Sequence record: NZ_CP025192.1
Source: a plasmid
DNA: 64,000 nt
Reading direction: 5' to 3' (one strand)
Shown here: one piece after another, positions 1 through 64,000 of the stretch
Layout of the letters: each line of letters begins with the position of its first letter
Position numbering within the stretch: the first letter of the stretch is position 1
Notes under the pieces: model-generated
Told to the model about the DNA's origin: nothing
Databases searched by the model: none
The model's input: the letters and a program-made list of their open reading frames with translations, nothing else
Translations under genes and position numbers: made by a program

Positions 1-130
1 ATTGACAGGCAACGGCGCGTTGTTCAGCTTCCGGCGCGAAGGCCTGCTGTAGCCGTGGATCAGGCTGGCGCAGGCGCATCGGCCGCCATCGTCCGATCGG
101 AGTGAGCACAGTATGTCGTCGCCAGAGCAA

Positions 131-1132
131 CTATAGAAAGTCTCGCCCCGCGTGCTCCTCGAAGAGCCGCGCGTTGCGAACGTAGCCAGACAGCACCTGG
201 ACGCTCTTGTGCCGTGACTGCTGCTGCATCTGGAAGATGCTCGCCCCGGCGCGCGCCGCCGCGGTGAGGAAGCCCGCGCGTAGGCTGTGCCCGCCGAAGG
301 TGCCGGCGTCGAGGCCCGCCGCGGCGACGCGCGCCTGCACGATGCGCGCGATGGCGCGGTCGCTCATCGGGTCGGCGGTGACGCGTCGGCCGTCGTTGGA
401 GATGCGGCGGAACACGGAGCCCTCGGCGATGCCGGCGCGCGCGAGCCAGGCCTCGAGGTGGCGCACGGGGTGCAGCCGCCGGCCCTCCGGCACGGCGATC
501 TCGGCGCCGCGGCCCTCCTGGTCACCCTTGGAGCGGCGGATGGTGACGCGGTAGCCCTCCGGGACCCGGTGCAGGTCCTCGACGCGTAGCGCGACGAGCT
601 CGCTCCGCCGCAGGCAGGCGGCCATGCCGAAGGCGATGAGCGCGCGGTCGCGCACCTCGCGCAGCCCGCCGCCGCGGATCGCGTGCAGCACGTCGCGCGT
701 GACGTCGGCGTCGGCCGCGGCCTTGCGCGCCGGCGGCCGGCCGTGCGCGCGGCGGACGCCGGCCATGATCTCGTGGATGATCGCGCCCTGCCCGGTTTTC
801 TGCGGCGGCTGGCGGCCGGCCCGGCGGTGGACCCAGCCGATGGCGGCGAGCTGCACCTGCACCCAGGCGGGCGACATGCCGCGGGCGGCCTCGGCGGCGA
901 GCCAGCCGGCGACGACGGCCGGGTGCGCCGGCAGCGGGTCGTGGCCCTGGGCGGCGCACCAGGCGGCGAAGGCGTCCCAGGCGCGCTCGTACTTCAGCCG
1001 GGTGGAGGCGGCGCGCGACGCGGCGGCGTAGCCGCGCGCGGCCTCGACCACCTCCGGGGCGAGCGCGGGCGACCGGTCCGCGGCCTCCGCCGCCGGCACG
1101 AGCGCCCCCGATCCCTCGTCCCCGGCCCCCAT
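131..1132 (-). CDS. Tyrosine-type site-specific integrase (phage integrase family)
   Basis: C-terminal catalytic region HSLRAGF...R..H..SGY typical of tyrosine recombinases. The ORF runs to 1240, but the ATG at 1132 gives a ~334-aa protein. Confidence 0.8.
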   Translation of the reverse strand: MGAGDEGSGALVPAAEAADRSPALAPEVVEAARGYAAASRAASTRLKYERAWDAFAAWCAAQGHDPLPAHPAVVAGWLAAEAARGMSPAWVQVQLAAIGWVHRRAGRQPPQKTGQGAIIHEIMAGVRRAHGRPPARKAAADADVTRDVLHAIRGGGLREVRDRALIAFGMAACLRRSELVALRVEDLHRVPEGYRVTIRRSKGDQEGRGAEIAVPEGRRLHPVRHLEAWLARAGIAEGSVFRRISNDGRRVTADPMSDRAIARIVQARVAAAGLDAGTFGGHSLRAGFLTAAARAGASIFQMQQQSRHKSVQVLSGYVRNARLFEEHAGRDFL

Positions 1133-1159
1133 GAGCCTCCCTGCCCCAGCGCGCGTCCT

Positions 1160-1188
1160 GTGTCCGGAAAAGAGAAGTTTCCGGACAC
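1160..1188. promoter_or_regulatory. Perfect 11-bp inverted repeat GTGTCCGGAAA-N7-TTTCCGGACAC ~30 bp upstream of the integrase start; candidate operator or recombinase-binding site
   Basis: Palindrome read directly from the sequence. A second inverted repeat GGCTTGC-N7-GCAAGCC lies at ~1204-1224. Confidence 0.3.
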
Positions 1189-1382
1189 AGCCACCGTAGC
1201 CGCAGGCTTGCTCCGAGGGCAAGCCTTCTGGCAGCCGCAATGCGGCAGGAGGTGAGCGGTGGTAAGGCCAGTTACCGCTCCTAACGCGGGCGCCGCTTGT
1301 TGCCGTCGCCAGCGACGCGCGTCCACACTCCTAGACAGCAACGAAGATGCTAATAGGCGTGTAGCCGGTAGAGGAGGCAAAG

Positions 1383-3149
1383 TTGTACAAACCGGGGGGC
1401 ACCATCGCCGAGGCACTCAGCCGCATCCAGAACAAGACCTATGTTCTGCCGGCGATCCAGCGCGAATTCGTCTGGAAGCCAGAGCAGATCGAGCGGCTGT
1501 TCGACAGCCTGATGCAGGGCTATCCGTTCGGCACCTTCCTGTTTTGGAAGGTGGAGCCGAGCACCAGCGGCAAGTTCAAGTTTTACGACTTCGTGCTGAA
1601 CTACCATCAGCGCGACGCCGCGCACTGCCCGGAGCTCGGCAAGATGCACCACCAGAGCGTCACGGCAGTGCTCGACGGACAGCAGCGCCTCACTGCCCTC
1701 AACATCGGCCTACGCGGTTCGATGGCGATCAAGCAGCCGAACAAATGGTGGACCAACCCGGACGCATTTCCAAAGCGAACGCTGCGCCTGGACCTGCTCG
1801 CACCGCAGACACCAGACGAGGACGGGGTGGTCTATCGGTTCCGCTTCCTCGACGACGGCCAGGCTGCGCGAGATGAGAAAGCCCACTGGTTCAGTGTGCC
1901 CGAGATCCTAGGCATGGAGGACGGACCGGCCATGTTGTCCGCGCTTATGACGCGCGGGCTGCAAGGTGACGCTCTAAGGGCCGCCTATTCGACCCTCGAC
2001 CGCCTCCACCGAGTCGTCCACTCGCACAACCTGATCAACTACTATGAAGAGGAGACGCAGGACGTCGAGCGCGTACTGAACATCTTCATCCGCCTGAACT
2101 CCGGCGGAACGGTGCTTTCCTATTCCGACCTCCTGCTGAGCATCGCGGTCGCTCAATGGAAGCAGGTGGACGCACGCGCCGAGATCCATGCTCTGGTCGA
2201 CGAGCTGAACCGGATCGGTACGGGCTTCTCATTGAGCCAGGATTTTGTGCTGAAGGCGGGGCTGATGCTGGCCGACATCGCCAGCGTCGGCTTCAAGGTC
2301 GAGAATTTCACCACCGCCAACATGGCCGCGCTCGAGGCGAACTGGCCCGCCATCCGGGCGGCGCTCGTGCGGACGGTCGAGCTGGCGGCCAGCTTTGGCC
2401 TCAACGGTCAAACCCTCCGCGCCGACAGCGCCCTCCTGCCGATCGCCTATCATCTCTATCGCCGGAACGTGCCTGCCAACTATGCCAGCCACAGCCAGTT
2501 CGCGGCAGATCGGGAGGCAATACGGGGTTGGTTGATCCGCTCGCTCCTGAAGGCGTCCGGCATCTGGGGCAGCGGCCTGGACACGCTGCTGACAGCCCTT
2601 CGCGAGGTCGTCCAGCAGCACGGGGCGGATGCCTTCCCGGTCATTCAGCTCAGGCAGGTGATGACGCAACGCGGCAAGTCGCTGACCTTCGAGCCGGCCG
2701 AAGTCGACGACCTTCTGCACATGGAATACGGCGACAAGCGGCTCTTTCCTCTGCTCGCCTTGCTGTTCCCGTTCGTCGACCTCAGGAACAACTTTCATGT
2801 CGATCACGTCTTCCCAATCTCTCGCTTCTCCCGCGCGAAGCTGCTGAAGGCGGGATTCAGCGGGGATCAGGCGGAGGACCTCGCCCGGCACGCGAACCAG
2901 CTGCCCAACCTGCAGCTGCTCGACGGCGCGATTAACAACGAGAAGCGCGCCGCCATGCCCGGCGAGTGGCTGGCCAAACAGTATCCTGATCCATCATCGG
3001 CGCAGCACTATCGAGAGAAGCATCTGCTTGGGAATGTGCCGGACGACCTCACGGGCTTCGCGGCCTTCCACGCGGCGCGGCGGGACCGGTTGCGAACTGT
3101 GCTGACCGGGATGCTGGTAGGACCGGCGCAGGTGTCGGATCAGGGGTAG
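1383..3149 (+). CDS. GmrSD-family type IV restriction endonuclease (DUF262 N-terminal, DUF1524 His-Me nuclease C-terminal); BrxU-like
   Basis: DGQQRLTAL signature of DUF262 and IQREFVW motif. C-terminal HVDHVFPISRF HNH-like motif of DUF1524. TTG start preceded by GAGGAGG. Confidence 0.8.
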   Translation: MYKPGGTIAEALSRIQNKTYVLPAIQREFVWKPEQIERLFDSLMQGYPFGTFLFWKVEPSTSGKFKFYDFVLNYHQRDAAHCPELGKMHHQSVTAVLDGQQRLTALNIGLRGSMAIKQPNKWWTNPDAFPKRTLRLDLLAPQTPDEDGVVYRFRFLDDGQAARDEKAHWFSVPEILGMEDGPAMLSALMTRGLQGDALRAAYSTLDRLHRVVHSHNLINYYEEETQDVERVLNIFIRLNSGGTVLSYSDLLLSIAVAQWKQVDARAEIHALVDELNRIGTGFSLSQDFVLKAGLMLADIASVGFKVENFTTANMAALEANWPAIRAALVRTVELAASFGLNGQTLRADSALLPIAYHLYRRNVPANYASHSQFAADREAIRGWLIRSLLKASGIWGSGLDTLLTALREVVQQHGADAFPVIQLRQVMTQRGKSLTFEPAEVDDLLHMEYGDKRLFPLLALLFPFVDLRNNFHVDHVFPISRFSRAKLLKAGFSGDQAEDLARHANQLPNLQLLDGAINNEKRAAMPGEWLAKQYPDPSSAQHYREKHLLGNVPDDLTGFAAFHAARRDRLRTVLTGMLVGPAQVSDQG

Positions 3150-3330
3150 CTGACTGTCTGGAAACTCTGAGCAGGCGGCGCTTCGCCGGAGCATGGTGCG
3201 CGACATCGCCGCGCAGATCATGCCCCCGAACTTATTGAGAGGGCTTGGGTCATCTTGAACCGTGCGCATGCCCAGCGGGCCTTTCAGCCCTACCCGTGGC
3301 GGCAGCTCTTTCAACTGCACCCGAGCCGGC

Positions 3331-4053
3331 TCAATAAGGGTTCGCCAAGGCCACGACCCGATTGCCCGCACCGTCGCCTCGCACCTCCAAGGCCGGCGAT
3401 GTCGACAGGAGGTAAGCGGCCGAGTCGCCCAGCGCGAACGGGAACATGACCGGGCTCGACGAGATGCCATCGACCGGGAGCGCGCGCCCCGCATACCGCA
3501 GGCACGCTTCGCTGAGCCACGCCGCGACCGGCGAGCCGTGCAGATCGATGGCAGGGGCGCGGGTGATCCGCTTCCCGTTGTCCAACTTCTCGATCGTCCC
3601 CCAGCTCGCCTGCGACTGGAGCACCATGTTCGTCATGCGGCGCGTACCCTCGCGCTCCCCGTAGGTCTCCGCCATCCGCCGGTGGACTTCCGCCGACCTG
3701 CAGTCGCCGTGCAGCGCCGTCAGCCGGCCAACGATCTCAGCCACCCTTCCGAAGAAGCTGTAGGTCGCCAGGGCCATACCCCAGGTCAGCGGGACGGCCG
3801 TCGTGGACGGCGCAGCGCGATAGATTCGCGCCCCGCGCGCGGTGAAGTCGAGGAGGTCCGGGCGCGGCTCGAGCCACAGCCTGTTCAGAACCGTCCGGGT
3901 CTTCTTCTTGGCCGCCGGGCCGGGATGCGCGGCGTCCAGCAACGCCGTCAGCTCGCCGAGGCTCGCCAGCCCGGCGCTCACGCGAAGAGCCGCCTCGGCC
4001 AGCTCGAGCGGGACGAAGCGGTCGAAGCCAATCTGTGCGGCGGCCGTGCTCAT
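3331..4053 (-). CDS. brxA: Putative BrxA-like terminal gene of the BREX type 3 operon (function inferred from position only)
   Basis: 240-aa ORF whose ATG overlaps the pglZ stop (ATGA). It occupies the brxA position of type 3 BREX. I cannot verify sequence similarity. Confidence 0.45.
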   Translation of the reverse strand: MSTAAAQIGFDRFVPLELAEAALRVSAGLASLGELTALLDAAHPGPAAKKKTRTVLNRLWLEPRPDLLDFTARGARIYRAAPSTTAVPLTWGMALATYSFFGRVAEIVGRLTALHGDCRSAEVHRRMAETYGEREGTRRMTNMVLQSQASWGTIEKLDNGKRITRAPAIDLHGSPVAAWLSEACLRYAGRALPVDGISSSPVMFPFALGDSAAYLLSTSPALEVRGDGAGNRVVALANPY

Positions 4054-6044
4054 TGATCGGCGTCCGCAACCTGCACCCGCACGAACGGCACGATGAGCTC
4101 CTCGACCGATGGTCCGCCGTGAGCGACGATCCGCTCCCCCCGCGGCACGAACGCCTTCCGAGTGCCCGCGTACACCGGCAACACTTCTGGAGGTAGCCCG
4201 GGCACGCCGAGACGGAAGGTGTCGAGCTCCGAAGGGACGGACGCCGCCAACGCGTCGCTACGGTATGTCCGAACCCTCTCGCCCTTGACCTCGGACACCA
4301 CGCCCTGGCTGAGCCGCCCGATTCCTTCGGCCTCCACGTTCCCGTGGTCGGCCGTCAGGTAGACCTGGTAGCCGTGCCCGGCGAGCAAGCGGACGAGGCC
4401 TTCGGCAAACCCGGTGTCGCACCAAGCGGCGATTTGGCCGCTGATGCCCCGCTTCCCGAGCATCGCCCCGTGCACCAGCTCGTCGACCATGTCGACGACG
4501 ATCCCGGCCACCTTCATTCCCGGCTTAGATATCGCCACGGCCAAGTCGGCCAGTTGCTCCGTCCGCTTCAACCCCTTCGCGTAGCACACCTCCGAGCTGC
4601 GGAGGCCGTTCTCCTGCCAGAAGCGCGCCCAAAGCTGCGGCTCCTGGGCCGTGGTGTCGATGGAGGTGGGGAACTCGCGCGGGCGGAGGCCGGAGAAGAG
4701 GGCCTGCCGGGAAACGGAGGTCAGGGTCGGAAGCCACGCGAAGCACGCGCCATCGTCCGCGGCGAAGCCGCGGACCCGCGCGGCCAGGTGGTCGCGGACC
4801 TGTAGCCACTGGTCCATGGCCAGGCCGTCGAACACCACGAGCGCAACGCGCACCTCGCCGGCGGCGCGGCGCAGCGCGAGGTACCTCGGCACGTGGTGGA
4901 CCATGACCGGCCCCCTCGCGGCCGGGAGGGACGGAAGGTCCGCGAAATGCGTCGTGACCCAGAGCCTCAGGCGATCGTCGGCGTCGCGCTGTAGTTGACT
5001 CACCTGCTGCTCCAGCGGTTTCGCGGCATCCACGTTCAGGGAGTGGAAGCGGAAGATCAGCTCCCCGAGGCGGCGCGCGAAGTCGGCCCAGTCGCGGTGG
5101 GACGACCCCGTCGAAGGTAGATTGGTGGCAAGCCGCCTGGCCCCCTGGCCCACCAAGTCTGCCTGCGTGTGCGGGTCTTCGACCAACCCCACCCTCACCC
5201 ATTCCGGCACGCCGGCGGGCGGCCTCCCGACGCCGACCGGACGAAGCCCGCCATCGAGGAACAACGTGCCGACGATCGCCCGGACGTCGGGGTGCTCGAA
5301 CGGCACCGCGATGGCAATCGACTCCACGGCTTCCGCGTCCGGGCCGCTGCCAGCGTCGATGCCCTGCTGGAGCAGGAACCGGCGCCAGGCATCCTGCAGG
5401 ACGCGCAACGTGAAGCTCATGGATGAGAGCAGATCGGCGACCGGGAGACCTCCGATCGCGGTGTCCTTCAACAGCTGCGCGACGTGGTCGGCCAGCACCC
5501 TCGGCAGGCTCGATCCGCGGTAGTGCAGGCGCAGCAGCTCCCGCCAGAAGTCCTCCGGGCCGCCCAGCATGTAGGGGCTGATCCGGAAGACGCGGGTGAG
5601 GATGAAGTCCTTGGTCGCCGCCTCGCCCAGCGGCTGCGGCGCATGCCGGTCTTGCGCCTGGAACATCGCCTCGTGATGCTCCGAGGCGATCTGCCTCACC
5701 ACGCTGTAGCTCAGCCTCGGGAAGAGGTCTGCCAAGCTGAGGCTTACCGTGCGAGCCTGACGGATGTAGTCCCACGGCAGCACGTTCACGTCGGTTCCGC
5801 GCAGCTGCAACACCAGCGCTTTTTCCGGTCCCGCCTCCCCCCGGTCCCACGCGTCCCGGTAGCGTTCCTCGAACTCCACGCGGAAGACGACCGGGTCGTC
5901 GAAGGGCAGAACCTCGAAGCCTCTCTCCCGGAGGCTGTGCAGCACGGCCTCGTCCAGTAGCACGTCGTCAGGATCGCAGGCGATCCAGAATCGGGCCAGC
6001 TCGGTGGGGAACTCCCGAAGGATCCGGTCGGTCCACGCGCTCAC
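4050..6044 (-). CDS. pglZ: BREX PglZ (alkaline-phosphatase superfamily PglZ domain)
   Basis: C-terminal TADHGN...HGG phosphatase-like motifs typical of the PglZ domain. Start overlaps the upstream helicase stop (ATGA). Confidence 0.8.
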   Translation of the reverse strand: MSAWTDRILREFPTELARFWIACDPDDVLLDEAVLHSLRERGFEVLPFDDPVVFRVEFEERYRDAWDRGEAGPEKALVLQLRGTDVNVLPWDYIRQARTVSLSLADLFPRLSYSVVRQIASEHHEAMFQAQDRHAPQPLGEAATKDFILTRVFRISPYMLGGPEDFWRELLRLHYRGSSLPRVLADHVAQLLKDTAIGGLPVADLLSSMSFTLRVLQDAWRRFLLQQGIDAGSGPDAEAVESIAIAVPFEHPDVRAIVGTLFLDGGLRPVGVGRPPAGVPEWVRVGLVEDPHTQADLVGQGARRLATNLPSTGSSHRDWADFARRLGELIFRFHSLNVDAAKPLEQQVSQLQRDADDRLRLWVTTHFADLPSLPAARGPVMVHHVPRYLALRRAAGEVRVALVVFDGLAMDQWLQVRDHLAARVRGFAADDGACFAWLPTLTSVSRQALFSGLRPREFPTSIDTTAQEPQLWARFWQENGLRSSEVCYAKGLKRTEQLADLAVAISKPGMKVAGIVVDMVDELVHGAMLGKRGISGQIAAWCDTGFAEGLVRLLAGHGYQVYLTADHGNVEAEGIGRLSQGVVSEVKGERVRTYRSDALAASVPSELDTFRLGVPGLPPEVLPVYAGTRKAFVPRGERIVAHGGPSVEELIVPFVRVQVADADQ

Positions 6045-8854
6045 GACGCGCCGCCCGCCGGGCCGCCAACGCGCAGCATGAGAACGGAGTGGAGGTCGGG
6101 CACGCGGATCTCGGCGGCGTCGAGCCGCGCCATGCGGGTCTCGTGCTCCGCGCGCAGGCGCCTGCGGCGATACTCGCGCACGCTCGGGAGCCCGATGCGG
6201 CCGATGGCCTGATACCTGACTTCGTAGGCGTGGCGGGCGCGGTCGCGCTCCTCCCGGATGCGGGCTGCGTGCTCTTCCGCCAGCTCGGCGAAGACCTGCT
6301 CACCGTTGGAGACGGCCGCACGCTTGGCGTCGTGGAACCACCGGCCCGGGACCTTCTCCGAGGAAAGCCCGACCAGCCGGATGCGCTCCGTGACGAGGAG
6401 ATCCCAGATCCGCCTCGCGGTCGGCATGAACATGCGCCCCTCGTCGCTCACGAAGACCGCCAGGAAGCGCCGCCTGCCGAAGTCCTCGGCCGACAGACCG
6501 ATCTGCCAAAGGGACCACACGCCCCTGACGGTATCGGGCAGCCCGCCGACCTCGACCACCGGGAGCGGCTGACCGTCCACGCAGCGGGGCAGCTCGGTGA
6601 TGACGGCCCGGGCCCGCGCGTCCTCGAGCGTGACCCACTCCACGTCCGGCCGGCTCGCCGCGGTACGCGCGTCGAAGCACGCACCGACAGATTCGCTGCC
6701 GTCGATCCAGCGGAGACGCCACGTATCGCCGTCCTTGATCGCAGCGCCCCCCTTCCCCGGCAGGCCGGTCGTGATCGCCCGCTCGAGCCAGAACTGCGCG
6801 GGGTGGTCCTGCCACTTGCGTGCGCCTTCCGCGTCGAGCTCCTGGTCGCCGGCGAGGAGGTCGACGTTCCTGCGGCTCTCTGCGACTGCCGACCGGAGCT
6901 GCGACGCCACCGCATCGCACTCGGCTTCGATCGCGTCCGGGTTCTGGAGGCCCTGCACGAACAGCTCGTCGAACAGCCCGTCCGCCTCAACCGAGTCCAT
7001 CACGTCCGCCGCCTTGTCGACGCCAAACTCCTCCGCGATGACGGCGAGCTTCGCCTCGAGAACCTCGCGGACCCGGTGCTCGACGGTGTCCTCAAGGACC
7101 AGGTTGATCGCGCGCACCACATGCGGCTGGCCGATGCGATCGACGCGACCGATGCGCTGCTCGACCCGCATGGGGTTCCACGGCATGTCGAAGTTGACGA
7201 TCACGTGGCAGAACTGGAGGTTGAGCCCCTCGCCACCGGCGTCGGTGGAGACGAGAATCCTGACGTCGCGGGCGAACGCCTGCTGCGCCCGCGTGCGGGT
7301 CTCAAGGTCCATGCCGCCGTTGAGCGTTGCGACCGAGAAGCCACGCGCCTCTAGGAGCGCGGCGAGCATGGCCTGCGTCGGCACGAACTCCGTGAAGACG
7401 AGGACCTTCAGCTGCGGGTCCCCTTCCTCCTGCTGGAGTTTGTAGATGAGATCCAGCAGCGCCTCGGCTTTCGCGTCGGTCCCCTGGGCCTCAGTAGAGC
7501 GGGCGAGCTCGAGAAGCACCTTGACCTCCGCCTTCTCCGTCTGCCAGCCCCTCGCCTCGACGGCCAAGTCGATCTGCGCCTGGCCGTCCAGATCCGCCCA
7601 CTCGTCGACGTCGGCGGTCTCGAAAAGGGACGGCTGGAGCTGCGGCTGGTCCAGCATTGCCAGGCGGTTCTCAAGCGTCGCGCGGATAGCCGCGGTGCTC
7701 GACGTCACCAGCCTCTGCATGAGTATCATGAGGAACCCGATGTGCCGCTGCTTCGCGGCCAGCGCCTGGTTGTAGCCGTGGCGGACGTAGTCGGTGATCG
7801 CCTCGTAGAGACTCCTCTGGGCCGCGTGGCGGTCCTGCCATGCTACGGGATGCAGCCTCGTCATCCGCGGCTTGAAGAGGGCCCTGCCTTCCGCGTCGAT
7901 CGCGGCGCGCTTCTCCGTCCGGATCACGAACGGCCGGACGCGGTCGCTCGTCACGCTACTCTCGTCGGGGAAGGAATCGCGGTCGAGCAGCTGCATGAGC
8001 CGGTGGAACTGGTCGGTCTTGCCCTGGTGGGGCGTCGCCGACAGGAGGAGCAGGTAGGGTGCGGCCTCGGCCAGCGCCGCCCCGAGCTTGTACCGCGCGA
8101 CCTGGTCCGTGCTGCCGCCCATGCGGTGCGCTTCGTCGATGATGACCAGGTCCCACGACGCCGAGACCAGGTCCTCGAAGCGCTCCCGGTTGTACGTGCT
8201 GAGCTGCTCGAGGGTCCAGCCGCGGCGCCCGTCCAGGGGCTTTACGGAATCGAGCGAGCAGATCACCTGGTCGTGGAGTCGCCAGAGGTTCTCCTCGTCG
8301 CTGCGCCACTGGCGGAAAGCGGAGAGCTCGGCCGGTTCGACGAATTGGAAGCTCTCGCCGAAGTGCAGCCGCATCTCCGCCTGCCACTGGCGCACGAGCC
8401 CCTTGGGCGCGACGACGAGGATCCGCTTCGCCATGCCGCGGAGCTTCAGCTCGCGTAGGATCAGCCCGGCCTCGATCGTCTTCCCGAGGCCCACCTCGTC
8501 CGCCAGGAGGTAGCGGATCCGGTGGCGCGCCATCGCGCGGTTCAGCGCGTAGAGCTGGTGCGGCAGCGGCACCACGCTGGACTGGACCGGCGCGAGCAGG
8601 AGGTCGTCCTCCAGCGCGTCGAGCAACCTCGCCGCCGCTGCGGTATGCAGGACGTGTTCGACCGTGGGCTGGACGGAGCCGAGCTGCGCGAGATCCTTCT
8701 CGCGGGCGCGTACGACAGCGTCACGGCTAGGCAGCCAAACCCGATAGGCGACCTCGCCCCAGATCTCTTCCCGGTCGATCACCCGGCAGGGTGCGGCATG
8801 TCGTCCGTGCCAACACCAATCGCCTACCGAGTGCCTGCCGCCGAGCTTGTTCAC
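6041..8854 (-). CDS. brxHII: BREX type 3 SNF2-family helicase BrxHII
   Basis: SNF2 motifs LLADEVGLGKTIEAG and LVIIDEAHRMGG (DEAH box) plus a helicase-C region. The ORF extends to 8980, but the GTG at 8854 overlaps the pglX stop (GTGA) and is the likely start. Confidence 0.8.
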   Translation of the reverse strand: MNKLGGRHSVGDWCWHGRHAAPCRVIDREEIWGEVAYRVWLPSRDAVVRAREKDLAQLGSVQPTVEHVLHTAAAARLLDALEDDLLLAPVQSSVVPLPHQLYALNRAMARHRIRYLLADEVGLGKTIEAGLILRELKLRGMAKRILVVAPKGLVRQWQAEMRLHFGESFQFVEPAELSAFRQWRSDEENLWRLHDQVICSLDSVKPLDGRRGWTLEQLSTYNRERFEDLVSASWDLVIIDEAHRMGGSTDQVARYKLGAALAEAAPYLLLLSATPHQGKTDQFHRLMQLLDRDSFPDESSVTSDRVRPFVIRTEKRAAIDAEGRALFKPRMTRLHPVAWQDRHAAQRSLYEAITDYVRHGYNQALAAKQRHIGFLMILMQRLVTSSTAAIRATLENRLAMLDQPQLQPSLFETADVDEWADLDGQAQIDLAVEARGWQTEKAEVKVLLELARSTEAQGTDAKAEALLDLIYKLQQEEGDPQLKVLVFTEFVPTQAMLAALLEARGFSVATLNGGMDLETRTRAQQAFARDVRILVSTDAGGEGLNLQFCHVIVNFDMPWNPMRVEQRIGRVDRIGQPHVVRAINLVLEDTVEHRVREVLEAKLAVIAEEFGVDKAADVMDSVEADGLFDELFVQGLQNPDAIEAECDAVASQLRSAVAESRRNVDLLAGDQELDAEGARKWQDHPAQFWLERAITTGLPGKGGAAIKDGDTWRLRWIDGSESVGACFDARTAASRPDVEWVTLEDARARAVITELPRCVDGQPLPVVEVGGLPDTVRGVWSLWQIGLSAEDFGRRRFLAVFVSDEGRMFMPTARRIWDLLVTERIRLVGLSSEKVPGRWFHDAKRAAVSNGEQVFAELAEEHAARIREERDRARHAYEVRYQAIGRIGLPSVREYRRRRLRAEHETRMARLDAAEIRVPDLHSVLMLRVGGPAGGAS

Positions 8855-11628
8855 CCGCCCCCCTCGGTCCGGGTGAGCGCCTGATCGTACCAGAGGAGGA
8901 GCTTCTCGTCCTCCTGCAGCGCCTCCTCGGGAATCTTCTGGGCGACGTCGATGATGATTTTGTAGTTCTTGGCCGACCAAGCCACCTTGAAGCCCGCGCG
9001 GAGCACTTCAAGACGGAACTCCTTCAGCCGTCGTCCGGGAGCTACTCGATACCCCTCGAACTCTTTTAGCAAAGCCCTCTCACGCTTCTGCTCCAGATCT
9101 TGCGCCTTACCAGGATCCGGCACGAACCAGCGGTCCTTCGCTTTTGCTTTCAACACTGGATCAGATTTCTCGCGATTCCGCATTTCATGATAGTTTGTTG
9201 AAAGATAGTTATGGATTTGGCTGGGCACATCGCTAGATCCATCGTAGCGCAAGAAATTGTCCTCAAGAAGATCGGAAAGTTCGGGGCGTGTTTCGTGCTT
9301 TTTCCAGCCTGCCCCGAGCTGAGTGATGAACTCCGGGTGCAATTCCTGGTAGGTCGATGGCCGCTTCCGGAGAAAATCGGTCAACCAATCGATGGCGCTA
9401 CGTTCGTCTGCAACGAACATTTCCATTTGCGGTGCCTTAGGCACTTGAGCGCGCTTCTTATCATACTCAATGACCTGATCAGGCAAGAATACCATGCCGT
9501 CTCGCTCTGGAAAGCGGCTCCGAAGACCTTCCTGAAACTCTTGGCTGGAAAGAGGCACAGGCACATTGTGCCGGATAAACCACGCCACCATACGGTCAAA
9601 CAGGATGCGGGGATCGCGCTCCGCGATGAACTCGAGCGCGGCAGCCTTCTGTTTTGTCACTGGCAACTGACGAAGATGGGTCTGGACAAAATCCCAGGCT
9701 GACTCCATTGCAGGCTGGTTTTCAAACCGCTGTTCCAATCCGCCATTCGGTTTATATGCCGATATTATGAGATCCTGCTTTACTGCGACGGTAGTGGTAA
9801 CGGACTTGAAACTTCCCTGCTTCTTGTCGAGAGTTGACACATCGGCAACCACGAACCCAGCTTCTTGTAAAGCGGTTTGCAGGCTGTTCCAAACAGACGC
9901 TTGTGTATTCGAAAATACAACAGTCATCCACCGACCTGGTTTGAGGACACGGTAATATTCAGCGAAGCAAGAGGCCATTATTCGACGATAATCATCAAGA
10001 GATTTTTGTGATGCACGATTTTCTTTGGACCGGTCTACAATCGCATCAAGCCGTGCGTCCGTCATAACGCCATGCCATGCCTCAACAAGAAAATTGAGTT
10101 CTGCGTACGGTAGATTTTCTCCGAACGGAGGGTCGGTGAATACATAGTCGATCGAGGAGTCTTCTAGGGGGAGTTTGGCTGCTGTGCCTGTGGTTGTGAT
10201 AGCATTCTGTGATCTAAGCCTGAAGGCGTCGAAAGCCTTCTCAAGACGGCTCAGCTTACCTTCAAGAATATACCACGGACTGCATTCTGCATGCTGCGCT
10301 CCAACATAATAAACGCCAGCCAGATATTGGTTGACTTGCGAAAAGTGAGTTGGCGCATATCGCGCGAGGATGGACATACCCCAAATCGCTTGCTCTACGA
10401 AGTACATCAACATCGATCGAATGCGGCCATCTTTGTAATTACACGCGCTCCGCCACAAAGCTCCCATGCCGTGCGCTGCACGAGACAGAAACATGTCTTG
10501 AACAGACGTAACGCCTTTGTCACGCATTCGTGGAGCTTCCCACATATCGGCATATGGGAAGCCGGTGGTGGGGACCTCTTCTGGAATAGGAAGGTCGTTG
10601 ATTTTCTTGATGAGAGCTAGGTCAGCAGCATCTGGCTTCTTCTCATACCGGGTGCCGCCCACTTTATACGAGATTAACGAAGGCGCGCGCTTGGGGACGC
10701 TTATCGTCTTGCCGGACAGAGCATCAATCTTCGTCTCATAGCGACGATCCAGCTTCTTTTTCGTAAGTGTTGCGCCGCAGTGGGGGCATGGAAATTCGTC
10801 CCGCACTCGCTTAGTCGAATCATCGAGTGCTTCGTCGATGAAATTCACTTCGTCGGCGCAGTCGGGACACGTGAAGAGTTCGCTCCAAACCGTGAACTCA
10901 ATTCGCCCCTTCGTTTTCCGATCTACATGCAATGTTTCATACATCCAGCCAATCTCGCGCTCGACTTCAGCGAGCAACCGCTTCCCGGCGGCGGCAAAGG
11001 CGCCGACATCAAATGGTAGATTATAGTTCGCGGCGATGAAGGTCGCCGCCGGCGACAGGTCGTTCAAAACGACCTTGCGTGCGCCCCATCGGGGCGCTGG
11101 TTGGCCAGCCTTCTTCCACTCCATCTCGAGCTGCTGGCGGTAGGTGGCGGGCGCCGTGCCGCACCATTGTGCCGCCACGCCTGTCATGCCTGACCCAGCA
11201 AAGCCGTCGAGCACGACGTCACCCGGTTCGGTGAAGTGCAGGATAGACGGCACGATGGCCAAGTGCGGCACTTTGGTGTGATAGGAGTGCGCCTTATAGA
11301 TCGGGTCCGTCTTACCGACCGAGACATCAATCGCCATCGGCTCGCGCGCATACTCCTTGGCCGGGTCGTAGGGCTTGCCGCAGTGCTTCACGAAATCGGC
11401 TAGCCAAGGGTTAGGGCAGGCCGTGTAGTAGGGCGGATCCGACATGGCCAGGATCGCCTCGTCGGTCCCCTTCGGGAACCCCTCCTGTGTGCGGAAGGCG
11501 GGGTCCTTCAGCTTCTCGGCCAGCAGCTTCCGGAAATGCTCGCGGCGCGCGTCCTCGTTCGGAAAGGTCAGCCCCAGGCATGTCACCGCACCTGCCGCGC
11601 CAGGGCGAGGGATCAGAGTCTCATTCAT
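8851..11628 (-). CDS. pglX: BREX adenine-specific DNA methyltransferase PglX (type 3 PglXI, N6_N4_Mtase family)
   Basis: 925 aa with DPPY and FTDPPFGENLPY methyltransferase motifs. It sits between brxC and the SNF2 helicase. The central and C-terminal part has markedly lower GC. Confidence 0.85.
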   Translation of the reverse strand: MNETLIPRPGAAGAVTCLGLTFPNEDARREHFRKLLAEKLKDPAFRTQEGFPKGTDEAILAMSDPPYYTACPNPWLADFVKHCGKPYDPAKEYAREPMAIDVSVGKTDPIYKAHSYHTKVPHLAIVPSILHFTEPGDVVLDGFAGSGMTGVAAQWCGTAPATYRQQLEMEWKKAGQPAPRWGARKVVLNDLSPAATFIAANYNLPFDVGAFAAAGKRLLAEVEREIGWMYETLHVDRKTKGRIEFTVWSELFTCPDCADEVNFIDEALDDSTKRVRDEFPCPHCGATLTKKKLDRRYETKIDALSGKTISVPKRAPSLISYKVGGTRYEKKPDAADLALIKKINDLPIPEEVPTTGFPYADMWEAPRMRDKGVTSVQDMFLSRAAHGMGALWRSACNYKDGRIRSMLMYFVEQAIWGMSILARYAPTHFSQVNQYLAGVYYVGAQHAECSPWYILEGKLSRLEKAFDAFRLRSQNAITTTGTAAKLPLEDSSIDYVFTDPPFGENLPYAELNFLVEAWHGVMTDARLDAIVDRSKENRASQKSLDDYRRIMASCFAEYYRVLKPGRWMTVVFSNTQASVWNSLQTALQEAGFVVADVSTLDKKQGSFKSVTTTVAVKQDLIISAYKPNGGLEQRFENQPAMESAWDFVQTHLRQLPVTKQKAAALEFIAERDPRILFDRMVAWFIRHNVPVPLSSQEFQEGLRSRFPERDGMVFLPDQVIEYDKKRAQVPKAPQMEMFVADERSAIDWLTDFLRKRPSTYQELHPEFITQLGAGWKKHETRPELSDLLEDNFLRYDGSSDVPSQIHNYLSTNYHEMRNREKSDPVLKAKAKDRWFVPDPGKAQDLEQKRERALLKEFEGYRVAPGRRLKEFRLEVLRAGFKVAWSAKNYKIIIDVAQKIPEEALQEDEKLLLWYDQALTRTEGGG

Positions 11629-13495
11629 TGTCGGCCTCGTTCGTGGGGCGCGCCGCGGGCTGACGGCCTGCGCGCAGCGCTCGGAGCTTGATGCCGGCCT
11701 CCGTCAGCACATACTGCTGGTTTGGCGACCGAGGTTTGTCCGGTACGGTCATTCGCAGTACGCGCGCCTGCAGAAGCGGCTCGAGGTACTGTGCCATGAA
11801 GTGCGGACGCTGCTTGTAGCCCGCCCGCGCCATGAGATCTGCGAGGCTGCGCGGCACGTCCGCGTGCTCGACGACGCGCCACTGGCCTTCAGTCAACCGA
11901 TCAAGCGACCGAACAAGCTCGGGCTGGCTGTCGGCAGCTTGTTCGGTGGCTTGTTCGGTCGTGGATGACGCCGTTGTCTGGTCCCCGCCCCCTTGGCCCT
12001 GTGGCGCCGCACCGGCCAGCGACGGCCCGTAACGCGAGCGGAGATGGGCGGGCAGCGTGTACTGAGCCCCCCCGGTTTCTAGCGGTGCCACCAGAACCTG
12101 GGCAACCAGGCGCTCGATAACCGCCTTCGCCGCAGCACTGGTCAGGCCCGTGAGCGCCTTGACGTCGGTGAGGTCGATGTGGCCGCGGCGGGTAAGGTAC
12201 GCGAAGACCGCCGCCTCGTGCTCCGACAGGCTGGCCCCGAGGCTCGCCTGAGCCAGGAGCTGCTCCTCGGTGATCAGCTTCTCCTTCCGCATCGTCAGCC
12301 GGAAGGTCTTGTCCGCCTTGTCGTTGTCGATCTCCGGCGGGAGATAGCCGAGGCTCCGCCAGCCGTTGAAGATCGCGCCGACCCCGGTGCCGCCCTGGTC
12401 GGACAGACCGATACGCCGGAAGGCGTTCACGACGCTTGGGTTGCGGACCTCCTTGTCGCCGGGGTCCAGCAGCCTTTCCCTCGGGGAGAACGCATCGCCC
12501 GGATTGAAGAACTCGGTCTGGTTATGGAAGAACCTGATCACCGGGAGCCGTGTGTGGTCAGAGAAGTCCTGGTGGATGAGCAGGTTGATGGCCGCCTCGC
12601 GGAAGGACACGTAATCGGCGGGGTCATCGTCGCGTCTAAAGGTCGCCGCGTCGACCGAGAACGGGCGCTCGCTGTGCTTGAAGTAGAAGCCGACGATGCT
12701 CTGCCAGGTCTGGATCAGGTTCTCTTCGCAGGTCACGCGGTCCGCCCAGCGGACGCTCGGGGAGTAGTCATCCGCGCCGCTCCGATACAGCTGCAGGTCT
12801 ACCGCCATGCGGGGTAGGATTTGACGGAAGTAGCCGTCCGCGCCCAGCGTGAGGATCGCTGCCCGAGTCGGGAGCAGGACGCCGCCGTGCTCGACGACGA
12901 AGCTCCACCTGCGCAGGAAGGCGTCATCGTCGTCGCCCTCGTTCCTCCCTGGGTTGCTGGCGTTGAAGCGTGCCCGGTACCACCGCAGCGATGCTGCGTC
13001 GAAGCACTGTTTGATGTCCAAATCCAACGGCTCAGCATCGAAGCGCTCGGTGGCCCCATCCCGATAGAAGCGGAGCAACTCGTCGGCGGTGCACGTGTCA
13101 TCGCGACCACCCCGACGGATGAATGCCTTGCGCAGATCCCGGTCGATGTAGACCGGCTTAGCGCGACGTTCGGCCTCGGGGATCCAGAAGGCCAGCACCG
13201 TGCCTTCGGGCAGATTGTGCAGGTGAGCGCGGACAGGCAGCCGTACGCTAATCTTGTTCAGATCGCGCAATTGGCCGAGGAAGTCGTTCTGAACATTGTC
13301 CGCCTCGACGACGCCGGTGACCGAGAAGGAGCCGCGCGTCTCCTTGACCCCGAACACGAGGTACCCACCCGACGTATTGGCGAACGCGCTCACCGTGGAG
13401 AAGGCATTGCGCGGCACCATCGTGGCGGCCTCCTTGAACTCCACGTCGTTCCATTCGATGGACTGGAGCTTCGCCAGCAACTCGTCGCGGGTCAT
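11621..13495 (-). CDS. AlbA_2 (Schlafen-like) + HATPase_c_4 + C-terminal wHTH protein inserted in the BREX operon
   Basis: SIEWNDVEFKEA...SAFANTSGGYLVFGV matches the AlbA_2 signature. AINLLIHQDFSDH...FFNPGD matches the HATPase_c_4 signature. The ATG at 13495 lies 2 nt after the brxC stop, and the 3' end overlaps the pglX start by 8 nt. The ORF runs to 13930, but its N-terminal 145 aa are an overlap artefact. Confidence 0.7.
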   Translation of the reverse strand: MTRDELLAKLQSIEWNDVEFKEAATMVPRNAFSTVSAFANTSGGYLVFGVKETRGSFSVTGVVEADNVQNDFLGQLRDLNKISVRLPVRAHLHNLPEGTVLAFWIPEAERRAKPVYIDRDLRKAFIRRGGRDDTCTADELLRFYRDGATERFDAEPLDLDIKQCFDAASLRWYRARFNASNPGRNEGDDDDAFLRRWSFVVEHGGVLLPTRAAILTLGADGYFRQILPRMAVDLQLYRSGADDYSPSVRWADRVTCEENLIQTWQSIVGFYFKHSERPFSVDAATFRRDDDPADYVSFREAAINLLIHQDFSDHTRLPVIRFFHNQTEFFNPGDAFSPRERLLDPGDKEVRNPSVVNAFRRIGLSDQGGTGVGAIFNGWRSLGYLPPEIDNDKADKTFRLTMRKEKLITEEQLLAQASLGASLSEHEAAVFAYLTRRGHIDLTDVKALTGLTSAAAKAVIERLVAQVLVAPLETGGAQYTLPAHLRSRYGPSLAGAAPQGQGGGDQTTASSTTEQATEQAADSQPELVRSLDRLTEGQWRVVEHADVPRSLADLMARAGYKQRPHFMAQYLEPLLQARVLRMTVPDKPRSPNQQYVLTEAGIKLRALRAGRQPAARPTNEADNE

Positions 13496-13497
13496 GG

Positions 13498-16400
13498 CTA
13501 CTCCACCACGAACCGCAGTTTGGTGGTGTCCCTGCCCTTGCACCGGTCGCTCAGGAACGTCTCGAAACGCTTGCGCAGGTCCTCGGGCGTGGCCGGCGAA
13601 CCGCCCTGGAGCAGCGCCTGCTTGATCTCGCCGCCGGTGACTGGGATCTTCTCGAGGCCTGACAGCGCCTCCTGCACCGCCGCGACGAAGTCCGAGCCCA
13701 CCGGATCGGGAAGCGCCTTCGACGCGACGAACCCGTCGACCAGCTTCCGGGTCGCGGGCTTGAGCAGGTCGAAGTTCGCCTGGATTATCGGGTCTTCCAG
13801 GTTGTCCAGCAGCGTCTGCTGCCACCCATCGAGCAGCCGGTCGAGCTCGCCGTCCAGCTGCTTCAGCATGGTCGCTGCCGGCAGCATGTCGCCCTGTTCG
13901 CTCGTCGGCCGGAAGTGGCAGTGTGGGCAAACAGGACTGGCTGCGAGGTCCGCATCCATCAAAGAGTCGCAGCTCTTTAGCTTGCCGAGCTTGTCCTCGA
14001 AGCTGTCGAGCTGGCTGGTGGGCATCAAGGAAATGTTGCGGAGCACTCGCATTGCGATCAGCCGACCGTCCTTGCGCAGAGCTTCCTTACTCTTGTTCTC
14101 CGCCACGCCGAGGCGCGCTCTGCTATGCTGCCCGACGTAGGCAGCAACGTAGTCTTTCTTCAGGCGTGCCAGGATTTGCCGGTACTCGCCTGCGTGCTGC
14201 GCAGTTCGATCGGTTGCGAGCCGCTCAAACACCTGCTTGCGCGCCGCTTGCGCCTGCTGCACCCAGGGATCATCGCCCGTCAGCACCATCTCGGCCTGCG
14301 AGAGGTAGCCGGCCGCGGTGCCCAATTCCGCGACGAGTTCCAGCATGCGTTCGACGGCGTCCAGCGCCTCCAGGTGCTTCTTTTGCGCCGCCACGTCGTC
14401 CGAGCCGACGCGCAGGTTCTTGAGCTTGCCCACCGTGTTGTACGGAGACAGACTCTCCGCGAAGGCCTTCAGCGCATCCAGCTTCGCCCGCCAGTCGGCG
14501 AGCTCGTTCTCGCGCAGGAGCGGCTGCCCCCAGAAGCTCAGCCGTCCCGCCATATCGGTCGTCGCGGCGAGCACGCGCCGCGTCAGCTTCGTGACCTCCT
14601 CCTGCAGCCGCTTGACCGGCTCGTCGGACCCCTGCGCGGCCTGCTGCGCGAGACCGGGCTGGAGGCCGAGCATCTCGAATAGCGCGCGAAGGACGGCGAC
14701 GTTGATCTCCCGCGGGGCCTCGACGTGCTTAAACTGCCGGAGCTCGTCGAGCGGCCGCTCGGCGAGCAGCGCGATCTTGCCAGGATCGATCTTGTCGCCG
14801 GCGACCGCCAGCACGATGTCGCCCGAGTAGACGAGTGCGCCCAGCACCGCGACGAGCAGATCGGGCTCTAGCCGGAACTTGAGCGGCGCGAAGTACTCGA
14901 CGTCGGCGCCGCCGCTCAGCAGCTCGCCGCGGTTCAGCACCTGCCCGTGGCCCTTCGCCTTGAGACGCGAGAGGACCTCCTGCGCGTAGCGGGACCGCTC
15001 CGGGTCGAGGCGATCGCCGTCCAGCATCTCGAGGCCGTCCAGGATGACCACCGCGTCCTTGGTGCGGGGCCCGCCGGCGAGGGCGCGCAGCGCGTTCCCA
15101 ACGAGCTGCTTTCGGTTCGCCTCGGTCAGCAGCGCAGTGAACGTCGGGTACTCGGGCGCCACCTCAGCGAACCGGTTGCCCAGCGCCACGCCGGCGATCA
15201 CGTTCACCACGTCGCGGAAGTTGATGCGCTCGTCGGGCCGCAGCCGCGCCTTGTCGCGCAGCGAGATCCCCTTCGTCCACTCCTGTAGGGTCCGGGCCTT
15301 GCCCTGGTAGGTGACCTCGTAGGCCGCCATTTGCTTTTCCTGCAGCCACTTGCCCATCTCGCGCAGGGCGTCGTTCGCCTTGTCGAGGTAGACGCTTTTG
15401 GCGGCGCCGCTGGCGGTCGACGCGAGGTCCTGCGCAGCGGCGTAGCAGGACAGGTGCCGCCTGATCGCGTCGTCGGGGCCCTTGAGCCGGAAGAACACCT
15501 CGTCGGCCTTGTGCTCGTCGCGAAAGCGCGGCGGCTCGAACGGCTGGATGAAGTAGATGTAGAAGTCGCGCTCGGGCTGCGCCGTCGGCCGGTCGTTCGG
15601 CGCGCCGAAGAAGAGGTAGCCGATGCGCTCGACGCGGCGCTCCTGCCACTCGATCTGGTACTGCCAGATCTGGTGGCCGGCGACGTAGGTGGTCTCGTCC
15701 GTGCGCTCCATGAGCTGGCGGACCGCGCTGAAGTAGGCGCGGTCGAGCGCGTCGTCCGAGAGCGCCTCGGCCCGCTTCTCGATCTGGGCGTCGTAGTCGA
15801 CGTCCTTCTTTAAATCCAGGAAGTACTGGTCGGTGTCGGGCGCCCTGGAGATGAACTGGCCGTTGACGGTCTTCAGCGTCTCGCGGAGGACGGTCTGCAC
15901 CAGGGAAAGCAGGTCGGCGTCGGGCTCGCCGCCCATCGCGTCGATGCCCGGTTGGAACAGGCAGAGCGTGTCCCGCAGTTCGGTGGCGGTTGGCCCCACG
16001 GGCACGTAGATGTCCCCGCCCGTCGTCAGCCGGTGCACCGAGAGGCCGTTGATGATCCGGAGCGCCATTGGCCGGTAGGCGGGACGGGTGAACGCCTTCC
16101 TTACCCGTTCGGACAGAACCTCGGAAACTTTCAGCACCGGCCCGATGCTCGGGTCGGCGCGGAGGACGGAGTTGGCCGTGATCGTGTCCCAGAACCTGTC
16201 GTAGCCGATCAGCCCCGGGCGGTCGCCCGGTACCTCGTCGTCCAGGATGTCCTGGATCTGGTCGCGGAGGGTGACCAGCGCGCCGCGCTTCTCGGCGAAG
16301 ACCAGGCGCTCGAACGTCCCGATGTAGTCGGGGTGCACCGGGAACAGCCGCACGTAGTCGTCCATGCGCTCGTTCATGGACCCGTAAAACTTGGAGAACG

Positions 16401-17253
16401 GCGCCAGGTACGCCCGGATCCGCTCCTGCTGGTCGGCGGTCTTCTTCAGCAGACGCTCCGCCACGACGAAGCTGACGTCCTGCCGGGCGAGCAGGATCTG
16501 CGTGAACCGGTCCTTCACGCGGCGCAGGCTGTCGGCCACGTGCTGGAAGCGGCTGCTGTCGAAGACCGCCTCCTGGACGCCGGCGACGAAGCGGAACCTC
16601 AGGTGCTTCGTGACCTCGCCGATCTCCCGCAGGAAGGACAGGTCGAGGACGAGGTCGTGGTCCCTCCGGGACCGCAGGTACTCGAGGAACTCGTCGACGA
16701 CGAGGAGTACGCCCTGGTTTGGGTGGCGCTCGGCGAAGGCCGCCATCATCTCCTCGAAGGCGGCCTTGTTGTTGATGACCTTGTTGGCCGGCGGGAAGAC
16801 GTAGCTTACCCCGTTCTTCTCTAAGAAGATCTCGAGCTGCTGCGTGACGATGTCCCGCAGGGACATCTGGCTCGAGATCTCGATGCGGTGCACCTTGAAC
16901 TTCCCGGCGATCGCCGCGGCCGCCTCGGCGACCTTAGGATGGCGGATCATCGGGACGTACGCGGCGTCTTCGGCCACCAGCGAGAGTACCGACATGAGGT
17001 GCGACTTGCCGGTGCCGTAGTTCCCGACGACGAGCACCCCCTTGTGGTCCACCGCCTCGTCGAACGAGAGCTGCGGGACGATGAGCTTCGCGATCCGCTC
17101 AGCCATGTCGTCCGAGATCACGTAGGTCGACACCAGCTTCCGCGCCTCGTCCGGGCGGTTGGCGTCCAGAAGTTGGATGACGGACTCGATCGGCTCGAAC
17201 TGGATCAGGTCGCCATAGCGCATCGGCATCCGGTCTTTCCTGCTAACCAACAT
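13498..17253 (-). CDS. brxC: BREX ATPase BrxC/PglY (large P-loop protein)
   Basis: 1251 aa with Walker A GNYGTGKSH near the N-terminus. Size and position match BrxC. Confidence 0.85.
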   Translation of the reverse strand: MLVSRKDRMPMRYGDLIQFEPIESVIQLLDANRPDEARKLVSTYVISDDMAERIAKLIVPQLSFDEAVDHKGVLVVGNYGTGKSHLMSVLSLVAEDAAYVPMIRHPKVAEAAAAIAGKFKVHRIEISSQMSLRDIVTQQLEIFLEKNGVSYVFPPANKVINNKAAFEEMMAAFAERHPNQGVLLVVDEFLEYLRSRRDHDLVLDLSFLREIGEVTKHLRFRFVAGVQEAVFDSSRFQHVADSLRRVKDRFTQILLARQDVSFVVAERLLKKTADQQERIRAYLAPFSKFYGSMNERMDDYVRLFPVHPDYIGTFERLVFAEKRGALVTLRDQIQDILDDEVPGDRPGLIGYDRFWDTITANSVLRADPSIGPVLKVSEVLSERVRKAFTRPAYRPMALRIINGLSVHRLTTGGDIYVPVGPTATELRDTLCLFQPGIDAMGGEPDADLLSLVQTVLRETLKTVNGQFISRAPDTDQYFLDLKKDVDYDAQIEKRAEALSDDALDRAYFSAVRQLMERTDETTYVAGHQIWQYQIEWQERRVERIGYLFFGAPNDRPTAQPERDFYIYFIQPFEPPRFRDEHKADEVFFRLKGPDDAIRRHLSCYAAAQDLASTASGAAKSVYLDKANDALREMGKWLQEKQMAAYEVTYQGKARTLQEWTKGISLRDKARLRPDERINFRDVVNVIAGVALGNRFAEVAPEYPTFTALLTEANRKQLVGNALRALAGGPRTKDAVVILDGLEMLDGDRLDPERSRYAQEVLSRLKAKGHGQVLNRGELLSGGADVEYFAPLKFRLEPDLLVAVLGALVYSGDIVLAVAGDKIDPGKIALLAERPLDELRQFKHVEAPREINVAVLRALFEMLGLQPGLAQQAAQGSDEPVKRLQEEVTKLTRRVLAATTDMAGRLSFWGQPLLRENELADWRAKLDALKAFAESLSPYNTVGKLKNLRVGSDDVAAQKKHLEALDAVERMLELVAELGTAAGYLSQAEMVLTGDDPWVQQAQAARKQVFERLATDRTAQHAGEYRQILARLKKDYVAAYVGQHSRARLGVAENKSKEALRKDGRLIAMRVLRNISLMPTSQLDSFEDKLGKLKSCDSLMDADLAASPVCPHCHFRPTSEQGDMLPAATMLKQLDGELDRLLDGWQQTLLDNLEDPIIQANFDLLKPATRKLVDGFVASKALPDPVGSDFVAAVQEALSGLEKIPVTGGEIKQALLQGGSPATPEDLRKRFETFLSDRCKGRDTTKLRFVVE

Positions 17254-17782
17254 TGAACGGCACCCACCCTTCCGTGCCGTAGTTCTGGTGCTCCGGGTGG
17301 CCCGGCACCGCGTAGACCAGACGCCCGTCCCGCAGCTCTCCCGGCCAAGCGGCGACGACGCGGCGCCCGTGGGAGTGCCGCCTCATCAGGTCCAGGGGAC
17401 TGAGCCGTAGGGTCCAGTCGAAGAGGAGCTCTATGTTGTCCCAGAGCAGCAGGTCACGGCCGACCGTCCCGTCGGCCAGTTCCTTCAGCAGGTCGGGAGC
17501 CATGAGGTGCCGTTGGGACGCGGGCAGCGGGACGAGGAGGCGGCCGAGAGCCTCGCCCAGCCGCATGACGGGGGCATTCCGGCGCGTGGAAAGCTGCCCC
17601 AGCAGCTTGCTCTTGCCGGATCCCGGAGGACCGACGAGGAGCACGAGCTTGCTATTCAAGCCCGCGACGTCTTCGACGAGGCGCTCAAGGATGTCGATCA
17701 CGGTACGCGCCTTGAACAGAGCCGAAGGTTCCGACCTCGAGCCGCATCGAGCGCCGACGCGAGGCTCTCTGGCGGAGGGCAC
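17243..17782 (-). CDS. brxF: BREX type 3 small P-loop ATPase BrxF
   Basis: 179 aa with Walker A LVGPPGSGKSKL. It is the first gene of the operon and overlaps the brxC start by 11 nt. Confidence 0.65.
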   Translation of the reverse strand: MPSAREPRVGARCGSRSEPSALFKARTVIDILERLVEDVAGLNSKLVLLVGPPGSGKSKLLGQLSTRRNAPVMRLGEALGRLLVPLPASQRHLMAPDLLKELADGTVGRDLLLWDNIELLFDWTLRLSPLDLMRRHSHGRRVVAAWPGELRDGRLVYAVPGHPEHQNYGTEGWVPFNVG

Positions 17783-17810
17783 GGAGCGGCTCGATCAGGG
17801 GTGCTCATCG

Positions 17811-18011
17811 TCAGGATTTGGACTGGGCAGGCACAGGGCGGACGGGGGATGAGCGACCCGCCTCGATCGCCTTGAGGCGGTCGAACTCCTCGAAGGCCAT
17901 CACCACGACGACCGGTCGTCCGTGCTTGGCGACGATCAGCGGCTCGATCCGGGCGAGGTCGATCAGCCGACCGAACCCGTACTTCGCCTCCTTGGCGGTC
18001 AGCGTCTTCAT
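17811..18011 (-). CDS. Phd/YefM-family antitoxin-like protein (orphan; possible regulator)
   Basis: MKTLTAKEAKYGFGRLIDLARIEPLIVAKHGRPVVVVMAFEEFDRL matches the Phd/YefM antitoxin fold. The ATG at 18011 has GGAG 6-9 nt upstream. The gene ends 29 bp before brxF. Confidence 0.6.
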   Translation of the reverse strand: MKTLTAKEAKYGFGRLIDLARIEPLIVAKHGRPVVVVMAFEEFDRLKAIEAGRSSPVRPVPAQSKS

Positions 18012-18225
18012 GCTCCACTCCGGATACGAGACGACCATCGGCCAAAATGGCCAAAATTTCAATCTCCGCGGGATGAGCAGACCCGGCACCGCGCCGTGCG
18101 GGCGGGGTGACTTGCCGGTGCAGGGCATGCGGCCCGTTGGCAAGTACTGGTCCGCTCATGGAGATGACGACTGCCAGCAGGATTGCCTGCTCGCGCCGAG
18201 GCAAGCCCACCGCATATCGAATAGA

Positions 18226-18256
18226 TGCTAGCAATTACCTTGTTGGCGCTAGCTTG
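18226..18256. repeat. GCTAGCA-type motifs (ATGCTAGCAA, GCGCTAGCTTG) upstream of parA; candidate centromere or operator sites
   Basis: Member of a recurring GCTAGC(A) motif family. Other copies lie at 18982-18993, 20739-20752 and 21399-21435. Confidence 0.35.
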
Positions 18257-18310
18257 AGGATGCTACGACCTGCGTGATGACGTGCGTCGGTAGGGCCGAA
18301 GGGGGACGGA

Positions 18311-18973
18311 GTGGCTGCGACGGTGCTGACGGTGGCGTCCACAAAGGGCGGCGCCGGCAAGACGACGATCGTGATGGCGCTCGCCGGCACCCTCGCCGCC
18401 GAGGGGCTGCGCGTCGCTGTCGTGGACGCAGACCCGAACCGCGCCTACGCCTCCTGGGCCGAGCAGGCCTACGAGGGCCCCGCCATCGCGGTCCGCGCCG
18501 AGGCAGACGAGGCGCGGCTCGCGGCGGCGATCGACGAGCTATCGCCCCAGGCCGACCTGGTCCTGGTGGACACGGCCGGCTTCGGCAACCGCGCCGCCCT
18601 GCTCGCCATGGCCGCGGCCGACGCCGTGCTCGTGCCCTGCACCCCGAGCCGCGCCGACGTCGAGCAGGCCGCTAAGACACTGGAACTGGTGGATGGCGCC
18701 GCTCGGGCGGCGCGGCGCGCCATCCCCGCGCGCGTTGTTCCATCGCGCCTGAAGCAGGCGACCGCGGTGTCGCGCCATGCGGTGGCCGAGCTCGACGCGG
18801 CCGCCCTCCCCCGCACCGCCGCCGGGGTCGGCGACCGCGTCGCCTTCGCCGAGATGACCTTCTCCGGCCGCGTCCCCGCCGGCGGCGACGCCGGGCAGGA
18901 GGTCGCGAAGCTGGTCGCGGAGCTGCGCAAGCTCGGCTGGTTGCCGCCCAAGCCGAGGGCGGCTCGCGCGTAG
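18311..18973 (+). CDS. parA: ParA-family partition ATPase
   Basis: Deviant Walker A KGGAGKTT. GTG start preceded by GGGGGACGGAG. Confidence 0.85.
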   Translation: MAATVLTVASTKGGAGKTTIVMALAGTLAAEGLRVAVVDADPNRAYASWAEQAYEGPAIAVRAEADEARLAAAIDELSPQADLVLVDTAGFGNRAALLAMAAADAVLVPCTPSRADVEQAAKTLELVDGAARAARRAIPARVVPSRLKQATAVSRHAVAELDAAALPRTAAGVGDRVAFAEMTFSGRVPAGGDAGQEVAKLVAELRKLGWLPPKPRAARA

Positions 18974-18981
18974 CGCCTATA

Positions 18982-18993
18982 TGCTAGCAGGTA
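18982..18993. repeat. TGCTAGCAGGTA motif between parA and the RHH gene
   Basis: Near-identical to AGCTAGCAGGTA at 20739-20752. The two copies bracket the RHH-oriV-repA cassette. Confidence 0.35.
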
Positions 18994-19015
18994 TGAGCAA
19001 GCACGAGGACCTACC

Positions 19016-19363
19016 ATGTCCAGCAAGGGCCTGAAGCCTGCCATTGCCCGTCCCTCCGCGCGGGAAGCACTCGCCGCCGCGGACGCCGTCGCCCAGCAGG
19101 CCGGGCTGCCGCCCGCCGCCCTCTCGCCACGCCCCCCACCCCCTGCCCCGGCTGCTCCTCCCTCGGCGCCGCCCGAAGAGGAACTCGTGCAGGTGAACAT
19201 TCGCGTCCGCCGCGGCCTCGGCGACCAGCTCGCGGATAGGGCGCGGGCGGATGGTACGACGCAGAAGGTGCTGGTCTGCCGGGCGCTCGCGGCCGCCGGC
19301 TTCGACGTGCATCCGGAGGACCTCCGGGCGACCCCCGCGCCGCGCCGCCGCGGCAGCAGCTAG
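19016..19363 (+). CDS. Ribbon-helix-helix centromere-binding protein (ParG/CopG-like)
   Basis: C-terminal VQVNIRVRRGLGDQLADRARADGTTQKVLVCRALAAAGF is an RHH fold. Pro-rich N-terminal tail. Directly downstream of parA. Confidence 0.55.
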   Translation: MSSKGLKPAIARPSAREALAAADAVAQQAGLPPAALSPRPPPPAPAAPPSAPPEEELVQVNIRVRRGLGDQLADRARADGTTQKVLVCRALAAAGFDVHPEDLRATPAPRRRGSS

Positions 19364-19459
19364 CAGCTACGGAGATGGTGTCGGTAGCGTACGAACCGAA
19401 GCGCCATCTCCCCTCCCCCGCCGAGCGCCTTCGGAGCCAAACGCATCACGGGTCGGAAA

Positions 19460-19588
19460 TTCGTACCCTGGTGACGCTCTGGTGCGGACCGATCCGGTAT
19501 CGGTTACCCACAGCCGATTCGTACCTTGGTGACGCCAGTTCGTACCCGACCGACGCAGGACGAGTCGTCCCCCGTACCCTGGTGACGC
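19460..19588. repeat. Iteron array (4 direct repeats of ~TTCGTACCCTGGTGACGC) of a plasmid oriV, followed by an AT-rich stretch and an inverted partial iteron at 19681-19689
   Basis: Repeats at 19460-19477, 19517-19535, 19537-19556 (degenerate) and 19571-19588. AT-rich ATCCAAATATGGATTCAATTAGC at 19589-19612. All lie immediately upstream of repA. Confidence 0.55.
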
Positions 19589-19726
19589 ATCCAAATATGG
19601 ATTCAATTAGCTTTCCTAGGACCGTCAGCAGAGTACGAGCCGGCACAGGGGAAAAACCTCGCCCGGAAGAGGCGTCGGCAGGGTACGAATTGCGCCAGCT
19701 GCCCTGGATGTGCAGCGTGCTCCCGC

Positions 19727-20737
19727 ATGGACGATTCCACCGACACCGCTTGGCCGCTTTCCGTGGGAGCCGACGAGGCCCTTGAAGGGCGCCTGCGCGG
19801 CCGGCTCGAGGTTCTAGGCATCCAGCAGGCGCTCAATCTCGCCCCGACGGCCCTCGACCGGCGCTGCATCGAGGCCATCCACATGGTCCTTACCGACGAG
19901 GATGGTGCGCCCAACTTCGTGCACGCCGGCTTCGCAATGACCGCCCTCCCTCACAAGCGCATCGAGGCAACTGAATGGGTCCGCGACGGCGCCGACATCC
20001 GCCTGCGGATCGAGAGCGGCAAGACCCATGACGGAACGGCGGTCGGGGTACCGTTCGGCTATGTGGCCCGCCTGATCCTCCTCTATCTGCAGACGGAGGC
20101 CATCAAGACCCGCTCCCGTGAGGTCGAGCTCGGCCGCTCCATGCACAGCTGGCTGAAGGCAATGGGCCTGAACAGCGGCGGCAAGGGCTACGAAGCGGTC
20201 CGCGAGCAGAGCCGGCGCCTCAGCCTCTGCCGGCTGACCTTCTATCGGATCGGCGAGGGCGGCGAGGCCGTGATGAACGGCGGCTTCGTCCGGGAGGCGA
20301 TCCTGCCAGGCAGGGACAGCGGCGGCACGCAGCTCTCCCTCTGGCGGGAGACGGTCGTGCTCGACGAGGTGTTCTACGAAAGCCTCATCCGACACCCCCT
20401 CCCCGTCCGCGAGACCGCCATTCGGGCGCTGGCCGGCCGGAGCATGGCGATCGACCTCTACATCTGGCTCGCCTACCGGCTCCACCATTTGGCGAAGCCG
20501 ACTCGGGTACCATGGCCGGCGCTCTACCGACAGTTCGGCGCGGGCTTCGCGCTCCAGCGTCAGTTCAAGGCGCACGCGCGCGAGGCGCTCGCCCTCGCCC
20601 TCTCCGCCTACCCGGAGGCGCAGGTGCGGGTGGACGACGAGGCCATCACCCTCATGCCCTCCCCTGCCCCGGTCCCCGAGCGCGCACGGGCGCCCGCCGC
20701 GAGCGCCGTGCCGAAACGCCTACTGCATAGGCGGTAG
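19727..20737 (+). CDS. repA: Plasmid replication initiator RepA (RPA family, pfam10134-like)
   Basis: 336 aa. Its C-terminal region is homologous to the second (frameshifted) rep gene at 36308-37172. An iteron array lies upstream. Confidence 0.75.
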   Translation: MDDSTDTAWPLSVGADEALEGRLRGRLEVLGIQQALNLAPTALDRRCIEAIHMVLTDEDGAPNFVHAGFAMTALPHKRIEATEWVRDGADIRLRIESGKTHDGTAVGVPFGYVARLILLYLQTEAIKTRSREVELGRSMHSWLKAMGLNSGGKGYEAVREQSRRLSLCRLTFYRIGEGGEAVMNGGFVREAILPGRDSGGTQLSLWRETVVLDEVFYESLIRHPLPVRETAIRALAGRSMAIDLYIWLAYRLHHLAKPTRVPWPALYRQFGAGFALQRQFKAHAREALALALSAYPEAQVRVDDEAITLMPSPAPVPERARAPAASAVPKRLLHRR

Positions 20738-20738
20738 A

Positions 20739-20752
20739 AGCTAGCAGGTAGG
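20739..20752. repeat. AGCTAGCAGGTAGG motif immediately after the repA stop
   Basis: Direct repeat of the 18982 motif. Confidence 0.35.
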
Positions 20753-20878
20753 TGCTGCGGGATTGGCCGGGCGACTCAACAAGAAGGTCCTCCTCCTCAT
20801 CGACGAGTACGGGACCGTCGGCGCCGAGGATCTCTAGCTCGGCGCCGTGGTTGCCCTGGCGCGCGGCGGCCCCGCCCG

Positions 20879-21193
20879 GTGCTCTACGCGGCCGCCGTCG
20901 TCGAGACGGCGAACGCCGGGCTCGCCCGGTTCGGGCGCGAGACGATCGGCAACGTCGACGTCATCACGGACGTGAACCACAACGACGACCACCCTGCCTT
21001 CGAGGCAGAGACCGAGCGGGCGCGGCGCGAGGACGGGTGGTTCCTCGGGGTGAACCGGGTCGCCCGCTTGGCCTCGGCCGCCTCGCGGCTCCTCCAGCTG
21101 ACGGACGTGGTAGCCTACTCACGGAAATGGATTGTGGGCGCCGAGATTAACGCCGCCGGGCTGCGGGAGCGGTTCGGGATCCAGCCGCCCTGA
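20879..21193 (+). CDS. Hypothetical protein
   Basis: 104-aa ORF with protein-like composition. The overlapping 20752 ORF is Arg/Ser-rich junk. GTG start. Confidence 0.3.
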   Translation: MLYAAAVVETANAGLARFGRETIGNVDVITDVNHNDDHPAFEAETERARREDGWFLGVNRVARLASAASRLLQLTDVVAYSRKWIVGAEINAAGLRERFGIQPP

Positions 21194-21398
21194 AACGGCG
21201 AGAGCCGCTCGATGGGGCGGCTCCCGGAAGAGGGTAGGGAGGGTGGCCGACAACCGGGGCTTTCGGTCTCCGGGTGGCCACCGCGCCCGCCCGATACGCA
21301 GCAGGACGGGTCGCACGCAGGGACCCCCTCTTATGACACCATAGGTATCCCCGCCGCTGGCGGGTTTCAAGGAAAAGGGCCGCGCGGCAACGTTTCTT

Positions 21399-21435
21399 GC
21401 TTAGCTTGTAGCACGTAGCAGCAAGCTAGTAACAG
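21399..21435. repeat. GCTTAGCTTGTAGCACGTAGCAGCAAGCTAGTAACAG; cluster of GCTAGC-like motifs upstream of the 21445 start
   Basis: Same motif family as 18226, 18982 and 20739. Confidence 0.3.
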
Positions 21436-21511
21436 ATAGGAGGTATGACCTATACTGCGACGCCGGGCTGCTTCGAGGCGGCGATCCCGATGCTCGACGC
21501 GCCACCAGGCC

Positions 21512-22183
21512 ATGCCCCGACCCTCCACATGTTGTGCGGCAAGGCTGGCCGAAGCGCCCGCCACCGTCGTCGTCGCACAGGATCCCTGGATGGCGGCCCT
21601 CTACCCCGAGGAACTCCGGTCAATCGCCGACTACGTGCGCTTGGTGCCGCGGCTGCGGGCCGCCATGGGGCCGCACGTCGCCGACCTGCTGCGCGCCGGG
21701 CTCTCCGCCGTCCTCGACTGGCCGGCGAACACCAGGACGAGCCGCGCCTGGATGCGGGGCGTCTTCGAGGCGGCGGGGGCCGCCCACCGGCTGCACGTCC
21801 TCGACGTGCCGGACAAGGTCTGCCTCGCCCGGCTGGCGGCCAGGAACGCCGGGGGCATCCACGAGTACCAGGTGAGCGAGGCCGAGTTTGCGGAGCTGGC
21901 GCGCCACTTCGAGCAGCCGGCGCTGGACGAGGGGTTCGACGTCGTGGTGAATCCGCCGCGGTGGCCCGGGCGATGGGGCTCCGCCTCTGGGCGCGGCTTC
22001 GGTCAAGATCCTTCGAAAAGGGGGACGGCCTGGACCGCTCCCTCAGAAGGCCTGTCCAGGGTCAGACGTCGTAGTTCGTCCGGATGGCCTCGATGCAGGT
22101 GGTGCAGCTCAGCATCGCGAGGTGCTCTTCGACACGGCGGGCGAGTTCCCTGTTATTGCGCAGCTTCGCCTGCACGATCCTGA
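21512..22183 (+). CDS. Hypothetical protein with weak resemblance to AAA_33-type P-loop kinases; likely frameshifted (true start probably ATG 21445)
   Basis: A strong RBS TAGGAGGT precedes the ATG at 21445 in frame +1 (MTYTATPG...LHMLCGKAG). Protein-like sequence continues in the 21512 frame (LAEAPATVVVAQD...HRLHVLDVPDKVCLARLAARN). The 3' end overlaps the convergent gene by ~120 bp. Confidence 0.3.
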   Translation: MPRPSTCCAARLAEAPATVVVAQDPWMAALYPEELRSIADYVRLVPRLRAAMGPHVADLLRAGLSAVLDWPANTRTSRAWMRGVFEAAGAAHRLHVLDVPDKVCLARLAARNAGGIHEYQVSEAEFAELARHFEQPALDEGFDVVVNPPRWPGRWGSASGRGFGQDPSKRGTAWTAPSEGLSRVRRRSSSGWPRCRWCSSASRGALRHGGRVPCYCAASPARS

Positions 22184-23144
22184 AGTAGTAGGGAATTTCC
22201 GCCTTGAGGTCCCGGTGGATGCGGTTGAGCGCCGCCGCGATGTAGGGGTCGGGATGCGCGAATGAACTCGTTGGACGGTTGATGACGGACGGATCGAATT
22301 TCTGGGCGCTTGCGAAGTTGCTTTCGATGTCCTTCTTGGCCATGCTGTGCTTTAGGTCGCTCAGCCGCATTTTGGTGAGGTCGAACCGTTCCTCACGCTT
22401 GAGGAAGCCGGTTTCGTCGGTTTCCTCCATCCTGAGTGTTTCCAATTTGATGATACTGTTGATCATCGTCTGAGCGCTGTGGAAGGCGCGCCACCGAAGA
22501 ATTTGGTCGACCTCTTCGTTCTTCTTGGCCTGGTCCAGGTGATCGTTCATGAACTCGAAGAAGGAGGTCTTCCCGAGCTTGGCCGGCGGCGCCTCAAAGG
22601 GCTGAGGTCCCTCGGCGAGCGCGGCTTGAACCCGGCGAATGGCCTCGCCCGGGGTGTTGAAGACGAGCTTTGCCGGCAGGTGCAGCGTGGTGAAGCGCTT
22701 GCCACGCAGGAAGCTGTCGCGCAGGCTGTCCTTCTTGAGGGCTTCCAGGCTGGAGTGGTGGGCGGCGCCGTCGATCTCGACGACCAGCCAGTCGTTGATC
22801 AGGAAGTCGACCCTGTAGAGGCGCCATGCGCCGTTTTTCTCGTACCGCTTAACCTCGACCTGGAGGTTCATGCGGATGCCCGAGCCCACGAGCAGTCCGC
22901 TGGAGGGTTCGAGGGCGTAGGCAGGGATCATCGCCCGCAGGAAAGCCTCCTCCGCCGGCGATTCACAGGCGGCGAGATAGATCGCAAGCCAGTTCGGTGT
23001 GCTCGGGGTTGTGGACTCGCGCGCGTAGAAGCGCGCGTCCGGCCGGTGCTCGGGCTCCTTCTGCTCGGGCTGCCTCTCGTCGCGGGACATGAAGGGCAAG
23101 CTCCCGAGGACTAAGAAGGCAAGCACGACAACGATGATCATCAT
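22062..23144 (-). CDS. Membrane-anchored DUF559 (PD-(D/E)xK endonuclease-like) protein with an uncharacterised C-terminal helical domain; low-GC, candidate defence gene
   Basis: N-terminal TM helix MMIIVVVLAFLVLGSLPF. DUF559-like region YRVDFLINDWLVVEIDGAAHH. The C-terminal ~200 aa have no motif I recognise. GC is ~48-50% in the 3' half. The ORF extends to 23189. Confidence 0.6.
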   Translation of the reverse strand: MMIIVVVLAFLVLGSLPFMSRDERQPEQKEPEHRPDARFYARESTTPSTPNWLAIYLAACESPAEEAFLRAMIPAYALEPSSGLLVGSGIRMNLQVEVKRYEKNGAWRLYRVDFLINDWLVVEIDGAAHHSSLEALKKDSLRDSFLRGKRFTTLHLPAKLVFNTPGEAIRRVQAALAEGPQPFEAPPAKLGKTSFFEFMNDHLDQAKKNEEVDQILRWRAFHSAQTMINSIIKLETLRMEETDETGFLKREERFDLTKMRLSDLKHSMAKKDIESNFASAQKFDPSVINRPTSSFAHPDPYIAAALNRIHRDLKAEIPYYFRIVQAKLRNNRELARRVEEHLAMLSCTTCIEAIRTNYDV

Positions 23145-24098
23145 GGACGTGGTCCTGTTATCCGCACGTTGGGGGCTGACCCGCGACATGCTGCATGAGG
23201 CGAGATGCTCTCGCCTCGTGGTGACGTAATAGCCGTTCGCATGTCGTTGCGCAGGATGGGCGGTCGGCCAGAGTTGAAGCGGATGCGGATGCTCATATGA
23301 TGGACGTGCGCTGACGCTGGGCCGCCAGCGCTAGGCTCTGGCTGCTAAGCTTAGCGACTATCATCTACCAGTCGCGCTGCTCAGCGCGCCGCGCCGATCC
23401 AGACCGGTGGGAGGTCGCAGGCCCGGCGGCCCGCCTGCTCGTAGCCCGTCCGCTCGCAGTGGCGGCGCAGGTACGACACTGAGGTAGGTCGTCCTTGCTG
23501 CATCGCAACAGGCCGGCGCATGGCTCGGATGCGGCAACCTGAACTTTGTCGGGAAATCTCCGCATTTCATTCCGTTTTGCCATTGAAAATGCAGGCCCCA
23601 CTTTCCATATGAGTGGAGGTGAAGCCGGGAGCCTGTCTGTTGCTCTCCGCCTTCCGGGCGCCTGTCGCCCCCCACCTCCCCATCCCATCCTCATCCTGGC
23701 GGACCGATGCGCGCGCCTTCTGGCGGCACGCCGGTCCTGGACCGCGCATCCGGCACTGAGCCGGCCGTCTTCTGCGAACCTCCTGCCCTGCCAGCGGTGG
23801 CAGCCCGATGACCGGGATGGGCCGCCCGGCGCCGCCCCTCGCCCGGGGCCCTGCGCCGGCCCCGCCGCGTGCGCGCGGCGGATCCTCTTCGCTACCCCTT
23901 CGGCTTTCCTTCCCTTCTCCCGGCTTCACCACGCCTTCTCCCGATCCGCCTTCGCGGCTCTCCGGTGATCACCGGCGGGGGGCGCCACACCATCGCGCCC
24001 TCTTTTCCTCCTCCCGTTGTCCCGGCCGGTCTCGGTAGCTCCCAAGCCGACCGTCGCGGCCCTTGAGCAAGGCCGAAACCACCCTTCAGGACACCACG

Positions 24099-24659
24099 AT
24101 GCTCTTCAGCACCGACGTTCCCGACGACGAGGCCGAGCGCCAACGGGCCCGGCTCTTCCGGCATTTCGCCGCCCAGTTCATGCCGGCGACCGCGGTGATG
24201 GAAGCCGGCGATGCCAGCCTTCCGGCGGTGGAGTTCGCGCGCCTGCACCGGCGTCTCGATGTCCTCGAGCGCCACATGGCCGACCTGATGTTCCTCCAGC
24301 TCTCCGCGCAGGACCTCCTGCTTGGCAAGCGGCGCCCCTTCTCGGCCCGCAGCCGCGAGCTCATCGTCGCGGCCCTGCGCCGGACACCCTACCGGGGCCG
24401 CTGCCCCTGCTGCGGCCACGAGCCCGTCCTCGACGAGGCGGGCGCACCGCTGGAGGGGGCCGAGTTCGACCACGCCTTCCACCGCGGGCTGAACCGGCCC
24501 GAGCATGGCTGGCTGGTCTGCCGGCCCTGCCACCGCGAGATGACCCATGGCGGCTATCTCGCGCGCTTCTCGCGCATCCACCAGTTCCGCGCCTTCCAGG
24601 GCGCGGTGCTGGCCGGGTGGGAGCGATCCCGGGCCAAGCCCGCGGACGCCCCGTCCTGA
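24099..24659 (+). CDS. Standalone HNH-type endonuclease domain protein
   Basis: CPCCGHEPV...AEFDHAFHRGLNRPEHGWLVCRPCHREMTHGG gives a CxxC...H...H...CxxCH HNH zinc-finger arrangement. The ORF starts at TTG 24063; ATG 24099 is the more likely start. Confidence 0.55.
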   Translation: MLFSTDVPDDEAERQRARLFRHFAAQFMPATAVMEAGDASLPAVEFARLHRRLDVLERHMADLMFLQLSAQDLLLGKRRPFSARSRELIVAALRRTPYRGRCPCCGHEPVLDEAGAPLEGAEFDHAFHRGLNRPEHGWLVCRPCHREMTHGGYLARFSRIHQFRAFQGAVLAGWERSRAKPADAPS

Positions 24660-24683
24660 CGCTGGCTCCCGCCAGCACACGAA

Positions 24684-24719
24684 GCCCCCGGCCATCACGG
24701 CCGGGGGCTTTTCTCGTTT
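24684..24719 (+). terminator. Rho-independent terminator (GCCCCCGGCC-ATCAC-GGCCGGGGGC + TTTTCTCGTTT)
   Basis: Perfect 10-bp GC stem followed by a T-rich tract, 25 bp after the HNH gene stop. Confidence 0.5.
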
Positions 24720-24890
24720 CCGGGGTCGTTGGATCCGGCGTCACCGGGCCGGAGCCGCGGCCTGTGGCAAACCGGGAACACGGCGCACCTGGGACAAATC
24801 CTGAGACGCACGCGTATCGAAATAACGCATTCGTTGCCTTGATGAGACAAACGTCAGCGGTTACCGCCTTCCCCTGACCTCGGAGGGGAT

Positions 24891-26651
24891 TTGCCAGACG
24901 TGTCCGGAACGCTGCCCACGGTTTCCCTCTTCGTCGCGAAGTCGACCCTGACCGAGGGGGCCGATACGGCCCTGAACGCGATCGTCACCCGCACGCCGTC
25001 CGAGCTGACGAGTTCCGTGACCGTGGAATTCTACATCCCCGTCACCACGCGCAATGTCGCCGGAGCGGACGACTTCGTCGGCGGCCTCGCCCCGAAGGTG
25101 GTGACCTTCGCCCCGGGCGAGACGTCCCAGGCGGTGAGCTGGGGCCTCGTCGACGACAACGTCCCGGAGGTCCCCGGCGCGATCGGCCTGTGGCTGCGCA
25201 ACCCGGTCAATGCCACCGTCAGCACGAATGGCGGAGGATCGGCCGGCGTGGTCATCCAGGACAACGATCCGACCGATACGATGAGCATCGCCGCTGTCGG
25301 CGCCTCGGCCGTGCGGGAGGGCGATGCCTCGGACCAGGGCACGCACAAGCTCACCTTCGACATCGTGCGTGAGGGCAACACCTCCTGGCCGGTCACCGCA
25401 GCGATCGTGATCGAGGCCGACACCTCGGCCGGCGCGCATTCGGCCTCATCCAGTGACATCGTGGGCGGCTTCACCACGCAGTGGGTCTATTTCAATTACG
25501 GCGAGACCCATAAGACCTTCGAGGTCACCATCGCCGGCGACAACCTCCTCGAGGGCAACGAGACCTTCGTGGTCCGTATTAGCAACACCTGGAGCCCGTC
25601 GGGCGCACCGGGCTTCCTGACCGGGATCGGCACCGCCGCGGTCACCGCGACGATCCTCGACGACGATACGCCGGTCGTGCCGGGCACCGCCGGCAACGAC
25701 GTCCTGCACCATGCCGACGGCTCCCACATCTACGACGGCGGGGCCGGCTTCGACGTGCTGGACTACGGTGCCGTGGGCCGCCGCGGCCTCGCCGTGACCC
25801 GCTCCGCCGAGGGCGACGTCGTCATCACCCATGGCGGCCAGACGGACACGCTGCGCTCGGTGGAGGAGGTCCGCCTGGCCGACGGGCGCCTTGTCTTCAA
25901 CGAGGCCGACCCGGCGGCACAGGTGGTGCGGCTCTACCACGCGGCCCTCGACCGCGATCCCGAGCAGCAGGGCCTGAACTTCTGGATCGGCCAGCTCAGG
26001 GAAGGCCATGGCCTGCTCGATCTGGCACAGAGCTTCCTCGCCAGCCCCGAGTTCAACTCACGCTACGGCAGCCTGACGGACAGCCAGTATGTCGACCGCC
26101 TCTACCAGAACGTCCTGGGCCGCGAGGGCGAGGCGGCGGGCAAGGCCTGGTGGCTGTCCCAGCTGGACAGCGGCCACAGCCGTGCCGAGGTGCTGCAGGG
26201 CTTCTCCGAGAGCGCCGAGAACAAGGCCAACACGGCCAGCCTCTGGCAGAACGGCATCTGGGACGTCGACGAGCATGCCCTGCAGGCCGCCCGGCTCTAC
26301 GACACGGTGCTGGGCCGGCTGCCCGACGCCCCGGGCCTGGCGTTCCAGGCCTCGCTGCTCGACAGCGGCGTCGCGCTGAGGGACATCGCCGCGGCCTTCA
26401 CCCGCAGCCCCGAGTTCCAGGCGAAATACGGCACGCTGGATGACCGCCAGTTCGTGTCCAACCTCTACCTGAACACGCTGCACCGCGCCGCCGAGCCGGC
26501 CGGGCTGGAACACTGGGTGGCCCAGATCCAGGGCGGTGCGTCGCGCAGCGACGTGGTGCTGGGTTTCTCCGAGAGCCCGGAGCACATCGCCCTGACCAAC
26601 CCGGACTTCATGTCCGACGATCCGGGCCGCTACGGCATCGCCTTCGCCTGA
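24891..26651 (+). CDS. Secreted Calx-beta / RTX calcium-binding repeat / DUF4214-repeat protein (probable T1SS substrate)
   Basis: N-terminal Calx-beta-like segments, a hemolysin-type GGAGFDVLDYG repeat and three DUF4214 repeats (VVRLYHAALDRDPEQQGLNFWIGQL...). Confidence 0.8.
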   Translation: MPDVSGTLPTVSLFVAKSTLTEGADTALNAIVTRTPSELTSSVTVEFYIPVTTRNVAGADDFVGGLAPKVVTFAPGETSQAVSWGLVDDNVPEVPGAIGLWLRNPVNATVSTNGGGSAGVVIQDNDPTDTMSIAAVGASAVREGDASDQGTHKLTFDIVREGNTSWPVTAAIVIEADTSAGAHSASSSDIVGGFTTQWVYFNYGETHKTFEVTIAGDNLLEGNETFVVRISNTWSPSGAPGFLTGIGTAAVTATILDDDTPVVPGTAGNDVLHHADGSHIYDGGAGFDVLDYGAVGRRGLAVTRSAEGDVVITHGGQTDTLRSVEEVRLADGRLVFNEADPAAQVVRLYHAALDRDPEQQGLNFWIGQLREGHGLLDLAQSFLASPEFNSRYGSLTDSQYVDRLYQNVLGREGEAAGKAWWLSQLDSGHSRAEVLQGFSESAENKANTASLWQNGIWDVDEHALQAARLYDTVLGRLPDAPGLAFQASLLDSGVALRDIAAAFTRSPEFQAKYGTLDDRQFVSNLYLNTLHRAAEPAGLEHWVAQIQGGASRSDVVLGFSESPEHIALTNPDFMSDDPGRYGIAFA

Positions 26652-26710
26652 AAAGGCTTGGTTCCGGGGCGTCGGATGCGTCGCCCCGACGCCGGCAGCC
26701 GCGGCGAACA

Positions 26711-26749
26711 CCCGGGGCCCCAGCCATCGCGGCCGGGAGCTTTTCGCGT
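26711..26749 (+). terminator. Terminator-like hairpin + T-tract, homologous to the 24684 terminator
   Basis: CCCGGGGCCCCAGCCATCGCGGCCGGGAGCTTTTCGCGTT. The stem is imperfect. Its sequence context parallels the 24684 terminator. Confidence 0.3.
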
Positions 26750-26831
26750 TCCGGCCTGTTGGCGGCACAGCCGCGCCCTGCAGAACAGACGGATCAGTGG
26801 CGCGAGGGGGAGGTTTTCCCCTCCCGCCCGG

Positions 26832-27197
26832 TCAGCGCCGTCGCATCCGGATGGCGGCCATGCCCAGCAGGAACAGGGATGCCCCGATCAGGACAAGGCC
26901 CGCCAGAAACAGGAGGTCGGGCCAGCTGTCCGCTTCCGTGGGCGTGAAAGCGGTGCGGCCTCGCACGATACCGGCGAGGATGGAGCCCAGCACGATGCCA
27001 CCGGACGCGGCAAGCACCAGGAGGCTGGCCATTCCCGCGCAAGTCAGCCACACCGGCGGATCCCCGGGCAGCTGCCACCAATGGCTGTTGGCGTGGGCTT
27101 CCTGCCGGCGGAGTTCGCGCAGCATCCGCCTGCGCAGGAGGTCGTTGATCTCCTGGTTCTCGCGCCTGCGCTCCTCGTTCGAGACACCATCGCTCAT
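26832..27197 (-). CDS. Small two-TM membrane protein (TnpC-position gene of the recombinase cassette)
   Basis: 121 aa from ATG 27197, with AAGGAG ~10 nt upstream. A charged coiled N-terminus is followed by two hydrophobic helices. Confidence 0.45.
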   Translation of the reverse strand: MSDGVSNEERRRENQEINDLLRRRMLRELRRQEAHANSHWWQLPGDPPVWLTCAGMASLLVLAASGGIVLGSILAGIVRGRTAFTPTEADSWPDLLFLAGLVLIGASLFLLGMAAIRMRRR

Positions 27198-27388
27198 CGG
27201 AGTATCGCTCCTTCGCCACCCCTCACCTCCGGAGTTGGTCGGGGGCAAGTGGGCCGGCAGTGGAAGGCTTCAGGCGGGCACCACGTGGGATATCCCCGGC
27301 GTCCGCATAGGCCAGAAGCGGACATCCTTCCCGGTCTGCGGCAGGAGCATAGGGGGAGGAGAAGTGGAACAGCAAACCGTGACCGTCC

Positions 27389-28408
27389 TCATCGCACCCT
27401 GTTTCCCTGGCGCCGCCTGCGGATGACCTGGGCGTAGAGGGCGGCGGCGCGGTGCTGGCCCGCATGGTTGTAGCCCTGCGCCACGGCCGGCGTGTTGCCC
27501 ACCACCGCTGCCCCGAAGGCCGACGTCTCCCCCAGCCGCATCGCCGCGGTGGTGACCACGCTGTGGCGGATGCGGTGCGTCCCGAAGCCGATCCCGAAAC
27601 GCTTGCGGGAGAGCCGCTGGATCCGGCTGGTGATACCCTGCGCAGTCAGCGGCGTGCCCTGCCGGGTGATCCACAGCGCCTCCTGCCGCTGCCCCGCCAG
27701 CAGCGCCAGGCGGATCACCGCCAGGTAGTGCCGCATCCACGGCGTGAAGGCCGGATGCAGCTCGAAGCGGTCCGGCCGCTTCGTCTTGGTCTGCGCCGCG
27801 GTCAGCTCGACCCGGAAGCACTCCCCCACCTGGCGCAGCTCGTGACCCGGCCGCAGCAGGCTCACCGAGCGCAACCGCCGGCCGCACAGCGCCAGCAGGA
27901 CGATCAGCAGCCCGTCGCGATAGGCGATCAGGGCCCCGGGGTCGTCCCCCTGTTCCAGCCGCGCCAGCGCCCACTCCATCATCGCGAAGCCCCATTCGGC
28001 GATCACCTGCCCGTCGGGCACCACCAGGTGCCGCCTGTCCTTGGGCAGCAGCGCGTTCACCGACACGCCGTCGGGCCTCTGGATCCAGGCCACGTCCGCC
28101 TCCGGCACGATCACCGACAGCGCCATGGCCAGGTGCCTGAAGCGGCCGATGATGGTGTGGTCCGCGTTGCCGGCCCGGCGCAGCGTGCGGAAATAGGCCC
28201 GCAGCCGTGGGCGCGTGACACGCTCCAGCGGCGGCTCGTCCGGATCGAGCCAGCCGCGGCTGTCGAGGAAGGACAGCCGCGGCCATAGCCCTTGGTCAGC
28301 GTGGCGAGCGAGGCCGCGCGCAGCCGGGTACCGGGGCGGACATCCCGGAAGGGCTCGCCCGGCGTGCAGTGCAGCCGCCAGGCGGCACGGTCGGCCTCGG
28401 GCCAGCAT
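27389..28408 (-). CDS. Tyrosine recombinase (smaller member of a tandem pair)
   Basis: C-terminal GTHRIRHS...RLGE catalytic region and an N-terminal SAM-like core-binding region. The ORF extends to 28555; ATG 28408 is the likely start. Confidence 0.7.
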   Translation of the reverse strand: MLARGRPCRLAAALHAGRALPGCPPRYPAARGLARHADQGLWPRLSFLDSRGWLDPDEPPLERVTRPRLRAYFRTLRRAGNADHTIIGRFRHLAMALSVIVPEADVAWIQRPDGVSVNALLPKDRRHLVVPDGQVIAEWGFAMMEWALARLEQGDDPGALIAYRDGLLIVLLALCGRRLRSVSLLRPGHELRQVGECFRVELTAAQTKTKRPDRFELHPAFTPWMRHYLAVIRLALLAGQRQEALWITRQGTPLTAQGITSRIQRLSRKRFGIGFGTHRIRHSVVTTAAMRLGETSAFGAAVVGNTPAVAQGYNHAGQHRAAALYAQVIRRRRQGNRVR

Positions 28409-28445
28409 GCCAGCGGCCAGCACAGGCGGGATCGCGGGATCGCGC

Positions 28446-30254
28446 TCATCGCCGGCTACCCCGCCGCGTGTCGCGCTGTCCGCCCCCCGGCGTGCCGCCA
28501 CTCCGGCGGCCCATGACGAGGTCCTGGTAGCGGCGCGCGGCCCGGCCCTGCACATTGCCGCTGTAGCGCCTGGTGATCTCGAAGGAGGAATGGCCGAGCA
28601 GCTGGCGCAGCTCCTCGTAGTGGTCGGGGAAGGCTTCCAGGAACAGCGTCGCTGCCAGGTGACGGAACTGGTGCGGCGTCATGTTCACCCCGACATGCGT
28701 GGCGATCGCCCCCTTGATGGCATCGCGCAGGCCCTGATGGCCGATCCGCTCGCCCGGCCTGCCGTACCCCGGGAACAGCCAGCGGCAACCCGGGATGGCG
28801 GGGCGGTAGTCCGCGATCCATTCGCGGATCAGCGCCGAGAGCCCGGCCGGGATCGGCATCCTGATCTCCTTCCTGCCCTTGGTCTCTCCGGGCGGGATCC
28901 ACAGCTCGGTGATGGCACCGCGCCGGGGATCGGGACGGTAGAGGTTCCGGTCCAGATCGAGGCCCGCGAGGTTGGCCAGGCGCAGCGGCAGGTGCGTCAG
29001 GATGGCGATCGCCAACGCCCGCATGGCCAGCGACCGGGCCTGCGGCGGCGCCTCGTCACGCAGCCGTCGCGCGGCGCCCATCAGCACCCCGGGCAGCTCC
29101 AGCAGCGCCGTCAGCTTGTCCGGCTGCAGGATGGCCTGCATCGTGCGCTCGTTGCGCAGGGTCATGCCGTCGTATTTCAGCGCGACCCTGTCCCGCCAAC
29201 CCTGGAGCCGTTCCAGCTGCCGCGGGGACAGCGCCCCATGGTGCTTCGCGATGATGCGCAACACCTCGGCCACGTGGTGGCCGGCCGCCGATGGCCGGCG
29301 TTCCCGCTCGCCCTCGGCGGCCTCGGCGCGGCGGTAGAGGAAGCCGATCGCCGCCTCGATGCGCCCGAAGGGCGACACCAGGTCCCGCAGCGAGGTGATC
29401 TGCTCCATCGGCACCGCGCCGCTGGCCACCAGCGCGCTCGCCGCCCAGCGGGCGTGGTCCACCCGCATCGCCACGGTGGAGGGACGCAGCGGCCGCATGT
29501 CCAGCAGCCTGTTCTCCTCCTCCGCCGATCCGGGCTCGGGCAGGTCGAGCACGTTGCTGCCCAGCCGCCGCCGGAAGGCCTCGAGATCGGCCCGGAAGCT
29601 CGCTGGGAAGGCCTCGGGCGGCAGCACGTAGGCCTTGGGCCGGGCCAGCCGGCCCAGCGGCCGTCCCGGCCAGTCCGCCACCTCGCGGCAGGCACGGTTC
29701 CAGCCGCCGCGGACATCGCCGGCCGTCTTGCGGGGTTTGGGCGTCAGGTTGCGCTCCGTGAGCCAGGCCTCGAAGTCCGCCAGCGCCGCGTCGTCCACCG
29801 CCTCCGGCGCCACGCCCCGGACGCTGCAGAAGCGGGCGAAGGCGATCAGGCCGTAGGGGCGGTAGGCGGGCAGGCCTGCCAGCGCCGCCCGCCAGGCGGG
29901 CGAGAGGGGCGCGTCCGCGGGATCCATCAGGCCCAGGCGCCGCAGCACGTAGCGCAGCGCCGAGCGCAGGGTGCACATGGTCGGGCGCTTGACGCCGTGA
30001 TGGGTGGCGGTGCGGTCGAAGACCCGCTCGCGCAGGAAGACGGGGCTCAGCTCGACGGCCGCGGGCGGCAGGTCCGCCAGCCTGCAGACGCCGCGCAGGG
30101 CGGAGGCGAGGTCGCGCCGGCGGGTGGGGGTGAGGTCGTCCCAGCGGGCGACCTCGGCCAGCGCCATGGCGACGGTGAGCGGGATCCCGGCGGACAGGCC
30201 GGAGGCCTGCTCCAGGGGTGCCGCGGGGGCGGGAGGACGGGCGGAAAGATGCAT
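28446..30254 (-). CDS. Tyrosine recombinase (large, ~600 aa; Tn554 TnpB-like size)
   Basis: HQFRHLAATLFL...LGHSSFEITRRYSG carries the R-H-R-Y catalytic signature. ATG at 30254; the ORF extends to 30359. Confidence 0.75.
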   Translation of the reverse strand: MHLSARPPAPAAPLEQASGLSAGIPLTVAMALAEVARWDDLTPTRRRDLASALRGVCRLADLPPAAVELSPVFLRERVFDRTATHHGVKRPTMCTLRSALRYVLRRLGLMDPADAPLSPAWRAALAGLPAYRPYGLIAFARFCSVRGVAPEAVDDAALADFEAWLTERNLTPKPRKTAGDVRGGWNRACREVADWPGRPLGRLARPKAYVLPPEAFPASFRADLEAFRRRLGSNVLDLPEPGSAEEENRLLDMRPLRPSTVAMRVDHARWAASALVASGAVPMEQITSLRDLVSPFGRIEAAIGFLYRRAEAAEGERERRPSAAGHHVAEVLRIIAKHHGALSPRQLERLQGWRDRVALKYDGMTLRNERTMQAILQPDKLTALLELPGVLMGAARRLRDEAPPQARSLAMRALAIAILTHLPLRLANLAGLDLDRNLYRPDPRRGAITELWIPPGETKGRKEIRMPIPAGLSALIREWIADYRPAIPGCRWLFPGYGRPGERIGHQGLRDAIKGAIATHVGVNMTPHQFRHLAATLFLEAFPDHYEELRQLLGHSSFEITRRYSGNVQGRAARRYQDLVMGRRSGGTPGGGQRDTRRGSRR

Positions 30255-30355
30255 TCGGCAATCTCCGGAAAGATGCGGCGAATCGGGAGCACACAGCACT
30301 CTAATCCCAGGCCGATTGGCGCCCCGGGGTCTCACGACAGGCTCGTAAGGGGTTG

Positions 30356-30808
30356 TCATGACGGAGTTTTCCCGCGGGCCGGCCCACCGGCAGCGGGAGC
30401 ATCGGCACGGCCCTCACGGCTGCCGCCGGAGCGGTCCCGCCGGCTCTCCAGGATGGCCTGGCGCATGCGGCCGCCGAGCAGGGCGCGGACCTCCTCCTCG
30501 CGGAAGTAGACCGCGCGTCCGACGCGCAGCGGCGCGAGGTATCCCCGTCGCACCCAGTCGCGCAGGGCCCGCTCGGAGCGACGGAACACGGCCGCCACCT
30601 CGGCCGCCGTCAGCAGCTTCGGCAGGGATGCGGCGGGGGATCGGTCGGGCGCTGACGGCGTGGTGTCCGCAGCGCCGTCCGGGTGCGAGAAATCCGCCGT
30701 GGCCGGAGGCGCCCGTGGCGGGCGCGGCAGGAGCGGCGAGACGTTGCGTCCCGGTCCAGGATCGGGGCGGCGGGCCGGTGCCGGCCTGCGTTGCGGGTGT
30801 GTGACCAT
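30356..30808 (-). CDS. Excisionase-family (AlpA/Xis-like) helix-turn-helix DNA-binding protein
   Basis: LLTAAEVAAVFRRSERALRDWVRRGYLAPLRVGRAVYFREEEV matches the excisionase-type HTH. It lies directly upstream of the large recombinase. Start uncertain. Confidence 0.5.
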   Translation of the reverse strand: MVTHPQRRPAPARRPDPGPGRNVSPLLPRPPRAPPATADFSHPDGAADTTPSAPDRSPAASLPKLLTAAEVAAVFRRSERALRDWVRRGYLAPLRVGRAVYFREEEVRALLGGRMRQAILESRRDRSGGSREGRADAPAAGGPARGKTPS

Positions 30809-30937
30809 GGACAGGCCACTTGCATCACGACCGCCGCGTTCGTCCGCTGAGTTAATTGAACGTTTGATATCGTAACGAATCAGGCCCGGCCATGTGAGCC
30901 TGGGCGCTGGCCAGATCGGTGCTGCCTGACGCCGGGA

Positions 30938-32017
30938 TCAGCGCGATGTGCGGCGGGTGGCCTTCAGCACGGTGGCGGCGATCCGGCGGTAGTTGCGACG
31001 TTCCGCGTCTGTCATCTCCGCCGGGAATTCCCGGTGATAGGCATGCTCGATGCCGAGAAATCGCCGGCGCAGATCCTCCGCATCCGCCTCGCCCAGGGTG
31101 ACCTGCTCCGGATCCCCTCCCTGCCAGCTCGTGGCCGCCTTCCTGGCGTGCAGGATCTCCTCCTCCGCCACCTCGCGGATCGCATCGCCCAGCCGGTAGC
31201 GGCCACGCCGGACATCGTGCCAGCGGCAGGCCAGCCGGGCGCGGACGGACTGCGCGAGAAGGAACGTATCGCCGCGCGGACGGCCAGGACCGGCGGGCGG
31301 TACCTGGCCGGAAAGCCGGATGGCCTCCGCGCCGAGCTTGGCCAGATCCTGGACATGGCGAAAGTCAGTGGGTGCAAGCTCCCCTTCCCCATCGAGCCAG
31401 CGGGGAAGGCGCCGGAGCAGGTCCTGGATCTCGCGTGCCGCCGCGGCGTTGCCGGAACGGCGCCCGCCTTTGCGTTCGGGAACAGCCACGGAGCGGCCGA
31501 GCCTGCCGATCTCGGCACCGGCCTTCGTGACCAGCAGCAGGGTCTGCAGCGCCGGCAACCCGGCCCATTCGCCACGCCGGAGGGCACGCAGCGTCTCCAG
31601 GACGAGACGCAACAGCCCGTCGCCCGCCGCGACGATCAGGGGGTGCCGGCGGATCTCCTCGAACCGCTGGCGCGATGGCGCGGTTCGGTGAGGATGCGGC
31701 CGTGGAGGTGCGGGCGAGCGCCGCGGCCGCCTGCTGTCCGAGGGCCGGATCCGCCCGCGCCTTGCCGCCTCGAGGAAGTCCGGCAGCGGCCAGGACCAGC
31801 GCTCGTTGGCGGAGGTAAAGCCGCGGACGATGCCGTCCGCGATCCGGGTGATCCTGCGGGTCTCGCCATCCTCCAGGAAGACCGCGCCGGGCCGGACCCA
31901 GGCCGCATGGTCCGCGTCGGGTGGATCGGTTGGGGGAGGCAGCGTGTCCGGCACCGGCGAAGCATCCGATTGTACTTCCCACCGATGCCACCACCCGGAA
32001 TATCTGTCGACGATCAT
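30938..32017 (-). CDS. Hypothetical protein
   Basis: 359-aa ORF with protein-like composition. The overlapping plus-strand ORF 31034-32638 is Arg-rich junk. Confidence 0.45.
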   Translation of the reverse strand: MIVDRYSGWWHRWEVQSDASPVPDTLPPPTDPPDADHAAWVRPGAVFLEDGETRRITRIADGIVRGFTSANERWSWPLPDFLEAARRGRIRPSDSRRPRRSPAPPRPHPHRTAPSRQRFEEIRRHPLIVAAGDGLLRLVLETLRALRRGEWAGLPALQTLLLVTKAGAEIGRLGRSVAVPERKGGRRSGNAAAAREIQDLLRRLPRWLDGEGELAPTDFRHVQDLAKLGAEAIRLSGQVPPAGPGRPRGDTFLLAQSVRARLACRWHDVRRGRYRLGDAIREVAEEEILHARKAATSWQGGDPEQVTLGEADAEDLRRRFLGIEHAYHREFPAEMTDAERRNYRRIAATVLKATRRTSR

Positions 32018-32071
32018 GACGGTGACCGGCCAGGGGACGACAGGCCACCGCCGGCACTTTCCGCTCTCCCC

Positions 32072-32557
32072 TCAGTTTGTTGCGGCCGGCGGTCTCCAGC
32101 AGGCCTGCAGGTCGCGGGCGATGGACCAGGCGATGTATTCGCCGCCGTGGCGAGGAGTCATGGGCAAGGGCCGCAGATGTCCCCGGTTCTCCAGACGCTG
32201 TGCTACCCGCAGCTTGGCCTGCAGGCCGTCGCGTCCCCGGGCAGGGGTCGCGATCAGCGCCTGCTCGACCTCGGAGAGCCAGTCGGTGGCGGCATCGAGC
32301 TCGGGCTTGAGCCGGTCCTCATCGGCGAGGGTCCGTGCCCGCGCCTGCAGCGCTCCCAGGGCGGCGTAGGCATTCCGCCACTCGGCATGGAGGCGCTGGA
32401 GCTTCGTGTCCGGATCACCGGCCGGCCTCATTGCCGATACGGCATTGCGGAAGGCGGCAAGGTTCAGGCTGCCGGCAATCAGTGCGGCAAGCGCGGCACG
32501 ACGGGAAAGGCCGCCTCTGCTTCGGTGGCGGTTTGTGATACGGGCATGCTTAGCCAT
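32072..32557 (-). CDS. Hypothetical exported protein (Tat-like signal)
   Basis: N-terminal RRAALAALIAGSLNLAAF signal-like segment. Confidence 0.5.
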   Translation of the reverse strand: MAKHARITNRHRSRGGLSRRAALAALIAGSLNLAAFRNAVSAMRPAGDPDTKLQRLHAEWRNAYAALGALQARARTLADEDRLKPELDAATDWLSEVEQALIATPARGRDGLQAKLRVAQRLENRGHLRPLPMTPRHGGEYIAWSIARDLQACWRPPAATN

Positions 32558-32712
32558 GGCCGGCTGATCCCTTCAGCAGCTGTGGTCAGGCCGGGCGGGA
32601 GGGGTCCAGCCTCTCGTCCGGTCGCTCTGATATTGTGAAGGTTCCTCCTCACACGTAATGTGTAACCCTACTCATTCAGTTGAACAACTCAATTTGAGTA
32701 AGGTAACTCGTT

Positions 32713-32952
32713 TTGGAAATCACGCCCGCGCAGTGCCGTGCGGCTCGTGCTCTGCTGAATTGGTCGCAGGATCAGCTGGAGACAGCGGCCAAGGTAGCGC
32801 GCAAGACCATCGCCGATTTCGAACGCGAAGTCCGCCGGCCGTACGCGCGGACGCTGGAGGCTCTTCGTGCCGCTCTGGAAGCGGCAGGAGTGGAATTCAT
32901 TCCCGAGAACGGAGGAGGCGCCGGGGTGCGCCTGCGGAAGCAATCCTCGTGA
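32713..32952 (+). CDS. XRE-family helix-turn-helix transcriptional regulator
   Basis: AQCRAARALLNWSQDQLETAAKVARKTIADFE is an HTH_3/XRE signature. TTG start. Confidence 0.7.
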   Translation: MEITPAQCRAARALLNWSQDQLETAAKVARKTIADFEREVRRPYARTLEALRAALEAAGVEFIPENGGGAGVRLRKQSS

Positions 32953-33287
32953 AGGCCTGGATTGTCGCTCCTGGCCTGCTCCTCACCCAGGCGGGCACTG
33001 CCATGGCACAGGCCATCGCCGTCCCGTCCGATCCCCGGGCGCGCTACGAGCTGGTCAGGAAGGTCAGGCGCGACGATGGCCTGGTCGAGATCACCACGCG
33101 CCGCCAGGGCCCGTCCGGTACGTCCTTCGCCCGGCGTGAGGTCGATTGCCGCCGGCGGTTGTTCCGCTACCTCAGTGAGGGTGACACCCTGGAAGAGGCT
33201 AGGCGCCCGGCCCCCAGTCCCGGCAGGATGTCTCCCCTCTTCGACGGCTCCATCTCCGACCACATCGCGCGCTTCGCATGCCGGTAG
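32949..33287 (+). CDS. Small secreted hypothetical protein
   Basis: The GTG start overlaps the XRE gene stop (GTGA). N-terminal signal peptide VKAWIVAPGLLLTQAGTAMAQA. Confidence 0.4.
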   Translation: MKAWIVAPGLLLTQAGTAMAQAIAVPSDPRARYELVRKVRRDDGLVEITTRRQGPSGTSFARREVDCRRRLFRYLSEGDTLEEARRPAPSPGRMSPLFDGSISDHIARFACR

Positions 33288-33628
33288 CCGGTGAGGCGAG
33301 CGCTCCGGCCGGTGCCGTCTATGACGGCGATGGCCGGCTGGTCCTGGGCAGTGGTCCCGCCTTCTCGCTCGGCCTGATCACGGACCGTGCCTTCCAGGCG
33401 GTGCTGCACAACCTGGACGAACCGGGGGATACGATCGAGCCGGAGGACCGCCTCTGGCTCCTGCCCGAAGGGCTGATCCCAGACGCTCCCCTGCACGTCC
33501 TGGCCAGCCTCGCCGCGGTCGTGCGGGCCGGCCGCAAGGTCGTCGTGATGGCGGATAGTGCCGAGGCCGGCAACCGGGCCTGCGAGGCCATCGGGCAGGC
33601 CCTCGATGCGAGGCAGGGCAGCGCCTGA
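33278..33628 (+). CDS. Hypothetical protein
   Basis: 116-aa ORF overlapping the previous stop. No recognisable motif. Confidence 0.3.
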   Translation: MPVAGEASAPAGAVYDGDGRLVLGSGPAFSLGLITDRAFQAVLHNLDEPGDTIEPEDRLWLLPEGLIPDAPLHVLASLAAVVRAGRKVVVMADSAEAGNRACEAIGQALDARQGSA

Positions 33629-33693
33629 GCGCGCGTCACACAGCGTTCTGTCCGGATGGCCAGATCACACCGTCCGGCCGGCCCTCCCCGGCA

Positions 33694-34086
33694 TCAACCG
33701 CGCCGGCTGGCCCGTAGCCACGCCGCGAAGGCCGCTTCGTCCAGCCCACCTTCGACCAGCCGCAGCATCTGCTCCACGGCCCGTGGCGCGGCGACGTCGA
33801 TCTCGACACCGTTGGCCTTGAGGAAGAGCACGCAACAGCCCCAGGCGGTCCGCTTGTTGCCATCGTTGAAAGGATGGTTGGCCGCGAGACCATAGGCATA
33901 AGCCGCGGCCAGATCGAACAGGTCGGGGACGCCGGCATCGGCATAGGCGAGCTTGTTGCCGGGACGGCCCAGCGCGCTGTGCAGCATGCCCTCGTCCTTG
34001 ACGCCCTGGACCCCGCCATACTCCCGCAGGGCTTGGTCGTGCAGGAACAGCACGACATCGGCCTCCAGGAACTCCGGGCCGCTCAA
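33694..34086 (-). CDS. doc: Doc (death-on-curing) family toxin, Fic fold
   Basis: Doc motif HPFNDGNKRTA. Confidence 0.8.
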   Translation of the reverse strand: MSGPEFLEADVVLFLHDQALREYGGVQGVKDEGMLHSALGRPGNKLAYADAGVPDLFDLAAAYAYGLAANHPFNDGNKRTAWGCCVLFLKANGVEIDVAAPRAVEQMLRLVEGGLDEAAFAAWLRASRRG

Positions 34087-34322
34087 CGCCTGGCGAGTTC
34101 CTGCAGCGCGTCGGCCTGCTCGCGCAGGACCTCGCGGGCCAGCTGCATCTGCCGCTCGAGCTTCAGGTTGCGCTTCACCAGCTTCACCCCATCCGCCAGT
34201 TCCACCAGGGTCAGGTCCTGGCCGACCTCCAGCCCCATGCGGATCCTCGTCTCGGCCGGGAACGTCACCCCGACCGAGTTGCCCTGCCGGCGTAGTGTCA
34301 CCGTGGTCATGATGCGCCTCAT
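34083..34322 (-). CDS. AbrB/MazE-fold antitoxin partnered with Doc
   Basis: MTTVTLRRQGNSVGVTFPAE swapped-hairpin N-terminus. Overlaps the doc start by 4 nt. Confidence 0.75.
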   Translation of the reverse strand: MRRIMTTVTLRRQGNSVGVTFPAETRIRMGLEVGQDLTLVELADGVKLVKRNLKLERQMQLAREVLREQADALQELARR

Positions 34323-35039
34323 CCCGTCTTACGTTCAGTAAGACTAGGGCTTGTACTCCGCCCCCTCAAGGGTCATCGACGCCCGCGGATCGTGCGGGCC
34401 GCCATCATGGCCCTCCCCGGGGCGCCCGATGTCCACGCCTTCACCCCTCGCGTTCCGCCGCGAGCGGGCAGCAGGCCTCGGCGGTGACATGGGCCAGCCG
34501 GCTCAGCCGCAGCACCGTGACGCTGCTGCCCGGCACGGCCGCGGCGATGTGCTGCAGCACCGGGATCCGGCCCAGCACCTGCTCGCTCACCGCCTGTGCC
34601 ACCAGGTCGGCCCCCGACACGCCGGCCGGCGTCCACACCGCCCGCCGGGCAAGGTCTCCTCCGCTGCCAGCAGCATCGGCCCGGTCGAAGGAGCGGGAGG
34701 AGTCACCGCTTCTCTCTCCCCCTGCCCTGTCCGTAGTTGTTGCACCAGTTCAGGGACAGCACGGCGCCTACTGAGGCCAACACGCTGGGCAGCAACGCGG
34801 CGGATGGAAGGCCCGACGGTCGGCGGCCGAAACCATAATTTCCAGGTAAGGCTACAAGCCACCTTCACCAGCCGCGTCCTCTACCAGTGTCAAAAGCGCT
34901 GTAGCTTGGCCGGGCTGGCACCAAGCCCCTGGCCGCAGAGCAGCTGAGCCGCACCATGCCATAGCCTGATGCCGAGGCCCTGAACGGCCTGTTCGAGCGG
35001 TACGGCAAGCCGCCGATCGCGCTGGCGGATGCGATAAAG

Positions 35040-35150
35040 CTGACAGCAAACCGTCGTCAGACGGCTGACAGCCACCAGACTGACAACAGCCAGCCAATGG
35101 AGAATAGTGTGCCAACTGTTGTCTATTGACAAACTGACAACAATTTGAGC
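35040..35150. repeat. Cluster of CTGACAGC/CTGACAAC direct repeats and a near-palindrome TTGTCTATTGACAA upstream of the second parA; candidate centromere or operator. It overlaps a C-terminal gene remnant.
   Basis: Four or more TGACA(A/G)C copies plus inverted copies (TGTTGTC) within ~110 bp of lower GC. Confidence 0.3.
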
Positions 35151-35190
35151 TTCTTTCGGAGGGGAAACATCTAATCGAGGGAATCATTCG

Positions 35191-35886
35191 ATGCCGACCA
35201 TATCTCTTGCCAGCTCTAAAGGTGGCGCTGGCAAGTCCACGACAGCCGTCGTCCTGGCGACCGAACTCGCCGCGCGTGGCGCGACCGTCACTCTCATTGA
35301 TGCCGACCCGAACCAGCCGGTCGTCCGATGGAGCCGGAAGGCCGGGAAGCCGGAAGGTGTTATTGTCATCGGCGGCGTCACCGAGGAAACAGTGTCGGAG
35401 GTGATCGATGAGGCTGCCGGCCAGACGCAATTCGTCATTGTTGACCTGGAAGGCACGGCGTCCGTCATGGTCGCCTATGCCATGAGCCGGTCGGATCTGG
35501 TCATCATACCGATGCAGGGGTCGGAACTCGACGGTGTCGAGGCGGCCAAGGTGATCGGCTTCATCAGGCGGCAGGAGAAGGCCTACAAGCTGTCGATCCC
35601 ATACGCTGTCCTGTTCACTAAGACGAACCCGGCCGTCCGGCCGCGGACGCTGAAAGCGCTTGAAGCGGACTTCCTGAAGCAGGGCATCCCCGTTTTCTCG
35701 ACCGCCCTGCATGAACGGGACGCGTTCCGCGCCGTGTTTAGCTTCGGCGGCGGCTTGGCCAGCTTGGCCGACAAGCCTGTCGGCGGATTGAAGCCCGCAG
35801 CCGAGAACGCCCGCGCCCTGATGACCGAAGTCGTAACCCGCCTGGATAAGCAGGCGGCGCCAGCCCAAGCCGCGGAGGTCGCATAA
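35191..35886 (+). CDS. parA: ParA-family partition ATPase (second copy)
   Basis: Deviant Walker A SKGGAGKSTTAV. Confidence 0.85.
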   Translation: MPTISLASSKGGAGKSTTAVVLATELAARGATVTLIDADPNQPVVRWSRKAGKPEGVIVIGGVTEETVSEVIDEAAGQTQFVIVDLEGTASVMVAYAMSRSDLVIIPMQGSELDGVEAAKVIGFIRRQEKAYKLSIPYAVLFTKTNPAVRPRTLKALEADFLKQGIPVFSTALHERDAFRAVFSFGGGLASLADKPVGGLKPAAENARALMTEVVTRLDKQAAPAQAAEVA

Positions 35887-36311
35887 TGTCCAACATACGC
35901 CCCAGCATCTTCGCCGAGGACTCTGACGACGACGTCGACCTTACCCGTTTCGCGCCGAAGGCTCTGAAGCCACCGCCTGTGCCAGCCGCCGACATACGCC
36001 GCCTGTCCGAGGAATCCGGCTTTCCCAGTCGTGCGCCGTCATCTGGCGACAGACAGACAACAGTAGCGCAACTGTCAACTGTTGGCACTTTGCCAGCACC
36101 TGTGCGCCGCCCCGCAAAGACAGGCCGGACCCAGCTGTTGAACGCCCGCGTCACGCCGAAGGCGCTTGAGCGCTATCATGCGATCGTCGCAGCCGAGCAG
36201 CAGCGGTACGAGGCCGGGGAAATCACGCATAAGCCGACGCTCGGTGAGATCGTCGAGATGGCCCTGGCGGCCCTGGAGAGGGAGCGCGCCAAGAAGGGAA
36301 GGGGGGCATGA
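35886..36311 (+). CDS. Ribbon-helix-helix partition/centromere-binding protein (second copy)
   Basis: C-terminal LNARVTPKALERYHAIVAAEQ is RHH-like. Overlaps both the parA stop and the rep start. Confidence 0.55.
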   Translation: MSNIRPSIFAEDSDDDVDLTRFAPKALKPPPVPAADIRRLSEESGFPSRAPSSGDRQTTVAQLSTVGTLPAPVRRPAKTGRTQLLNARVTPKALERYHAIVAAEQQRYEAGEITHKPTLGEIVEMALAALERERAKKGRGA

Positions 36312-37172
36312 GCGGAAAGCGCCCGGTCGTCCGGCCCCAGCTGGACCTGTTTGTCCCGTTCCTGTCCGACATCGATCTGCGCGACCAGATGGAGCTGATG
36401 GAGCGGCCGTTCTTCAGCCTGTCCAAGAACAAGCGGATGAGGGAGATCGACTACAGGAGCCCGGACGGCACAGTCAGCCTCAAGGTGAAGCCGCACCAGG
36501 CCTATGGTATGGCGACGATCTGGGATGCCGACATCCTGATCTGGGCGGCGTCGCAGCTGAGCAGCATGAAGAACAAGGGCGTCAACGACCTGCCCCGCAC
36601 GCTGCACACCCGCACCTATGATCTGTTGAAGGCGATCGGCCGTGGCACGGGCGGCGACCATGCGAAGCTGCTGGTCGTCGGCATCGCTCGCCTTAAATCG
36701 ATGATGATCGAGACGAACATCGGCCGCAAGGACGGAGAAGAGATGGCGATCTTCAGCTGGATCGACGCCGGCGGCGGGACGGCATACTGGTCGGTGACGA
36801 CGATGCCGGGATCTCGATCACGCTGTCGGACTGGTTCTATCGCCGCGTGCTGGACGACCGCGCCCTGCTGACGATCGACCCGGCTTATTTCGCGATCACC
36901 GGCGGCCGCGAACGCTGGCTGTACCGCGTCGCGCGCAAGCATGGCGGCGGCAACGGCGGCAACGGCTTCGCCATCAGCTTCCCAACTCTGTTCGAGAAAT
37001 CCGGTGCCGAGGGCACCTATCGGCGCTTCAAGTTCGAGCTGCTGAAAATCATCGAGCGCAACGCGCTGCCAGGATTCGACCTGTTCCTGGAGACGGGGAG
37101 AGGAGGGGACCCAGCCCTGCGTATGGTGCGCGCGACGGAGCCTAAGGCCGAGCCGGCAGACGATCAGCTCCT
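36308..37172 (+). pseudogene. repA: RepA (RPA-family) replication initiator, frameshifted near 36775 and 3'-truncated by an IS6 insertion
   Basis: Frame A (36308-) reads ...EEMAIFSWIDAGGG and then degenerates. Frame B continues GILVGDDDAGISITLSDWFYRRVLDDRALLTIDPAYFAIT..., homologous to the 19727 RepA. The shift occurs in a GGCGGCGGG run. The ORF then reads into the IS left inverted repeat at 37173. Confidence 0.55.
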
Positions 37173-38006
37173 GGGGCATTGTCACGTTGTTTGGGGACCG
37201 AGCAAGTTTGACCGCGAGGCGGAGTTTGCGTGACCTTACGCCGCCATATGGGCACACGTCTCCTGCCGCCAGATCCGAAAGGCCTTGGAGCGCTCGCGCC
37301 GGTATTGATCGGCGGCCATCAGGTGCCGCCGCGGACGGAAGTGGCCATAGATCATCGCGTGCGCCGACAAAAACCGCTGGGCTTGCCCGGCTGACTTGAA
37401 GCGCTGCATCGCGCGTTCTCGACGTCGGGTCGGCCTATGGGAATTCTCGGCACGATTGTTCAGGTAGCGGCTGGTCCGATGCTGCACACCGGGTAGGACC
37501 TCTCGCTGTGCAACGCCATAGCTGCGGAGCCCATCGGTGACGATCTTGCGGGGTCTATACTGGAGGCCCACCAGCAGGCGCTTGAAGAAGCGTTTGGCGG
37601 CCGTGGCATTGCGGCGCTCCTGCACCAGGATGTCGAGCACGACTCCGTGCTGATCCACCGCGCGCCAGAGATAAAAGAGCTCGCCGTTGATCTTCAGGTA
37701 AACTTCATCCATGTGCCAGGTGTCGCCCGGTCTTGGCCGCCGCTTGCGCAGCTTGGCCGCGAACTCCGTGCCGAAGCGGAGGCACCAGCGACGGATACTC
37801 TCGTAGCTGACCACCACGCCCCGCTCGGCCAGGATCAGCTCGATGTCGCGTAGGCTCAGGCTGAACAGGTGGTAGAGCCAGACAGCATGCTGGATGACCT
37901 CGGCCGGGAAACGGTAGCCGGGGTAGGTGGTGGGCTCGGACGGCATGCCGCCAGCTTCGCCTGACGAGTTCGTTCCAGCCAGAGCTGGCCAACGTGACAA
38001 TGCCCC
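37173..38006 (-). mobile_element. IS6-family insertion sequence (834 bp) with perfect 17-bp terminal inverted repeats GGGGCATTGTCACGTTG
   Basis: Left IR at 37173-37189 and its reverse complement at 37990-38006. A single IS6-family DDE transposase gene lies between them. No target-site duplication (flanks CAGCTCCT vs GGGTCGCA). Confidence 0.7.
37236..37946 (-). CDS. tnp: IS6-family (IS26-like) DDE transposase
   Basis: WHMDEVYLKINGELFYLWRAVDQHG...VTDGLRSY matches the IS6 DDE core. ATG 37946 lies inside the IS; the ORF extension to 38015 would leave the element. Confidence 0.75.
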   Translation of the reverse strand: MPSEPTTYPGYRFPAEVIQHAVWLYHLFSLSLRDIELILAERGVVVSYESIRRWCLRFGTEFAAKLRKRRPRPGDTWHMDEVYLKINGELFYLWRAVDQHGVVLDILVQERRNATAAKRFFKRLLVGLQYRPRKIVTDGLRSYGVAQREVLPGVQHRTSRYLNNRAENSHRPTRRRERAMQRFKSAGQAQRFLSAHAMIYGHFRPRRHLMAADQYRRERSKAFRIWRQETCAHMAA

Positions 38007-38147
38007 GGGTCGCACTGGAGAATGGCCAGGGCGTCACCGAATTCGAGCCCAATCACAGCGCGGCCAATGAGATCAGGGGCGTGTGGAAGTGGTTGAAGAC
38101 CGAACTTGGTATCGCTCGGCAAAGGCAGGAGAGGGCGGCTTAAGAAG

Positions 38148-38528
38148 ATGGCACGACGCAGCAGCGCGATTGCCAACCTGGATATCGAGGCGGAAGGTTT
38201 GGCACAGCCGGATGGCCTGGCGGAACGTCTTCAGCGGAACCGCGAGACCCGAACCACAACGGTATCTGCGATCACCTCTCCGACGAAAGGAGCCGCACAG
38301 CCTGCCGATCCGGCTTCTGCTGTCAACATGCCGCCTGGACGCAGTGGAGGCCGAGGCCGAAATGACTGGCGCAACGGGAAGGCCATGGTCCAGGTGGCTC
38401 TCGATGAGGAGATGCACACCGAACTGAGCATCATCGCCAAGCGTCGAAGGATGACGCTGAGCCAGCTTGCCCGCGAAGCCATGAACCTTTGGCTCGAAAC
38501 CCACGGGCATACCCTTCGCATCCGATGA
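38148..38528 (+). CDS. Ribbon-helix-helix (CopG-like) DNA-binding protein
   Basis: C-terminal MVQVALDEEMHTELSIIAKRRRMTLSQLAREAMNLWLE. The ORF starts at 38106; internal ATG 38148. Confidence 0.4.
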   Translation: MARRSSAIANLDIEAEGLAQPDGLAERLQRNRETRTTTVSAITSPTKGAAQPADPASAVNMPPGRSGGRGRNDWRNGKAMVQVALDEEMHTELSIIAKRRRMTLSQLAREAMNLWLETHGHTLRIR

Positions 38529-38851
38529 AGCTAGACCTCATTACCTCATGAGGTAACTTCATGTCCTCATGGTCTCATGAGGAATATTAACTGCCTTGTC
38601 TGCGGTGGTCCGCAGTCTCCGTCTAGCCATTACGTCCGAACGATAACCGAGCCGGCCGCTACAGCGGCTCGGCGCATTCGTGGTTCCGGACTGCTGGGTA
38701 GGCGGCAAGGACATGAAGTCCCTCACAGCGATTGCCGTTTCCGTTCGCACCGCAGCTGACAATCCTCGAACCGGGCCGGATTGGAGGGCAACGGGTATGA
38801 GAGGACATCTGGGGGGCAGGGAAGATCCGCTACCGCTAGCGTCGGACGCGC

Positions 38852-38960
38852 GACAAGGGTTCGTCGCTGCGCTCCCGCGCCGGGGCAGGCCCCGGCCGCG
38901 CCCTTGTCCCGCCTCCGCCTCGCGGTCGCCGGGTGGAATCCAGGCGAAGGATTCCGGGCG
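38852..38960 (+). repeat. Leader repeat copy 1 (GCAAGGGTTCGTCG...GCGCCCTTGTCC), upstream of the DUF3991/Toprim gene
   Basis: Member of an 8-copy family that ends in an RBS + start codon. Confidence 0.6.
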
Positions 38961-39914
38961 ATGAGTGGGCATGACGAGGAACTGCAGCGGCTGCGCGAGG
39001 GGGTGAACTGTGCAGCCCTGCTTGAACGGTTGACGCCCCCATGGCGGCTGGACAAGGCCGCCAGCACACGGGACTGCCTCAAGTACCGCCGGGGCAAGGG
39101 CGAGATCATCATCGTCAACCATGGCGGCCACGGCTGGTGGGACGCCGGGGGCACCGCCAAGGGCGACGTGTTCGGGCTGGTGCAGCACCTGAACCCCGGA
39201 CTGAGCTTCGGCCATGTCCGCAAGCTGCTGCGGGAGATGATCGGGCTCCAGCCCAGCTTTCCCGAGCACCCTCGGACGGTCAGGGCCGCCGGCGACGGCA
39301 TCCCAGCAGCGGATCGCTGGACCGCGGCCCGTCCTCTCCGCCCGGGCGGCAGGGCCTGGCGCTACCTGACGGAAGCCCGCCGGCTGCCGGGCCCGATCCT
39401 GCGGGCCGCCGTAGCGTCCGATGCGATCCGGGAGGGCGCCTATGGCACGGCCTGGTTCGCTCACCGCGACGAGTTGGGCGCCCTGACCGGCTTCGAGATG
39501 CGGGGCGCGGATTTCCGTGGCTTCGCCAAGGGGGCGGACAAGACCCTGTTCCGGCTGCCCGGTTGGATCCCGTCGCAGCCACGGCGCCCGAGCCGGCTGG
39601 CCGTGGCCGAGGCGCCGATCGACGCCCTCAGCCTCGCGGCCATCGAACGGTTGCGGGGCGACACCCTCTACGTGGCGACGTCCGGAGGCATGGGCCCCGG
39701 AACGGTACGCGGTCTCGCCCTCCTGCTGGCGGACCTGGCCACCTTCCCGGATGCCCTGCTGGCCAGCGCGACCGACAACGATCCGGCTGGCGATCGCTAT
39801 GCCGCCATGCTGGCCGAGCAGGCCGCGGCGGTCGGCGTGCGCTGCGAACGGCTGGCGCCGCCCGCGCCACTGAACGACTGGAACGACGCGCTGACACAGG
39901 GGAGGGGGGCATGA
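38961..39914 (+). CDS. DUF3991 + Toprim domain protein (conjugative-element primase-like)
   Basis: Toprim DxD motif ATDNDPAGD. The N-terminal region is DUF3991-like. ATG at 38961 follows GAAGGA; the ORF extends upstream through the repeat. Confidence 0.7.
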   Translation: MSGHDEELQRLREGVNCAALLERLTPPWRLDKAASTRDCLKYRRGKGEIIIVNHGGHGWWDAGGTAKGDVFGLVQHLNPGLSFGHVRKLLREMIGLQPSFPEHPRTVRAAGDGIPAADRWTAARPLRPGGRAWRYLTEARRLPGPILRAAVASDAIREGAYGTAWFAHRDELGALTGFEMRGADFRGFAKGADKTLFRLPGWIPSQPRRPSRLAVAEAPIDALSLAAIERLRGDTLYVATSGGMGPGTVRGLALLLADLATFPDALLASATDNDPAGDRYAAMLAEQAAAVGVRCERLAPPAPLNDWNDALTQGRGA

Positions 39915-40249
39915 CCGCCTTCACGGAAACCCCGACGACACCTCTCAGCCAGGACGCGGTGGATCTTGCGCGAGCACTGCGCGCTGCCTTCCAGCGCATG
40001 CCCGAGCGCCGGCGACAACGCTGCACGGTCCCGCCCACCGGCGACGCCGGCATCGACCGCCCCGTGCTGGTCGAGGCCTTCGACGGCTCGGACCACTACG
40101 CGGGGGTGATCGTCAGGGGAGAGCGTGACGACGCCGGCGCCTGGCTTCTGGACGAGGCCTTCACTCTGCTCACCCTCGACCACGGTGACGGCGCCGACGC
40201 CGCGCTGGTGGCGTGCAACGGATGGAACTGCCATGTCGAGCGCCTCTGA
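39911..40249 (+). CDS. Hypothetical protein (112 aa)
   Basis: ATGA overlap with the upstream stop. Overlaps the downstream helicase start by 17 nt. Confidence 0.4.
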   Translation: MTAFTETPTTPLSQDAVDLARALRAAFQRMPERRRQRCTVPPTGDAGIDRPVLVEAFDGSDHYAGVIVRGERDDAGAWLLDEAFTLLTLDHGDGADAALVACNGWNCHVERL

Positions 40250-42275
40250 TCTCGCCGTGCAGGGCCGGCCGATCGCCGGTCTGACGCGCACCCAGGCCGA
40301 GGCGGCTTCGCTGACCGGAGCGGTGCTGGTGCTGGCCGGTGCCGGGACCGGCAAGACCAGCACCCTCACCGCCGGCGTCGCGCTGCGCATCGCCGAGCGT
40401 GGCATCCCGGCCGCCCGGATCCTGGCCGTGACCTTCACCAACAAGGCTGCCGGCGAGATGCGGGCGCGCATCGTCGCGCTGCTCGGGGGACAGTCCGCGC
40501 CGTCCTGGATCGGCACCTTCCACGGGCTCGGTGCCCGGCAGCTCCGGCTGGAGCCGGAGATGGCCGGTCTGCGGGCGGATTTCGATGTGCTCGATGCCGA
40601 CGATGCCAGGCGACTGCTCAGGCGCGTCATGAAGGCGTCCGGGACGGAGGCGGGCGAGGACGAGATCATCGGCAAGGACCCCGTCAAGGCGATCGCCGGC
40701 CATATCGGGCGCTTCAAGGAGAACATGGTCACGCCCGCCCAGGCGGCGGTCCGGGTCGAGGCCATGCTGGCCGCCAGTCCGCTGGCCGATGCCTCTGGGC
40801 TGCGCGCCGCAGCGCGCCTCTACCCGGAGTATCAGCGCCGGCTGCGAGACGCCAATGCCGCCGACTTCGGGGACCTCCTGCTCTGGCCCGCCGTGGCGAT
40901 GGCAGCCGACGAGGAGCGCCGCCGCCGCCTTGCCGGCCGCTTCTCCTGCCTGCTCGCCGACGAGTACCAGGACGTGAATGCCGTGCAGTACCGCTGGCTT
41001 CGGCTGATGGCGCAGGACCACGGTGAGATCTTCGCGGTGGGCGACGACGATCAGGCGGTGTTCGGCTGGCGAGGCGCCGATATCGAGTACATCCGGCGCT
41101 TCACGCGGGACTTCCACGGCTCTGCCGTGGTCAAGCTGGAGGAGAACTTCCGCTCCACCGGGCATATCCTCGCCGCGGCCAATGCGGTGATCGCGCGCGA
41201 CGACACTCGGCTCGGCAAGACGCTCCGACCCACGCGCGAGCAGGGCCAGCCGATCGAGGTGGTGAGGTTCCGCAACGACGAGGCCGAGGCCACCGGCCTC
41301 GCCTCGGAGATCCGCAGCCGCCACGCAGAAGGCGTACAATGGCAGGACATGGCCATCCTCTACCGCGCCAACCACCTCTCGCGCGGAATCGAAGACGAGT
41401 TGCTGCGGGCCAAGGTGCCCTACGTCCTCGTCGGCGACGTCGCCTTCTACCAGCGTGCCGAGATCAAGGATGCCCTCGCGCTGCTGCGCCTCGCCAACTC
41501 GCCAGACGACTGCCAGTCCGACGAGGCCTTCCGCCGTGCCTGCAACAACCCGCCCCGTGGCATCGGTCCGAAAGCCCTCGACCTGCTGGAGCGCGACGCG
41601 GAGTGGCGTGGATCGTCCCTGCTGGCGGCGTGCCACACCGCCGACTTGCCGCCCCGGGTCCGGGGCACGGCGGGAACCTTCGCCGATGCCATTCGAGGCG
41701 TCGCGGCCGATTCCACGGCCTCGGTCGCCGACCGGCTCTCCCAGCTGCTCGACCGCACCGGCTATCGCCAGTGGCTCCGCGACAGCAGGGCCGAGACGGT
41801 CGAAGGGAGGCTGGAGAACCTCGCGGAGCTGGTGCAGCTGGCCAGTGGTTTCCATTCCGCGACCGATCTGCTGGAGCATGCCGCCCTGGCCAGCGCAGCT
41901 CCCGGCGAGGAGACCGAAGGGCGGGTGCAACTCCTCACCCTCCACCGGGCCAAGGGCCTGGAGTTCGGGCACGTCTTCCTGCCTGCCTGGAACGACACGA
42001 TCTTTCCGAGCCAGTACGGTGATGCTGCCGAGGAACGGCGCCTGGCCTATGTGGCCCTGACCCGGGGCAAGGAGCGGGTGGCCGTCAGCTACGCCGAGTT
42101 CCGGCGCGGCTACGTCGATCCCTCGCCGTTCCTCGACGACATCCCGGCCGACAACCGCCACGAGGGCTGGCTGCGGCCCGTGGCGCGGCGGCCAGCGCGG
42201 ATCTCGCCCCGTCAGGCCGGTATGGACGCCCTCAACGAGATGGTCGCCGGCCTTCGGTCCCGGCCGACGGCATAG
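40233..42275 (+). CDS. UvrD/Rep-family superfamily 1 DNA helicase
   Basis: Walker A GAGTGKTSTL. UvrD motifs (TFTNKAAGEM; LLADEYQDVN; VGDDDQAVFGWRGA; LTLHRAKGLEF). ATG at 40233. Confidence 0.8.
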   Translation: MSSASDLAVQGRPIAGLTRTQAEAASLTGAVLVLAGAGTGKTSTLTAGVALRIAERGIPAARILAVTFTNKAAGEMRARIVALLGGQSAPSWIGTFHGLGARQLRLEPEMAGLRADFDVLDADDARRLLRRVMKASGTEAGEDEIIGKDPVKAIAGHIGRFKENMVTPAQAAVRVEAMLAASPLADASGLRAAARLYPEYQRRLRDANAADFGDLLLWPAVAMAADEERRRRLAGRFSCLLADEYQDVNAVQYRWLRLMAQDHGEIFAVGDDDQAVFGWRGADIEYIRRFTRDFHGSAVVKLEENFRSTGHILAAANAVIARDDTRLGKTLRPTREQGQPIEVVRFRNDEAEATGLASEIRSRHAEGVQWQDMAILYRANHLSRGIEDELLRAKVPYVLVGDVAFYQRAEIKDALALLRLANSPDDCQSDEAFRRACNNPPRGIGPKALDLLERDAEWRGSSLLAACHTADLPPRVRGTAGTFADAIRGVAADSTASVADRLSQLLDRTGYRQWLRDSRAETVEGRLENLAELVQLASGFHSATDLLEHAALASAAPGEETEGRVQLLTLHRAKGLEFGHVFLPAWNDTIFPSQYGDAAEERRLAYVALTRGKERVAVSYAEFRRGYVDPSPFLDDIPADNRHEGWLRPVARRPARISPRQAGMDALNEMVAGLRSRPTA

Positions 42276-42314
42276 CAGGCCGCTGCTCGATCACATCCCC
42301 ACAGGAAACCAGCG

Positions 42315-43160
42315 ATGCACACCGAAGCCTCCTTCATCCAGCGCCTCGAGCGCTACCGTTCCTCGAACACCGTGCCCCATGCGGTTTGGGTCGCGGACTG
42401 GCAAGCCGAGACCGATCGATGGAGCGATCCCGTGCTCCTGCCCCGCAGCAACGTCGAGCCGGCCCTCGCGGCGGCCGAATTCGTGCAGAGCCTGGACCGG
42501 GAGATGGACCGTCAGGCCGCGGACAGGTTCTTCTCCGCCTGGGGCGGTCGCGTGGCATGGTTCTTCTGCCGCCGGGAGGGGGACGTCGCGGTCGCCTACC
42601 TTCGTCAGGCCGTGGGACATCATTCTCCCATCCTTATGGGCTGGACGGACAGGGTGGAGAACAAGATCCAGGACGTGGCGCACGCCCATCCGCTCCTGGC
42701 ACGCTTCCTGGGCATGAGAGAGTACAGTTGGGACACCCCGGAGTACCGGACCCTGTGTGCCGACCTCGGCCTCGATCCGGACTTCCAGCGGCCCTGTCCC
42801 CTGCCGGAGCATGCGGAGATGGGCGGCCAGCTGATCCGCTGGCTCGGCAAGCAACTCAACATCCTGGGTGTCATCGGGCCGGCGATGGACGATCCGCGGT
42901 GGGTGTACCTGAACTTGGGGAGGGACATGGTCACGGCCCTGCTACCCGAGGGCCGTGAACGCCCCTGGACCATCCGCGAGATCCTCGGGCGTCTCAAGGC
43001 GGTGCCCCCGCATGCCGTGCCATGCCGTGACGAGTTCCTGCGGGCCTTCGCAGACGTTCCTGCCGCCGAGCCGGGAGAGCGGCCGTGGCGGCCAGTTCCG
43101 CCGCCGAGCTTTTTCGCCCGTGTCGAGGCACTGCTGAGGCGTCCCGTGCAAGGGCGCTGA
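42315..43160 (+). CDS. Hypothetical protein
   Basis: 281-aa ORF, protein-like, downstream of the helicase. Confidence 0.5.
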   Translation: MHTEASFIQRLERYRSSNTVPHAVWVADWQAETDRWSDPVLLPRSNVEPALAAAEFVQSLDREMDRQAADRFFSAWGGRVAWFFCRREGDVAVAYLRQAVGHHSPILMGWTDRVENKIQDVAHAHPLLARFLGMREYSWDTPEYRTLCADLGLDPDFQRPCPLPEHAEMGGQLIRWLGKQLNILGVIGPAMDDPRWVYLNLGRDMVTALLPEGRERPWTIREILGRLKAVPPHAVPCRDEFLRAFADVPAAEPGERPWRPVPPPSFFARVEALLRRPVQGR

Positions 43161-43189
43161 GGAGCGTCGAAGGAAAGGGAGGTGGAGTG

Positions 43190-43337
43190 GCAGGAGGCCC
43201 TGCCACCCTCGCCCGGTGCGCAGCAAGGGTTCGTCGGCTGGTGCCTCCCGCCGCTGCGCGGCGCCCTTGTCTCGCCCCGGATCGGGGCGGCTGCGGGGAG
43301 GGGTCTTCAAGAAGAAGACCAGCAGGAGATTCCACCC
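43190..43337 (+). repeat. Leader repeat copy 2
   Basis: GCAGCAAGGGTTCGTCGGCTGGTGCCTCCCGCCGCTGCGCGGCGCCCTTGTCTCGCCCCGG...AAGAAGAAGACCAGCAGGAGATTCCACCC followed by GTG. Confidence 0.6.
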
Positions 43338-45095
43338 GTGCCCCACATCACCCCCGTCTCACCTAACCCCTGTGTTCCCGTCACCCGGATCCGCGGCGCC
43401 CTGGGCGACAAGGTGCTGCGCAAGAGCCCGGAACTGTTCAACCAGGGTTTGCCTACCGTGCTGGCCGAGGTGCTTCAGAACGCCCGCCGCGCCGGCGCCA
43501 CCCGCGTCGGGATCGAGCTCCTCGGCGAGGAGGGCCGCGCCACCCTGGCAGTGCGCGACGACGGCCATGGCATCACCGACATGGCCAGGCTGGTGACCTT
43601 CGGTGCTTCCGCCTGGGACGAGCGCACCGACCTCGTGGAGAACGCCGCCGGCATGGGGGTGTTCTCGCTGGCCTCGCGCGGCGTCACTGTGCGCTCGCGC
43701 GGGCAGCGGGTGACGCTGAGTCGGGCTGTGTTCTGCGGTGAGGCCGAGGCCGCCGTGCTACCCGACCCGGAGATGGTGGTGGGCACCGAGCTACTGTTCC
43801 CGGTGGTCGAGCGGGCGGTCGAGCGGGCGTGCCGCTTCTACCCCCTGCCGGTGACGCTGAACGGCCGGCCGCAGCCGCAGCCGGGTTTCCTGGAAGGCGC
43901 CGAGCACGTCGTGGAATGGCAGGGGCTGCGGCTGGGCGTCTTCCGGGAGGTCGGCCCCAAGGTGCTGGACCTGTTCGACAGGCACCGCGGCTGGGACAGG
44001 CGCCTCTACCTGAACTTCCATGGCCATGTCGTGGAGTGCGGAGCGGCTGTCGCGCTTGCCGAGGTTGGCGGACCGACCCGTAACGTCTTCGTGGACGTGG
44101 TCTCGGCGCCGGACCTGCGGCTGGTGCTCCCGGTGCGGAACGAACCGATCGACAACGACTTCTTCCGAGCCATGCGGGCCCGCGCCGAGCGAGCGCTGCT
44201 GGAAGCCGTCGCTCTTGGAACCACGCACTCGTTGCCCTTCGACGATGCCCGTCGGGCAAAGGCGATGGGTATCGAGCTTCCGTCTGTGCGGATCCCGCTC
44301 ACACCCTGGCGTCTGAACACCGACGTCACACGCCACCGTATCGAGGAGCTTCCCGGACCTGTCGTGCTTGGCACGCCGGGTACGGAGGTGCTGTTGACCG
44401 ACGCACTCGGCATCGAACAATGCAGTGCAATGAACCTCGATCTGATTCTGCGCGGATGGTCGGACAGGCCGCGGGTGGTCGTGGCGGATTCCAGATTCGA
44501 GGGCTATCGCGAGTATGACACCCTGCGCGTGGTGCGCGCGATCTCGGCGGTTGCGACCGATGCCGAAGGATCTGACGAGGAATTTCCGGGCTCGACGATA
44601 CGGTCCGGAAGCGCGCCGCAGGACGCCGAGTACCAGGTGGTCGAGACGCTTTCCGCACGCCTCATGGTAGCGGCGGATGCCAGGAAATGGGCACAGCCCG
44701 CCGTAATGCACGAGGCGGCGGTTCCGTTCTTCTTCACCGATGAGCCGTCGTTCGATGGCATGCCGAGCTTCGTGGTTGTGCGCGGCACCGAGCCCGGGGA
44801 CCTTTCGGACGCCTTGGTCGAGGGGTTCTTCGCGGAAAACGAGGACGTCGGCAACGACAGCAGCGATCGCCAGCTGGAAGCCTTCTCGGCCGAGGCCCGC
44901 GACCTCTCTCGCACCCTCCTCCTGGACGGCGACGCGGCCACGGCGGCCCGCATTGTCGAGCATCTGCGCAACATTCGCTGGGAGCTGCGTAGCCTTCAGA
45001 AGGGTAGCATCGAACTGCACATCGTGGAGGACCAGATCGGCAGCACGATCCGTATCGTCGGTCCAAGCGGCCGGGAAGTGACCGCGATCCTCTGA
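43338..45095 (+). CDS. GHKL-superfamily ATPase (HATPase_c) with a ~450-aa uncharacterised C-terminal region
   Basis: VLQNARRAGATRVGIELL...VRDDGHGI gives the N-box and G1 box. GTG at 43338 with AGGAG 8 nt upstream. Confidence 0.7.
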   Translation: MPHITPVSPNPCVPVTRIRGALGDKVLRKSPELFNQGLPTVLAEVLQNARRAGATRVGIELLGEEGRATLAVRDDGHGITDMARLVTFGASAWDERTDLVENAAGMGVFSLASRGVTVRSRGQRVTLSRAVFCGEAEAAVLPDPEMVVGTELLFPVVERAVERACRFYPLPVTLNGRPQPQPGFLEGAEHVVEWQGLRLGVFREVGPKVLDLFDRHRGWDRRLYLNFHGHVVECGAAVALAEVGGPTRNVFVDVVSAPDLRLVLPVRNEPIDNDFFRAMRARAERALLEAVALGTTHSLPFDDARRAKAMGIELPSVRIPLTPWRLNTDVTRHRIEELPGPVVLGTPGTEVLLTDALGIEQCSAMNLDLILRGWSDRPRVVVADSRFEGYREYDTLRVVRAISAVATDAEGSDEEFPGSTIRSGSAPQDAEYQVVETLSARLMVAADARKWAQPAVMHEAAVPFFFTDEPSFDGMPSFVVVRGTEPGDLSDALVEGFFAENEDVGNDSSDRQLEAFSAEARDLSRTLLLDGDAATAARIVEHLRNIRWELRSLQKGSIELHIVEDQIGSTIRIVGPSGREVTAIL

Positions 45096-45132
45096 GGAGG
45101 ACGGGGAAGGGCGAATGAGCAGGACGGGGGAG

Positions 45133-45275
45133 GGCGCTGCCACCCTCTCCCGGCGCGCGGCAAGGGTTCGTCGGCTCACGCCTCCCGCCGCTCCGCGGCG
45201 CCCTTGCCCCACCCCGGCAGGGGCGGCCGGCGGGCTGGGTCTTCGGGAAGAAGACTCAGCAGAAGGATGAGATCC
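45133..45275 (+). repeat. Leader repeat copy 3
   Basis: Near-identical to copy 2. Ends in AGAAGGATGAGATCC followed by ATG. Confidence 0.6.
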
Positions 45276-45449
45276 ATGGATCTCCACGAACGGCTCGCCA
45301 GGCGCCAGGGACGTCACGAGGACATGAAGGCCATCGCCGGCCTCGCCCTGATCGTCTGCATCCTCCTTGCAGGCGCCATGCTGCCTGGCTTCCTGGCAGA
45401 TCACGCCTCCACTGTCCGTGTGCCTGCCCAGCAGGAGGCCCGCCGATGA
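45276..45449 (+). CDS. Small single-TM membrane protein (57 aa)
   Basis: AGAAGGA RBS. Hydrophobic AIAGLALIVCILLAGAMLPGFL. ATGA-coupled to the next ORF. Confidence 0.4.
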   Translation: MDLHERLARRQGRHEDMKAIAGLALIVCILLAGAMLPGFLADHASTVRVPAQQEARR

Positions 45450-45793
45450 GCAGGATCACGCCGCTCACCGACGGCCAGGACCTCTCCATCCTGGTGCTGG
45501 AGGATGTGGTGTCAGACGGTTACGGCCTTATCAGGACCGAAGCCAGCCCCGCGACACAGGTGGCCGTTGCCCATGACGGAACACTCCGCGGCACGGAGCA
45601 GGCCAAGGCCTATGTCGCGCTCCTCGCGCGTGCTCCGGCCATGCGCCGTCTCCTCGACCAGGCGCTGATCTTCGAGGCCGACGCCTTCGACGCCGACGAG
45701 CCGGTATCGGGCGCCGACCTCGTCGAATGGTTTGCCTTCTGGCGGCTGGAGGTTCGGACCGCGCTATCGCGGCCGGCGCTCGCCGCCTCGTAG
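45446..45793 (+). CDS. Hypothetical protein (115 aa)
   Basis: Coupled to the upstream small membrane ORF. Confidence 0.45.
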   Translation: MSRITPLTDGQDLSILVLEDVVSDGYGLIRTEASPATQVAVAHDGTLRGTEQAKAYVALLARAPAMRRLLDQALIFEADAFDADEPVSGADLVEWFAFWRLEVRTALSRPALAAS

Positions 45794-45867
45794 GACGCCC
45801 TGCCTGCCTGAGGGAGCAACACGTCCATCCGGTTGCCCGATCCATCACGATCCACAGGATCCGAGAC

Positions 45868-46458
45868 ATGCCTCATCCGGCACATCTTCCGCGCTTCCTC
45901 GTAGTGCGGCCCTATCTGGGCCATGCCTCGCGAGAGGGCGCCTACGCACATCTCGAAGCTCTGGTCATGTACTCGCGTGGCGACGTGCAACCCACACGGT
46001 ACGGCGACCTGCGGCCACTGCTTCGCTGGGACGATACGCCGCGTCCGATCCTGCACGAGGGGCTGCGTTGGTCGTGCCAGATCGACGACCGCACCCCCGA
46101 GGTCTACGGCATCCATTACGGCTACACGTCCGAGCACGCCGACATCTTCACCGCGGCGGACCTCGCCCGCTACGGCAGGTCGATCCCTGCCCTTCGCAGG
46201 GCCATGGATCGGCTGCAGGAACGCGACGGGCCGGCCGGACACGTTGCCGTGCTGCTGCTCCGGCTGGCCCGGGTCCTGAAGGTGCGCGGCATCGCACTGC
46301 TCGAACCCCGGCTCGGCGAAGCCTTCTTTGCCGACGACCATCGCTTCCGGCGGCTGGAGATAGTGCCCGACTACGGCCCCGTGTTCGCCGAGATTGGCAA
46401 CGTGGCGGCGGAACTGCACCGTCACTGTGCCGCGCGATGCGGCCGTGCGGCGGCCTGA
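45868..46458 (+). CDS. Hypothetical protein
   Basis: ATG at 45868. The ORF extends upstream to 45727. Confidence 0.5.
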   Translation: MPHPAHLPRFLVVRPYLGHASREGAYAHLEALVMYSRGDVQPTRYGDLRPLLRWDDTPRPILHEGLRWSCQIDDRTPEVYGIHYGYTSEHADIFTAADLARYGRSIPALRRAMDRLQERDGPAGHVAVLLLRLARVLKVRGIALLEPRLGEAFFADDHRFRRLEIVPDYGPVFAEIGNVAAELHRHCAARCGRAAA

Positions 46459-46461
46459 GCC

Positions 46462-47244
46462 GTGACCCCGATCCAGCCCGCCCTATGCCAGCACTGCGGG
46501 GAGCCGTCGGTACTGGAGATCGCGGAGGCGTGGTCCGACCACGCCTTCCTGCTCGATACCTGTTGCCTGGCCGCCCACGAGGAGGTCTGCGCCGGCATGG
46601 CTGACGATCCGGCCTGGGCACGCGACCTGCTGCGGCATCTAGGTGCCGAGGAAATGCTCGGCCACCGCCTCCGGCGCATCGCCGACACCGGCTGCGGCCA
46701 GTTGCTGCTCGACTGGAAGCTGGCGATCCGGCCGGTGAGCTTCGCGGCAGCGGCGGGGTTCGTGCGTCGCCACCACGCCCATAACGCGGCACCGACCGTC
46801 TGGCGCTATGGGGCCGCCATCGCGAATGGCCCGACGTGGCTGGGCGTGGTGATGGTGGGAAATCCCGTTGCGAGGGGGTTGATGGGACGGGGCATCGTCG
46901 AGGTGAACCGGCTGTGCCTGCGCCGCGATGTGCCACGCGCCCTGGCCTGGAACGCCTGCTCACAGCTTTACGGCTGGGCTGCCCGCGAAGCCGCCGCGCG
47001 GGGCTTCACGGGCATCGTCACCTACACCCGCGAAGACGAGGACGGTGGCAGCCTGACGGCCGCCGGCTGGTCTCTCGAGACCCGCATCCGTGGACGCTCG
47101 TGGAGCAGCGGAAGCCGCGTCCGCGTCGATCGGGGACCGCCGGTCGACAAAAACCGCTGGAGCCGCTCGCTCAGGCCACTCACCAAAGTCCAGAAGCGCT
47201 CGGCACCGCCGGCCATGATGCCGCTTACCCTGGGCACCGATTGA
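46462..47244 (+). CDS. Hypothetical protein, possibly GNAT-fold (XF1762-like) acetyltransferase-related
   Basis: GTG start 4 nt after the previous stop. GIVEVNRLCLRRD...GFTGIVTY is weakly GNAT-like. Confidence 0.45.
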   Translation: MTPIQPALCQHCGEPSVLEIAEAWSDHAFLLDTCCLAAHEEVCAGMADDPAWARDLLRHLGAEEMLGHRLRRIADTGCGQLLLDWKLAIRPVSFAAAAGFVRRHHAHNAAPTVWRYGAAIANGPTWLGVVMVGNPVARGLMGRGIVEVNRLCLRRDVPRALAWNACSQLYGWAAREAAARGFTGIVTYTREDEDGGSLTAAGWSLETRIRGRSWSSGSRVRVDRGPPVDKNRWSRSLRPLTKVQKRSAPPAMMPLTLGTD

Positions 47245-47329
47245 GGGGGCGGCCGCCGACGGTCCGATGAAGGGAAGAGTCGAGAAAGAGGTGTGAACCG
47301 GATACCGCGGAACGGGGCGGGAGGGGTGC

Positions 47330-47446
47330 CGCACCCCGTCCTCCGCCGCAAGGGCAAGGGCCTGGCGGCCCGCCGCGATGCGGCGCCCCTGCCCCGGAGG
47401 AACGGCGCCGCGGCGGCCTGGGAGTTGTTCGGAAAGGAACATCCCC
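47330..47446 (+). repeat. Leader repeat copy 8 (degenerate)
   Basis: CGCAAGGGCAAGGGCCTGGCGGCCCGCCGCGATGCGGCGCCCCTGCCCCGG...GAAAGGAACATCCCC followed by ATG. Confidence 0.45.
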
Positions 47447-47782
47447 ATGGAAATCCGCCGCCTCGCTCCCCGGGCACCCGCCGCGCTCTCCCGATCGCTT
47501 CCACTGGCCGATGCCGGCGAGGCGCTCGCCTGCACCCGCTGCGGCAGTGCCTACCAGGGCGACCCCACCCTGCTGGTGGCCTGCCCGGTGTGCTTCGTCG
47601 CGCCGGGCGTTCCCTGCTGCAAGCCCGATCATGGCCGGGTCCGGCAGTCGCACCTCTCCCGAAGCCGCGATGCCCTGGCGGCAGGGCGCATGCCGGCCTG
47701 CGGCGCCCTGACCTGGGACGGGCTGCACGCCTTCGCGGTGCCGGTGCCGGCCGCGCCTCGACACGTCTCCAGCTCGATCTGA
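47447..47782 (+). CDS. Small zinc-ribbon protein (CxxC...CxxC)
   Basis: CTRCGSAY...CPVCFVAPGVPCC. Strong RBS AAAGGAA. Confidence 0.45.
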   Translation: MEIRRLAPRAPAALSRSLPLADAGEALACTRCGSAYQGDPTLLVACPVCFVAPGVPCCKPDHGRVRQSHLSRSRDALAAGRMPACGALTWDGLHAFAVPVPAAPRHVSSSI

Positions 47783-47792
47783 GGGCGATCCG

Positions 47793-48128
47793 ATGACCCA
47801 TGTTCGCCGCTTCCTCGACCTGTCCACCGCCCACCTCGCGCTGGAGGACCGCACCTGCCTGATCGGCGCGGCCCAGGCCGGGGTGCGCGGCGAGGTGTGC
47901 TGCGGCGCGATGCCCTATGGCTGGTTCGTCTACGCCCATGACGAGCGCCCGGACATCGCCGATACGCTCTGGGCCCTCATGGTCGAAGCCCGCCGACAGG
48001 GTTGCGAGTACCTGCTGTTCGACGCCGACGGCCCGGCCCTCCCGGATTTCCCTTGCTTCGACTGGGATGAGCCTTCGGCATCGCCCTTCGTCGCCGAGGT
48101 GGCGCGACGCCCGGACGGATCACCCTGA
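47793..48128 (+). CDS. Hypothetical protein (111 aa)
   Basis: ORF with protein-like composition. Confidence 0.5.
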   Translation: MTHVRRFLDLSTAHLALEDRTCLIGAAQAGVRGEVCCGAMPYGWFVYAHDERPDIADTLWALMVEARRQGCEYLLFDADGPALPDFPCFDWDEPSASPFVAEVARRPDGSP

Positions 48129-48254
48129 GAATCCGGACCGAACGTCCGAGCGCCGGACATCGAGTACATCTGGAGATCAGGAAAGCGGGCAACCACGAAA
48201 TCGGGAAAGTAGGAGATCAGGAGAGCGGGAGAGGAGAGGCCGTTCCGCACCGGT

Positions 48255-48365
48255 CCGGCCGCCGCAAGGGTTCGTCGCTGCGCTCCCGCGCTCCGCGCGC
48301 CCTTGCCCCGGCCCGCCCGGATGCGGGGCTGGGGAGGTGTTCCGAGAAGATGAAAGGGAACACCG
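48255..48365 (+). repeat. Leader repeat copy 4
   Basis: CCGCAAGGGTTCGTCGCTGCGCTCCCGCGCTCCGCGCGCCCTTGCCCCGG...GAAAGGGAACACCG followed by ATG. Confidence 0.6.
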
Positions 48366-49331
48366 ATGGCTCAGCCTCGCCGTCAGACCGCCGATCGCCC
48401 GGCTCCCCGCGACCATTACGCCGAGATCACCAGCCAGATCGTGGAGGCCCTGGAGGCCGGCACGGTGCCGTGGCGCCGGCCCTGGGACCAGGACAAGGCC
48501 GGTGCCGGTCCGCTGTCGCCCCGCAACGGGGTCACCGGGCGCCGCTACCACGGGATCAATGTGCTGCTGCTGGGCATGACCGGCCTGGCCTTCGCCGGCA
48601 CGGATCCCCGCTGGCTCACCTACAGGCAGGCCGAGGAGAAGGGGTGGCAGGTCCGCCGCGGCGAGCGCGGCAGCCGCGTCTTCTTCTTCCGCAAGCTGAC
48701 CCTGCGGGACGGCGACGCCGCACCCGAGGCGGGAGGCGAGGGCACCCGCACCGTGCCGGTGCTTCGTGCGTACACGGTGTTCCACGCGAGCCAGGTGGAG
48801 GGCATCCCGAGCTTCGAGGCCCCGTCCACCGAGAAGGCCTCCTGGCGCACGCCCGAGGCGGCCGAGACGATCATGCGCAACAGCGGCGTGGCGTTCCGGG
48901 AAGGAGGCGACCGCGCCTACTACTGGCCGGCGACGGACCACATCCAGATGCCGCCGCGCGCGGCCTTCGCCACGCCGGAGGGCTACTGCGCCACGGGCCT
49001 GCACGAGCTGGCTCACGCCTCCGGCGCGAAGCACCGCCTCGACCGTGACCTGACGGGTCGCTTCGGCAGCCACGCCTATGCCCAGGAGGAGCTCCGTGCC
49101 GAGCTGACATCCTGCTTCGTCGGCGCCGAGCTGGGCCTGCCCTGCGACATCCCGAACCACGCCAGCTACGTCTCATCGTGGCTCAGGACGCTTCGGCAGG
49201 ACAAGCGCGAGATCTTCCGCGCCGCGGCCGAGGCCCAGCGCATGGCCGACTACCTGCTCGGCTTCCATCCCGGGCACGCCCGACGGGCGGCCGAGGAGGC
49301 GCGGCGCGACGAGGCCGCGGAGGCGGCGTGA
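48366..49331 (+). CDS. ardC: ArdC-family antirestriction protein (DUF1738 ssDNA-binding + zincin-like metalloprotease domain)
   Basis: ITSQIVEALEAGTVPWRRPW N-terminal signature. HELAHA metalloprotease motif. Confidence 0.85.
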   Translation: MAQPRRQTADRPAPRDHYAEITSQIVEALEAGTVPWRRPWDQDKAGAGPLSPRNGVTGRRYHGINVLLLGMTGLAFAGTDPRWLTYRQAEEKGWQVRRGERGSRVFFFRKLTLRDGDAAPEAGGEGTRTVPVLRAYTVFHASQVEGIPSFEAPSTEKASWRTPEAAETIMRNSGVAFREGGDRAYYWPATDHIQMPPRAAFATPEGYCATGLHELAHASGAKHRLDRDLTGRFGSHAYAQEELRAELTSCFVGAELGLPCDIPNHASYVSSWLRTLRQDKREIFRAAAEAQRMADYLLGFHPGHARRAAEEARRDEAAEAA

Positions 49332-50341
49332 GCGCCGCCCTGCTGCCCGGCGCGGCGGCGCTGGCCCCGGAGCTGCGCTCCTACGACCACGTCATCCTGT
49401 TCACCTCGGGGGGCAAGGACGCCACGGCCTGCCTGGTCGAGCTGCTGGAGCGCGGCGTGCCGCCCGCGCGCATCGAGCTGCACCACCACGAGGTGGATGG
49501 CCGCGGCGAGGCCTCCATGGACTGGCCCGTGACCGGCGCCTACGTCGCGGCACAGGCGGCGGCGTTCGGGCTGCCGCTCTACCGCTCCTGGCGCGAGGGC
49601 GGCTTCGAGCGGGAGATGCTGCGCCAGGATGCACCGACGGCGCCGATCCTGTTCGAGACCCCTCATGGCCTCATGAGGACAGGAGGGGCCGGACCGCGCA
49701 ACACCCGGCTGCTGTTCCCGCAGGTCTCGGCCGACCTGTCGGTGCGCTGGTGGTGCTCGGCGGCCCTCAAGATCGGCGTCGGCGCGGCCGCCATCGCCGG
49801 CCAGGCCCGCTTCCTCGGGCGCCGGACCCTGGTCGTGACCGGCGAGCGGGCGCAGGAGAGCCCGGCCCGGGCGCGCTACGCCATCTTCGAGCCGCACCGT
49901 ACCGACACGCGCGGCGGCTCGCGCCGGTCCCGCCACGTCGATCACTGGCGACCGGTCCATGGCTGGGACGAGGTGCGGGTCTGGGACGCGCTGCGGCGTC
50001 ACGGCGTGCGGCCGCACCCGGCCTACGAGCTGGGCTGGTCGCGGCTGTCCTGCATGTCCTGCATCTTCGGGTCGGCCTCGCAGTGGGCGACGATCCGCCT
50101 GATCGCGCCGGTCCTGTTCGAGCGCATCGCGGCCTACGAGGAGCGCTTCGGCCGCACCATCCAGCGCGCCCGCTCCGTTCGCGCGCTGGCCGATCTCGGC
50201 CGCCCCTATCCCGCCGCCCTCGCGCGACCCGATCTCGTCTCCCTCGCCCTGAGCACGCTCTGGGACCTGCCGATCCTCGGCCCGCCCGCAGGCTGGACGC
50301 ATCCGGCCGGCGCCTTCGGCGAGGCCGCCGGCCCGACCTGA
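49328..50341 (+). CDS. PAPS-reductase-family (PP-loop) protein, IbrA-like
   Basis: PP-loop ILFTSGGKDATAC. The GTG start overlaps the ardC stop. Confidence 0.75.
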   Translation: MSAALLPGAAALAPELRSYDHVILFTSGGKDATACLVELLERGVPPARIELHHHEVDGRGEASMDWPVTGAYVAAQAAAFGLPLYRSWREGGFEREMLRQDAPTAPILFETPHGLMRTGGAGPRNTRLLFPQVSADLSVRWWCSAALKIGVGAAAIAGQARFLGRRTLVVTGERAQESPARARYAIFEPHRTDTRGGSRRSRHVDHWRPVHGWDEVRVWDALRRHGVRPHPAYELGWSRLSCMSCIFGSASQWATIRLIAPVLFERIAAYEERFGRTIQRARSVRALADLGRPYPAALARPDLVSLALSTLWDLPILGPPAGWTHPAGAFGEAAGPT

Positions 50342-50410
50342 ACCCTGCACGGGCGGCCGCACCCGGCTCCGCGCGATGCCACCACCCCGACCGAACACAA
50401 AGGAGGCCCC

Positions 50411-51025
50411 ATGGGCTGGCTCGTTTCCGATCGCCCGCTCGTCCGCGAGACGCCGGCAGAGCACCTGACACGCGACTACACGACCGACGACGAGCACGGC
50501 CGCACCGAGGTCCTGGCCGCATCGCAGGTCGGCCGCGCGGTCTACATGGCGGTACGCCGGACGGAGAAGGCCGGTCCGCGTGCCGGCCGTCCCTATGTCT
50601 TCGCCGCCGTGATCCTGGTGTTCAACAACGCCCGGGACGGCTTCGGCCGCAAGGACATGGACGAGACCGCTGGCCCCTGCGAGGTGGCCTGCCCACCCCG
50701 CATCATGGCGCTCCTTTCCCCGGTCGAGGAGCTGCCATCGCCCGGCTACGCGGCCGACTGGCGCGCGCGGGTGGACTCAGCCCGGCTGGAGCGGCGCGGG
50801 GTCGCCGCCAGCAGGAAGCATCTGCTCCCGGGTCAGCGGGTGCGGCTGACCGAGCCCCTGAGTTTCTGCAAGGGCGCCGTGGTCGCCACCGAGTTCGAGG
50901 TGGTGCCGACGCCCGCCGGACGGCGAGGCCCGATCTTCCGGCCGGTCGGGCATGCTTTCCTGTGCCGCCTGCCCTCGCGCCTCCTGACCGTGGCCATGAC
51001 GGTCCCGGCCCCGGCGGTGACGTGA
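50411..51025 (+). CDS. Hypothetical protein
   Basis: 204-aa ORF. RBS AAAGGAGG. Confidence 0.5.
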   Translation: MGWLVSDRPLVRETPAEHLTRDYTTDDEHGRTEVLAASQVGRAVYMAVRRTEKAGPRAGRPYVFAAVILVFNNARDGFGRKDMDETAGPCEVACPPRIMALLSPVEELPSPGYAADWRARVDSARLERRGVAASRKHLLPGQRVRLTEPLSFCKGAVVATEFEVVPTPAGRRGPIFRPVGHAFLCRLPSRLLTVAMTVPAPAVT

Positions 51026-51164
51026 TCCCCAGGGAGGATGCACCGGACCCGGTGCCGGGACCGGGGCCGCATCCCCTCGACAGCTGCGAGGACCGCTGTC
51101 GCCTGCGGCTGACGCTGCGCGACGGCCGCGTGATCGAAGGCCTGCACAATGCCGTCCCCCCGAG

Positions 51165-51488
51165 GTGCGGACCGACCCGTTCTCGGTCCCGAACATGCTC
51201 GCCGCGCTGCTCGGGCGGGGCCTCAAGGCACAAATCACCCGATTGGGTGACCCGTCGCATCAGCGCGGCCACATCCAGGTGGAGATGCCCGTGAAGGGCC
51301 GGGCGCGCTTCGTGCTGATCGGGGAGCCACGCCACGGCACGATCGGCTGGCGGGCGGTCTGGGACGGCAACGACAGCAAGCCCGGCCTTCGGCGGCGGCG
51401 ACTGTCCGAGGCGACCGAGGCCTACCGCCGGATGCTCGCGGCCATGCGGGAGGGGTGCCGCTCCGTCCAACCGGACCTGTTCGGCTGA
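51165..51488 (+). CDS. Hypothetical protein; possibly the 3' part of a frameshifted longer gene
   Basis: Protein-like text begins upstream in another frame (...RLRLTLRDGRVIEGLHNAVPP) and switches frame at a C6 run near 51165. Confidence 0.3.
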   Translation: MRTDPFSVPNMLAALLGRGLKAQITRLGDPSHQRGHIQVEMPVKGRARFVLIGEPRHGTIGWRAVWDGNDSKPGLRRRRLSEATEAYRRMLAAMREGCRSVQPDLFG

Positions 51489-51575
51489 ACCATACCCTCC
51501 TGTGCTCATGGGCGCCTGTCCTCATGAACACATGAGGGAATGAGGAAAGGAGGGGAGACGGGGCAGGACGAGGAG

Positions 51576-51718
51576 ATGGGCGCTGCCACCGCGCTCCGGG
51601 GCGCGGCAAGGGTGCGTCGGCTACCGCCTCCCGCCGCTGCGCGGCGCCCTTGCCCCGCCCCGGACCGGGCGGCCGGCTCGGAAGTGTCTTGAGAGACAGG
51701 ATACGAGGAGAGCAGGGC
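51576..51718 (+). repeat. Leader repeat copy 5
   Basis: GCGGCAAGGGTGCGTCGGCTACCGCCTCCCGCCGCTGCGCGGCGCCCTTGCCCCGCCCCGG...GATACGAGGAGAGCAGGGC followed by ATG. Confidence 0.6.
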
Positions 51719-51985
51719 ATGAGGCAGCGATACAGGGTCTGGCTGGAGGGGCTGGACGAGCGCAGCCGGGCGCTGGTGCGCCTCGGCGGTGCCTGGTCCC
51801 AGCGCCACTGGGCCAACACCGGCTTCTTCGACGTTCCCGGCCAGGTGATGCGGGATCTGGTCGCGGCAGGCTACGCCGAGAGCCGCAAGCCATCCCCGAA
51901 TTGCCCCACCGAGTACCGTGGGCTGCCGCCGGCGGTGTTCGCCGCGCAGCCGATCAAGCGGACCAGCCCCGCCTTCGGCACCTGA
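51719..51985 (+). CDS. Hypothetical protein (88 aa)
   Basis: ATG with GAGGAGAG upstream. The ORF listing extends into the repeat. Confidence 0.45.
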   Translation: MRQRYRVWLEGLDERSRALVRLGGAWSQRHWANTGFFDVPGQVMRDLVAAGYAESRKPSPNCPTEYRGLPPAVFAAQPIKRTSPAFGT

Positions 51986-52116
51986 GCCGCTGACGGGCGC
52001 CTGAGCGCCCGGACCGCGGACCCTACGAACCCCCACCACGCAGAACGCCGCCGCGCCAACCCGGTCGCCCCTTCGGGCCACCGGGCGCTCGCGCGTGCGC
52101 GCACGGAGCCGATCCC

Positions 52117-55100
52117 ATGGCCAAGGCCGCCCCGTCCTCCCAGCTCAGCCTGTTCGATACCACCGCGCTCTCCTCGCCCTTCTCGCTGTTCGGCGACGGC
52201 GGCGGCGGCCTCCTGCCTGCCGCGGGAGGCGAGGACGACGAGGAGGAGAGCGCGTCGGCGCCGCTCGCGCCCGCCATCCCGCGCGTGGTGGCCCGGGACT
52301 TCCGACTCACCACCGAACGCGGCCTCGCCGCCGGCTGGAAGGCCCGCGCGGCCGACAACCTGGCCGCCATCCGGCTGATGCAGCGGATCGAGGGCGAGAC
52401 CCGGCCGGCCACGGCCGAGGAGCAGGCGATCCTGGCGCGCTTCGTCGGCTACGGGGCAGGCGATCTCGCCAACACCCTGTTCCGCCGCCCTGGCGAGGAC
52501 TGGCGCGACGGCTGGGCCGAGCAGGGGGATGGGCTGGAGCAGGCAGTGTCGGCCAGCGAGCACGCCTCTCTCAGCCGCTGCACGCAATATGCCCACTTCA
52601 CCCCGGAATACATCGTGCGGGCAGTCTGGGCCGGCCTGGGCCGCATGGGCTTCCGGCGCGGTGCCATCCTGGAGCCGGGCTGCGGCACCGGCCAGTTCCT
52701 GGCCCTGCGCCCGGATGGGATCGAGGACTGCTCGGCCGTCACCGGCATCGAGATGGACCCGGTGACCGCCCGCATCGCGGCGTTGCTGTATCCGAAGGCC
52801 TGGATCCGCAACGAGGATTTCTGCCGCGCGAAGCTGGTCGAGAATTACGACCTCGCCATCGGCAACCCGCCCTTCTCGGACCGCACCGTGCGCGCCGAGG
52901 ACCCGGCTGGCCGGCTCGGCCTCAAGCTGCACGACTACTTCATCGCCCGCGCCGTGGAGCGCCTGCGGCCGGGTGGGCTGGCCGCCTTCGTCACCAGCCA
53001 CGGCACCCTGGACAAGGTGGACCCGAAGGCACGCGAGCACATCGCCGGCATGGCCGACCTGGTGGGCGCCATCCGTCTGCCGGCGGGTTCTTTCGCGGCG
53101 GCGGCCGGCACGGACGTGGTGGTGGACATCCTGTTCCTGCAGCGTCGCGAGCGCGGCGCCGCCCCGAACGGGGTGGAGTGGGTGCATCTCGCCGAGGTGG
53201 TCCCGGCCACCGACGGCGAGGCCGCCATCCACGCCAACGCCTGGTTCGCGACGCACCCGGAGATGGTGCTGGGCCGCCACGGGTGGACCAGCGGGCCGTT
53301 CGGCCTTGCCTACGACTGCGCCCGCGACGGCCGCGACCTCGACGCCGCCCTGGCCGAGGCCATCGCCCGACTGCCCGAAGGCATCCACCAGCCCCCGGCC
53401 ACCGCCGCGGCGCCCGTGCGGGCCGCGAAGCCCACCGTGCAGGTCGGCACCGCCGCCGAGGGCGCCACGATCAAGGAGGGGTCCTATCTGCTCGGCCAGG
53501 GCGGCACGCTCCTGCAGGTGGTGGACGGTCGCGCCGAGGAGGTGGCGGTGAAGTCCGGCAAGGGCACCGTCGGCCTCTTCGCCAAGCACGCCCGCATCAT
53601 CCGCGGCCTGATCCCGGTCCGTGACGCCGTGCGCGAGGTGATCCGCGCCCAGGAGGCGGACGAGCCGTTCGGCGCCGCCCAGGTGCGGCTGCGCGCCGCC
53701 TACGGCAGCTTCGTGCGCGCCTTCGGCCCGATCAACCTGACCACCGTCTCCACCTCCACCGACGAGGCGACGGGGGAGGTGCGCGAGAGCGTGCGGCGGC
53801 CCAACCTGCAGCCCTTCCTCGACGATCCGGACAGCTGGCTTGTCTCCTCCATCGAGGAATACGACCTGGAGACGGGCACGGCGAGCCGGGGCCCGATCTT
53901 CACCGACCGGGTGATCCACGCCCCGGCCGAGCCGGTCATCGTCTCGGCGGCCGATGCCTTGGCGGTGACGCTGGCCGAGCGCGGGACCGTGGACCTCGAC
54001 CACATCGCCGAGCTGCTCGGCCGCGACCGGGCGACGGTGCTGGCCGAGCTCGGCGAGACCGTGTTCCTCGATCCCGGCCTGACCACGGGGGGCTTCGAGG
54101 CCTGGCAGACCGCCGACGAGTACCTGTCGGGCCATGTCCGCCGCAAGCTCGCGGCCGCGCGGGCCGCCGCCGTGCTGGACGAACGGTATGCCCGCAACGT
54201 CGTGGCGCTGGAGCGGGTGCAGCCGGAGGACCTGCGCCCCTCCGACATCACCGCCCGCCTCGGTGCTCCGTGGATTCCGGCCAGCGACGTCGCCAGCTTC
54301 ATCGAGGAAGTGATGGGGGTCCGGACCGTGGTGCGGCACACCGTGGAGGTGGCGCACTGGAGCATCGAGGTCCACCGCTTCGCGGGCGAGGCGTCCGCCA
54401 CCTCGGAATGGGGCACGCACCGCCGCCATGCCGGCGAGCTGCTGGACGATGCCCTGAACGCCGCCATCCCGCAGATCTGGGACGTCTGGCGCGACGAGAA
54501 CGGCGAGCACCGCCAGCTGAACGCCAAGGAGACCGAGGCCGCCAAGGACAAGCTGGCCAGGATCAAGGGCGCCTTCGAGCGTTGGGTCTGGACCGACGGC
54601 GATCGCGCCGAGCGGCTGGTGCGCGTCTACAACGATGCCTTCAACAGCCTGATGCCGCGGCACTTCTCGGGCGAGCACCTGCAACTGCCCGGCGCCTCCA
54701 CGGCGATCCAGCTGCGCGCCCACCAGAAGCGCGTGGTTTGGCGCATCATCGCCTCCGGCCAGACCTACATCGCCCACGCCGTGGGGGCCGGCAAGACCTT
54801 CACCATCGCCGCCGCGATCATGGAACAGAAGCGCCTCGGCCTGATCTCCAAGGCGATGCTGACGGTGCCCGGCCACTGCCTGGCGCAGGCCTCGCGGGAG
54901 TTCCTGCAGCTCTATCCGGGCGCCCGCATCCTGGTGGCCGACGAGACCAACTTCAGCAAGGACAAGCGCGGCCGCTTCCTGGCCCGGGCGGCGACCGCCA
55001 ACTGGGACTGCATCATCATCACCCATTCGGCGTTCAAGTTCATCGCCTCGCCGGCGGAGTTCGAGCGCGGCCTGGTGCAGGCACAGCTCGACGCCTACTC

Positions 55101-57198
55101 GGCCCTGTTGAGCCGGCTCGACGGTGAGGACCGCATCGCCCGCAAGCGCATCGAGCGCATGAAGGAGGGCATGCAGGAGAAGCTGGAAGGCCTGTCCAGC
55201 ACCAAGGACGACATGCTGACCATCGCCGAGATGGGCGTGGACCAGCTGATCGCCGACGAGGCGCAGGAGTTCCGCAAGCTGTCCTTCGCCACCAACATGG
55301 GCGGCCTCAAGGGCATCGCCCCGGACGGCTCGCAGCGGGCCTGGGACCTGTTCGTGAAGTCGCGCTTCGTGGCGACCGTCAATCCTGGCCGGGCGCTGGT
55401 GCTGGCCTCGGGCACGCCCATCACCAACACCCTGGGCGAGATGTTCACCCTGCAGCGCTTCATGCAGCCGGAGATGCTGGAGGAGCGTGGCATCCAGGAG
55501 TTCGACGCCTGGGCGTCCAATTTCGGCGATACCCGCACCGAGCTGGAACTGCAGCCCTCCGGCCTCTACAAGCCGGTGACGCGCTTCTCCGAGTTCGTCA
55601 ACGTGGCCGACCTGATCGCCATGTTCCGCTCCGTCGCGGACGTGGTGCTGAAGGACGACCTGCGGCAGTACCTGCGGCTGCCCGCGATCACGGGCGGCAA
55701 GCGCCAGATCGTCACCGCCCCCGCCAGCCCGGCCTTCAAGGCCTACCAACGCCACCTGGCCGAGCGCATCAAGGCGATCGAGGCGCGAAAGGGTAAGCCC
55801 GAGAAGGGCCAGGACATCCTGCTCTCCGTCATTACCGACGGCCGGCACGCCGCGATCGACCTGCGCTTCGTGGTGCCCGAGCAGGACAACGAGCCGCAGA
55901 ACAAGCTCAACCTGCTGATCGGGAACGCCTTCCGCATCTGGCAGGAGACCCGGGACCGGCGCTACCGCAGGCCGGACGGCACGCCGCACCCGGTGCCGGG
56001 CGCCGCGCAGATGATCTTCTCGGACCTGGGCACCGAGGGGGCGCTCGCCACGCGGGGCTTCTCGGCCTATCGCTGGATCCGCGAGCGCCTGATCGCCCTC
56101 GGCGTGCCGGCCGAGCGCATTGCCTTCATGCAGGACTACAAGAAGGCGGAAGCCAAGCAGTCGCTGTTCAACGCCCTGAACAACGGCCAGATGGACTTCG
56201 TGCTGGGCTCCTCGGCCACCATGGGGACCGGCGTGAACGCCCAGCGCCGGCTCGCCGCTCTGCACCACCTCGACGTGCCCTGGCTACCGTCCGAGATCGA
56301 GCAGCGCGAGGGCCGCATCGAGCGGCAGGGCAACCAGAACGAGGAGATCGGTCTCTACGCCTACGCCACCCTGGGCTCCATGGATGCCCAGATGTGGCAG
56401 AACAACGAGCGCAAGGCGCGCTTCATCGCGGCGGCGCTGGGCGGGGACCGCTCGATCCGCCGGCTGGAGGACCTCGGCAGCCAGGCCAACCAGTTCGCCA
56501 TGGCCAAGGCCATCGCGTCGGGCGACCCGCGGCTGATGCAGAAGGCCGGGCTGGAGGCCGAGCTTGCCCGGCTGGAACGACAGCACGCCGCGCATTTCGA
56601 CGACCAGCACGCCGTCCGGCGGCGCATCGCGGAGGCCCGCTCGGCGGTCGGCCGGGCGACCCAGGCGATCACCGACACCGAGGCCGACCTGGCGCGGCGG
56701 GTGTCCACCCGGGGCGAGGCGTTCCACATGGAGGTGGAGGACAGGACCTTCACCGAGCGCAAGCCGGCTGGCGCCGCGCTGCTGAAGTTCATCCGGACCG
56801 TGCAGTTCGAGGGCCGCAAGGGCGATTGGGACCTCGGGACCATCGGCGGCTTCCCGCTGAAGCTGGAGGCACGTCGCTACCAGCAAGGCGCCAAGCTGGA
56901 AGTCCACCTCCTGCTCGCGCGCACCGGCGGGGAGCAGGAAATCCAGATCGAGGACGACCTCACCGCCATGGGGCTGGTCTCGCGCCTGGAATACGACCTC
57001 GGGCGCTTCGAGGCGGAACTGGCCGAGCACCGGCGCCGTCTGGCTGAAGCCAAGCGGCAACTGCCGGCCTACGAGGCACGGCTCGCAGCAGGCTTCGAGT
57101 TCGCGGACGAGCTGGAGGCCAAGCGGGCCGAGATGAAGCGGCTGGAAGAGGACCTGGCTCAGACAGGGAAGGAGGAAGAACTGCCCGCCGCAGCTTGA
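52117..57198 (+). CDS. Large N6-adenine DNA methyltransferase + SNF2/DEAD-like helicase fusion protein (conjugative-element Sno-like methylase-helicase)
   Basis: Methyltransferase motifs EPGCGTGQF and AIGNPPFSD. Helicase motifs AHAVGAGKT and LIADEAQEF. 1693 aa. The antisense 1465-aa ORF is spurious. Confidence 0.85.
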   Translation: MAKAAPSSQLSLFDTTALSSPFSLFGDGGGGLLPAAGGEDDEEESASAPLAPAIPRVVARDFRLTTERGLAAGWKARAADNLAAIRLMQRIEGETRPATAEEQAILARFVGYGAGDLANTLFRRPGEDWRDGWAEQGDGLEQAVSASEHASLSRCTQYAHFTPEYIVRAVWAGLGRMGFRRGAILEPGCGTGQFLALRPDGIEDCSAVTGIEMDPVTARIAALLYPKAWIRNEDFCRAKLVENYDLAIGNPPFSDRTVRAEDPAGRLGLKLHDYFIARAVERLRPGGLAAFVTSHGTLDKVDPKAREHIAGMADLVGAIRLPAGSFAAAAGTDVVVDILFLQRRERGAAPNGVEWVHLAEVVPATDGEAAIHANAWFATHPEMVLGRHGWTSGPFGLAYDCARDGRDLDAALAEAIARLPEGIHQPPATAAAPVRAAKPTVQVGTAAEGATIKEGSYLLGQGGTLLQVVDGRAEEVAVKSGKGTVGLFAKHARIIRGLIPVRDAVREVIRAQEADEPFGAAQVRLRAAYGSFVRAFGPINLTTVSTSTDEATGEVRESVRRPNLQPFLDDPDSWLVSSIEEYDLETGTASRGPIFTDRVIHAPAEPVIVSAADALAVTLAERGTVDLDHIAELLGRDRATVLAELGETVFLDPGLTTGGFEAWQTADEYLSGHVRRKLAAARAAAVLDERYARNVVALERVQPEDLRPSDITARLGAPWIPASDVASFIEEVMGVRTVVRHTVEVAHWSIEVHRFAGEASATSEWGTHRRHAGELLDDALNAAIPQIWDVWRDENGEHRQLNAKETEAAKDKLARIKGAFERWVWTDGDRAERLVRVYNDAFNSLMPRHFSGEHLQLPGASTAIQLRAHQKRVVWRIIASGQTYIAHAVGAGKTFTIAAAIMEQKRLGLISKAMLTVPGHCLAQASREFLQLYPGARILVADETNFSKDKRGRFLARAATANWDCIIITHSAFKFIASPAEFERGLVQAQLDAYSALLSRLDGEDRIARKRIERMKEGMQEKLEGLSSTKDDMLTIAEMGVDQLIADEAQEFRKLSFATNMGGLKGIAPDGSQRAWDLFVKSRFVATVNPGRALVLASGTPITNTLGEMFTLQRFMQPEMLEERGIQEFDAWASNFGDTRTELELQPSGLYKPVTRFSEFVNVADLIAMFRSVADVVLKDDLRQYLRLPAITGGKRQIVTAPASPAFKAYQRHLAERIKAIEARKGKPEKGQDILLSVITDGRHAAIDLRFVVPEQDNEPQNKLNLLIGNAFRIWQETRDRRYRRPDGTPHPVPGAAQMIFSDLGTEGALATRGFSAYRWIRERLIALGVPAERIAFMQDYKKAEAKQSLFNALNNGQMDFVLGSSATMGTGVNAQRRLAALHHLDVPWLPSEIEQREGRIERQGNQNEEIGLYAYATLGSMDAQMWQNNERKARFIAAALGGDRSIRRLEDLGSQANQFAMAKAIASGDPRLMQKAGLEAELARLERQHAAHFDDQHAVRRRIAEARSAVGRATQAITDTEADLARRVSTRGEAFHMEVEDRTFTERKPAGAALLKFIRTVQFEGRKGDWDLGTIGGFPLKLEARRYQQGAKLEVHLLLARTGGEQEIQIEDDLTAMGLVSRLEYDLGRFEAELAEHRRRLAEAKRQLPAYEARLAAGFEFADELEAKRAEMKRLEEDLAQTGKEEELPAAA

Positions 57199-57486
57199 CG
57201 TCCAACCAGGACAGAGCGGAGGGCATACGAGGATGGCGGCGATCGGTAAGCCGAGAAGGGGCGGGAGAGAGAGCGGTCGCACCCGGCCGCGCCCCGTCAC
57301 CGCTGCGCTCCACGGCCGCCTGCGCAGCCCTGCCCCGCTTGGCCGCACCCCGCTGCGCGGGCCGCGTCCCGCGCCGGGGCAGGGCCGCTCGCCCGCCGTG
57401 GTGCCGGCGCCCGCCCGGGCGCCGTCGGGGAGGGGTCAGCCCAGGGATAGGGCGGACAGGAACCCCTCGGAGCGAGCCCGACCCCC

Positions 57487-59253
57487 ATGAAGCTGATCGA
57501 GACCGACCCCAAGAAGCTGCGCAACAACCCGGCCAATCCCCGCCTGACCCCGGCTGGACCTGACGCCGACGCTGTGCTGCTGGCCAACATCAAATCCGTC
57601 GGCATCCTGCAGCCGCCGACCGCTCGCGAGGTCGAAGGCGAGCTCGTGCTGATCGCCGGCCATCGCCGCCGCGACGCCGCCATCAAGGCCGGCCTCCGGA
57701 GCATCCACGTCCTGGTGCGCGAGGACGGTGACGAGGCCGGCGCCGACCAGGTGCGGGCCCTGGCCGAGAACACGGTGCGGGCGGGCATGAACCCGGTCGA
57801 CCAGTGGCGCAAGATTGAGGCCCTGGTCAGCGAGGACTGGACCGAGGAGGCCATCGCCAGCGCCCTGAACCTCACCGTCCGGCGGGTCCGGATGCTCCGG
57901 CACATGAGCCACATCCTGCCCGCCATGCTGACCCAGATGGCCCGCGGCGACATGCCGAACGAGCAGCAGCTGCGCACCATCGGCCTCGCCACGGCGGAGG
58001 AGCAGGCGGCGGTCTGGAAGTCGAACAGGCCCAAGCGGAACGAGCGGGCCAGCTGGCACATGATCGCCCACGGCCTCGACCGGCGCCGGATCCCGTTCAC
58101 CCGGGCGAAGTTCGGGCCGGCCGAGGCCGAGGCCTTCGGCATCGTCTGGCACGATGACCTGTTCGCACCCGGCGACACCGATCCCCGCTACACCACGCAG
58201 ACCGACGCATTCATCCAGGCGCAACAGGCCTGGCTGGAGAACAACCTCCCCGAGGGCGGTGTCCTGCTGGGGCTCGACGAGTACGAGCGGCCGGTGCTGC
58301 CGAAGGGCGCGCAGTCGCTCTACTACCGCCAGCCCGGGCCGGACGACACGGTGGGCTACTATGTCGACCGGCGTTCCTGCGAGGTCGAGACCTCGATCTT
58401 CCGGATGCCCGTGCGGACCGAGCCCCGCTCCTCAGGCGCCCGCAACGATACGACCGGCGCCACGATGCCCAAGGCGGCCCGCCCCGATCTGACGCAGAAG
58501 GGCGAGACCATGGTGGGCGACCTGCGGACCGAGGCGCTGCACACTGCCTTCGCCGAGGCTGAGATCCCCGACGACACGCTGATCGGCCTGCTCGTCCTGG
58601 CCCTGGCGGGGCGGAACGTCAGCGTACGTTCCGGCGCGAGGGGCGACGACCTCTACGCCGGGCACCGCGCGGAACTGGCCGCCTCCATCACCGAGGGCGG
58701 CGTCATCACCAGCGATCCGGCCGCGCTGCGCGCCGCCGCCCGTGGGATGCTCCGTCAGGCGCTGTCCTGCCGGGTCGGCTTTTCGTCCTCGGGGATGGTC
58801 GGGCGCATCGCGGGCTTGGCCGTGGAGGCCGACAGCTACCTGCCGACCACGGCGACGGAGGAATTCCTTGCCAACCTGAGCAAGGCGGCCATCGAACGCA
58901 CCGCCAGCGCCAACAATGTCCTGCCCCGGCAAACCGGCAAGGCCACACGCGCGGCGATCGTGGAACAGATGAAGAACCGGATCTTCCTGCACCCGCTGGT
59001 ACGCTTCGGGTTCACCGACGAGGAGCGCCGCAAGGCCGCCGCGGACCGGACGCGCGCCGCGGAGCTGGCCGCCTTCCGCAAAGGGGGCTGCGGCACCGAG
59101 GACGCGAGCATCGAGGGCGAGGAGATCCCGGAGGAGGACGAGGAGGCGGAGCCGTCGCAGCCGGACGAGGGTGAGGACGAGACGGAGGGGGACGGGAACG
59201 GCGCCCCGCCACCCCCAGGCCAGGGCAGCGCCCCCGTCGCGCACGCGCCCTGA
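57487..59253 (+). CDS. ParB-like nuclease domain protein (ParB/Srx N-terminus) with an acidic C-terminal tail
   Basis: LIAGHRRRDAAIKAGL ParB box. Poly-Glu/Asp tail. Confidence 0.8.
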   Translation: MKLIETDPKKLRNNPANPRLTPAGPDADAVLLANIKSVGILQPPTAREVEGELVLIAGHRRRDAAIKAGLRSIHVLVREDGDEAGADQVRALAENTVRAGMNPVDQWRKIEALVSEDWTEEAIASALNLTVRRVRMLRHMSHILPAMLTQMARGDMPNEQQLRTIGLATAEEQAAVWKSNRPKRNERASWHMIAHGLDRRRIPFTRAKFGPAEAEAFGIVWHDDLFAPGDTDPRYTTQTDAFIQAQQAWLENNLPEGGVLLGLDEYERPVLPKGAQSLYYRQPGPDDTVGYYVDRRSCEVETSIFRMPVRTEPRSSGARNDTTGATMPKAARPDLTQKGETMVGDLRTEALHTAFAEAEIPDDTLIGLLVLALAGRNVSVRSGARGDDLYAGHRAELAASITEGGVITSDPAALRAAARGMLRQALSCRVGFSSSGMVGRIAGLAVEADSYLPTTATEEFLANLSKAAIERTASANNVLPRQTGKATRAAIVEQMKNRIFLHPLVRFGFTDEERRKAAADRTRAAELAAFRKGGCGTEDASIEGEEIPEEDEEAEPSQPDEGEDETEGDGNGAPPPPGQGSAPVAHAP

Positions 59254-59317
59254 GCCTCCTGGACCCGGCCATCCGGCCGGGTCCCTCCCCGCCAACGTCA
59301 CCCACGAGGCAAGCCCC

Positions 59318-59608
59318 ATGGCCTTCATCGACGTCGCCGCGCGCGGCTCGGCCAGCGAACCGTTCCAGCTCGCCGGTAAGAATCCGATCCTGCACACGCC
59401 CGGCCTGCGGGACGATCACGACCGCCTGTTCGAGTATGCGGACGGCCATCTGGGCTTCTACGGCTTCCTGCGCGTGGCCCATGCCCGCATCGCCAGGAGG
59501 ATCATGGTCGGGCTGATGGATCTGCCCGACCGCCTGTGGCGCGACGCCTATGACGATGGCGCCCACCCGGCCGAGGAGGCCGATGCCGCCCTGGAGGATG
59601 ACGAGTAA
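59318..59608 (+). CDS. Hypothetical protein (96 aa)
   Basis: ATG 59318. The ORF listing starts at 59171. Confidence 0.45.
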   Translation: MAFIDVAARGSASEPFQLAGKNPILHTPGLRDDHDRLFEYADGHLGFYGFLRVAHARIARRIMVGLMDLPDRLWRDAYDDGAHPAEEADAALEDDE

Positions 59609-59689
59609 ACCGCATTATCGCTCTATCCGGAGGGGTAGGCCGGTCCACGAAGCGAGAGGGCCAGGAGAGCGCGGTGGCGTGCGCGTTTC

Positions 59690-59789
59690 CCTGGGCACAA
59701 GGGTCCGTCGCTCCGCTCCCTCACTCCGTTCGCCCTTGTCACCCGGGAAACGGCACGCCCTGTCCGGAGGTGGTTGAGGAGAACCGGAC
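59690..59789 (+). repeat. Leader repeat copy 6
   Basis: CACAAGGGTCCGTCGCTCCGCTCCCTCACTCCGTTCGCCCTTGTCACCCGG...GAGGAGAACCGGAC followed by ATG. Confidence 0.5.
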
Positions 59790-59984
59790 ATGGAAATGGA
59801 TCAACGCACCGAGAAGCTCTGGAAGGCCTGCGAGGAACAAGTGGCCTTGCTGGAGGAGGCACTCTATTCGGCCAACCCGCGCGACTACGACGACGCATGC
59901 GAGAAACTCGACGAAATGCTGTTTGATCTCGAGGAGATGTCCACGGCCGTGAGAGCGCATTTCGCCACCCTGCACCAACAGTAA
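59790..59984 (+). CDS. Small acidic hypothetical protein (64 aa)
   Basis: RBS GAGGAGAA. Composition is protein-like. Confidence 0.4.
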   Translation: MEMDQRTEKLWKACEEQVALLEEALYSANPRDYDDACEKLDEMLFDLEEMSTAVRAHFATLHQQ

Positions 59985-60224
59985 GCAGGAACGGCGTGCC
60001 GGCGCGAATGCATTTCCCGTTCGCGCCACATCTTTCGACAATGACGGCGTCGGCCAGTCCCCCGGCTGGCCCCGTCGGATCGAAGGAACTCTCCATGCCC
60101 TCCATCAGAGACATCTTGCGCCCCAGCCGCTCCACCTGGATCGCCTGACACCGCCGCCGGCCCGGGTGAACAGGGGTGAGGGGAGAAGGCGGGTGGAGGC
60201 GGGCGAAGAAGCCCTGCCGCGCCC

Positions 60225-60380
60225 GCCCCCCGGCGGCAAGGGGCTGTCGCTGCGCTCCCTCGCTCCGCTCGCCCTTGCCCCCGGCGGCCTGGACCGCGCC
60301 CACGGGGGAGGGGTCGGGGGCGAAAGACCAGAAGGCGAAAGCCCGTCCGCGACGAACCGCGACAATCCGGAGTTGATCCC
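60225..60380 (+). repeat. Leader repeat copy 7
   Basis: GGCAAGGGGCTGTCGCTGCGCTCCCTCGCTCCGCTCGCCCTTGCCCCCGG...CCGGAGTTGATCCC followed by ATG. Confidence 0.5.
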
Positions 60381-61070
60381 ATGACGACCCTCCTCGAGCG
60401 CGTGCTGCGCTCGGCGGCCGAGGATCTCGGCCTCTCGCCCCAGGGCTGGACCGCCCTGGACGGCGATCTCCTGAACGGACAGAGCTTCCGGCACCCGGAC
60501 AGGCCCTCGCTCGTCATCGAGGTCGTCTGCGACGGACAGGCCTGGTCCTGGTCGACCGGGGGCTCCGATCGTGACGAACGGCCGGTGCTGCTGACGGCAA
60601 GCGGCCAACCCTGGGCCTGCGTCCATGATCTCGCCATCGGTCTCCACGCCGATGCCCGCGCCGCGCTGCTCGCCGCCCTGGCGGTCGCCGGCGACGACCT
60701 CCGCGAAGCGCGCCTGTGCTCGACCGCGATGCTGCACACGCGCCTGGCCGCGGTGACGGGCCGCCGGGGCACCGACGTCTTCGTGGCGCCGGTGAAGGTG
60801 GTTCCGGGACGGGAAACGGCGCCGGCGGCACCTCGGGCGCTGGTCTGGGACTACCGGGGCGTGATTCCGGACGGCACCGAGGTGTCCGGCACCGTGGTCG
60901 CCACCGACGAGGTGACGGCCGAGGATCTTGCCGTCCACACCTGTCCGGTCCTGCACCTGATCTCCCTGCGCCCGCGTCTCGCCGGCCTTTCGCCGCTGCC
61001 GCAGATACAGGCCGGCGCCGCCCTGGAACTGCTCTTTCCGGCCTCCGGCGACATCGCGGCCTCCCGGTAG
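60381..61070 (+). CDS. Hypothetical protein (229 aa)
   Basis: ORF downstream of repeat copy 7. Antisense ORFs are Arg-rich junk. Confidence 0.5.
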   Translation: MTTLLERVLRSAAEDLGLSPQGWTALDGDLLNGQSFRHPDRPSLVIEVVCDGQAWSWSTGGSDRDERPVLLTASGQPWACVHDLAIGLHADARAALLAALAVAGDDLREARLCSTAMLHTRLAAVTGRRGTDVFVAPVKVVPGRETAPAAPRALVWDYRGVIPDGTEVSGTVVATDEVTAEDLAVHTCPVLHLISLRPRLAGLSPLPQIQAGAALELLFPASGDIAASR

Positions 61071-61192
61071 CGCGGCGACCGCCGCCTGACGACCCGGCGC
61101 CGGAACACGCGCCACCTCTTCCATCGACCATCGCCATCACGAACGGCAGGACCTCCCGGTCCTGCCGTTCGCGTTTCCGGAGACCCACGCCC

Positions 61193-63001
61193 ATGCTCAC
61201 CGAGAGCGGCCACGCCACCATCCTGCACGCCCACCTCTTCGCCGGCCTCGGCGGCGGGGCGCGCGGGTTCAACCGGGCCACCTCCCGGGTCGGCAACCTC
61301 ACCGCGAGCTTCCGCTGCCTCGGCGGCATCGACGTGGACGCCGCCGCGATCCGCGACTTCGGCCGCCTCGCCGGCGTGCCCGGCACCTGCCTGGACCTGT
61401 TCGACCGCGAGCAGTACCGCGACTTCCACGGCCAGGAGCCGCCCGCCGGCTGGCGCGAGGCCACCGTGGACGACGTGCGCGCGGCCTTCGGCCACGAGCG
61501 CCCGCATGTCCTGTTCACCTCGCCCCCCTGCAAGGGCTTCTCCGGCCTGCTCAGCGAGACCAAGAGCCGGACCCGGAAGTACCAGGCGCTGAACCGCTTG
61601 ACGCTGCGCGGCATCTGGCTGGCGCTGGAGGCCTACCGGGACGATCCGGTGGAGCTGATCCTGCTGGAGAACGTGCCCCGCATCGCCTCGCGCGGCCGGC
61701 CGCTGCTGGACCAGATCGGCGGCCTGCTGCGGGCCTACGGCTACGCCGTGGCCGAGACGACGCATGACTGCGGGGAGCTGGGCGGGCTGGCGCAGTCGCG
61801 CCGCCGCTTCCTGCTGGTCGCCCGCCACACCGCCAAGGTGAAGCCATTCCTCTACGAGCCACCGAAGCGCTCGCTGCACGGCGTCGGTGACGTCCTCTCC
61901 CGCATGCCCCTGCCCGGCGATCCGGCGGCGGGGCCGATGCACCGGGTGCCGATGCTCCACTGGGCGACCTGGGTCCGGCTCGCCTTCGTCGAGGCCGGGT
62001 CCGACTGGCGCTCGCTGGGCCGGCTCGCGGTCGAGGACGGGCTGCTGCGCGACTATGCCCTCGCCCCTTGCGGCGAGTGGCGCGGCGGTGTGCTGGGCGT
62101 CAACCACTGGGAGGAGCCGGCCGGCACCGTGGCGGGCCGGTCCGGCCCCTCGAATGGCGCCTACAGCGTCGCCGACCCCCGGCGTGCCGACGGGGTGGCC
62201 GCCTTCGGCCAGTACGGCGTCAAGCGGTTCGACCAGCCCTCCCAGGTCGTGATCGGCAAGGCCGCGGTCGGCGCCGGCGGCTTCGCCGTGGCGGATCCCC
62301 GCCACACCGGCCCGGCGAAGCACTCCAACGAGTTCCGCATCGTGCCCTGGGACGGCGCCGGCCGGGCCGTGACGGGGGCCCACGGCACCGGGCAGTGCGT
62401 GGCCGATCCACGGGGTGAGGTCCGCCGCTCGGGCGCGCTGGGCGTCGTGCCCTGGGACGCCGCCGCCGGCACGGTGGCCGGCGAGAGCCTGCCCTCCAAC
62501 GGCACCTTCGCGGTGGCCGACCCCCGGCCCCGGCTGGAGCGCGAGAAGGGCGACGACTACTACGGCGCCGGCCACTACGGCGTGGTGCCGTGGCAGGCTT
62601 CCACCGGCGCGGTGAGCGCAGCGGCCGGCTACGACAACGGCCGCTGGAGCGTCGCCGACCCGCGCCCGGCGCTGCCGCAGGCCTCGGACCGGGTGGTGGC
62701 GCGCATCCGCGCCCTGGATGGGACCTGGCACCGGCCCTTCACCACTGCCGAGCTCTGCGCGCTGCAATCACTGATCGAGCCGGAGGAACAGGCCGAGCTG
62801 GACGGGCTGAGCGATGCCGACTGGCGCGAGCGCATCGGCAATGCCGTACCGCCCGACGCCGCTCAGGCCATCGCCGAAACCATGGGCCGGACGCTGCTGC
62901 TCGCCTGGTCGGGGGAGGGCTTCATGCTCTCGGCTCTCCCGATCTGGGTGCGGCCGATGGCTGTCGCGCTCTCGGTACGCCAACCACAGGACGCAGCGTA
63001 A
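61193..63001 (+). CDS. DNA (cytosine-5) methyltransferase with an expanded repeat-containing variable region (candidate multispecific orphan MTase)
   Basis: Motif I FAGLGGG, motif IV SPPCKGFS, motif VI LLENVP, motif VIII QSRRRFLLVA, motif X GNAVPP. Five tandem ~40-aa repeats ending in VADPR lie between motifs VIII and IX. Confidence 0.8.
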   Translation: MLTESGHATILHAHLFAGLGGGARGFNRATSRVGNLTASFRCLGGIDVDAAAIRDFGRLAGVPGTCLDLFDREQYRDFHGQEPPAGWREATVDDVRAAFGHERPHVLFTSPPCKGFSGLLSETKSRTRKYQALNRLTLRGIWLALEAYRDDPVELILLENVPRIASRGRPLLDQIGGLLRAYGYAVAETTHDCGELGGLAQSRRRFLLVARHTAKVKPFLYEPPKRSLHGVGDVLSRMPLPGDPAAGPMHRVPMLHWATWVRLAFVEAGSDWRSLGRLAVEDGLLRDYALAPCGEWRGGVLGVNHWEEPAGTVAGRSGPSNGAYSVADPRRADGVAAFGQYGVKRFDQPSQVVIGKAAVGAGGFAVADPRHTGPAKHSNEFRIVPWDGAGRAVTGAHGTGQCVADPRGEVRRSGALGVVPWDAAAGTVAGESLPSNGTFAVADPRPRLEREKGDDYYGAGHYGVVPWQASTGAVSAAAGYDNGRWSVADPRPALPQASDRVVARIRALDGTWHRPFTTAELCALQSLIEPEEQAELDGLSDADWRERIGNAVPPDAAQAIAETMGRTLLLAWSGEGFMLSALPIWVRPMAVALSVRQPQDAA

Positions 63002-63023
63002 GGCTGTATCCGGTGGACCGGCG

Positions 63024-63575
63024 CTAGCCCGCCGCGCCGCGGATGCGGCCGAGGTCGAGTACGCCCTTCGCGCCCCAGCCCTTGGCACCGGCCGAGACTT
63101 CCGGCCGGAAGCGCTCGTAGAGACGGAATCCCACCCGGTTCAACTCATCCGGCGCCAGCGAGCCGGCCAGCATCTCCATCGCCGCCCTCACGGCGCCGAG
63201 GTCCTCGCCGAACGCCCGCTCGACGTAGCCGGCCGCGGCGGCAGGCGACGCCGGCTTATCGTGATCCATCGCGCGCAGCGTGCCGTTCTCCTCCACGACG
63301 GGCACGTCGCGGCCCAGCAGATGCACGGCCCGTGGCCGCTGCGTCCGCTCCCCTTCCTGCCGGCGCGCGGCGTCGCGCAGGTCGCCGCCCTCGTGCCCGT
63401 CCCCGGCGATGCCGATGGCCTTCGCCTTGGCGCGCGCGCTGGAGCCGGCCACAGCCCGCCCCAGCGTGATCGCGGTCTCACGGTCGTGGCCCAGGCATTC
63501 GGCCACCACCGCCGCCCAGAGCGTCAGCACGGGCGCCCGGTTCACCTTGATCGCCTTTCCGCCTGCCGCCGCCAT
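63024..63575 (-). CDS. Hypothetical protein
   Basis: 184 aa from ATG 63575, convergent with the MTase gene. Composition moderately protein-like. Confidence 0.4.
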   Translation of the reverse strand: MAAAGGKAIKVNRAPVLTLWAAVVAECLGHDRETAITLGRAVAGSSARAKAKAIGIAGDGHEGGDLRDAARRQEGERTQRPRAVHLLGRDVPVVEENGTLRAMDHDKPASPAAAAGYVERAFGEDLGAVRAAMEMLAGSLAPDELNRVGFRLYERFRPEVSAGAKGWGAKGVLDLGRIRGAAG

Positions 63576-63700
63576 CGCGCTGCCTCCGCCCACCGTGGCC
63601 GTCCAACGGTCCAAGTGATGACGGGATGCGTGTGGCGCTCCATGTCACCCGGGTCAGCCGCCGGGCCGGCGCCTCGCGGGATCCGGGGCAGGACACCACC

Positions 63701-64000
63701 ATGAAGATCGAGCTTCGCAACGTCGCCTACAGCACGGCCCTGAGCGAGGAGACCAGCAACTTTCACGCCGATATCTGGATCGACGGAAAAAAGGAAGGGT
63801 ACGCGCAGAACCACGGGACCGGCGGGGCTACGACCGTGCGGCCCGACGCCCTGCGGCTGCGCCTCGACGAGTACGGAAGAACGCTGCCGCCGGTGGATGT
63901 CGGCACGCCGACGGGCGACGCACCGCGCATGATCGTCCAGGATGCCGAGTGGATCGTCGATCAACTGCTGACCGACTGGATCGTGCGCCGCGACCTGAAG
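63701..64000 (+). CDS. Hypothetical protein, 3'-partial (runs off the window end)
   Basis: ATG 63701 preceded by AGGACA. MKIELRNVAYSTALSEETSNFHADIWIDGKKEGY... shows no stop within the window. It is absent from the ORF table for that reason. Confidence 0.35.
   Translation, partial: MKIELRNVAYSTALSEETSNFHADIWIDGKKEGYAQNHGTGGATTVRPDALRLRLDEYGRTLPPVDVGTPTGDAPRMIVQDAEWIVDQLLTDWIVRRDLK

Follow-up and report, generated by a model that had tools for sequence, protein, structure and literature searches.

The window, as we will call the whole 64,000-nucleotide stretch of plasmid DNA that we analyzed (NZ_CP025192.1), contains seven consecutive genes on its minus strand, at 3331-17701. All seven are intact open reading frames, as judged from the ORF list and by direct reading. 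These genes, two features within them, and two neighboring genes are:

17811..18011, minus strand: Phd/YefM-like gene, 66 amino acids, 109 nt upstream of brxF (Pfam PhdYeFM_antitox, 1e-11)
17243..17701, minus strand: brxF, 152 amino acids from GTG 17701; BREX-3 P-loop protein with the Walker A motif GPPGSGKS
13498..17229, minus strand: brxC, 1243 amino acids from ATG 17229; DUF6079-type BREX ATPase with the Walker A motif GNYGTGKSH
11621..13495, minus strand: slfn, 624 amino acids; accessory gene with a Schlafen/AlbA_2 nuclease domain, HATPase_c_4 (GHKL-like), and a C-terminal Fic-like wHTH
11896..11959, no strand assigned: inverted repeat of 12-nt units within the linker codons of slfn (amino acids ~513-534)
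8851..11628, minus strand: pglXI, 925 amino acids; BREX-3 N6-adenine methyltransferase
~9007-11056, minus strand: recombinant lower-GC tract of ~2 kb in pglXI (codons ~195-875; GC ~0.51 vs. ~0.68)
6041..8854, minus strand: brxHII, 937 amino acids from GTG 8854; SNF2-family helicase
4050..6044, minus strand: pglZ, 664 amino acids with a GTG start; BREX-3 alkaline-phosphatase-fold protein
3331..4053, minus strand: brxA, 240 amino acids, type-3 form; final gene of the operon
1383-3149, opposite strand to the operon: GmrSD-type gene (PADLOC HEC-05, 739 bits), which adjoins the operon and is convergent with brxA

The six core genes were assigned to families by Pfam, PADLOC, and NCBIfam models, with E-values from 5e-48 to 0. 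BrxF scores 162.5 bits against NF033453 (BREX_3_BrxF; cut-off 50) and 2.1e-36 against PADLOC's BrxF. BrxC matches PF19557 (DUF6079) at 1896 bits over positions 1-1238 of 1238 and PADLOC's BrxC (PDLC02482) at 1753 bits; it reaches only 70 bits against the type-1 model NF033441 (cut-off 400), as expected of the type-3 form. PglXI matches PADLOC's PglXI (PDLC02541; 1331 bits over 17-918 of 919) and PF01555 (3.6e-17). For BrxHII, the matches are to PADLOC's BrxHI|BrxHII (PDLC02500; 1401 bits over 3-929 of 933) and to Pfam's SNF2-rel_dom (1e-19) and Helicase_C (5e-23). PglZ scores 666 bits against NF033449 (BREX_PglZ_3; cut-off 250; profile positions 2-641 of 642), 83 bits against PF08665 (PglZ; 2.5e-23; cut-off 25), and 730 bits against PADLOC's PglZ. 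BrxA was detected by a single model, PADLOC's BrxA (PDLC02444; 2.4e-55 over 1-247 of 251), and not in the Pfam and NCBIfam searches, and its place and size are identical in every relative that we compared.

Type 3 BREX is defined by BrxF, BrxC, PglXI, BrxHII, PglZ, and BrxA (PMC10799925, PMC12839542). In the window, these genes lie contiguously on one strand in the order F-C-(slfn)-XI-HII-Z-A, with junctions of -8 to +13 nt and with one embedded gene. A preliminary description of this DNA had called it a complete BREX type 3 operon, and had proposed to check this with PglZ and BrxC models on the products of 4050-6044 and 13498-17253. Both models matched, and because all six core proteins are full length and matched by their models, we retain that claim. 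The six genes that the description named do lie where it placed them, on the minus strand, but it left out the seventh, at 11621-13495. The matches support the view that Roseomonas mucosa carries here, on a plasmid, a complete type 3 BREX operon against phages, which is a known kind of system. We consider it extremely improbable that the locus is instead DISARM or a DUF499 "BREX-related" methyltransferase-helicase system. PglXI-like methyltransferases do occur in BREX-related systems, but here the ATPase is DUF6079/BrxC rather than DUF499, PglZ passes the curated cut-off for the BREX-3 subtype, and BrxF and BrxA are present. DISARM calls for DrmA and DrmB, together with DrmC or DrmD/DrmMI and a methylase, and it lacks PglZ. 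In the locus, DrmA, DrmB, and DrmC are absent, and the sole cross-match is that of the SNF2 helicase to DrmD (NF038317), at 363 bits with a cut-off of 610; these membership tests refute both alternatives.

Most of the junctions are tight. The stop of brxC and the beginning of slfn read TAGCCATG, with a 2-nt gap (13498/13495), and slfn overlaps pglXI by 8 nt (11621/11628). The pglXI/brxHII junction is GTGA (8851/8854), and the pglZ/brxA junction is ATGA (4050/4053). These four agree with the preliminary description. The brxHII/pglZ junction (6041/6044) had been given as ATGA, but the sequence reads GTGA because pglZ begins with GTG. Also, an 11-nt overlap of brxF and brxC (17243/17253) had been reported, which rests on starting brxC at ATG 17253, for 1251 amino acids. 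The homologs favor ATG 17229 instead: BrxC in four related loci has 1243 amino acids and starts 12-14 nt past the brxF stop. Furthermore, the Pfam and PADLOC models for BrxC begin at residue 11, and GAAAGGA precedes ATG 17229. These observations imply that brxF and brxC are most likely separated by a 13-nt spacer with its own Shine-Dalgarno sequence. Similarly, GTG 17701 is the most likely start of brxF, rather than the previously proposed 17782: BrxF has 152 amino acids in three related loci (L007, L008, and L009), and in the long ORF the NCBIfam match does not begin until residue 31.

Translational coupling had been claimed for every junction; the geometry fits five of the six, and brxF/brxC is the likely exception. 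In the sister loci L006 and L007, slfn likewise has a 2-nt gap on one side and an 8-nt overlap on the other, and 4-nt overlaps recur among relatives at brxHII/pglZ and pglZ/brxA, so the pattern is real. It is also ordinary for a compact operon. The junction geometry suggests that the genes may be co-translated. We found no promoter-like or terminator-like excess within the operon region, and the operon is probably transcribed as one unit. Upstream, the Phd/YefM-like gene has GGAG before its ATG at 18011 and lacks a toxin partner. Only L006 and L007 have orthologs in the same place (82-85% identity), while other BREX-3 loci have BrxR/WYL or HTH_17 genes at this site. We infer that the Phd/YefM-like protein is a candidate transcriptional regulator of the BREX operon.

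The embedded gene encodes a protein with matches to SLFN_AlbA_2 (PF04326; 3e-15, 57 bits with a cut-off of 25.3, residues 5-126), HATPase_c_4 (5e-9), and Fic-like_C (1.5e-14). Against the PDB, it matches 2KYY, an AlbA_2/RecG-related protein (7e-7), and Schlafen 8 (0.011). No PADLOC or NCBIfam model matches it. In the AlphaFold model, which is poor (mean pLDDT 45.8), only the C-terminal Fic-like wHTH is confidently modeled. The catalytic motif E-x4-E-x-K is intact (E14-WNDV-E19-F-K21). Among 39 homologs, E14, E19, and K21 are each kept in at least 95%, and they are invariant in A3 and A5. A bacterial Schlafen was shown to need this motif for defense (bioRxiv 10.1101/2025.07.24.666596). The presence of Schlafen genes inside BREX loci was described in 2026. 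[quoted passage not shown]

The location of slfn is highly conserved. It lies between brxC and pglXI in all five homologous loci that we examined. We fetched 80 metagenomic loci solely by similarity to Slfn. In 60 of them, slfn is preceded by brxC and followed by pglXI; another 14 have one of these neighbors on a contig that does not extend to the other, and 4 have slfn between pglXI and brxHII. Thus, this subfamily is nearly confined to BREX-3 (at least 74/80 metagenomic loci). Slfn proteins within BREX-3 are at least 43% identical, versus at most 30% identity to other plasmid-borne COG2865 proteins, which lack the C-terminal part.

More broadly, BREX-3 has a hotspot for cargo at the brxC-pglXI junction, which is used recurrently. 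Of 70 genomes, 52 have cargo at this junction and 18 have none; the occupants include AAA_21+DUF4276, SIR2+HerA, and OLD-type genes, and slfn is common (19-25 of the 70 loci). In the window, the cargo gene appears to be fitted into the translational framework by the 2-nt gap upstream and the 8-nt overlap downstream.

The domains and the conserved triad suggest that Slfn is most likely a second-layer effector RNase. The GHKL-like and wHTH domains would keep the RNase in check; once triggered, it would cleave tRNA or rRNA and abort the infection. It is unlikely, in our view, that slfn is not an effector and instead controls BREX expression as a regulator, reads nucleic acids as a sensor, or is a hitch-hiker with no role in BREX. 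Slfn does have two wHTH-like regions, the C-terminal one being the only confidently modeled part, and its homologs are named "transcriptional regulator" or "RNA-binding domain-containing protein" in their sources, as COG2865-type proteins often are annotated as transcriptional regulators. Nor is slfn indispensable, given the empty junctions and the other cargo, and BREX-3 loci whose cores are nearly identical can differ both in the subtype of Slfn and in the slot that it occupies (in L020 and L029, BrxC is 99% identical and Slfn is 45% identical). However, conservation of the E-x4-E-x-K triad is hard to explain in a pure DNA binder, and the slot is otherwise occupied by known effector modules. 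The near-confinement to BREX-3 and the interlocked junctions imply that slfn is not a random passenger.

PglXI has motif I (FAGSG, at ~143-147), the catalytic DPPF (499-502), and a four-cysteine zinc finger (C254, C257, C281, and C284) that is invariant. The match to PF01555 is split between residues 116-158 and 493-650, with an internal recognition insert. The gene has a GC content of 0.549 and a GC3 of 0.62, versus 0.65-0.70 and 0.83-0.92 for the other six genes. The preliminary description had missed this strong dip.

pglXI is a mosaic, with ~2 kb that are foreign relative to the sister operons. Six of the proteins are 81-96% identical between the window and L006 or L007, but PglXI is only 71-73% identical. 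Nucleotide identity to the sister loci drops from 80-96% to 52-69% exactly where GC drops to 0.45-0.57. A two-breakpoint maximum chi-square test gave 312-421, versus 19 or less in permutations. The tract, whose ends are approximate (10996-11056 and 9007-9154), takes in the predicted target-recognition insert, the latter half of the methyltransferase core, and the greater part of the C-terminal HTH region. The N-terminus of PglXI is nearest (92%) to the sister-lineage-type proteins P0218 and P0220, while the middle is nearest (77-88%) to other lineages. We did not find a donor for the tract; the target-recognition part reaches 77% identity with its best match. In our reading, the first ~195 and the last ~50 codons belong to the local high-GC lineage, and the ~2 kb between them, including the predicted target-recognition insert, derive from a lower-GC BREX-3 relative. 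The exchange presumably altered the motif that PglXI methylates and that the system excludes.

A low GC content that is intrinsic to this family, with no recombination, is very unlikely to account for the mosaic. In every one of 53 loci, both the target-recognition part and the C-terminal part of pglXI have a lower GC content than the flanking genes (the target-recognition part lies below its flanks by a mean of 0.086), so part of the dip is family-wide and composition alone would overstate the transfer. But the deficit in the window (-0.163) is the most extreme of 54 loci, with a mean of about -0.07. Also, identity to the sister loci collapses only within the tract, and the informative sites switch parent there. 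Many other pairs of loci show the same decoupling: in L020 and L029, the flanks of PglXI are 99% and 98% identical and the middle is 70% identical. Similar exchange of the specificity region is recurrent across BREX-3 loci. The reading without recombination is largely refuted. Even if L006 and L007 were the recombinants, a recombination event would still be needed.

The inverted repeat in slfn has two direct units, ACCGAACAAGCC and ACCGAACAAGCT, and then, beyond a 16-nt spacer, two units in inverted orientation, AGCTTGTTCGGT and CGCTTGATCGGT. The arms are 24 nt each and 92% complementary. The folded RNA is predicted at -41 kcal/mol (z = -5.45), and none of 200 shuffles was as stable. Four copies of the motif occur together only at 11896-11959 within the window. 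Across 40 homologs, the arms co-vary: changes on both sides keep complementarity at 11 of the 24 pairs, with 82 double-change cells versus 36 expected, and none of 500 shuffles reached 82. In BREX-3 slfn genes, the unit consensus is AC(C/T)G-NN-CAAG(C/T), in direct and inverted copies with a potential stem of up to 25 bp. A search of positions 1-24000 with Rfam 15 gave no match at the gathering thresholds, and only sub-threshold miRNA-hairpin look-alikes at 11879-11977.

This element could act as an RNA hairpin, whether as a stem of a size for RNase III, as a self-target of the Slfn RNase, or as a ribosome brake before the coupled pglXI. Alternatively, it could be an operator for the wHTH domain that is encoded directly downstream. 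In either case, it would set the amounts in which the toxic RNase and the products of the BREX genes downstream are made. It is also quite conceivable, although we are inclined to doubt it, that the repeat has no function of its own and is a by-product of tetrapeptide-repeat linkers (T-x-Q-V/A) whose similarity is maintained through replication slippage and template switching at quasi-palindromes. The number of copies and their orientation differ from locus to locus (FFF, FFR, FFRR, or FRR), with one clade having direct repeats only. RNAalifold predicted no consensus structure for the repeat, the mismatches show no sense-strand excess of G-U (14 G-U vs. 37 A-C), and the linker is predicted to be disordered. 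On the other hand, the repeat persists from ~90% down to ~43% protein identity, and its complementarity is kept through double changes. Its synonymous positions are frozen as CAA and CTT, never CAG or CTG, and about half of its codons in the window end in A or T, although the GC3 of slfn is 0.83.

Overall, with a probability of roughly 0.85, we read this locus as a functional-looking type 3 BREX system, (phd-like)-brxF-brxC-slfn-pglXI-brxHII-pglZ-brxA, that is probably expressed as one transcript, with Slfn as a likely second-layer effector and with a recombinant pglXI. Going by what is established for BREX generally, PglXI would N6-methylate adenines in a short motif of the host's DNA, and BrxC, an ATPase, would act jointly with BrxF, BrxHII, PglZ, and BrxA to block the replication of unmarked DNA. 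We did not find a demonstration of DNA methylation or phage exclusion by type 3 BREX in the literature that we searched.

Two features may be new for BREX-3: a conserved cis element in the slfn linker, and diversification of specificity by exchange of the PglXI insert between near-identical operons. We found neither in the literature searched, and we put forward the two together only tentatively, at less than even odds. If the exchange is as we describe it, then of the 54 loci that we compared, the window is the most composition-scarred case.

Type I (HsdS) and Type IIG/III restriction-modification genes also exchange target-recognition domains. As in those systems, conserved flanks surround a hypervariable DNA-recognition segment that is swapped, and near-identical BREX-3 systems have different specificity modules. 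In contrast, the variable segment here is an insert within the methyltransferase fold of a BREX gene, the ends of the tract vary, and the tract in the window extends through the C-terminal HTH region. We saw no invertible or shufflon-type repeats.

Among described Schlafens, Slfn resembles the HisKinase-HTH class of pSlfns, with a Slfn/AlbA_2 N-terminus, Ex4(E/D)xK, a GHKL-like domain, and a wHTH (bioRxiv 10.1101/2025.07.24.666596). The pSlfns that were tested experimentally have other sensor domains (immunoglobulin-like or DUF262), and HisKinase-HTH is not among the architectures shown to defend. BREX loci have backup effectors described as "Schlafen + minimal histidine kinase + wHTH"; Slfn has the same domains, and like them it is embedded in the core locus (PMC12839542). 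There is precedent for a non-core defense gene inside a BREX-3 operon: BxaP is an accessory defense gene between pglXI and brxHII in 0.29% of BREX loci (PMC10799925). However, BxaP is unrelated to Slfn in sequence, and it is rare and uses the pglXI-brxHII site, whereas slfn is common at the brxC-pglXI site. BREX type 1 is found with the GmrSD-family type IV enzyme BrxU (cited in PMC12839542), and the window has a GmrSD-type gene directly beside its BREX operon, although this gene is convergent with brxA, on the other strand, and its neighbor is a type 3 system.

Compared with canonical BREX type 3, the window has the same six core genes in the canonical order, on one strand and at full length, and BrxF and PglZ pass the subtype models; it differs in the added gene between brxC and pglXI, in its mosaic pglXI, and, from other BREX-3 loci, in having a Phd/YefM-like gene upstream rather than BrxR/WYL or HTH_17. 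A similar plasmid-borne BREX-3 is on pRA04 of Roseicitreum antarcticum (NZ_CP061499.1), where PGAP annotates the same seven-gene order: brxF, DUF6079, an "RNA-binding domain-containing protein" (Slfn, 59% identical), methyltransferase, helicase, pglZ, and a hypothetical protein. The repeat element of that locus consists of three direct units, with no inverted copy under a strict pattern. The pRA04 locus differs from the window in having a WYL/BrxR regulator upstream, and its genes are 56-81% identical to those of the window.

Seven intact, contiguous open reading frames lie on the minus strand, from 3331 to ~17700 of the window. The GC content of the window's DNA is ~0.69, and the encoded proteins are 100% identical to entries from Roseomonas mucosa. 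We used profile-library searches (Pfam, PADLOC, and NCBIfam) to assign the genes to families, and the assignments were unambiguous:

Genes of the BREX type 3 operon
17243-17701, minus strand: brxF; NF033453 BREX_3_BrxF, 162 bits (cut-off 50)
13498-17229, minus strand: brxC; DUF6079, 1896 bits; PADLOC BrxC, 1753 bits
11621-13495, minus strand: slfn; SLFN_AlbA_2, HATPase_c_4, and Fic-like_C; no model in PADLOC or NCBIfam matches
8851-11628, minus strand: pglXI; PADLOC PglXI, 1331 bits; PF01555
6041-8854, minus strand: brxHII; PADLOC BrxHI|BrxHII, 1401 bits; SNF2-rel_dom and Helicase_C
4050-6044, minus strand: pglZ; NF033449 BREX_PglZ_3, 666 bits (cut-off 250)
3331-4053, minus strand: brxA; PADLOC BrxA, 2.4e-55

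All genes except slfn are core genes, and the profiles for the six core proteins are covered essentially end to end; therefore, the BREX system is complete, not decayed. In PMC10799925 and PMC12839542, type 3 BREX is defined by exactly these six core genes. The preliminary description had called a type 3 BREX operon, and this is correct: all six core families were matched, including subtype models for BrxF and PglZ. PglZ and BrxC models matched the products that it placed at 4050-6044 and 13498-17253 (at the bit scores listed for pglZ and brxC). It listed six genes, which is wrong, as it missed slfn. Overall, its call of a known system was correct; several details were wrong, and one gene was missed.

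Some of these errors concern the junctions, all of which were said to be translationally coupled. The sequence agrees with the 2-nt gap at 13498/13495 (TAGCCATG), the 8-nt overlap at 11621/11628, the GTGA at 8851/8854, and the ATGA at 4050/4053. The junction at 6041/6044, given as ATGA, is GTGA instead. The supposed 11-nt overlap of brxF and brxC requires that brxC start at ATG 17253, while homologs and profiles favor ATG 17229. This junction is probably a 13-nt spacer, because homologous BrxC proteins have 1243 amino acids and start 12-14 nt past brxF, the brxC profiles begin at residue 11, and ATG 17229 has a Shine-Dalgarno sequence (GAAAGGA). Similarly, brxF was given a start at 17782, and GTG 17701 is the probable one (152 amino acids, as in relatives). 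In the two sister operons that are closest to the window (L006 and L007), slfn is likewise flanked by a 2-nt gap and an 8-nt overlap; at brxHII/pglZ and pglZ/brxA, 4-nt overlaps are found in most loci. The tight junctions are a conserved yet ordinary operon feature. A scan of 2900-18400 for promoters and terminators found nothing that exceeds chance, and a tRNA scan of the window found none. No Rfam family was found at gathering thresholds; the only matches were spurious miRNA-like ones on a hairpin within slfn.

The pglXI gene has a recombinant structure. Its GC content is 0.549 (GC3 0.62), versus 0.65-0.70 (GC3 0.83-0.92) for the six neighboring genes, and the GC dip extends across ~8900-11000. 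L006 is from a metagenome-assembled genome and L007 is from Teichococcus oryzae (GCA_008386565.1); their BrxF, BrxC, Slfn, BrxHII, PglZ, and BrxA are 81-96% identical to those of the window, while PglXI is only 71-73% identical. Sliding nucleotide identity to these two operons is 52-69% within ~11050-9000 and 80-96% outside, and the drop coincides with a GC content of 0.45-0.57. Inside this tract, two lower-GC relatives (L008 and L009) are closer to the window (67-81%). A two-breakpoint maximum chi-square analysis of parent-informative sites gave values of 312-421, as compared to 19 or less in 100 permutations, and placed the ends of the tract at 10996-11056 and 9007-9154. For residues 1-195 of PglXI, the nearest proteins (92%) belong to the sister-lineage type. 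Among 5.8 billion proteins, the best relatives were only 77% identical for residues 196-500 and 88% identical for residues 501-875, so we have no candidate for the donor of the low-GC tract. The exact recombinant sequence is present in 8 contigs from several samples.

The tract spans the recognition insert, the catalytic half with the DPPF motif, and the bulk of the C-terminal HTH domains, and an invariant zinc finger (C254/C257/C281/C284) falls inside it. The insert has been assigned as the target-recognition domain on structural grounds (PMC12839542). PglXI had been described as a DPPY methyltransferase: it is a methyltransferase, but the motif in the catalytic core that matches Pfam is DPPF (499-502). 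Both DPP[YF] motifs of PglXI, at residues 64-67 and 499-502, are invariant, and the N-terminal DPPY(Y) in the "prelude" of the protein (64-68) is probably the motif that was seen.

We then compared the 53 loci in which BrxC, BrxHII, and PglXI are all present. Among pairs of loci with 90-99% identity in BrxC and BrxHII, PglXI residues 200-870 are often just 53-80% identical. For instance, the identities for BrxC, BrxHII, and this part of PglXI are 99%, 98%, and 70% for L020 and L029, and 98%, 96%, and 73% for L008 and L015. The divergence peaks at residues ~260-500 (mean pairwise identity 42-55%), and the ends of the tract vary among loci. Invariant blocks lie at residues ~95-203 and ~865-920. 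Decoupling of the recognition region from its flanks is a general pattern in BREX-3. Part of the GC dip is family-wide, because the recognition part is below its flanks in GC content in 53/53 loci (by 0.086 on average); the deficit in the window (0.163) is the most extreme in the comparison. Neither recombination nor mosaicism of PglXI was mentioned in the literature that we searched, and we consider the recombinant pglXI, along with the general decoupling, to be a modest new observation. With near-shared machinery and different PglXI recognition regions, the window and L006/L007 are a presumed natural specificity swap. Methylomes of these strains could, for the first time in type 3, link motifs to recognition regions, and could test the structure-based assignment of the insert.

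The seventh gene, slfn, encodes a 624-aa protein whose Schlafen catalytic motif is E14-WNDV-E19-F-K21; E14, E19, and K21 are each conserved in at least 95% of Slfn homologs. Bacterial Schlafens defend against phage via this motif, as shown outside the "HisKinase-HTH" class, and fusions of that class account for 19% of bacterial Schlafens (bioRxiv 10.1101/2025.07.24.666596, a 2025 preprint). [quoted passage not shown] Because these two studies describe such Schlafens, the presence of slfn is already known in kind.

This Slfn subfamily is nearly exclusive to BREX-3. The homologs from Pseudomonas aeruginosa, Bradyrhizobium, Burkholderia, Teichococcus, and one metagenome-assembled genome are all encoded between brxC and pglXI. 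Among 80 metagenomic loci that were retrieved by similarity to Slfn alone (43-71% identity), 60 have brxC upstream and pglXI downstream, and another 14 show one of these genes, with the opposite side beyond the contig. The gene lies between pglXI and brxHII in 4 of the 80, and 2 were not assignable. Outside BREX-3, plasmid-borne COG2865 proteins do not exceed 30% identity to Slfn and lack the C-terminal part. We rejected strict co-divergence of Slfn and BrxC (Pearson r = 0.55): some BREX-3 cores with 99% identical BrxC have Slfn subtypes that are only 45% identical, in different slots. As Slfn is essentially BREX-3-specific and is translationally interlocked with brxC and pglXI, the proposed backup-effector layer could be tested in its native context.

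The sole clear non-BREX context that we found for this subfamily is on a Methylomonas plasmid (L176; CP157006.1, 279617-280807), where a truncated or split homolog of 43% identity has no BREX genes within 9 kb.

The AlphaFold model of Slfn has a mean pLDDT of 45.8. The C-terminal wHTH may be a shared adaptor module that links cargo effectors to BREX-3, as domain comparisons suggest. We also noticed this wHTH on its own in a 141-aa protein with the repeats of the slfn linker (L073:9456-9881), fused to a DUF4276 (AriB-like) protein (L045:8554-9402), and fused to another slot protein (L041:4989-6530). In two loci from Spirochaetia (L079:6025-8722 and L084:7660-9838), a HATPase_c_4-wHTH protein without the Slfn nuclease domain occupies the BREX-3 slot, and two small unrelated ORFs (114-162 aa; 265 aa) precede it. 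This arrangement may be an effector swap.

To survey the slots, we scanned a genome collection with a PglXI alignment and found relatives in at least 567 stretches. We kept the top 80 loci by PglXI similarity, which is not a random sample. The brxC-pglXI junction was defined in 70 of these, with 18 empty (300 nt or less) and 52 occupied:

Occupants of the brxC-pglXI slot
Slfn-family genes: 19 loci by tblastn, up to 25 by clustering
629-aa HATPase_c_3 protein: 9 loci
~450-aa protein with no match in Pfam: 8 loci
AAA_21 and DUF4276 pairs (PARIS-like)
SIR2_2 and HerA
OLD-type AAA_15/TOPRIM genes

The pglXI-brxHII junction is a second variable slot, with inserts of 1.2-6 kb in about a third of BREX-3 loci (L010-L089). 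It sometimes holds an Slfn subtype of ~45% identity (L018, L020, L024, L028, and L153-L160).

A repeat search identified an inverted repeat within slfn, at 11896-11959, with 24-nt arms of 92% complementarity and a 16-nt loop. According to the AlphaFold model, it lies in the codons of a disordered linker ahead of the C-terminal wHTH. Folded as RNA, it has an energy of -41 kcal/mol (z = -5.45). The building blocks are 12-nt (four-codon) units, AC(C/T)G-NN-CAAG(C/T), present in both direct and inverted orientation. In the window, the left arm is ACCGAACAAGC twice, encoding TEQA TEQA, and the right arm is GCTTGTTCGGT and then GCTTGATCGGT, encoding LVRS LDRL in a different register. The element is at the same position across related loci (L001-L170), with stems of up to 25 bp. 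Homologs retain the architecture, and the units change jointly on both arms:

Repeat arms in homologs of slfn
left arm ACCGATCAAGT; right arm ACTTGATCGGT
left arm ACTGCACAAGC; right arm GCTTGTGCAGT
left arm ACTGAACAAGT; right arm ACTTGTTCAGT
left arm ACTGTACAAGT; right arm ACTTGTACAGT

In the clade at 43-53% identity, both orientations abut as ACTTGGTCACTGACCAAGT, in two to four copies, and a third group of homologs has direct repeats only.

To quantify covariation, we applied the 24-pair stem of the window to an alignment of 40 sequences. We found pairing in 85.6% of cells, versus 78.9% in column shuffles (0/500 reached the observed value); slid registers gave 16-36%. Both sides changed in 82 cells, versus 36 expected (0/500 shuffles), and 11 of the 24 pairs have compensatory types. 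Both left-arm units always contain CAAG, and CTTG is fixed or almost fixed in the right arm. Synonymous positions are frozen: CAG or CTG are never used, and about half of the codons in this stretch of the window end in A or T, while the GC3 of slfn is 0.83. The covariation evidence rests on an imposed structure, because RNAalifold returned an empty structure for the same alignment. Also, the excess of G-U over A-C mismatches that is the signature of a sense RNA was absent (14 G-U versus 37 A-C). Together, these two results argue against a simple sense-RNA reading. The repeat may act as a stem in RNA; alternatively, it may be an operator or cruciform at the DNA level, or a quasi-palindrome that perpetuates itself.

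We rejected the idea that the 12-nt units are target sites of PglXI, because the window, L006, and L007 share units and differ in the recognition region, and because the CAAG core is the same in loci whose PglXI proteins are very different; the units track the Slfn lineage, not the recognition region. An operator that is used elsewhere in the operon is unsupported, as the 64 kb contain no exact copy beyond these four; in the 2.37 Mb of related loci, clusters of the motif are confined to slfn linkers. Nor do brxC-pglXI junctions have a hairpin in general: spacers from empty slots fold no better than shuffles do. The co-varying, conserved inverted repeat is a modest new observation. As a conserved nucleic-acid element inside a toxin gene, it may control Slfn dosage.

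Several other genes surround the operon:

Genes near the operon
17811-18011, minus strand: Phd/YefM-like gene, 66 aa, without a toxin partner, 109 nt upstream of brxF
1383-3149, plus strand: GmrSD-family gene (DUF262/DUF1524-type); PADLOC candidate system HEC-05, 739 bits
18311-18973: ParA, beside the BREX genes
19727-20737: RepA_C, beside the BREX genes

The Phd/YefM-like gene is at this site in the window, L006, and L007 only. Because BrxR/WYL or HTH_17 genes hold that position in the other loci, it is possibly an alternative BREX-3 regulator. The GmrSD-type gene is convergent with brxA, ~180 nt from its stop, and is likely a type IV restriction partner, by analogy to BrxU for type 1 BREX.

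From 23472 onward, the window is 99.9% identical to the R. mucosa plasmids CP099475.1 and NZ_CP025063.1. A near-identity search of PLSDB found no match for 1-23471, which includes the BREX region, and at the 23472 boundary, the genes of the reference plasmid are unrelated. Two integrase genes flank the island (one is at 131-1240), whose left end falls beyond the window, and the repeat search found no attachment-site-like repeats flanking the BREX region. The island (1-23471) carries its own ParA, RepA_C, and integrase (131-1240) and resembles either a module specific to this strain or a small replicon that became co-integrated. A patch of lower GC content (0.64-0.66), between the replicon genes and the start of the plasmid backbone, contains an AAA_33 kinase-like gene (21512-22183, plus strand) and a DUF559/MTES_1575 endonuclease-like gene (22062-23189, minus strand). 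On the shared backbone, a UvrD-type helicase (40125-42275, plus strand; PADLOC GajB, 1e-85, and also a DRT-associated helicase model) is preceded by a 377-aa ORF with no match in PADLOC (38781-39914, plus strand). These two genes may be a further defense module.

The gene content, completeness, order, junction geometry, and conserved catalytic motifs of the operon are established here. By analogy to BREX types 1 and 2, PglXI would methylate self DNA, and BrxC, BrxF, BrxHII, PglZ, and BrxA would exclude unmethylated DNA. As with other Schlafens, Slfn would be a triggered RNase that leads to abortive infection. The overlapping genes would be co-translated, and the recombinant tract of pglXI would change the specificity. 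In the literature that we searched, type 3 BREX was the subject of computational analyses only, with no experimental study, so any complete, compact operon whose host can be cultured is useful for tests. R. mucosa is a human skin commensal. Given the recombinant PglXI and the inverted repeat in slfn, the locus is well suited as a start for experiments on type 3 BREX.

The locus belongs to an already known kind of system, and slfn, the mosaic, and the repeat leave its type unchanged. The published BxaP (PMC10799925) occupies the pglXI-brxHII junction; the window has a 4-nt overlap there.

What the first reader, a model, noticed from the sequence alone, without database searches (positions are those of the whole stretch)
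11621..13495. AlbA_2 (Schlafen-like) + HATPase_c_4 gene embedded inside the BREX operon between brxC and pglX
Canonical type 3 BREX has six genes. Here a seventh is inserted between brxC and pglX. It carries the AlbA_2 motif (IEWNDVEFKEA...FANTSGGYLVFGV) and the HATPase_c_4 motif (INLLIHQDFSDH...FFNPGD). Its ATG sits 2 nt after the brxC stop and its end overlaps the pglX start, so it is co-translated rather than a separate cassette. It could be an accessory sensor, regulator or effector of this BREX system, or an embedded second defence gene. Neither arrangement is described for type 3 BREX as far as I know.
Basis: partly seen in the sequence, partly recalled or inferred. Interest (0 to 1): 0.75.

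Follow-up and report, generated by a model that had tools for sequence, protein, structure and literature searches.

The report
Schlafen nuclease gene inside BREX operon
A seventh gene inside this type 3 BREX phage-defence operon encodes a Schlafen-type nuclease fused to an ATPase and DNA-binding domains, but this arrangement is common in such operons and was already described in 2026, so it is real but not new.

Summary
A 624-aa ORF (11621-13495, minus strand) lies between brxC and pglXI of a complete type 3 BREX operon. It starts 2 nt after the brxC stop and overlaps the pglXI start by 8 nt. It carries SLFN_AlbA_2, HATPase_c_4 and a C-terminal Fic-like winged helix, all above Pfam cut-offs.

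The novelty claim does not hold. In 80 species-level BREX-3 loci, 23 carry a relative of this gene inside the operon. An insert sits between brxC and pglXI in 48 of 76 loci. Starting instead from the gene, 77 of 80 metagenome relatives sit in BREX-3 operons.

The Ex4ExK nuclease motif, the SAFAN box and the GHKL ATP-binding motifs are invariant across the clade. By analogy with CbCash, RorSlfn5 and RzAgo, the most likely function is an ATP-gated tRNA nuclease acting as a second, abortive-infection layer.

Two things remain untested. No BREX-embedded version has been tested experimentally. It is unknown whether the gene depends on BREX-3 or works alone.

The parts
11621..13495 (-). Gene X: 624-aa Schlafen(AlbA_2)-GHKL ATPase-wHTH-wHTH protein, the extra gene inside the BREX-3 operon
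13091..13456 (-). Schlafen/AlbA_2 nuclease domain (residues 14-135)
13433..13456 (-). Catalytic motif E14-x4-E19-x-K21 (EWNDVEFK)
   Evidence: E14, E19 and K21 are invariant in 61 clade sequences. E14 and K21 are invariant in 26 locus-derived sequences, including divergent ones. The motif matches Ex4(E/D)xK of CbCash E17/D22/K24, pSlfn and RzAgo.
13376..13390 (-). SAFAN 'Schlafen box' (S36-N40), followed by the GGYLVFGV core
   Evidence: Read directly from the translation. F38 and N40 are invariant; S36, A37 and A39 are at least 90% conserved. The motif is defined.
12287..12619 (-). GHKL-type ATPase domain (about residues 293-403; Pfam HATPase_c_4 match at 320-401)
12026..12268 (-). First winged helix-turn-helix, MarR-like (about residues 410-490)
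11906..12022 (-). Low-confidence, poorly conserved linker (residues 492-530)
   Evidence: pLDDT below 50 over 492-530. No conserved columns in this region.
11702..11848 (-). Second winged helix, Fic-like_C (residues 550-598), with near-invariant PDKPxSxxQxYxLT
   Evidence: Pfam PF21247 E 1.3e-14. PDB 4RGL hit. T583, P588, S590, Q593 and Y595 invariant.
13498..17253 (-). brxC/pglY (DUF6079 ATPase), upstream neighbour
   Evidence: Pfam DUF6079 at 1896 bits. PADLOC BrxC at 1752 bits. 84-86% identical across many Alphaproteobacteria.
8851..11628 (-). pglXI methyltransferase, downstream neighbour; its start overlaps gene X by 8 nt
   Evidence: PADLOC PglXI at 1330 bits. Pfam N6_N4_Mtase. Junction read.
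17243..17782 (-). brxF (public gene calls give 152 aa, so the true start is probably downstream of 17782)
   Evidence: NCBIfam BREX_3_BrxF E 5e-48. PADLOC BrxF. Gene calls in identical loci.
6041..8980 (-). brxHII SNF2 helicase (public gene calls give 913 or 937 aa, so the true start is probably near 8780-8850)
   Evidence: PADLOC BrxHI|BrxHII at 1400 bits, matching from residue 51. Pfam SNF2-rel_dom and Helicase_C. Gene calls.
4050..6044 (-). pglZ (BREX-3 type)
   Evidence: NCBIfam BREX_PglZ_3 E 5e-200.
3331..4053 (-). brxA
   Evidence: PADLOC BrxA E 2.4e-55.

Best explanation
Gene X is an optional, BREX-3-dedicated member of the prokaryotic Schlafen-GHKL ATPase-wHTH family (the 'Schlatpase-HTH' architecture). 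It occupies a cargo slot between brxC and pglXI and is expressed from the BREX operon by translational coupling.

Most likely mechanism (inferred, not shown). The protein is held inactive. [quoted passage not shown] That nuclease cleaves tRNA (or other RNA) and stops translation. This gives a second, abortive-infection layer when a phage engages or defeats BREX.

The trigger is probably read through the two winged-helix domains, through contact with BREX-3 proteins, or both. I lean slightly towards functional coupling to BREX-3 rather than full autonomy.
For: Shown here.

- Domains and structure: three Pfam domains above cut-off. The Schlafen, GHKL and wHTH folds are supported by an AF2 model (pLDDT 76) matching 3LMM, 2KYY, SLFN12, SAMD9 AlbA_2 and MarR-family proteins.
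- Motifs: Ex4ExK, the F and N of the SAFAN box (its S and two A at least 90% conserved), and the GHKL motifs E300, N304, D310, NPGD and DQxGTG are invariant over 61 sequences down to 43% identity. Both enzymatic centres are therefore under selection.
- Clade specificity: 77 of 80 metagenome relatives (44-71% identity), found with the X alignment alone, are flanked by BREX-3 genes. The one informative exception is a 5'-truncated copy. All other contexts checked are also BREX-3.
- Co-divergence: pairwise identities of X and BrxC correlate (Pearson r 0.59, Mantel p 0.001, 67 loci).
- Junctions: the brxC-to-X spacing is at most 8 nt in 62 of 73 loci. The X stop overlaps the pglXI start in 29 of 61 loci.

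From the literature.

- Schlafen domains with this motif cleave tRNA in CbCash, RorSlfn5 and RzAgo.
- In RzAgo the same SLFN+PF13749 supradomain binds ATP, tetramerises and reconstitutes the nuclease.
- PMC12839542 proposes BREX-linked Schlafen-HisK-wHTH proteins as backup suicidal effectors.
Against: - No BREX-embedded Schlafen-GHKL-wHTH protein has been tested. RNase activity, ATP gating and abortive infection are all extrapolated from proteins with different sensor domains.
- The gene is optional: 57 of 80 surveyed BREX-3 loci lack it.
- The same slots hold known or candidate autonomous systems: PD-T7-3-like, HEC-01, SIR2+HerA, OLD-like and RhuM. BxaP, another BREX-3 insert, defends without BREX.
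- The restriction of this clade to BREX-3 operons could arise simply because cassettes spread by recombination between flanking brxC and pglXI sequences.
- The window's X is about 67% identical to X in loci whose BrxC is only 68-77% identical. It is only 60-62% identical to X in loci whose BrxC is 84-86% identical. That indicates cassette exchange rather than strict co-inheritance.
- PADLOC v2 has no model that matches it.
Confidence: 0.45

Rival explanations
1. Autonomous embedded defence gene. X senses phage and acts entirely on its own. It merely lodges in a recombination-permissive slot of the BREX-3 operon for co-transfer and co-expression, as PARIS does in type 1 BREX and BxaP does in type 3 BREX.
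For: An insert lies between brxC and pglXI in 48 of 76 loci. Only 16 of 62 loci have the plain six-gene order. The other occupants are known or candidate stand-alone systems. BxaP works without BREX. Related Schlafen-ATPase-DNA-binding clusters associate with R-M and type I CRISPR. There are signs of cassette exchange between BREX-3 loci.
Against: This clade was found essentially only in BREX-3 operons: 77 of 80 loci, with the exceptions being two short contigs and one truncated copy. It shows moderate co-divergence with BrxC. Two lineages each prefer one slot: type A was in brxC|pglXI in all 31 members whose slot could be placed, and type B was mostly in pglXI|brxHII. The 2-8 nt junction is conserved.
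Confidence: 0.3
2. Integral seventh subunit. In loci that carry it, X takes part in the primary BREX-3 reaction, for example DNA sensing or recruitment through its winged helices, or DNA rather than RNA cleavage. Without it, restriction or methylation fails.
For: Translational coupling on both sides. Clade specificity for BREX-3. Two DNA-binding-type domains. The AlbA_2 domain of SAMD9 was crystallised with DNA (7KSP). The primary restriction mechanism of BREX-3 is not established.
Against: Most close BREX-3 loci lack X, including loci whose BrxC is 84-86% identical. The core therefore works without it. No compensating change in the core gene set was seen. Every tested prokaryotic Schlafen domain with this motif cleaves tRNA.
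Confidence: 0.12
3. Transcriptional regulator. X is an HTH repressor or activator of the BREX operon. This is the older COG-style annotation for the architecture, and one source names a homologue 'transcriptional regulator'.
For: Two winged-helix domains. One source names a homologue 'transcriptional regulator'.
Against: The nuclease and ATPase motifs are invariant, which a pure DNA-binding regulator would not require. The gene sits mid-operon with no room for its own promoter. Several loci with X also carry a separate upstream WYL/BrxR regulator. X has no WYL domain.
Confidence: 0.06

Closest known systems
[quoted passage not shown]
   Same: Same domain architecture and same position, inside or adjacent to BREX core loci. 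They are proposed there as backup, abortive-infection effectors.
   Different: Nothing of substance; this gene is an instance of that class. My survey adds details I could not confirm in the papers' text. The clade found here is essentially confined to BREX-3. It occurs in about 29% of 80 species-level loci. It splits into two lineages with different preferred slots.
'Schlatpase' supradomain (SLFN AlbA_2 + PF13749 GHKL ATPase), characterised in the Schlafen-Argonaute RzAgo (bioRxiv 10.64898/2026.05.29.728809)
   Same: Same two Pfam domains in the same order. Same E(x)4(D/E)xK and SAFAN motifs. A conserved glutamate in the ATPase N-box. Most members end in an HTH.
   Different: RzAgo uses an Argonaute core with an RNA guide as its sensor. 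X has only two winged helices and sits in a BREX-3 operon. Sequence similarity to RzAgo was not measured here.
PDB 3LMM (DIP2311, Corynebacterium diphtheriae), a structural-genomics protein of unknown function
   Different: Only 17-18% identity. Its genomic context was not examined and no function is known.
CbCash and RorSlfn5 (prokaryotic Schlafen tRNases)
   Same: Schlafen nuclease domain with the Ex4(E/D)xK triad; abortive-infection logic.
   Different: Their sensors differ: Csx15 binding cA4, and an Ig-like domain binding a phage tail chaperone. Neither has a GHKL ATPase or a BREX context.
BxaP (PMC10799925), and PARIS or PrrC embedded in BREX or type I R-M operons
   Same: An extra defence gene sits between core genes of a methylation-based system. 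BxaP lies between PglXI and BrxHII of type 3 BREX. PARIS-like modules in BREX are discussed. The PrrC-EcoprrI guard analogy is from my own knowledge.
   Different: There is no sequence or fold relationship to X. BxaP is PD-T7-3-like, and PARIS and PrrC are ABC-type ATPase systems. This is a functional analogy only.

Membership tests
Type 3 BREX (the surrounding operon) | All six core genes in order: brxF, brxC/pglY (DUF6079), pglXI (N6_N4 MTase), brxHII (SNF2 helicase), BREX-3 pglZ, brxA | tested here: met
   PADLOC BrxF, BrxC, PglXI, BrxHII, PglZ and BrxA hits. NCBIfam BREX_3_BrxF and BREX_PglZ_3 above cut-off. Pfam. The canonical six-gene composition is taken from PMC10799925 and PMC12839542.
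Prokaryotic Schlafen nuclease (SLFN_AlbA_2, PF04326) | Profile match to the AlbA_2 domain above the curated threshold | tested here: met
   57.1 bits against a cut-off of 25.3, residues 14-135, covering 117 of 118 profile positions.
Prokaryotic Schlafen nuclease (SLFN_AlbA_2, PF04326) | Catalytic Ex4(E/D)xK motif and SAFAN box | tested here: met
   E14, E19 and K21 are invariant in 61 sequences, as are F38 and N40 of SAFAN 36-40; S36, A37 and A39 are at least 90% conserved.
Prokaryotic Schlafen nuclease (SLFN_AlbA_2, PF04326) | Schlafen C-lobe-like fold | tested here: met
Prokaryotic Schlafen nuclease (SLFN_AlbA_2, PF04326) | Metal-dependent tRNA/RNA cleavage | not testable with these tools
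   Requires biochemistry.
'Schlatpase'-HTH architecture (SLFN + PF13749 GHKL ATPase + C-terminal HTH) | PF13749 domain C-terminal to the Schlafen domain, with intact ATP-binding motifs | tested here: met
   HATPase_c_4 at 36.4 bits against a cut-off of 26. Invariant E300, N304, D310, NPGD 331-334 and DQxGTG 366-371. Architecture defined.
'Schlatpase'-HTH architecture (SLFN + PF13749 GHKL ATPase + C-terminal HTH) | C-terminal helix-turn-helix | tested here: met
   Fic-like_C wHTH plus a MarR-like wHTH in the model.
'Schlatpase'-HTH architecture (SLFN + PF13749 GHKL ATPase + C-terminal HTH) | ATP binding and hydrolysis that drive oligomerisation | not testable with these tools
   Shown only for RzAgo.
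BREX-embedded Schlafen-HisK-wHTH 'backup effector' class (PMC12839542) | That architecture, encoded within or immediately next to BREX core genes | tested here: met
   The gene lies between brxC and pglXI with a 2-nt gap and an 8-nt overlap. Class definition.
BrxR-type (WYL) BREX regulator | WYL domain with an N-terminal wHTH, encoded upstream of the operon | tested here: not met
   No WYL or BrxR Pfam hit in X. Separate BrxR genes coexist with X in P. aeruginosa and Roseicitreum loci.
RecG helicase (the name some sources give homologues) | Superfamily 2 helicase motor domains | tested here: not met
   No DEAD, Helicase_C or ResIII hit in X at E up to 0.01. The JGI name 'ATP-dependent DNA helicase RecG' is a misnomer inherited from the Pfam description of PF13749.
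Known defence-system proteins in PADLOC v2.0.0 / NCBIfam | Match to any curated defence or naming model | tested here: not met
   X has no hits in either library.

The most novel reading that the evidence does not exclude
X is not an independent hitch-hiker but a true BREX-3 guard. It would be a dedicated seventh subunit, held inactive by contact with BrxC or PglXI. When a phage inhibitor disables the complex, or when the complex stalls on unmodified DNA, X would convert that BREX failure into tRNA cleavage. This would be a PrrC-EcoprrI-like arrangement for BREX. The two slot-specific lineages would be adapted to different partners, and the 629-aa HATPase_c_3 gene would act as a co-factor in some loci.
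Probability: 0.3. Interest if true: 0.6.

Novelty: already known. Interest (0 to 1): 0.3.

Why it matters
Type 3 BREX has hardly been studied experimentally, and its restriction step is unknown. A nuclease that is found essentially only in BREX-3 operons, and is translationally coupled to brxC and pglXI, offers a practical way to study how BREX signals infection or failure to a second defence layer. The association itself has already been published, so the value here is as an experimental lead. It also corrects the six-gene picture: in the sampled clade, most BREX-3 operons carry embedded cargo. It is not a discovery.

Tried and rejected
- PADLOC and NCBIfam scans of X gave nothing.
- The supplements of PMC12839542 that are held as text contain no 'Schlafen' or 'Roseomonas' entries. 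I could not extract the per-type counts behind its Fig. 9A.
- Goldfarb 2015 is not held. The six-gene canon is cited through later papers instead.
- A plasmid tblastn search found only two clade members: Roseicitreum (59% identity), which I confirmed is in BREX-3, and Methylomonas (43% identity), whose context I did not fetch. All other hits were 33% identical or less. One of these was fetched (Pantoea, H5). It was not in a BREX locus.
- The 50%-cluster representative search showed a continuum from 66% down to about 30% identity rather than a clean gap. No sharp clade boundary can be drawn from it, and contexts of those representatives cannot be looked up.
- The RecG-helicase naming was rejected because there are no helicase domains.
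- Antisense ORFs over X were rejected because they have no Pfam hits.
- L115, the one apparent non-BREX context, turned out to be a 5'-truncated copy next to genes I read as phage tail-fibre-like (DUF7483 and DUF4376 hits only).
- I considered X as a BrxR substitute. I rejected this because BrxR coexists with X elsewhere and X has no WYL domain.
Full report
**1. Observation**

All relevant genes are on the minus strand. The ORF 11621-13495 encodes 624 residues.

The brxC stop (TAG, 13500-13498) is followed by two nucleotides and then the ATG at 13495-13493. The TGA at 11623-11621 lies within ATGAATGA, so the pglXI ATG (11628-11626) overlaps by 8 nt.

Pfam gives three domains above curated cut-offs:
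- SLFN_AlbA_2, residues 14-135, E 3.2e-15
- HATPase_c_4, residues 320-401, E 5.2e-9

The neighbours form a complete type 3 BREX:
- brxF, 17243-17782
- brxC, 13498-17253
- pglXI, 8851-11628
- brxHII, 6041-8980
- pglZ, 4050-6044
- brxA, 3331-4053

**2. Identity and relatives**

The protein is 100% identical to an NCBI 'RNA-binding domain-containing protein' of Roseomonas mucosa. The same arrangement is present on 17 contigs of that species and related samples. It is also present in Teichococcus oryzae, where X is 87% identical and has the same 2-nt gap and 8-nt overlap.

More than 120 clusters at the 90% level are at least 64% identical over the full length. They span Alpha-, Beta- and Gammaproteobacteria, Desulfuromonadales and Verrucomicrobiota.

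Every context I looked up places the gene between brxC and pglXI of a BREX-3 operon. These were P. aeruginosa, Bradyrhizobium, Desulfuromonadales and a Roseicitreum plasmid.

**3. How common is it in type 3 BREX?**

I scanned one genome per species with a BrxC alignment and obtained at least 387 confirmed BREX-3 BrxC loci. The best 80 were kept, with BrxC 69-86% identical to the window's.

Mapping the window's BREX proteins onto these 80 loci gave the following:
- 23 carry an X relative (42-66% identity) inside the operon.
- Of those, 12 lie between brxC and pglXI, and 2 lie directly after brxC on truncated contigs.
- The other 9 lie between pglXI and brxHII.

More generally:
- 48 of 76 loci have an insert of at least 400 nt between brxC and pglXI.
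- 20 of 62 have one between pglXI and brxHII.
- Only 16 of 62 show the plain six-gene order.

Other occupants of these slots were identified with Pfam and PADLOC:
- PD-T7-3-like proteins (11 loci)
- HEC-01 (AAA_21 + DUF4276)
- HEC-02B
- PDC-M61
- SIR2 + HerA
- OLD-like ATPase-TOPRIM
- RhuM
- several families with no hit

The two junctions are therefore cargo slots, and the X family is their most frequent occupant in this sample. The sample is biased towards BrxC close to the query.

**4. Is the X clade specific to BREX-3?**

An independent scan of metagenome contigs, using only an alignment of X relatives, returned 80 loci with 44-71% identity. BREX-3 core genes flank X in 77 of them, even where BrxC is only 40-56% identical to the window's.

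The three exceptions are explained:
- Two are contigs too short to judge.
- The third, L115, holds an X copy lacking its first 58 residues, including the catalytic motif. It sits next to genes I read as phage tail-fibre-like (DUF7483 and DUF4376 hits only).

On plasmids, the only relatives above 33% identity are Roseicitreum, which I confirmed is in BREX-3, and a Methylomonas record whose context I did not fetch. One of the weaker hits was fetched (Pantoea, H5). It was not in a BREX locus.

Across 67 loci, pairwise identities of X and BrxC correlate (Pearson r 0.59, Mantel p 0.001). Two lineages stand out:
- The window's lineage (type A, 34 members) sat in the brxC|pglXI slot in all 31 members whose slot could be placed.
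- A second lineage (type B, 43-46% identical) is mostly in pglXI|brxHII.

Inheritance is not strictly vertical. The window's X is closer to X from loci with more distant BrxC than to X from the most similar BrxC loci. Loci whose BrxC is 86% identical carry a PD-T7-3-like gene in the slot instead.

The brxC-to-X spacing is at most 8 nt in 62 of 73 loci. The X stop overlaps the pglXI start in 29 of 61 loci. These figures rest on heuristic start-codon calls.

**5. Anatomy and likely mechanism**

In an alignment of 61 clade members reaching down to 43% identity, the following are invariant:
- Schlafen catalytic motif: E14, E19 and K21 (Ex4ExK)
- F38 and N40 of the SAFAN box (S36, A37 and A39 are at least 90% conserved)
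- GHKL motifs: E300, N304, H308, D310, N331-P332-G333-D334, R351-N352 and D366-Q367-x-G369-T370-G371
- A PDKPxSxxQxY loop in the last winged helix, largely invariant

The AF2 model has mean pLDDT 76.4, with a disordered linker at 492-530. Its structural matches are:

The published precedents are:
- The same motif is catalytic for tRNA cleavage in CbCash (E17/D22/K24), in pSlfn proteins such as RorSlfn5 and in RzAgo.
- In RzAgo the identical SLFN + PF13749 pair binds and hydrolyses ATP and tetramerises. This assembles two Schlafen domains into an active nuclease.

I therefore infer that X is an ATP-gated RNase, probably a tRNase, that acts as a second, abortive-infection layer. The domains, motifs, conservation, operon coupling and clade distribution are shown here. 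The substrate, the ATP gating, the trigger and any contact with BREX proteins are inferred.

**6. Rivals**

- **Fully autonomous cargo.** This is a serious rival. The slots hold stand-alone systems, and BxaP, another BREX-3 insert, defends without BREX. Confinement to BREX-3 could also follow from recombination through flanking brxC and pglXI.
- **Core seventh subunit.** This is unlikely because most close BREX-3 loci lack the gene.
- **Pure transcriptional regulator.** This is unlikely given the invariant catalytic motifs, the mid-operon position and coexistence with a separate BrxR.

**7. Comparison with the literature, and novelty**

PMC12839542 (NAR, January 2026) states that type 3 BREX has six conserved core components. 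[quoted passage not shown] It finds them closely linked to core loci in at least 1017 taxa and interprets them as backup suicidal effectors.

PMC13462974 (July 2026) lists a BREX-associated cluster of Schlafen + ATPase + DNA-binding proteins. PMC10799925 (2024) described and tested an unrelated insert, BxaP, between PglXI and BrxHII.

The finding is therefore a real instance of an arrangement that is already described. No one has tested a BREX-embedded member.

My survey adds three details that I could not verify in those papers' text:
- near-exclusive BREX-3 linkage of this clade
- two lineages with different preferred slots
- frequent co-occurrence of type A with a 629-aa HATPase_c_3 gene

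**8. Verdict**

Novelty: already known. Interest: 0.3.

The most novel reading still open is that X is a BREX-3-dependent guard subunit rather than independent cargo. I put that at a probability of about 0.3.

Noticed in passing
window 8900-11000 (within pglXI, 8851-11628, minus strand): pglXI has much lower GC (0.549; GC3 0.62) than every other BREX gene here (0.65-0.70; GC3 0.83-0.92). The low-GC block (0.47-0.55) covers roughly the C-terminal three quarters of the protein, while the first ~200 codons have native GC. This looks like a recent recombinational replacement of most of the methyltransferase, possibly a specificity swap.
   Followed up: partly
window 131-3149 and 18311-23189: The BREX-3 operon sits on what looks like a mobile or plasmid-derived defence island. 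It includes a tyrosine integrase (131-1240, minus) and a GmrSD type IV restriction enzyme directly after brxA (1383-3149, plus). Upstream are a PhdYeFM-like small gene, ParA, RepA_C (19727-20737, plus) and a DUF559/MTES_1575 nuclease-like gene (22062-23189, minus). No tRNA gene lies in 1-30000.
   Followed up: partly
L007-L086 (80 BREX-3 loci), intervals brxC-pglXI and pglXI-brxHII: Only 16 of 62 loci have the plain six-gene order. The two junctions hold many different cassettes: PD-T7-3-like, HEC-01, HEC-02B, PDC-M61, SIR2+HerA plus a 453-aa unknown, OLD-like, RhuM and SfsA. They also hold families with no Pfam or PADLOC hit (about 140 aa, 220 aa and 640 aa).
   Followed up: partly
L007:13729-15087 and ten other loci (L008, L012, L014, L017, L019, L032, L037, L048, L058, L077): A 447-467-aa PD-T7-3-like gene (PADLOC E 2e-37, no Pfam hit) fills the brxC|pglXI slot in 11 of 80 loci. 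These include the loci whose BrxC is closest to the window's (86%). PMC10799925 described the PD-T7-3-like BxaP in type 3 BREX as rare (0.29% of BREX-carrying MAGs) and located between PglXI and BrxHII.
   Followed up: partly
L001:8037-9926, L003:11853-13742, L034:13784-15706, L071:14813-16702, and 13 of the 80 metagenome loci: A 629-640-aa HATPase_c_3 (MORC/Hsp90-like GHKL) gene occurs only next to type-A X, on either side of it, between brxC and pglXI. It has no PADLOC hit and is absent from the window. It may be a two-gene module with X.
   Followed up: partly
L115:7535-11408: An X copy lacking its first 58 residues, including the catalytic motif, lies with the HATPase_c_3 gene next to genes I read as phage tail-fibre-like (DUF7483 and DUF4376 hits only), with no BREX genes in 7.8 kb upstream. 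It is a rearranged remnant or an assembly chimera.
   Followed up: yes
window 6041-8980, 17243-17782 and 13498-17253: The mechanical ORF starts are probably too long. Public gene calls for identical loci give BrxHII as 913 or 937 aa (ORF 979), BrxF as 152 aa (ORF 179) and BrxC as 1243 aa (ORF 1251). The apparent 130-nt brxHII/pglXI overlap is therefore likely an artefact of the TTG start.
   Followed up: partly
L072:4872-6308, L039:11071-12588, L040:7176-8894: Shorter, divergent AlbA_2-type proteins (478-572 aa) also occupy the brxC|pglXI slot. They have EDSRHQFK or EAQDLDFK in place of EWNDVEFK. L072 carries one of these together with a type-B X in the second slot.
   Followed up: no
BrxC homologues compared with X homologues: BREX-3 BrxC is unusually conserved: 84-86% identity across many alphaproteobacterial genera, with more than 120 clusters at 83% or above. 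X and PglXI diverge much faster (about 66% and 52-74%).
   Followed up: no

Follow-up and report, generated by a model that had tools for sequence, protein, structure and literature searches.

A DNA methyltransferase gene on a Roseomonas plasmid changes its base composition abruptly within an intact reading frame, which raises the question of whether part of the gene was acquired from elsewhere and, if so, whether the acquired part alters the DNA target of the enzyme. We analysed the gene, its operon and related loci, starting from the 64-kb stretch of plasmid DNA that contains it (the whole stretch is hereafter called the window).

The methyltransferase gene belongs to a type 3 BREX operon

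The gene is part of a type 3 BREX phage-defence operon that adjoins plasmid-type replication and partition genes. PADLOC and Pfam together gave the order brxF, brxC, cargo gene, pglXI, brxHII, pglZ and brxA, with all of the BREX genes on the minus strand at 3331–17701 (Table 1). PADLOC matched BrxC (1753 bits), BrxHI/BrxHII (1400 bits), PglXI (about 1330 bits) and PglZ (731 bits), as well as BrxF and BrxA, and the Pfam matches in the operon were DUF6079, PF01555, SNF2/Helicase_C and PglZ. A type 1 BREX operon was rejected, since brxF and brxHII are present and brxB and brxL are absent. The cargo gene had no match in PADLOC and lies outside the core BREX set; related loci carry different genes in this slot between brxC and pglXI.

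The first-pass annotation had named the methyltransferase gene pglX. A type 1 gamma-class PglX (NPPY, ~1200 aa, C-terminal TRD) was rejected on the basis of the 925-aa length, PF01555, DPPF and the best PADLOC model, PglXI. The gene product is identified from its sequence as PglXI (BrxXI), the PF01555-type N6-adenine DNA methyltransferase of type 3 BREX. The PADLOC model covered aa 13–923, PF01555 (E = 3.6e-17) matched aa 493–650 to profile positions 1–116, and the protein is 100% identical to the NCBI entry 'DNA methyltransferase [Roseomonas mucosa]'.

Domains were placed using motifs, an alignment to CcrM (6pbd) and a published domain map of BrxXI/PglXI (NAR 2026, PMC12839542). The available part of that paper describes a Rossmann core that follows a short N-terminal prelude and is interrupted, between its strands 2 and 3, by an insert of ~250 aa bearing a four-Cys zinc finger, with a C-terminal region of ~280 aa behind it; as far as it can be compared with that part, the architecture of the window protein agrees. 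Motif I (FAGSG) lies at aa 143–147 (11188–11202), with aa 118–158 aligning to the motif I region of CcrM, and motif IV (DPPF), aligned to the CcrM DPPY, follows at aa 499–502 (10123–10134), a spacing of about 340 aa. The zinc finger cysteine residues C254, C257, C281 and C284 (10777–10869) are invariant in 31 sequences, and all family-invariant residues, including FAGSG, DPPF and the four cysteine residues, are kept in the window protein. Column entropy of the family alignment was highest at aa 270–480. By the assignment given in the available part of the same paper, which also states that target-recognition domains (TRDs) diverge rapidly, this most variable region of PglXI would be the target-recognition insert. 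An AF2 model built from the 31-sequence alignment had a mean pLDDT of 53.5; values of 73–92 were reached solely in the insert, where an alpha+beta module at aa ~207–420 was the sole confidently modelled part. Helices were placed at aa 644–922, but with pLDDT <50 across most of aa 724–843.

Table 1. Coordinates of the operon genes and of the segments of pglXI in the window
Feature	Position	Strand	Basis and remarks
brxA	3331..4053	(-)	resident flank; PADLOC BrxA; 97% nt identity to L088
pglZ	4050..6044	(-)	resident flank; Pfam and PADLOC; 95% nt identity to L088
brxHII, SNF2-type helicase, 937 aa	6041..8854	(-)	resident flank; Pfam and PADLOC
pglXI (brxXI), 925 aa, intact ORF	8851..11628	(-)	PADLOC PglXI and Pfam PF01555
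Resident 3' end of pglXI, aa 871–925, last helical domain and stop codon	8851..9018	(-)	GC3 0.91 for aa 881–925
Imported low-GC tract, codons about 196–880	8990..11040	(-)	nt identity, informative sites, GC3
C-terminal helical (HTH-like, predicted) domains 1–2, aa 641–870	9019..9708	(-)	imported tract; GC3 0.57; HTH label from the available part of PMC12839542
Methyltransferase core second half (core-2), aa 481–640, motif IV	9709..10188	(-)	imported tract; PF01555; GC3 0.43
Putative nested target-recognition insert, aa ~200–480, zinc finger	10189..11031	(-)	imported tract; domain map from the available part of PMC12839542
Resident 5' part of pglXI, aa 1–195, N-terminal prelude and first half of methyltransferase core	11041..11628	(-)	GC3 0.80
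Cargo gene, 624 aa, AlbA_2 / HATPase_c_4 / Fic-like_C	11621..13495	(-)	Pfam; between brxC and pglXI
brxC/pglY, DUF6079 ATPase, 1243 aa	13498..17229	(-)	resident flank; Pfam and PADLOC; 91–92% nt identity to sisters
brxF, 152 aa	17243..17701	(-)	PADLOC BrxF; gene call in L081

A synonymous GC trough in the centre of pglXI

Measured in 300-nt steps, GC was 0.65–0.70 in the flanking BREX genes, 0.47–0.54 at 9001–10800 and 0.57 at 10801–11100, and was back to 0.63–0.68 at 11101–11700. The tract is the sole extended stretch below 0.55 GC in the window. The break in composition inside the gene, which the first-pass annotation had described, was thus confirmed (sliding GC falls from 0.65–0.70 to 0.45–0.55 over ~9000–11040), and the low-GC 35-mer quoted there occurs once, at 9186–9220. 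GC at third codon positions (GC3) was 0.88–0.92 in brxC, brxHII, pglZ and brxA. Along pglXI it was 0.80 in codons 2–195, 0.60 at aa 196–240, 0.52 in codons 241–880 and 0.91 in codons 881–925. For codons 241–880, applying the codon usage of the other BREX genes to the amino-acid sequence gave an expected GC3 of 0.90 (z = −31). Since the drop sits at third codon positions, the composition break is a synonymous-site effect. The equivalent segments of the sister operons described below had GC3 values of 0.67–0.90. The DUF559 gene at 22062–22560, for which the same pattern had been claimed, turned out to be a different case: its dip is a GC1/GC2 effect that stems from a K/E/N/I-rich C-terminal region, with GC3 staying at 0.70–0.90.

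The position of the tract relative to the domains only partly matched what had been proposed. The 5' ~600 bp, described earlier as the catalytic N-terminus, is indeed high in GC and carries the AdoMet-binding half with motif I, but it is not the whole catalytic part, because the core is split. Similarly, the low-GC part does hold the most variable, putative TRD insert, but it is not confined to a specificity region, as it also contains motif IV (DPPF), the PF01555 match at aa 493–650 and about two predicted helical domains. The low-GC DNA therefore covers both the catalytic motif IV half and the variable region. An internal promoter or terminator as the cause of the AT-richness was rejected, since no promoter-like site was found in 6000–14000 and terminator-like sites were fewer than in shuffles.

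pglXI is a mosaic of two lineages

Sister operons, metagenomic contigs among them, were available for comparison, and two of these, L088 (Teichococcus oryzae, assembly GCA_008386565.1) and L089, match the window operon in gene order. In 150-nt steps, nucleotide identity to L088/L089 was 0.90–0.98 over brxF, brxC, brxHII, pglZ and brxA and 0.79–0.91 at the 5' end of pglXI. It dropped from 0.85–0.91 on entering the tract to just 0.53–0.71 from ~11020 to ~9000, and recovered to 0.93–0.98 in brxHII beyond the tract. This fall from 90–98% in the flanks to 53–71% in the tract bears out the earlier suggestion of a foreign segment introduced by intragenic recombination. At the protein level, the resident 5' part was 88–92% identical to the sister PglXI proteins P0098/P0100/P0103, and brxHII was 90–95% identical to P0122–P0126 (0.90–0.98 nt identity to L088).

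Amino-acid identity to the sisters L088/L089/L091 was 86–92% in the N-terminal part, 60–63% in the TRD, 67–70% in core-2, 73–74% in HTH1–2 and 84–87% in HTH3. Against L084/L085 the pattern was reversed, with 76% in the TRD, 92% in core-2 and 84% in HTH1–2 versus 75–79% in brxHII and 59–69% in pglZ. Three-way informative sites (n = 225) grouped the window with the sisters in 92% of cases outside aa ~240–880, and with L084/L085 in 84% of cases inside it, and maximum-likelihood breakpoints fell at aa 237–243 and aa 878–885. On the DNA, the 5' junction (gene orientation) lies between ~11040 and ~10900 and the 3' junction between ~9020 and ~8975, giving overall breakpoints at about aa 196–243 and 870–885; the 5' junction is blurred, as composition places it at aa ~196 and informative sites at aa 237–243. 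Together, these comparisons give the mosaic structure of the gene, its approximate breakpoints and the direction of the change.

The 5' end of pglXI and the cargo gene diverge more from the sisters (80–90% nt) than brxC or brxHII, and more than one event is therefore possible.

The best match to the tract was 76% (TRD) to 92% (core-2) identical in amino acids and about 70–77% in nucleotides. A whole-protein search of 5.8 billion clusters returned nothing between 83% and 100% identity, the top matches being 72–83%, and PLSDB plasmids gave matches of 69% nt at most, so that the donor was not found among them. Phage-borne orphan PglXI-like genes (L094, L095, L102 and L103), which are without BREX partners nearby, found no support as donors, since none of their TRDs exceeded 57% identity to a sampled BREX-linked TRD. 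Within the window itself, blastn and tblastn of pglXI returned the gene alone, with no second copy, partial copy or repeat; a silent-cassette or invertible switch, as in shufflon-like hsdS, was rejected because extra partial gene copies are absent from the window.

The same exchange recurs across the PglXI family

Pairwise segment identities across 90 related loci showed that exchanges of this kind have taken place repeatedly in the family. The Spearman correlation with brxC identity was 0.19 for the TRD and 0.38 for core-2, versus 0.71–0.93 for the other segments. Operons with brxC identities of 99% (L011/L020) and 98% (L051/L086) had TRDs only 56% and 37% identical respectively, and the converse was seen for L025/L027 (TRD 94%, brxC 72%). 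Breakpoints varied by pair around a common replaced core of aa ~250–650/700.

A GC3 trough of −0.12 to −0.22 was present at aa 241–540 in 70 loci with GC-rich operons and was not seen in other equally variable operon segments. GC3 of the TRD and core-2 was below that of their own operon in every host-GC class, low-GC hosts included. A simple 'mixing pool' model of the trough was rejected, as it predicted that in low-GC hosts the cassettes would exceed their operon in GC, which was not seen. Composition may itself be under selection and so strengthen the signal, because simple mixing among hosts does not predict a deficit in low-GC hosts. One possible, still tentative, reading is that type 3 BREX operons are a stable chassis with repeated import of a specificity cassette, consisting of the nested TRD and the motif IV half, from a mobile pool whose AT content consistently exceeds that of the operon. 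On this chassis reading, the family-wide GC3 deficit would be either the mark left by a turnover that far outpaces amelioration or a nucleotide-level property for which the cassette is selected.

Recombination between diverged alleles as the most probable origin

We consider it probable (about 0.82) that pglXI of the window is a natural chimera, in which ~2 kb was acquired by recombination from a lower-GC relative, and that its target is now likely to be other than that of the sisters. An incoming, diverged pglXI allele of a lower-GC source would have replaced about 2.05 kb, roughly codons 196–880, presumably by RecA-type homologous recombination after horizontal DNA entry. One crossover would have taken place in the conserved strand-2/motif II block right before the nested recognition insert, and the other in a second conserved block, where the last helical domain begins. 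The resident lineage would have kept the AdoMet-binding half and the final C-terminal domain, and the donor would have contributed the recognition insert with its zinc finger, the catalytic half that bears DPPF, and two putative DNA-binding-type domains of the C-terminal region. The operon would now mark and restrict a DNA motif unlike that of its sister operons. A changed target appears most likely because the BREX methyltransferase sets the motif that is methylated and used for self/non-self discrimination, as shown for type 1, from which we infer by analogy the specificity change of this type 3 operon. Our literature search found no type 3 BREX recognition motif linked to PglXI residues and no tested specificity determinant.

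The recombination may instead have been real and functionally neutral, that is, a gene conversion between iso-specific alleles recognising the same motif. Members of the family are conserved from end to end, with top matches of 72–83%, and the co-transfer of core-2 and the HTH domains, neither of which should set specificity, fits breakpoints placed by homology rather than by function. Nevertheless, neutrality seems unlikely, as the TRD is 60–63% identical to that of the sisters versus 88–96% for the rest of the operon and is the segment uncoupled from the operon phylogeny across the family, as would be expected if specificity were under diversifying or frequency-dependent selection. The DRD alleles of modA, whose targets do differ, show the same pattern (PMC3311624).

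An exchange of reversed polarity, in which the window cassette is ancestral and the sisters acquired theirs, would account for the GC3 of the sisters' cassettes, which lies below that of their flanks (0.67–0.77 versus 0.87). Among themselves, the sisters are 79–84% nt-identical in the TRD/core-2 versus about 90% in the flanks, so that their cassettes may also have been exchanged. However, cassette type A is present in L088, L089 and L091, and hence in both flank-defined subclades (081+088 and 091+092), whereas type B is found in the window alone and type C in L092 alone. The largest GC3 deficit is also that of the window tract (0.43–0.57 versus 0.90), as would be expected of the most recent arrival, and we regard the reversed order of events as improbable.

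Selection without any transfer, in which low synonymous GC is maintained, for instance, to throttle expression, to pace the folding of the zinc-finger insert or to serve a nucleotide-level element, would be in line with a trough that is shared by 70 loci, is absent from other equally variable segments and persists in low-GC hosts. Such selection could still contribute to the family-wide trough. As an explanation of the window tract it is very improbable, since selection on composition cannot produce a fall from >90% to 53–70% nt identity within a near-identical operon, nor a switch of nearest relatives inside the tract, and the searches for promoter-like sites in 6000–14000 and for a second copy or repeat in the window were negative. 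Finally, an assembly chimera joining two pglXI alleles can be set aside as an artefact, because the gene sequence, encoding the identical 925-aa protein, recurs in several independent assemblies, namely an NCBI R. mucosa contig, JGI 3300022463 and the two Logan runs SRR28522859 and SRR25997723.

Comparison with known recognition-domain exchange

The closest parallel is provided by the DRD alleles of the Type III methyltransferase gene modA, which are exchanged en bloc in Neisseria and Haemophilus (Gawthorne et al. 2012, PMC3311624). Both modA and the window pglXI encode PF01555-type N6-adenine methyltransferases with a central variable recognition region between conserved 5' and 3' parts; in both, this region is replaced as a unit via homologous recombination in the flanks, is lower in GC than the rest of the gene, and has flanks scarred by further events (PMC3311624). 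The window gene has the low-identity central block (0.53–0.71 nt) within 0.90–0.98 neighbours of an en-bloc exchange, and the discordance is seen in the informative sites, the TRD Spearman value of 0.19 and the many discordant pairs. However, the window enzyme belongs to a six-gene BREX operon and modA to a Mod–Res pair. The PglXI insert is nested in the Rossmann core, and thus the exchanged unit usually drags along the motif IV half (core-2); the window exchange also took two predicted C-terminal helical domains. Moreover, the PglXI exchange spans many Proteobacteria genera, compared with two naturally transformable genera for modA.

In type 1 BREX, PglX determines the motif, and a TRD change retargets both methylation and defence, according to the available part of Went et al. 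2024 (PMC11341690). Type 1 PglX differs from the window PglXI in methyltransferase family and topology, with a C-terminal TRD, and its retargeting was engineered, whereas the window case is a natural recombination. TRD shuffling in Type I hsdS and the movement of TRDs between methyltransferases likewise diversify specificity, by shifting recognition domains through recombination at conserved flanks (Furuta and Kobayashi, PMC3467074 / PMC3575425, available parts). In contrast with the window, which is without a second pglXI fragment, such systems often rely on partner copies elsewhere in the genome or on silent cassettes that can be inverted. Neither cassette replacement between near-identical operons nor a synonymous GC trough was found in the available part of the BrxXI/PglXI study (PMC12839542).

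Implications for type 3 BREX

Target change by recombination of a recognition cassette is known in defence systems, and a probable case is described here for type 3 BREX. The import of cassettes as a route to specificity turnover, well known in Type I and Type III restriction–modification, would extend to a system that is said to be the least explored major BREX type. For annotation, caution is needed, as the domain order of a type 1 "pglX" is not transferable to type 3 genes. Together with its sisters, the window locus provides a natural allelic series of operons 90–97% identical to each other, in which at least two replacements, differing in their breakpoints, have affected the central region of pglXI. 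The series predicts that the motif is set by the nested zinc-finger insert, either alone or along with the C-terminal helical domains, and that a split-core chimera of two lineages is functional. If the chassis reading is true, cassettes A, B and C in the almost isogenic operons of L088/L089/L091, the window and L092 respectively would allow motif reading by type 3 BREX to be addressed directly.

Gene identity and genetic context

The first-pass annotation had labelled the methyltransferase gene as pglX, but it does not encode the type 1 BREX PglX: the ORF matches Pfam PF01555 and, over its full length, PADLOC PglXI (1331 bits), and Pfam and PADLOC identify its neighbours as BrxF, BrxC (DUF6079), BrxHII (SNF2 helicase), PglZ and BrxA, which together with PglXI make up the gene set of a type 3 BREX system. 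NCBI lists a protein from Roseomonas mucosa that is identical (100%) to this PglXI. The BREX island adjoins RepA_C, ParA and PhdYeFM genes and an integrase gene, and therefore probably lies on a plasmid or other mobile element. These mobile or plasmid-type genes bracket the island at 131-3149 and 17900-20737, and the related operons L086 and L087 (L-numbers denote related loci on other contigs) are likewise flanked by GmrSD_N genes. The brxC-pglXI slot is a variable cargo position among the window, L084, L085, L086, L088, L089, L091 and L092. The window's cargo gene is common to L088, L089 and L092; L091 has a 140-residue gene, L085 and L086 have a gene of 445-449 residues without a Pfam match, and in L084 the slot is empty. 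Beside the slot, the 3' end of brxC (about 14300-13900) is less conserved (nucleotide identity 0.75-0.85).

Features of the BREX island and its surroundings (window coordinates)
Feature	Position	Strand	Description
Integrase	131-1240	-	One side of the BREX island
GmrSD_N-domain gene	1383-3149	+	Integrase side of the island
pglXI	8851-11628	-	925 aa; PF01555 (N6_N4_Mtase); PADLOC PglXI
Cargo gene	11621-13495	-	AlbA_2/HATPase_c_4/Fic-like_C, 624 aa; non-BREX; brxC-pglXI slot
PhdYeFM antitoxin	within 17900-20737		Other side of the island, with ParA and RepA_C
ParA	18311-18973	+	Side opposite the integrase
RepA_C	19727-20737	+	Side opposite the integrase
DUF559/MTES_1575-like ORF	22062-23189	-	375 aa

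Base composition of pglXI

Analysis of GC content in 300-nt windows revealed that the composition break reported within the gene is present at the position given: GC was 0.47-0.54 at 9001-10800, 0.57 at 10801-11100 and 0.63-0.68 at 11101-11700, with 0.65-0.70 in the neighbouring genes. The AT-rich 35-mer cited earlier was located at 9186-9220, and no second sustained stretch below 0.55 GC was found in the 64-kb window. The break is a synonymous-site effect. GC at third codon positions (GC3) was 0.88-0.92 in brxC, brxHII, pglZ and brxA, and within pglXI codons 2-195 had a GC3 of 0.80, codons 241-880 of 0.52 and codons 881-925 of 0.91; for codons 241-880, 0.90 would be expected if the same protein sequence were encoded with the codon preferences of the remaining BREX genes (z = -31). 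An assembly artefact was ruled out, because several contigs from independent assemblies encode the identical protein. The same pattern had been claimed for the DUF559 gene, but there GC3 holds at 0.70-0.90 and thus gives no sign of a foreign segment; the dip is at first and second codon positions, the lower-GC 3' part reflecting a K/E/N/I-rich C-terminal region.

Domain map of PglXI

Alignment to CcrM pairs motif I (FAGSG, residues 143-147) with the C-terminal motif I region and motif IV (DPPF, residues 499-502) with the N-terminal DPPY, so that the Rossmann core is split into halves about 340 residues apart. Residues 493-650 match PF01555 positions 1-116. The separator contains invariant Cys254, Cys257, Cys281 and Cys284 and varies more than any other part of the family alignment. 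This map agrees with the BrxXI/PglXI description in the consulted sections of PMC12839542, namely a recognition insert of ~250 residues with a four-cysteine zinc finger between core strands 2 and 3, and a C-terminus of ~280-300 residues forming three HTH-like domains. With a mean pLDDT of 53.5 the AF2 model was poor; only the insert was modelled with confidence, and the model was used for the insert alone. The high-GC 5' ~600 bp, previously taken as the catalytic N-terminus, encodes only the AdoMet-binding half with motif I. The low-GC tract does hold the recognition insert (TRD), as proposed, but also the motif IV half (core-2, residues 481-640) and about two of the three C-terminal domains. 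In addition to the catalytic DPPF, an extra DPPY-like motif (SDPPYY; DPPY at residues 64-67; residues 61-65 at 11434-11448) lies upstream of motif I, with Asp64, Pro65 and Pro66 invariant and Tyr67 nearly so in the family alignment.

Recombination within pglXI

A search with the adjacent BrxHII yielded relatives at 90-95% identity on sister contigs L088 (Teichococcus oryzae), L089/L090, L091 and L092, all with the same operon and, in L088, L089/L090 and L092, the same cargo gene. Whole-locus alignment bore out the proposed foreign segment: nucleotide identity to the sisters was 0.90-0.98 in brxF, brxC, brxHII, pglZ and brxA, 0.79-0.91 in the cargo gene and the initial ~600 nt of pglXI, 0.53-0.71 between positions ~11020 and ~9000, and 0.80-0.85 at the pglXI 3' end (brxHII >0.93). 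Protein identity was 86-92% for residues 1-195, 60-63% for the TRD, 67-70% for core-2, 73-74% for HTH1-2 (residues 641-870) and 84-87% for HTH3, the last helical domain. With L084 and L085, the loci closest to the window in the middle part, the pattern was reversed (TRD 76%, core-2 92%, HTH1-2 84%, BrxHII 75-79%, PglZ 59-69%). At 225 three-way informative nucleotide sites, 92% of those outside the tract placed the window with the sisters, and 84% of those inside placed it with L084/L085. Maximum-likelihood breakpoints fell at residues 237-243 and 878-885. Since GC3 is already 0.60 at residues 196-240, ahead of the first breakpoint, the 5' junction falls somewhere in residues ~196-243, inside the conserved block L188-F206 or immediately beyond it. 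Another conserved block, at residues ~870-885, holds the 3' junction. Thus pglXI is a mosaic with an imported central tract of ~2.05 kb, its junctions in conserved blocks and its frame and motifs intact.

A diverged pglXI allele probably entered horizontally and underwent homologous recombination. Searches of the protein database and of plasmids turned up no close donor, and there were no silent pglXI copies within the window and no promoter-like sites in the tract. Orphan PglXI-like genes on IMG/VR contigs gained no support as the cassette source, their TRDs not being shared with BREX-linked genes. Four such loci (L094, L095, L102 and L103) lack brxC, brxHII and pglZ within ~8 kb, and none of their TRDs is close to any sampled BREX-linked TRD; L103 has two PglXI-like cores in tandem. 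Such genes may encode methylases that are orphan or carried by phages, or else be part of BREX-related DUF499 systems.

On flank identity the window pairs with L088 and L091 with L092, and L089 stands apart. Type A of the cassette is found in L088, L089 and L091, and so in both pairs; types B (window) and C (L092) each occur in one locus. The GC3 deficit is strongest in the window tract (0.43-0.57 versus 0.90; the corresponding segments of the sisters have 0.67-0.90). The L092 TRD is 36-40% identical to A or B, its N-terminal part was exchanged as well, and its pglXI is intact with every motif present. The most parsimonious account is that an A-type background received two independent imports, one of them giving rise to the window allele. 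The L092 replacement (L092:7236-10004, compared with L091) is independent of the window's and has different bounds: nucleotide identity between L091 and L092 is 94-97% in brxC, brxHII, pglZ and brxA, and amino-acid identity is 37% in the TRD and 68% in the replaced N-terminal part (GC3 0.47 in L092). Most of L092 pglXI is uncalled in the stored gene calls, the sole call being a 191-residue ORF at its 3' end.

Cassette exchange across the family

Among 90 loci, pairwise TRD identity was nearly uncorrelated with that of brxC (Spearman 0.19) and core-2 identity weakly so (0.38), whereas the N-terminal part, HTH1-2, HTH3, brxHII and pglZ tracked brxC (0.71-0.93). Many operon pairs were near-identical outside the TRD/core-2 block (brxC and TRD 99% and 56% in L011/L020, 98% and 37% in L051/L086, 96% and 56% in L002/L029); a few had the block in common but different operons (L025/L027, TRD 94%, brxC 72%). 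Breakpoints varied between pairs, with a common replaced core of residues ~250-650/700. Cassette exchange of this kind recurs in the PglXI family.

Where operon GC3 was 0.65 or higher (70 loci), residues 241-540 had a GC3 0.12-0.22 below the operon's own reference. No 30-codon window of brxC or brxHII departed from the reference by more than 0.1, and the largest deviations in the last three windows of PglZ and the first three of BrxA were -0.12 and -0.15; the windows compared include segments whose protein sequence varies no less than that of the TRD/core-2 block, and the deficit is absent from other BREX segments of equal variability. The deficit was seen in every host-GC class, low-GC operons included. 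Recently acquired DNA is generally AT-richer than its host, a rule that this result fits. A simple pool-mixing model does not fit it, and selection on composition may therefore contribute. The family-wide deficit (pglXI codons ~241-540, 70-93 loci of L001-L106) may reflect rapid turnover or selection.

Predicted consequences for specificity

The closest known phenomenon is the en-bloc exchange of DRD alleles in Type III modA, which are lower in GC and differ in target (PMC3311624). PglXI differs in belonging to a six-gene BREX operon, in an exchange that spans many proteobacterial genera and in the exchanged unit, which normally holds half the active-site fold because the insert lies inside the catalytic core. 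Neither cassette replacement nor a GC3 trough was found in the consulted sections of the 2026 comparative BREX paper that describes the PglXI domains (PMC12839542). Specificity in type 1 BREX is set by PglX, and a TRD change retargets the system (PMC11341690). By analogy with type 1 PglX and Type III modA, the imported tract would change the DNA motif that is methylated and restricted by this BREX system.
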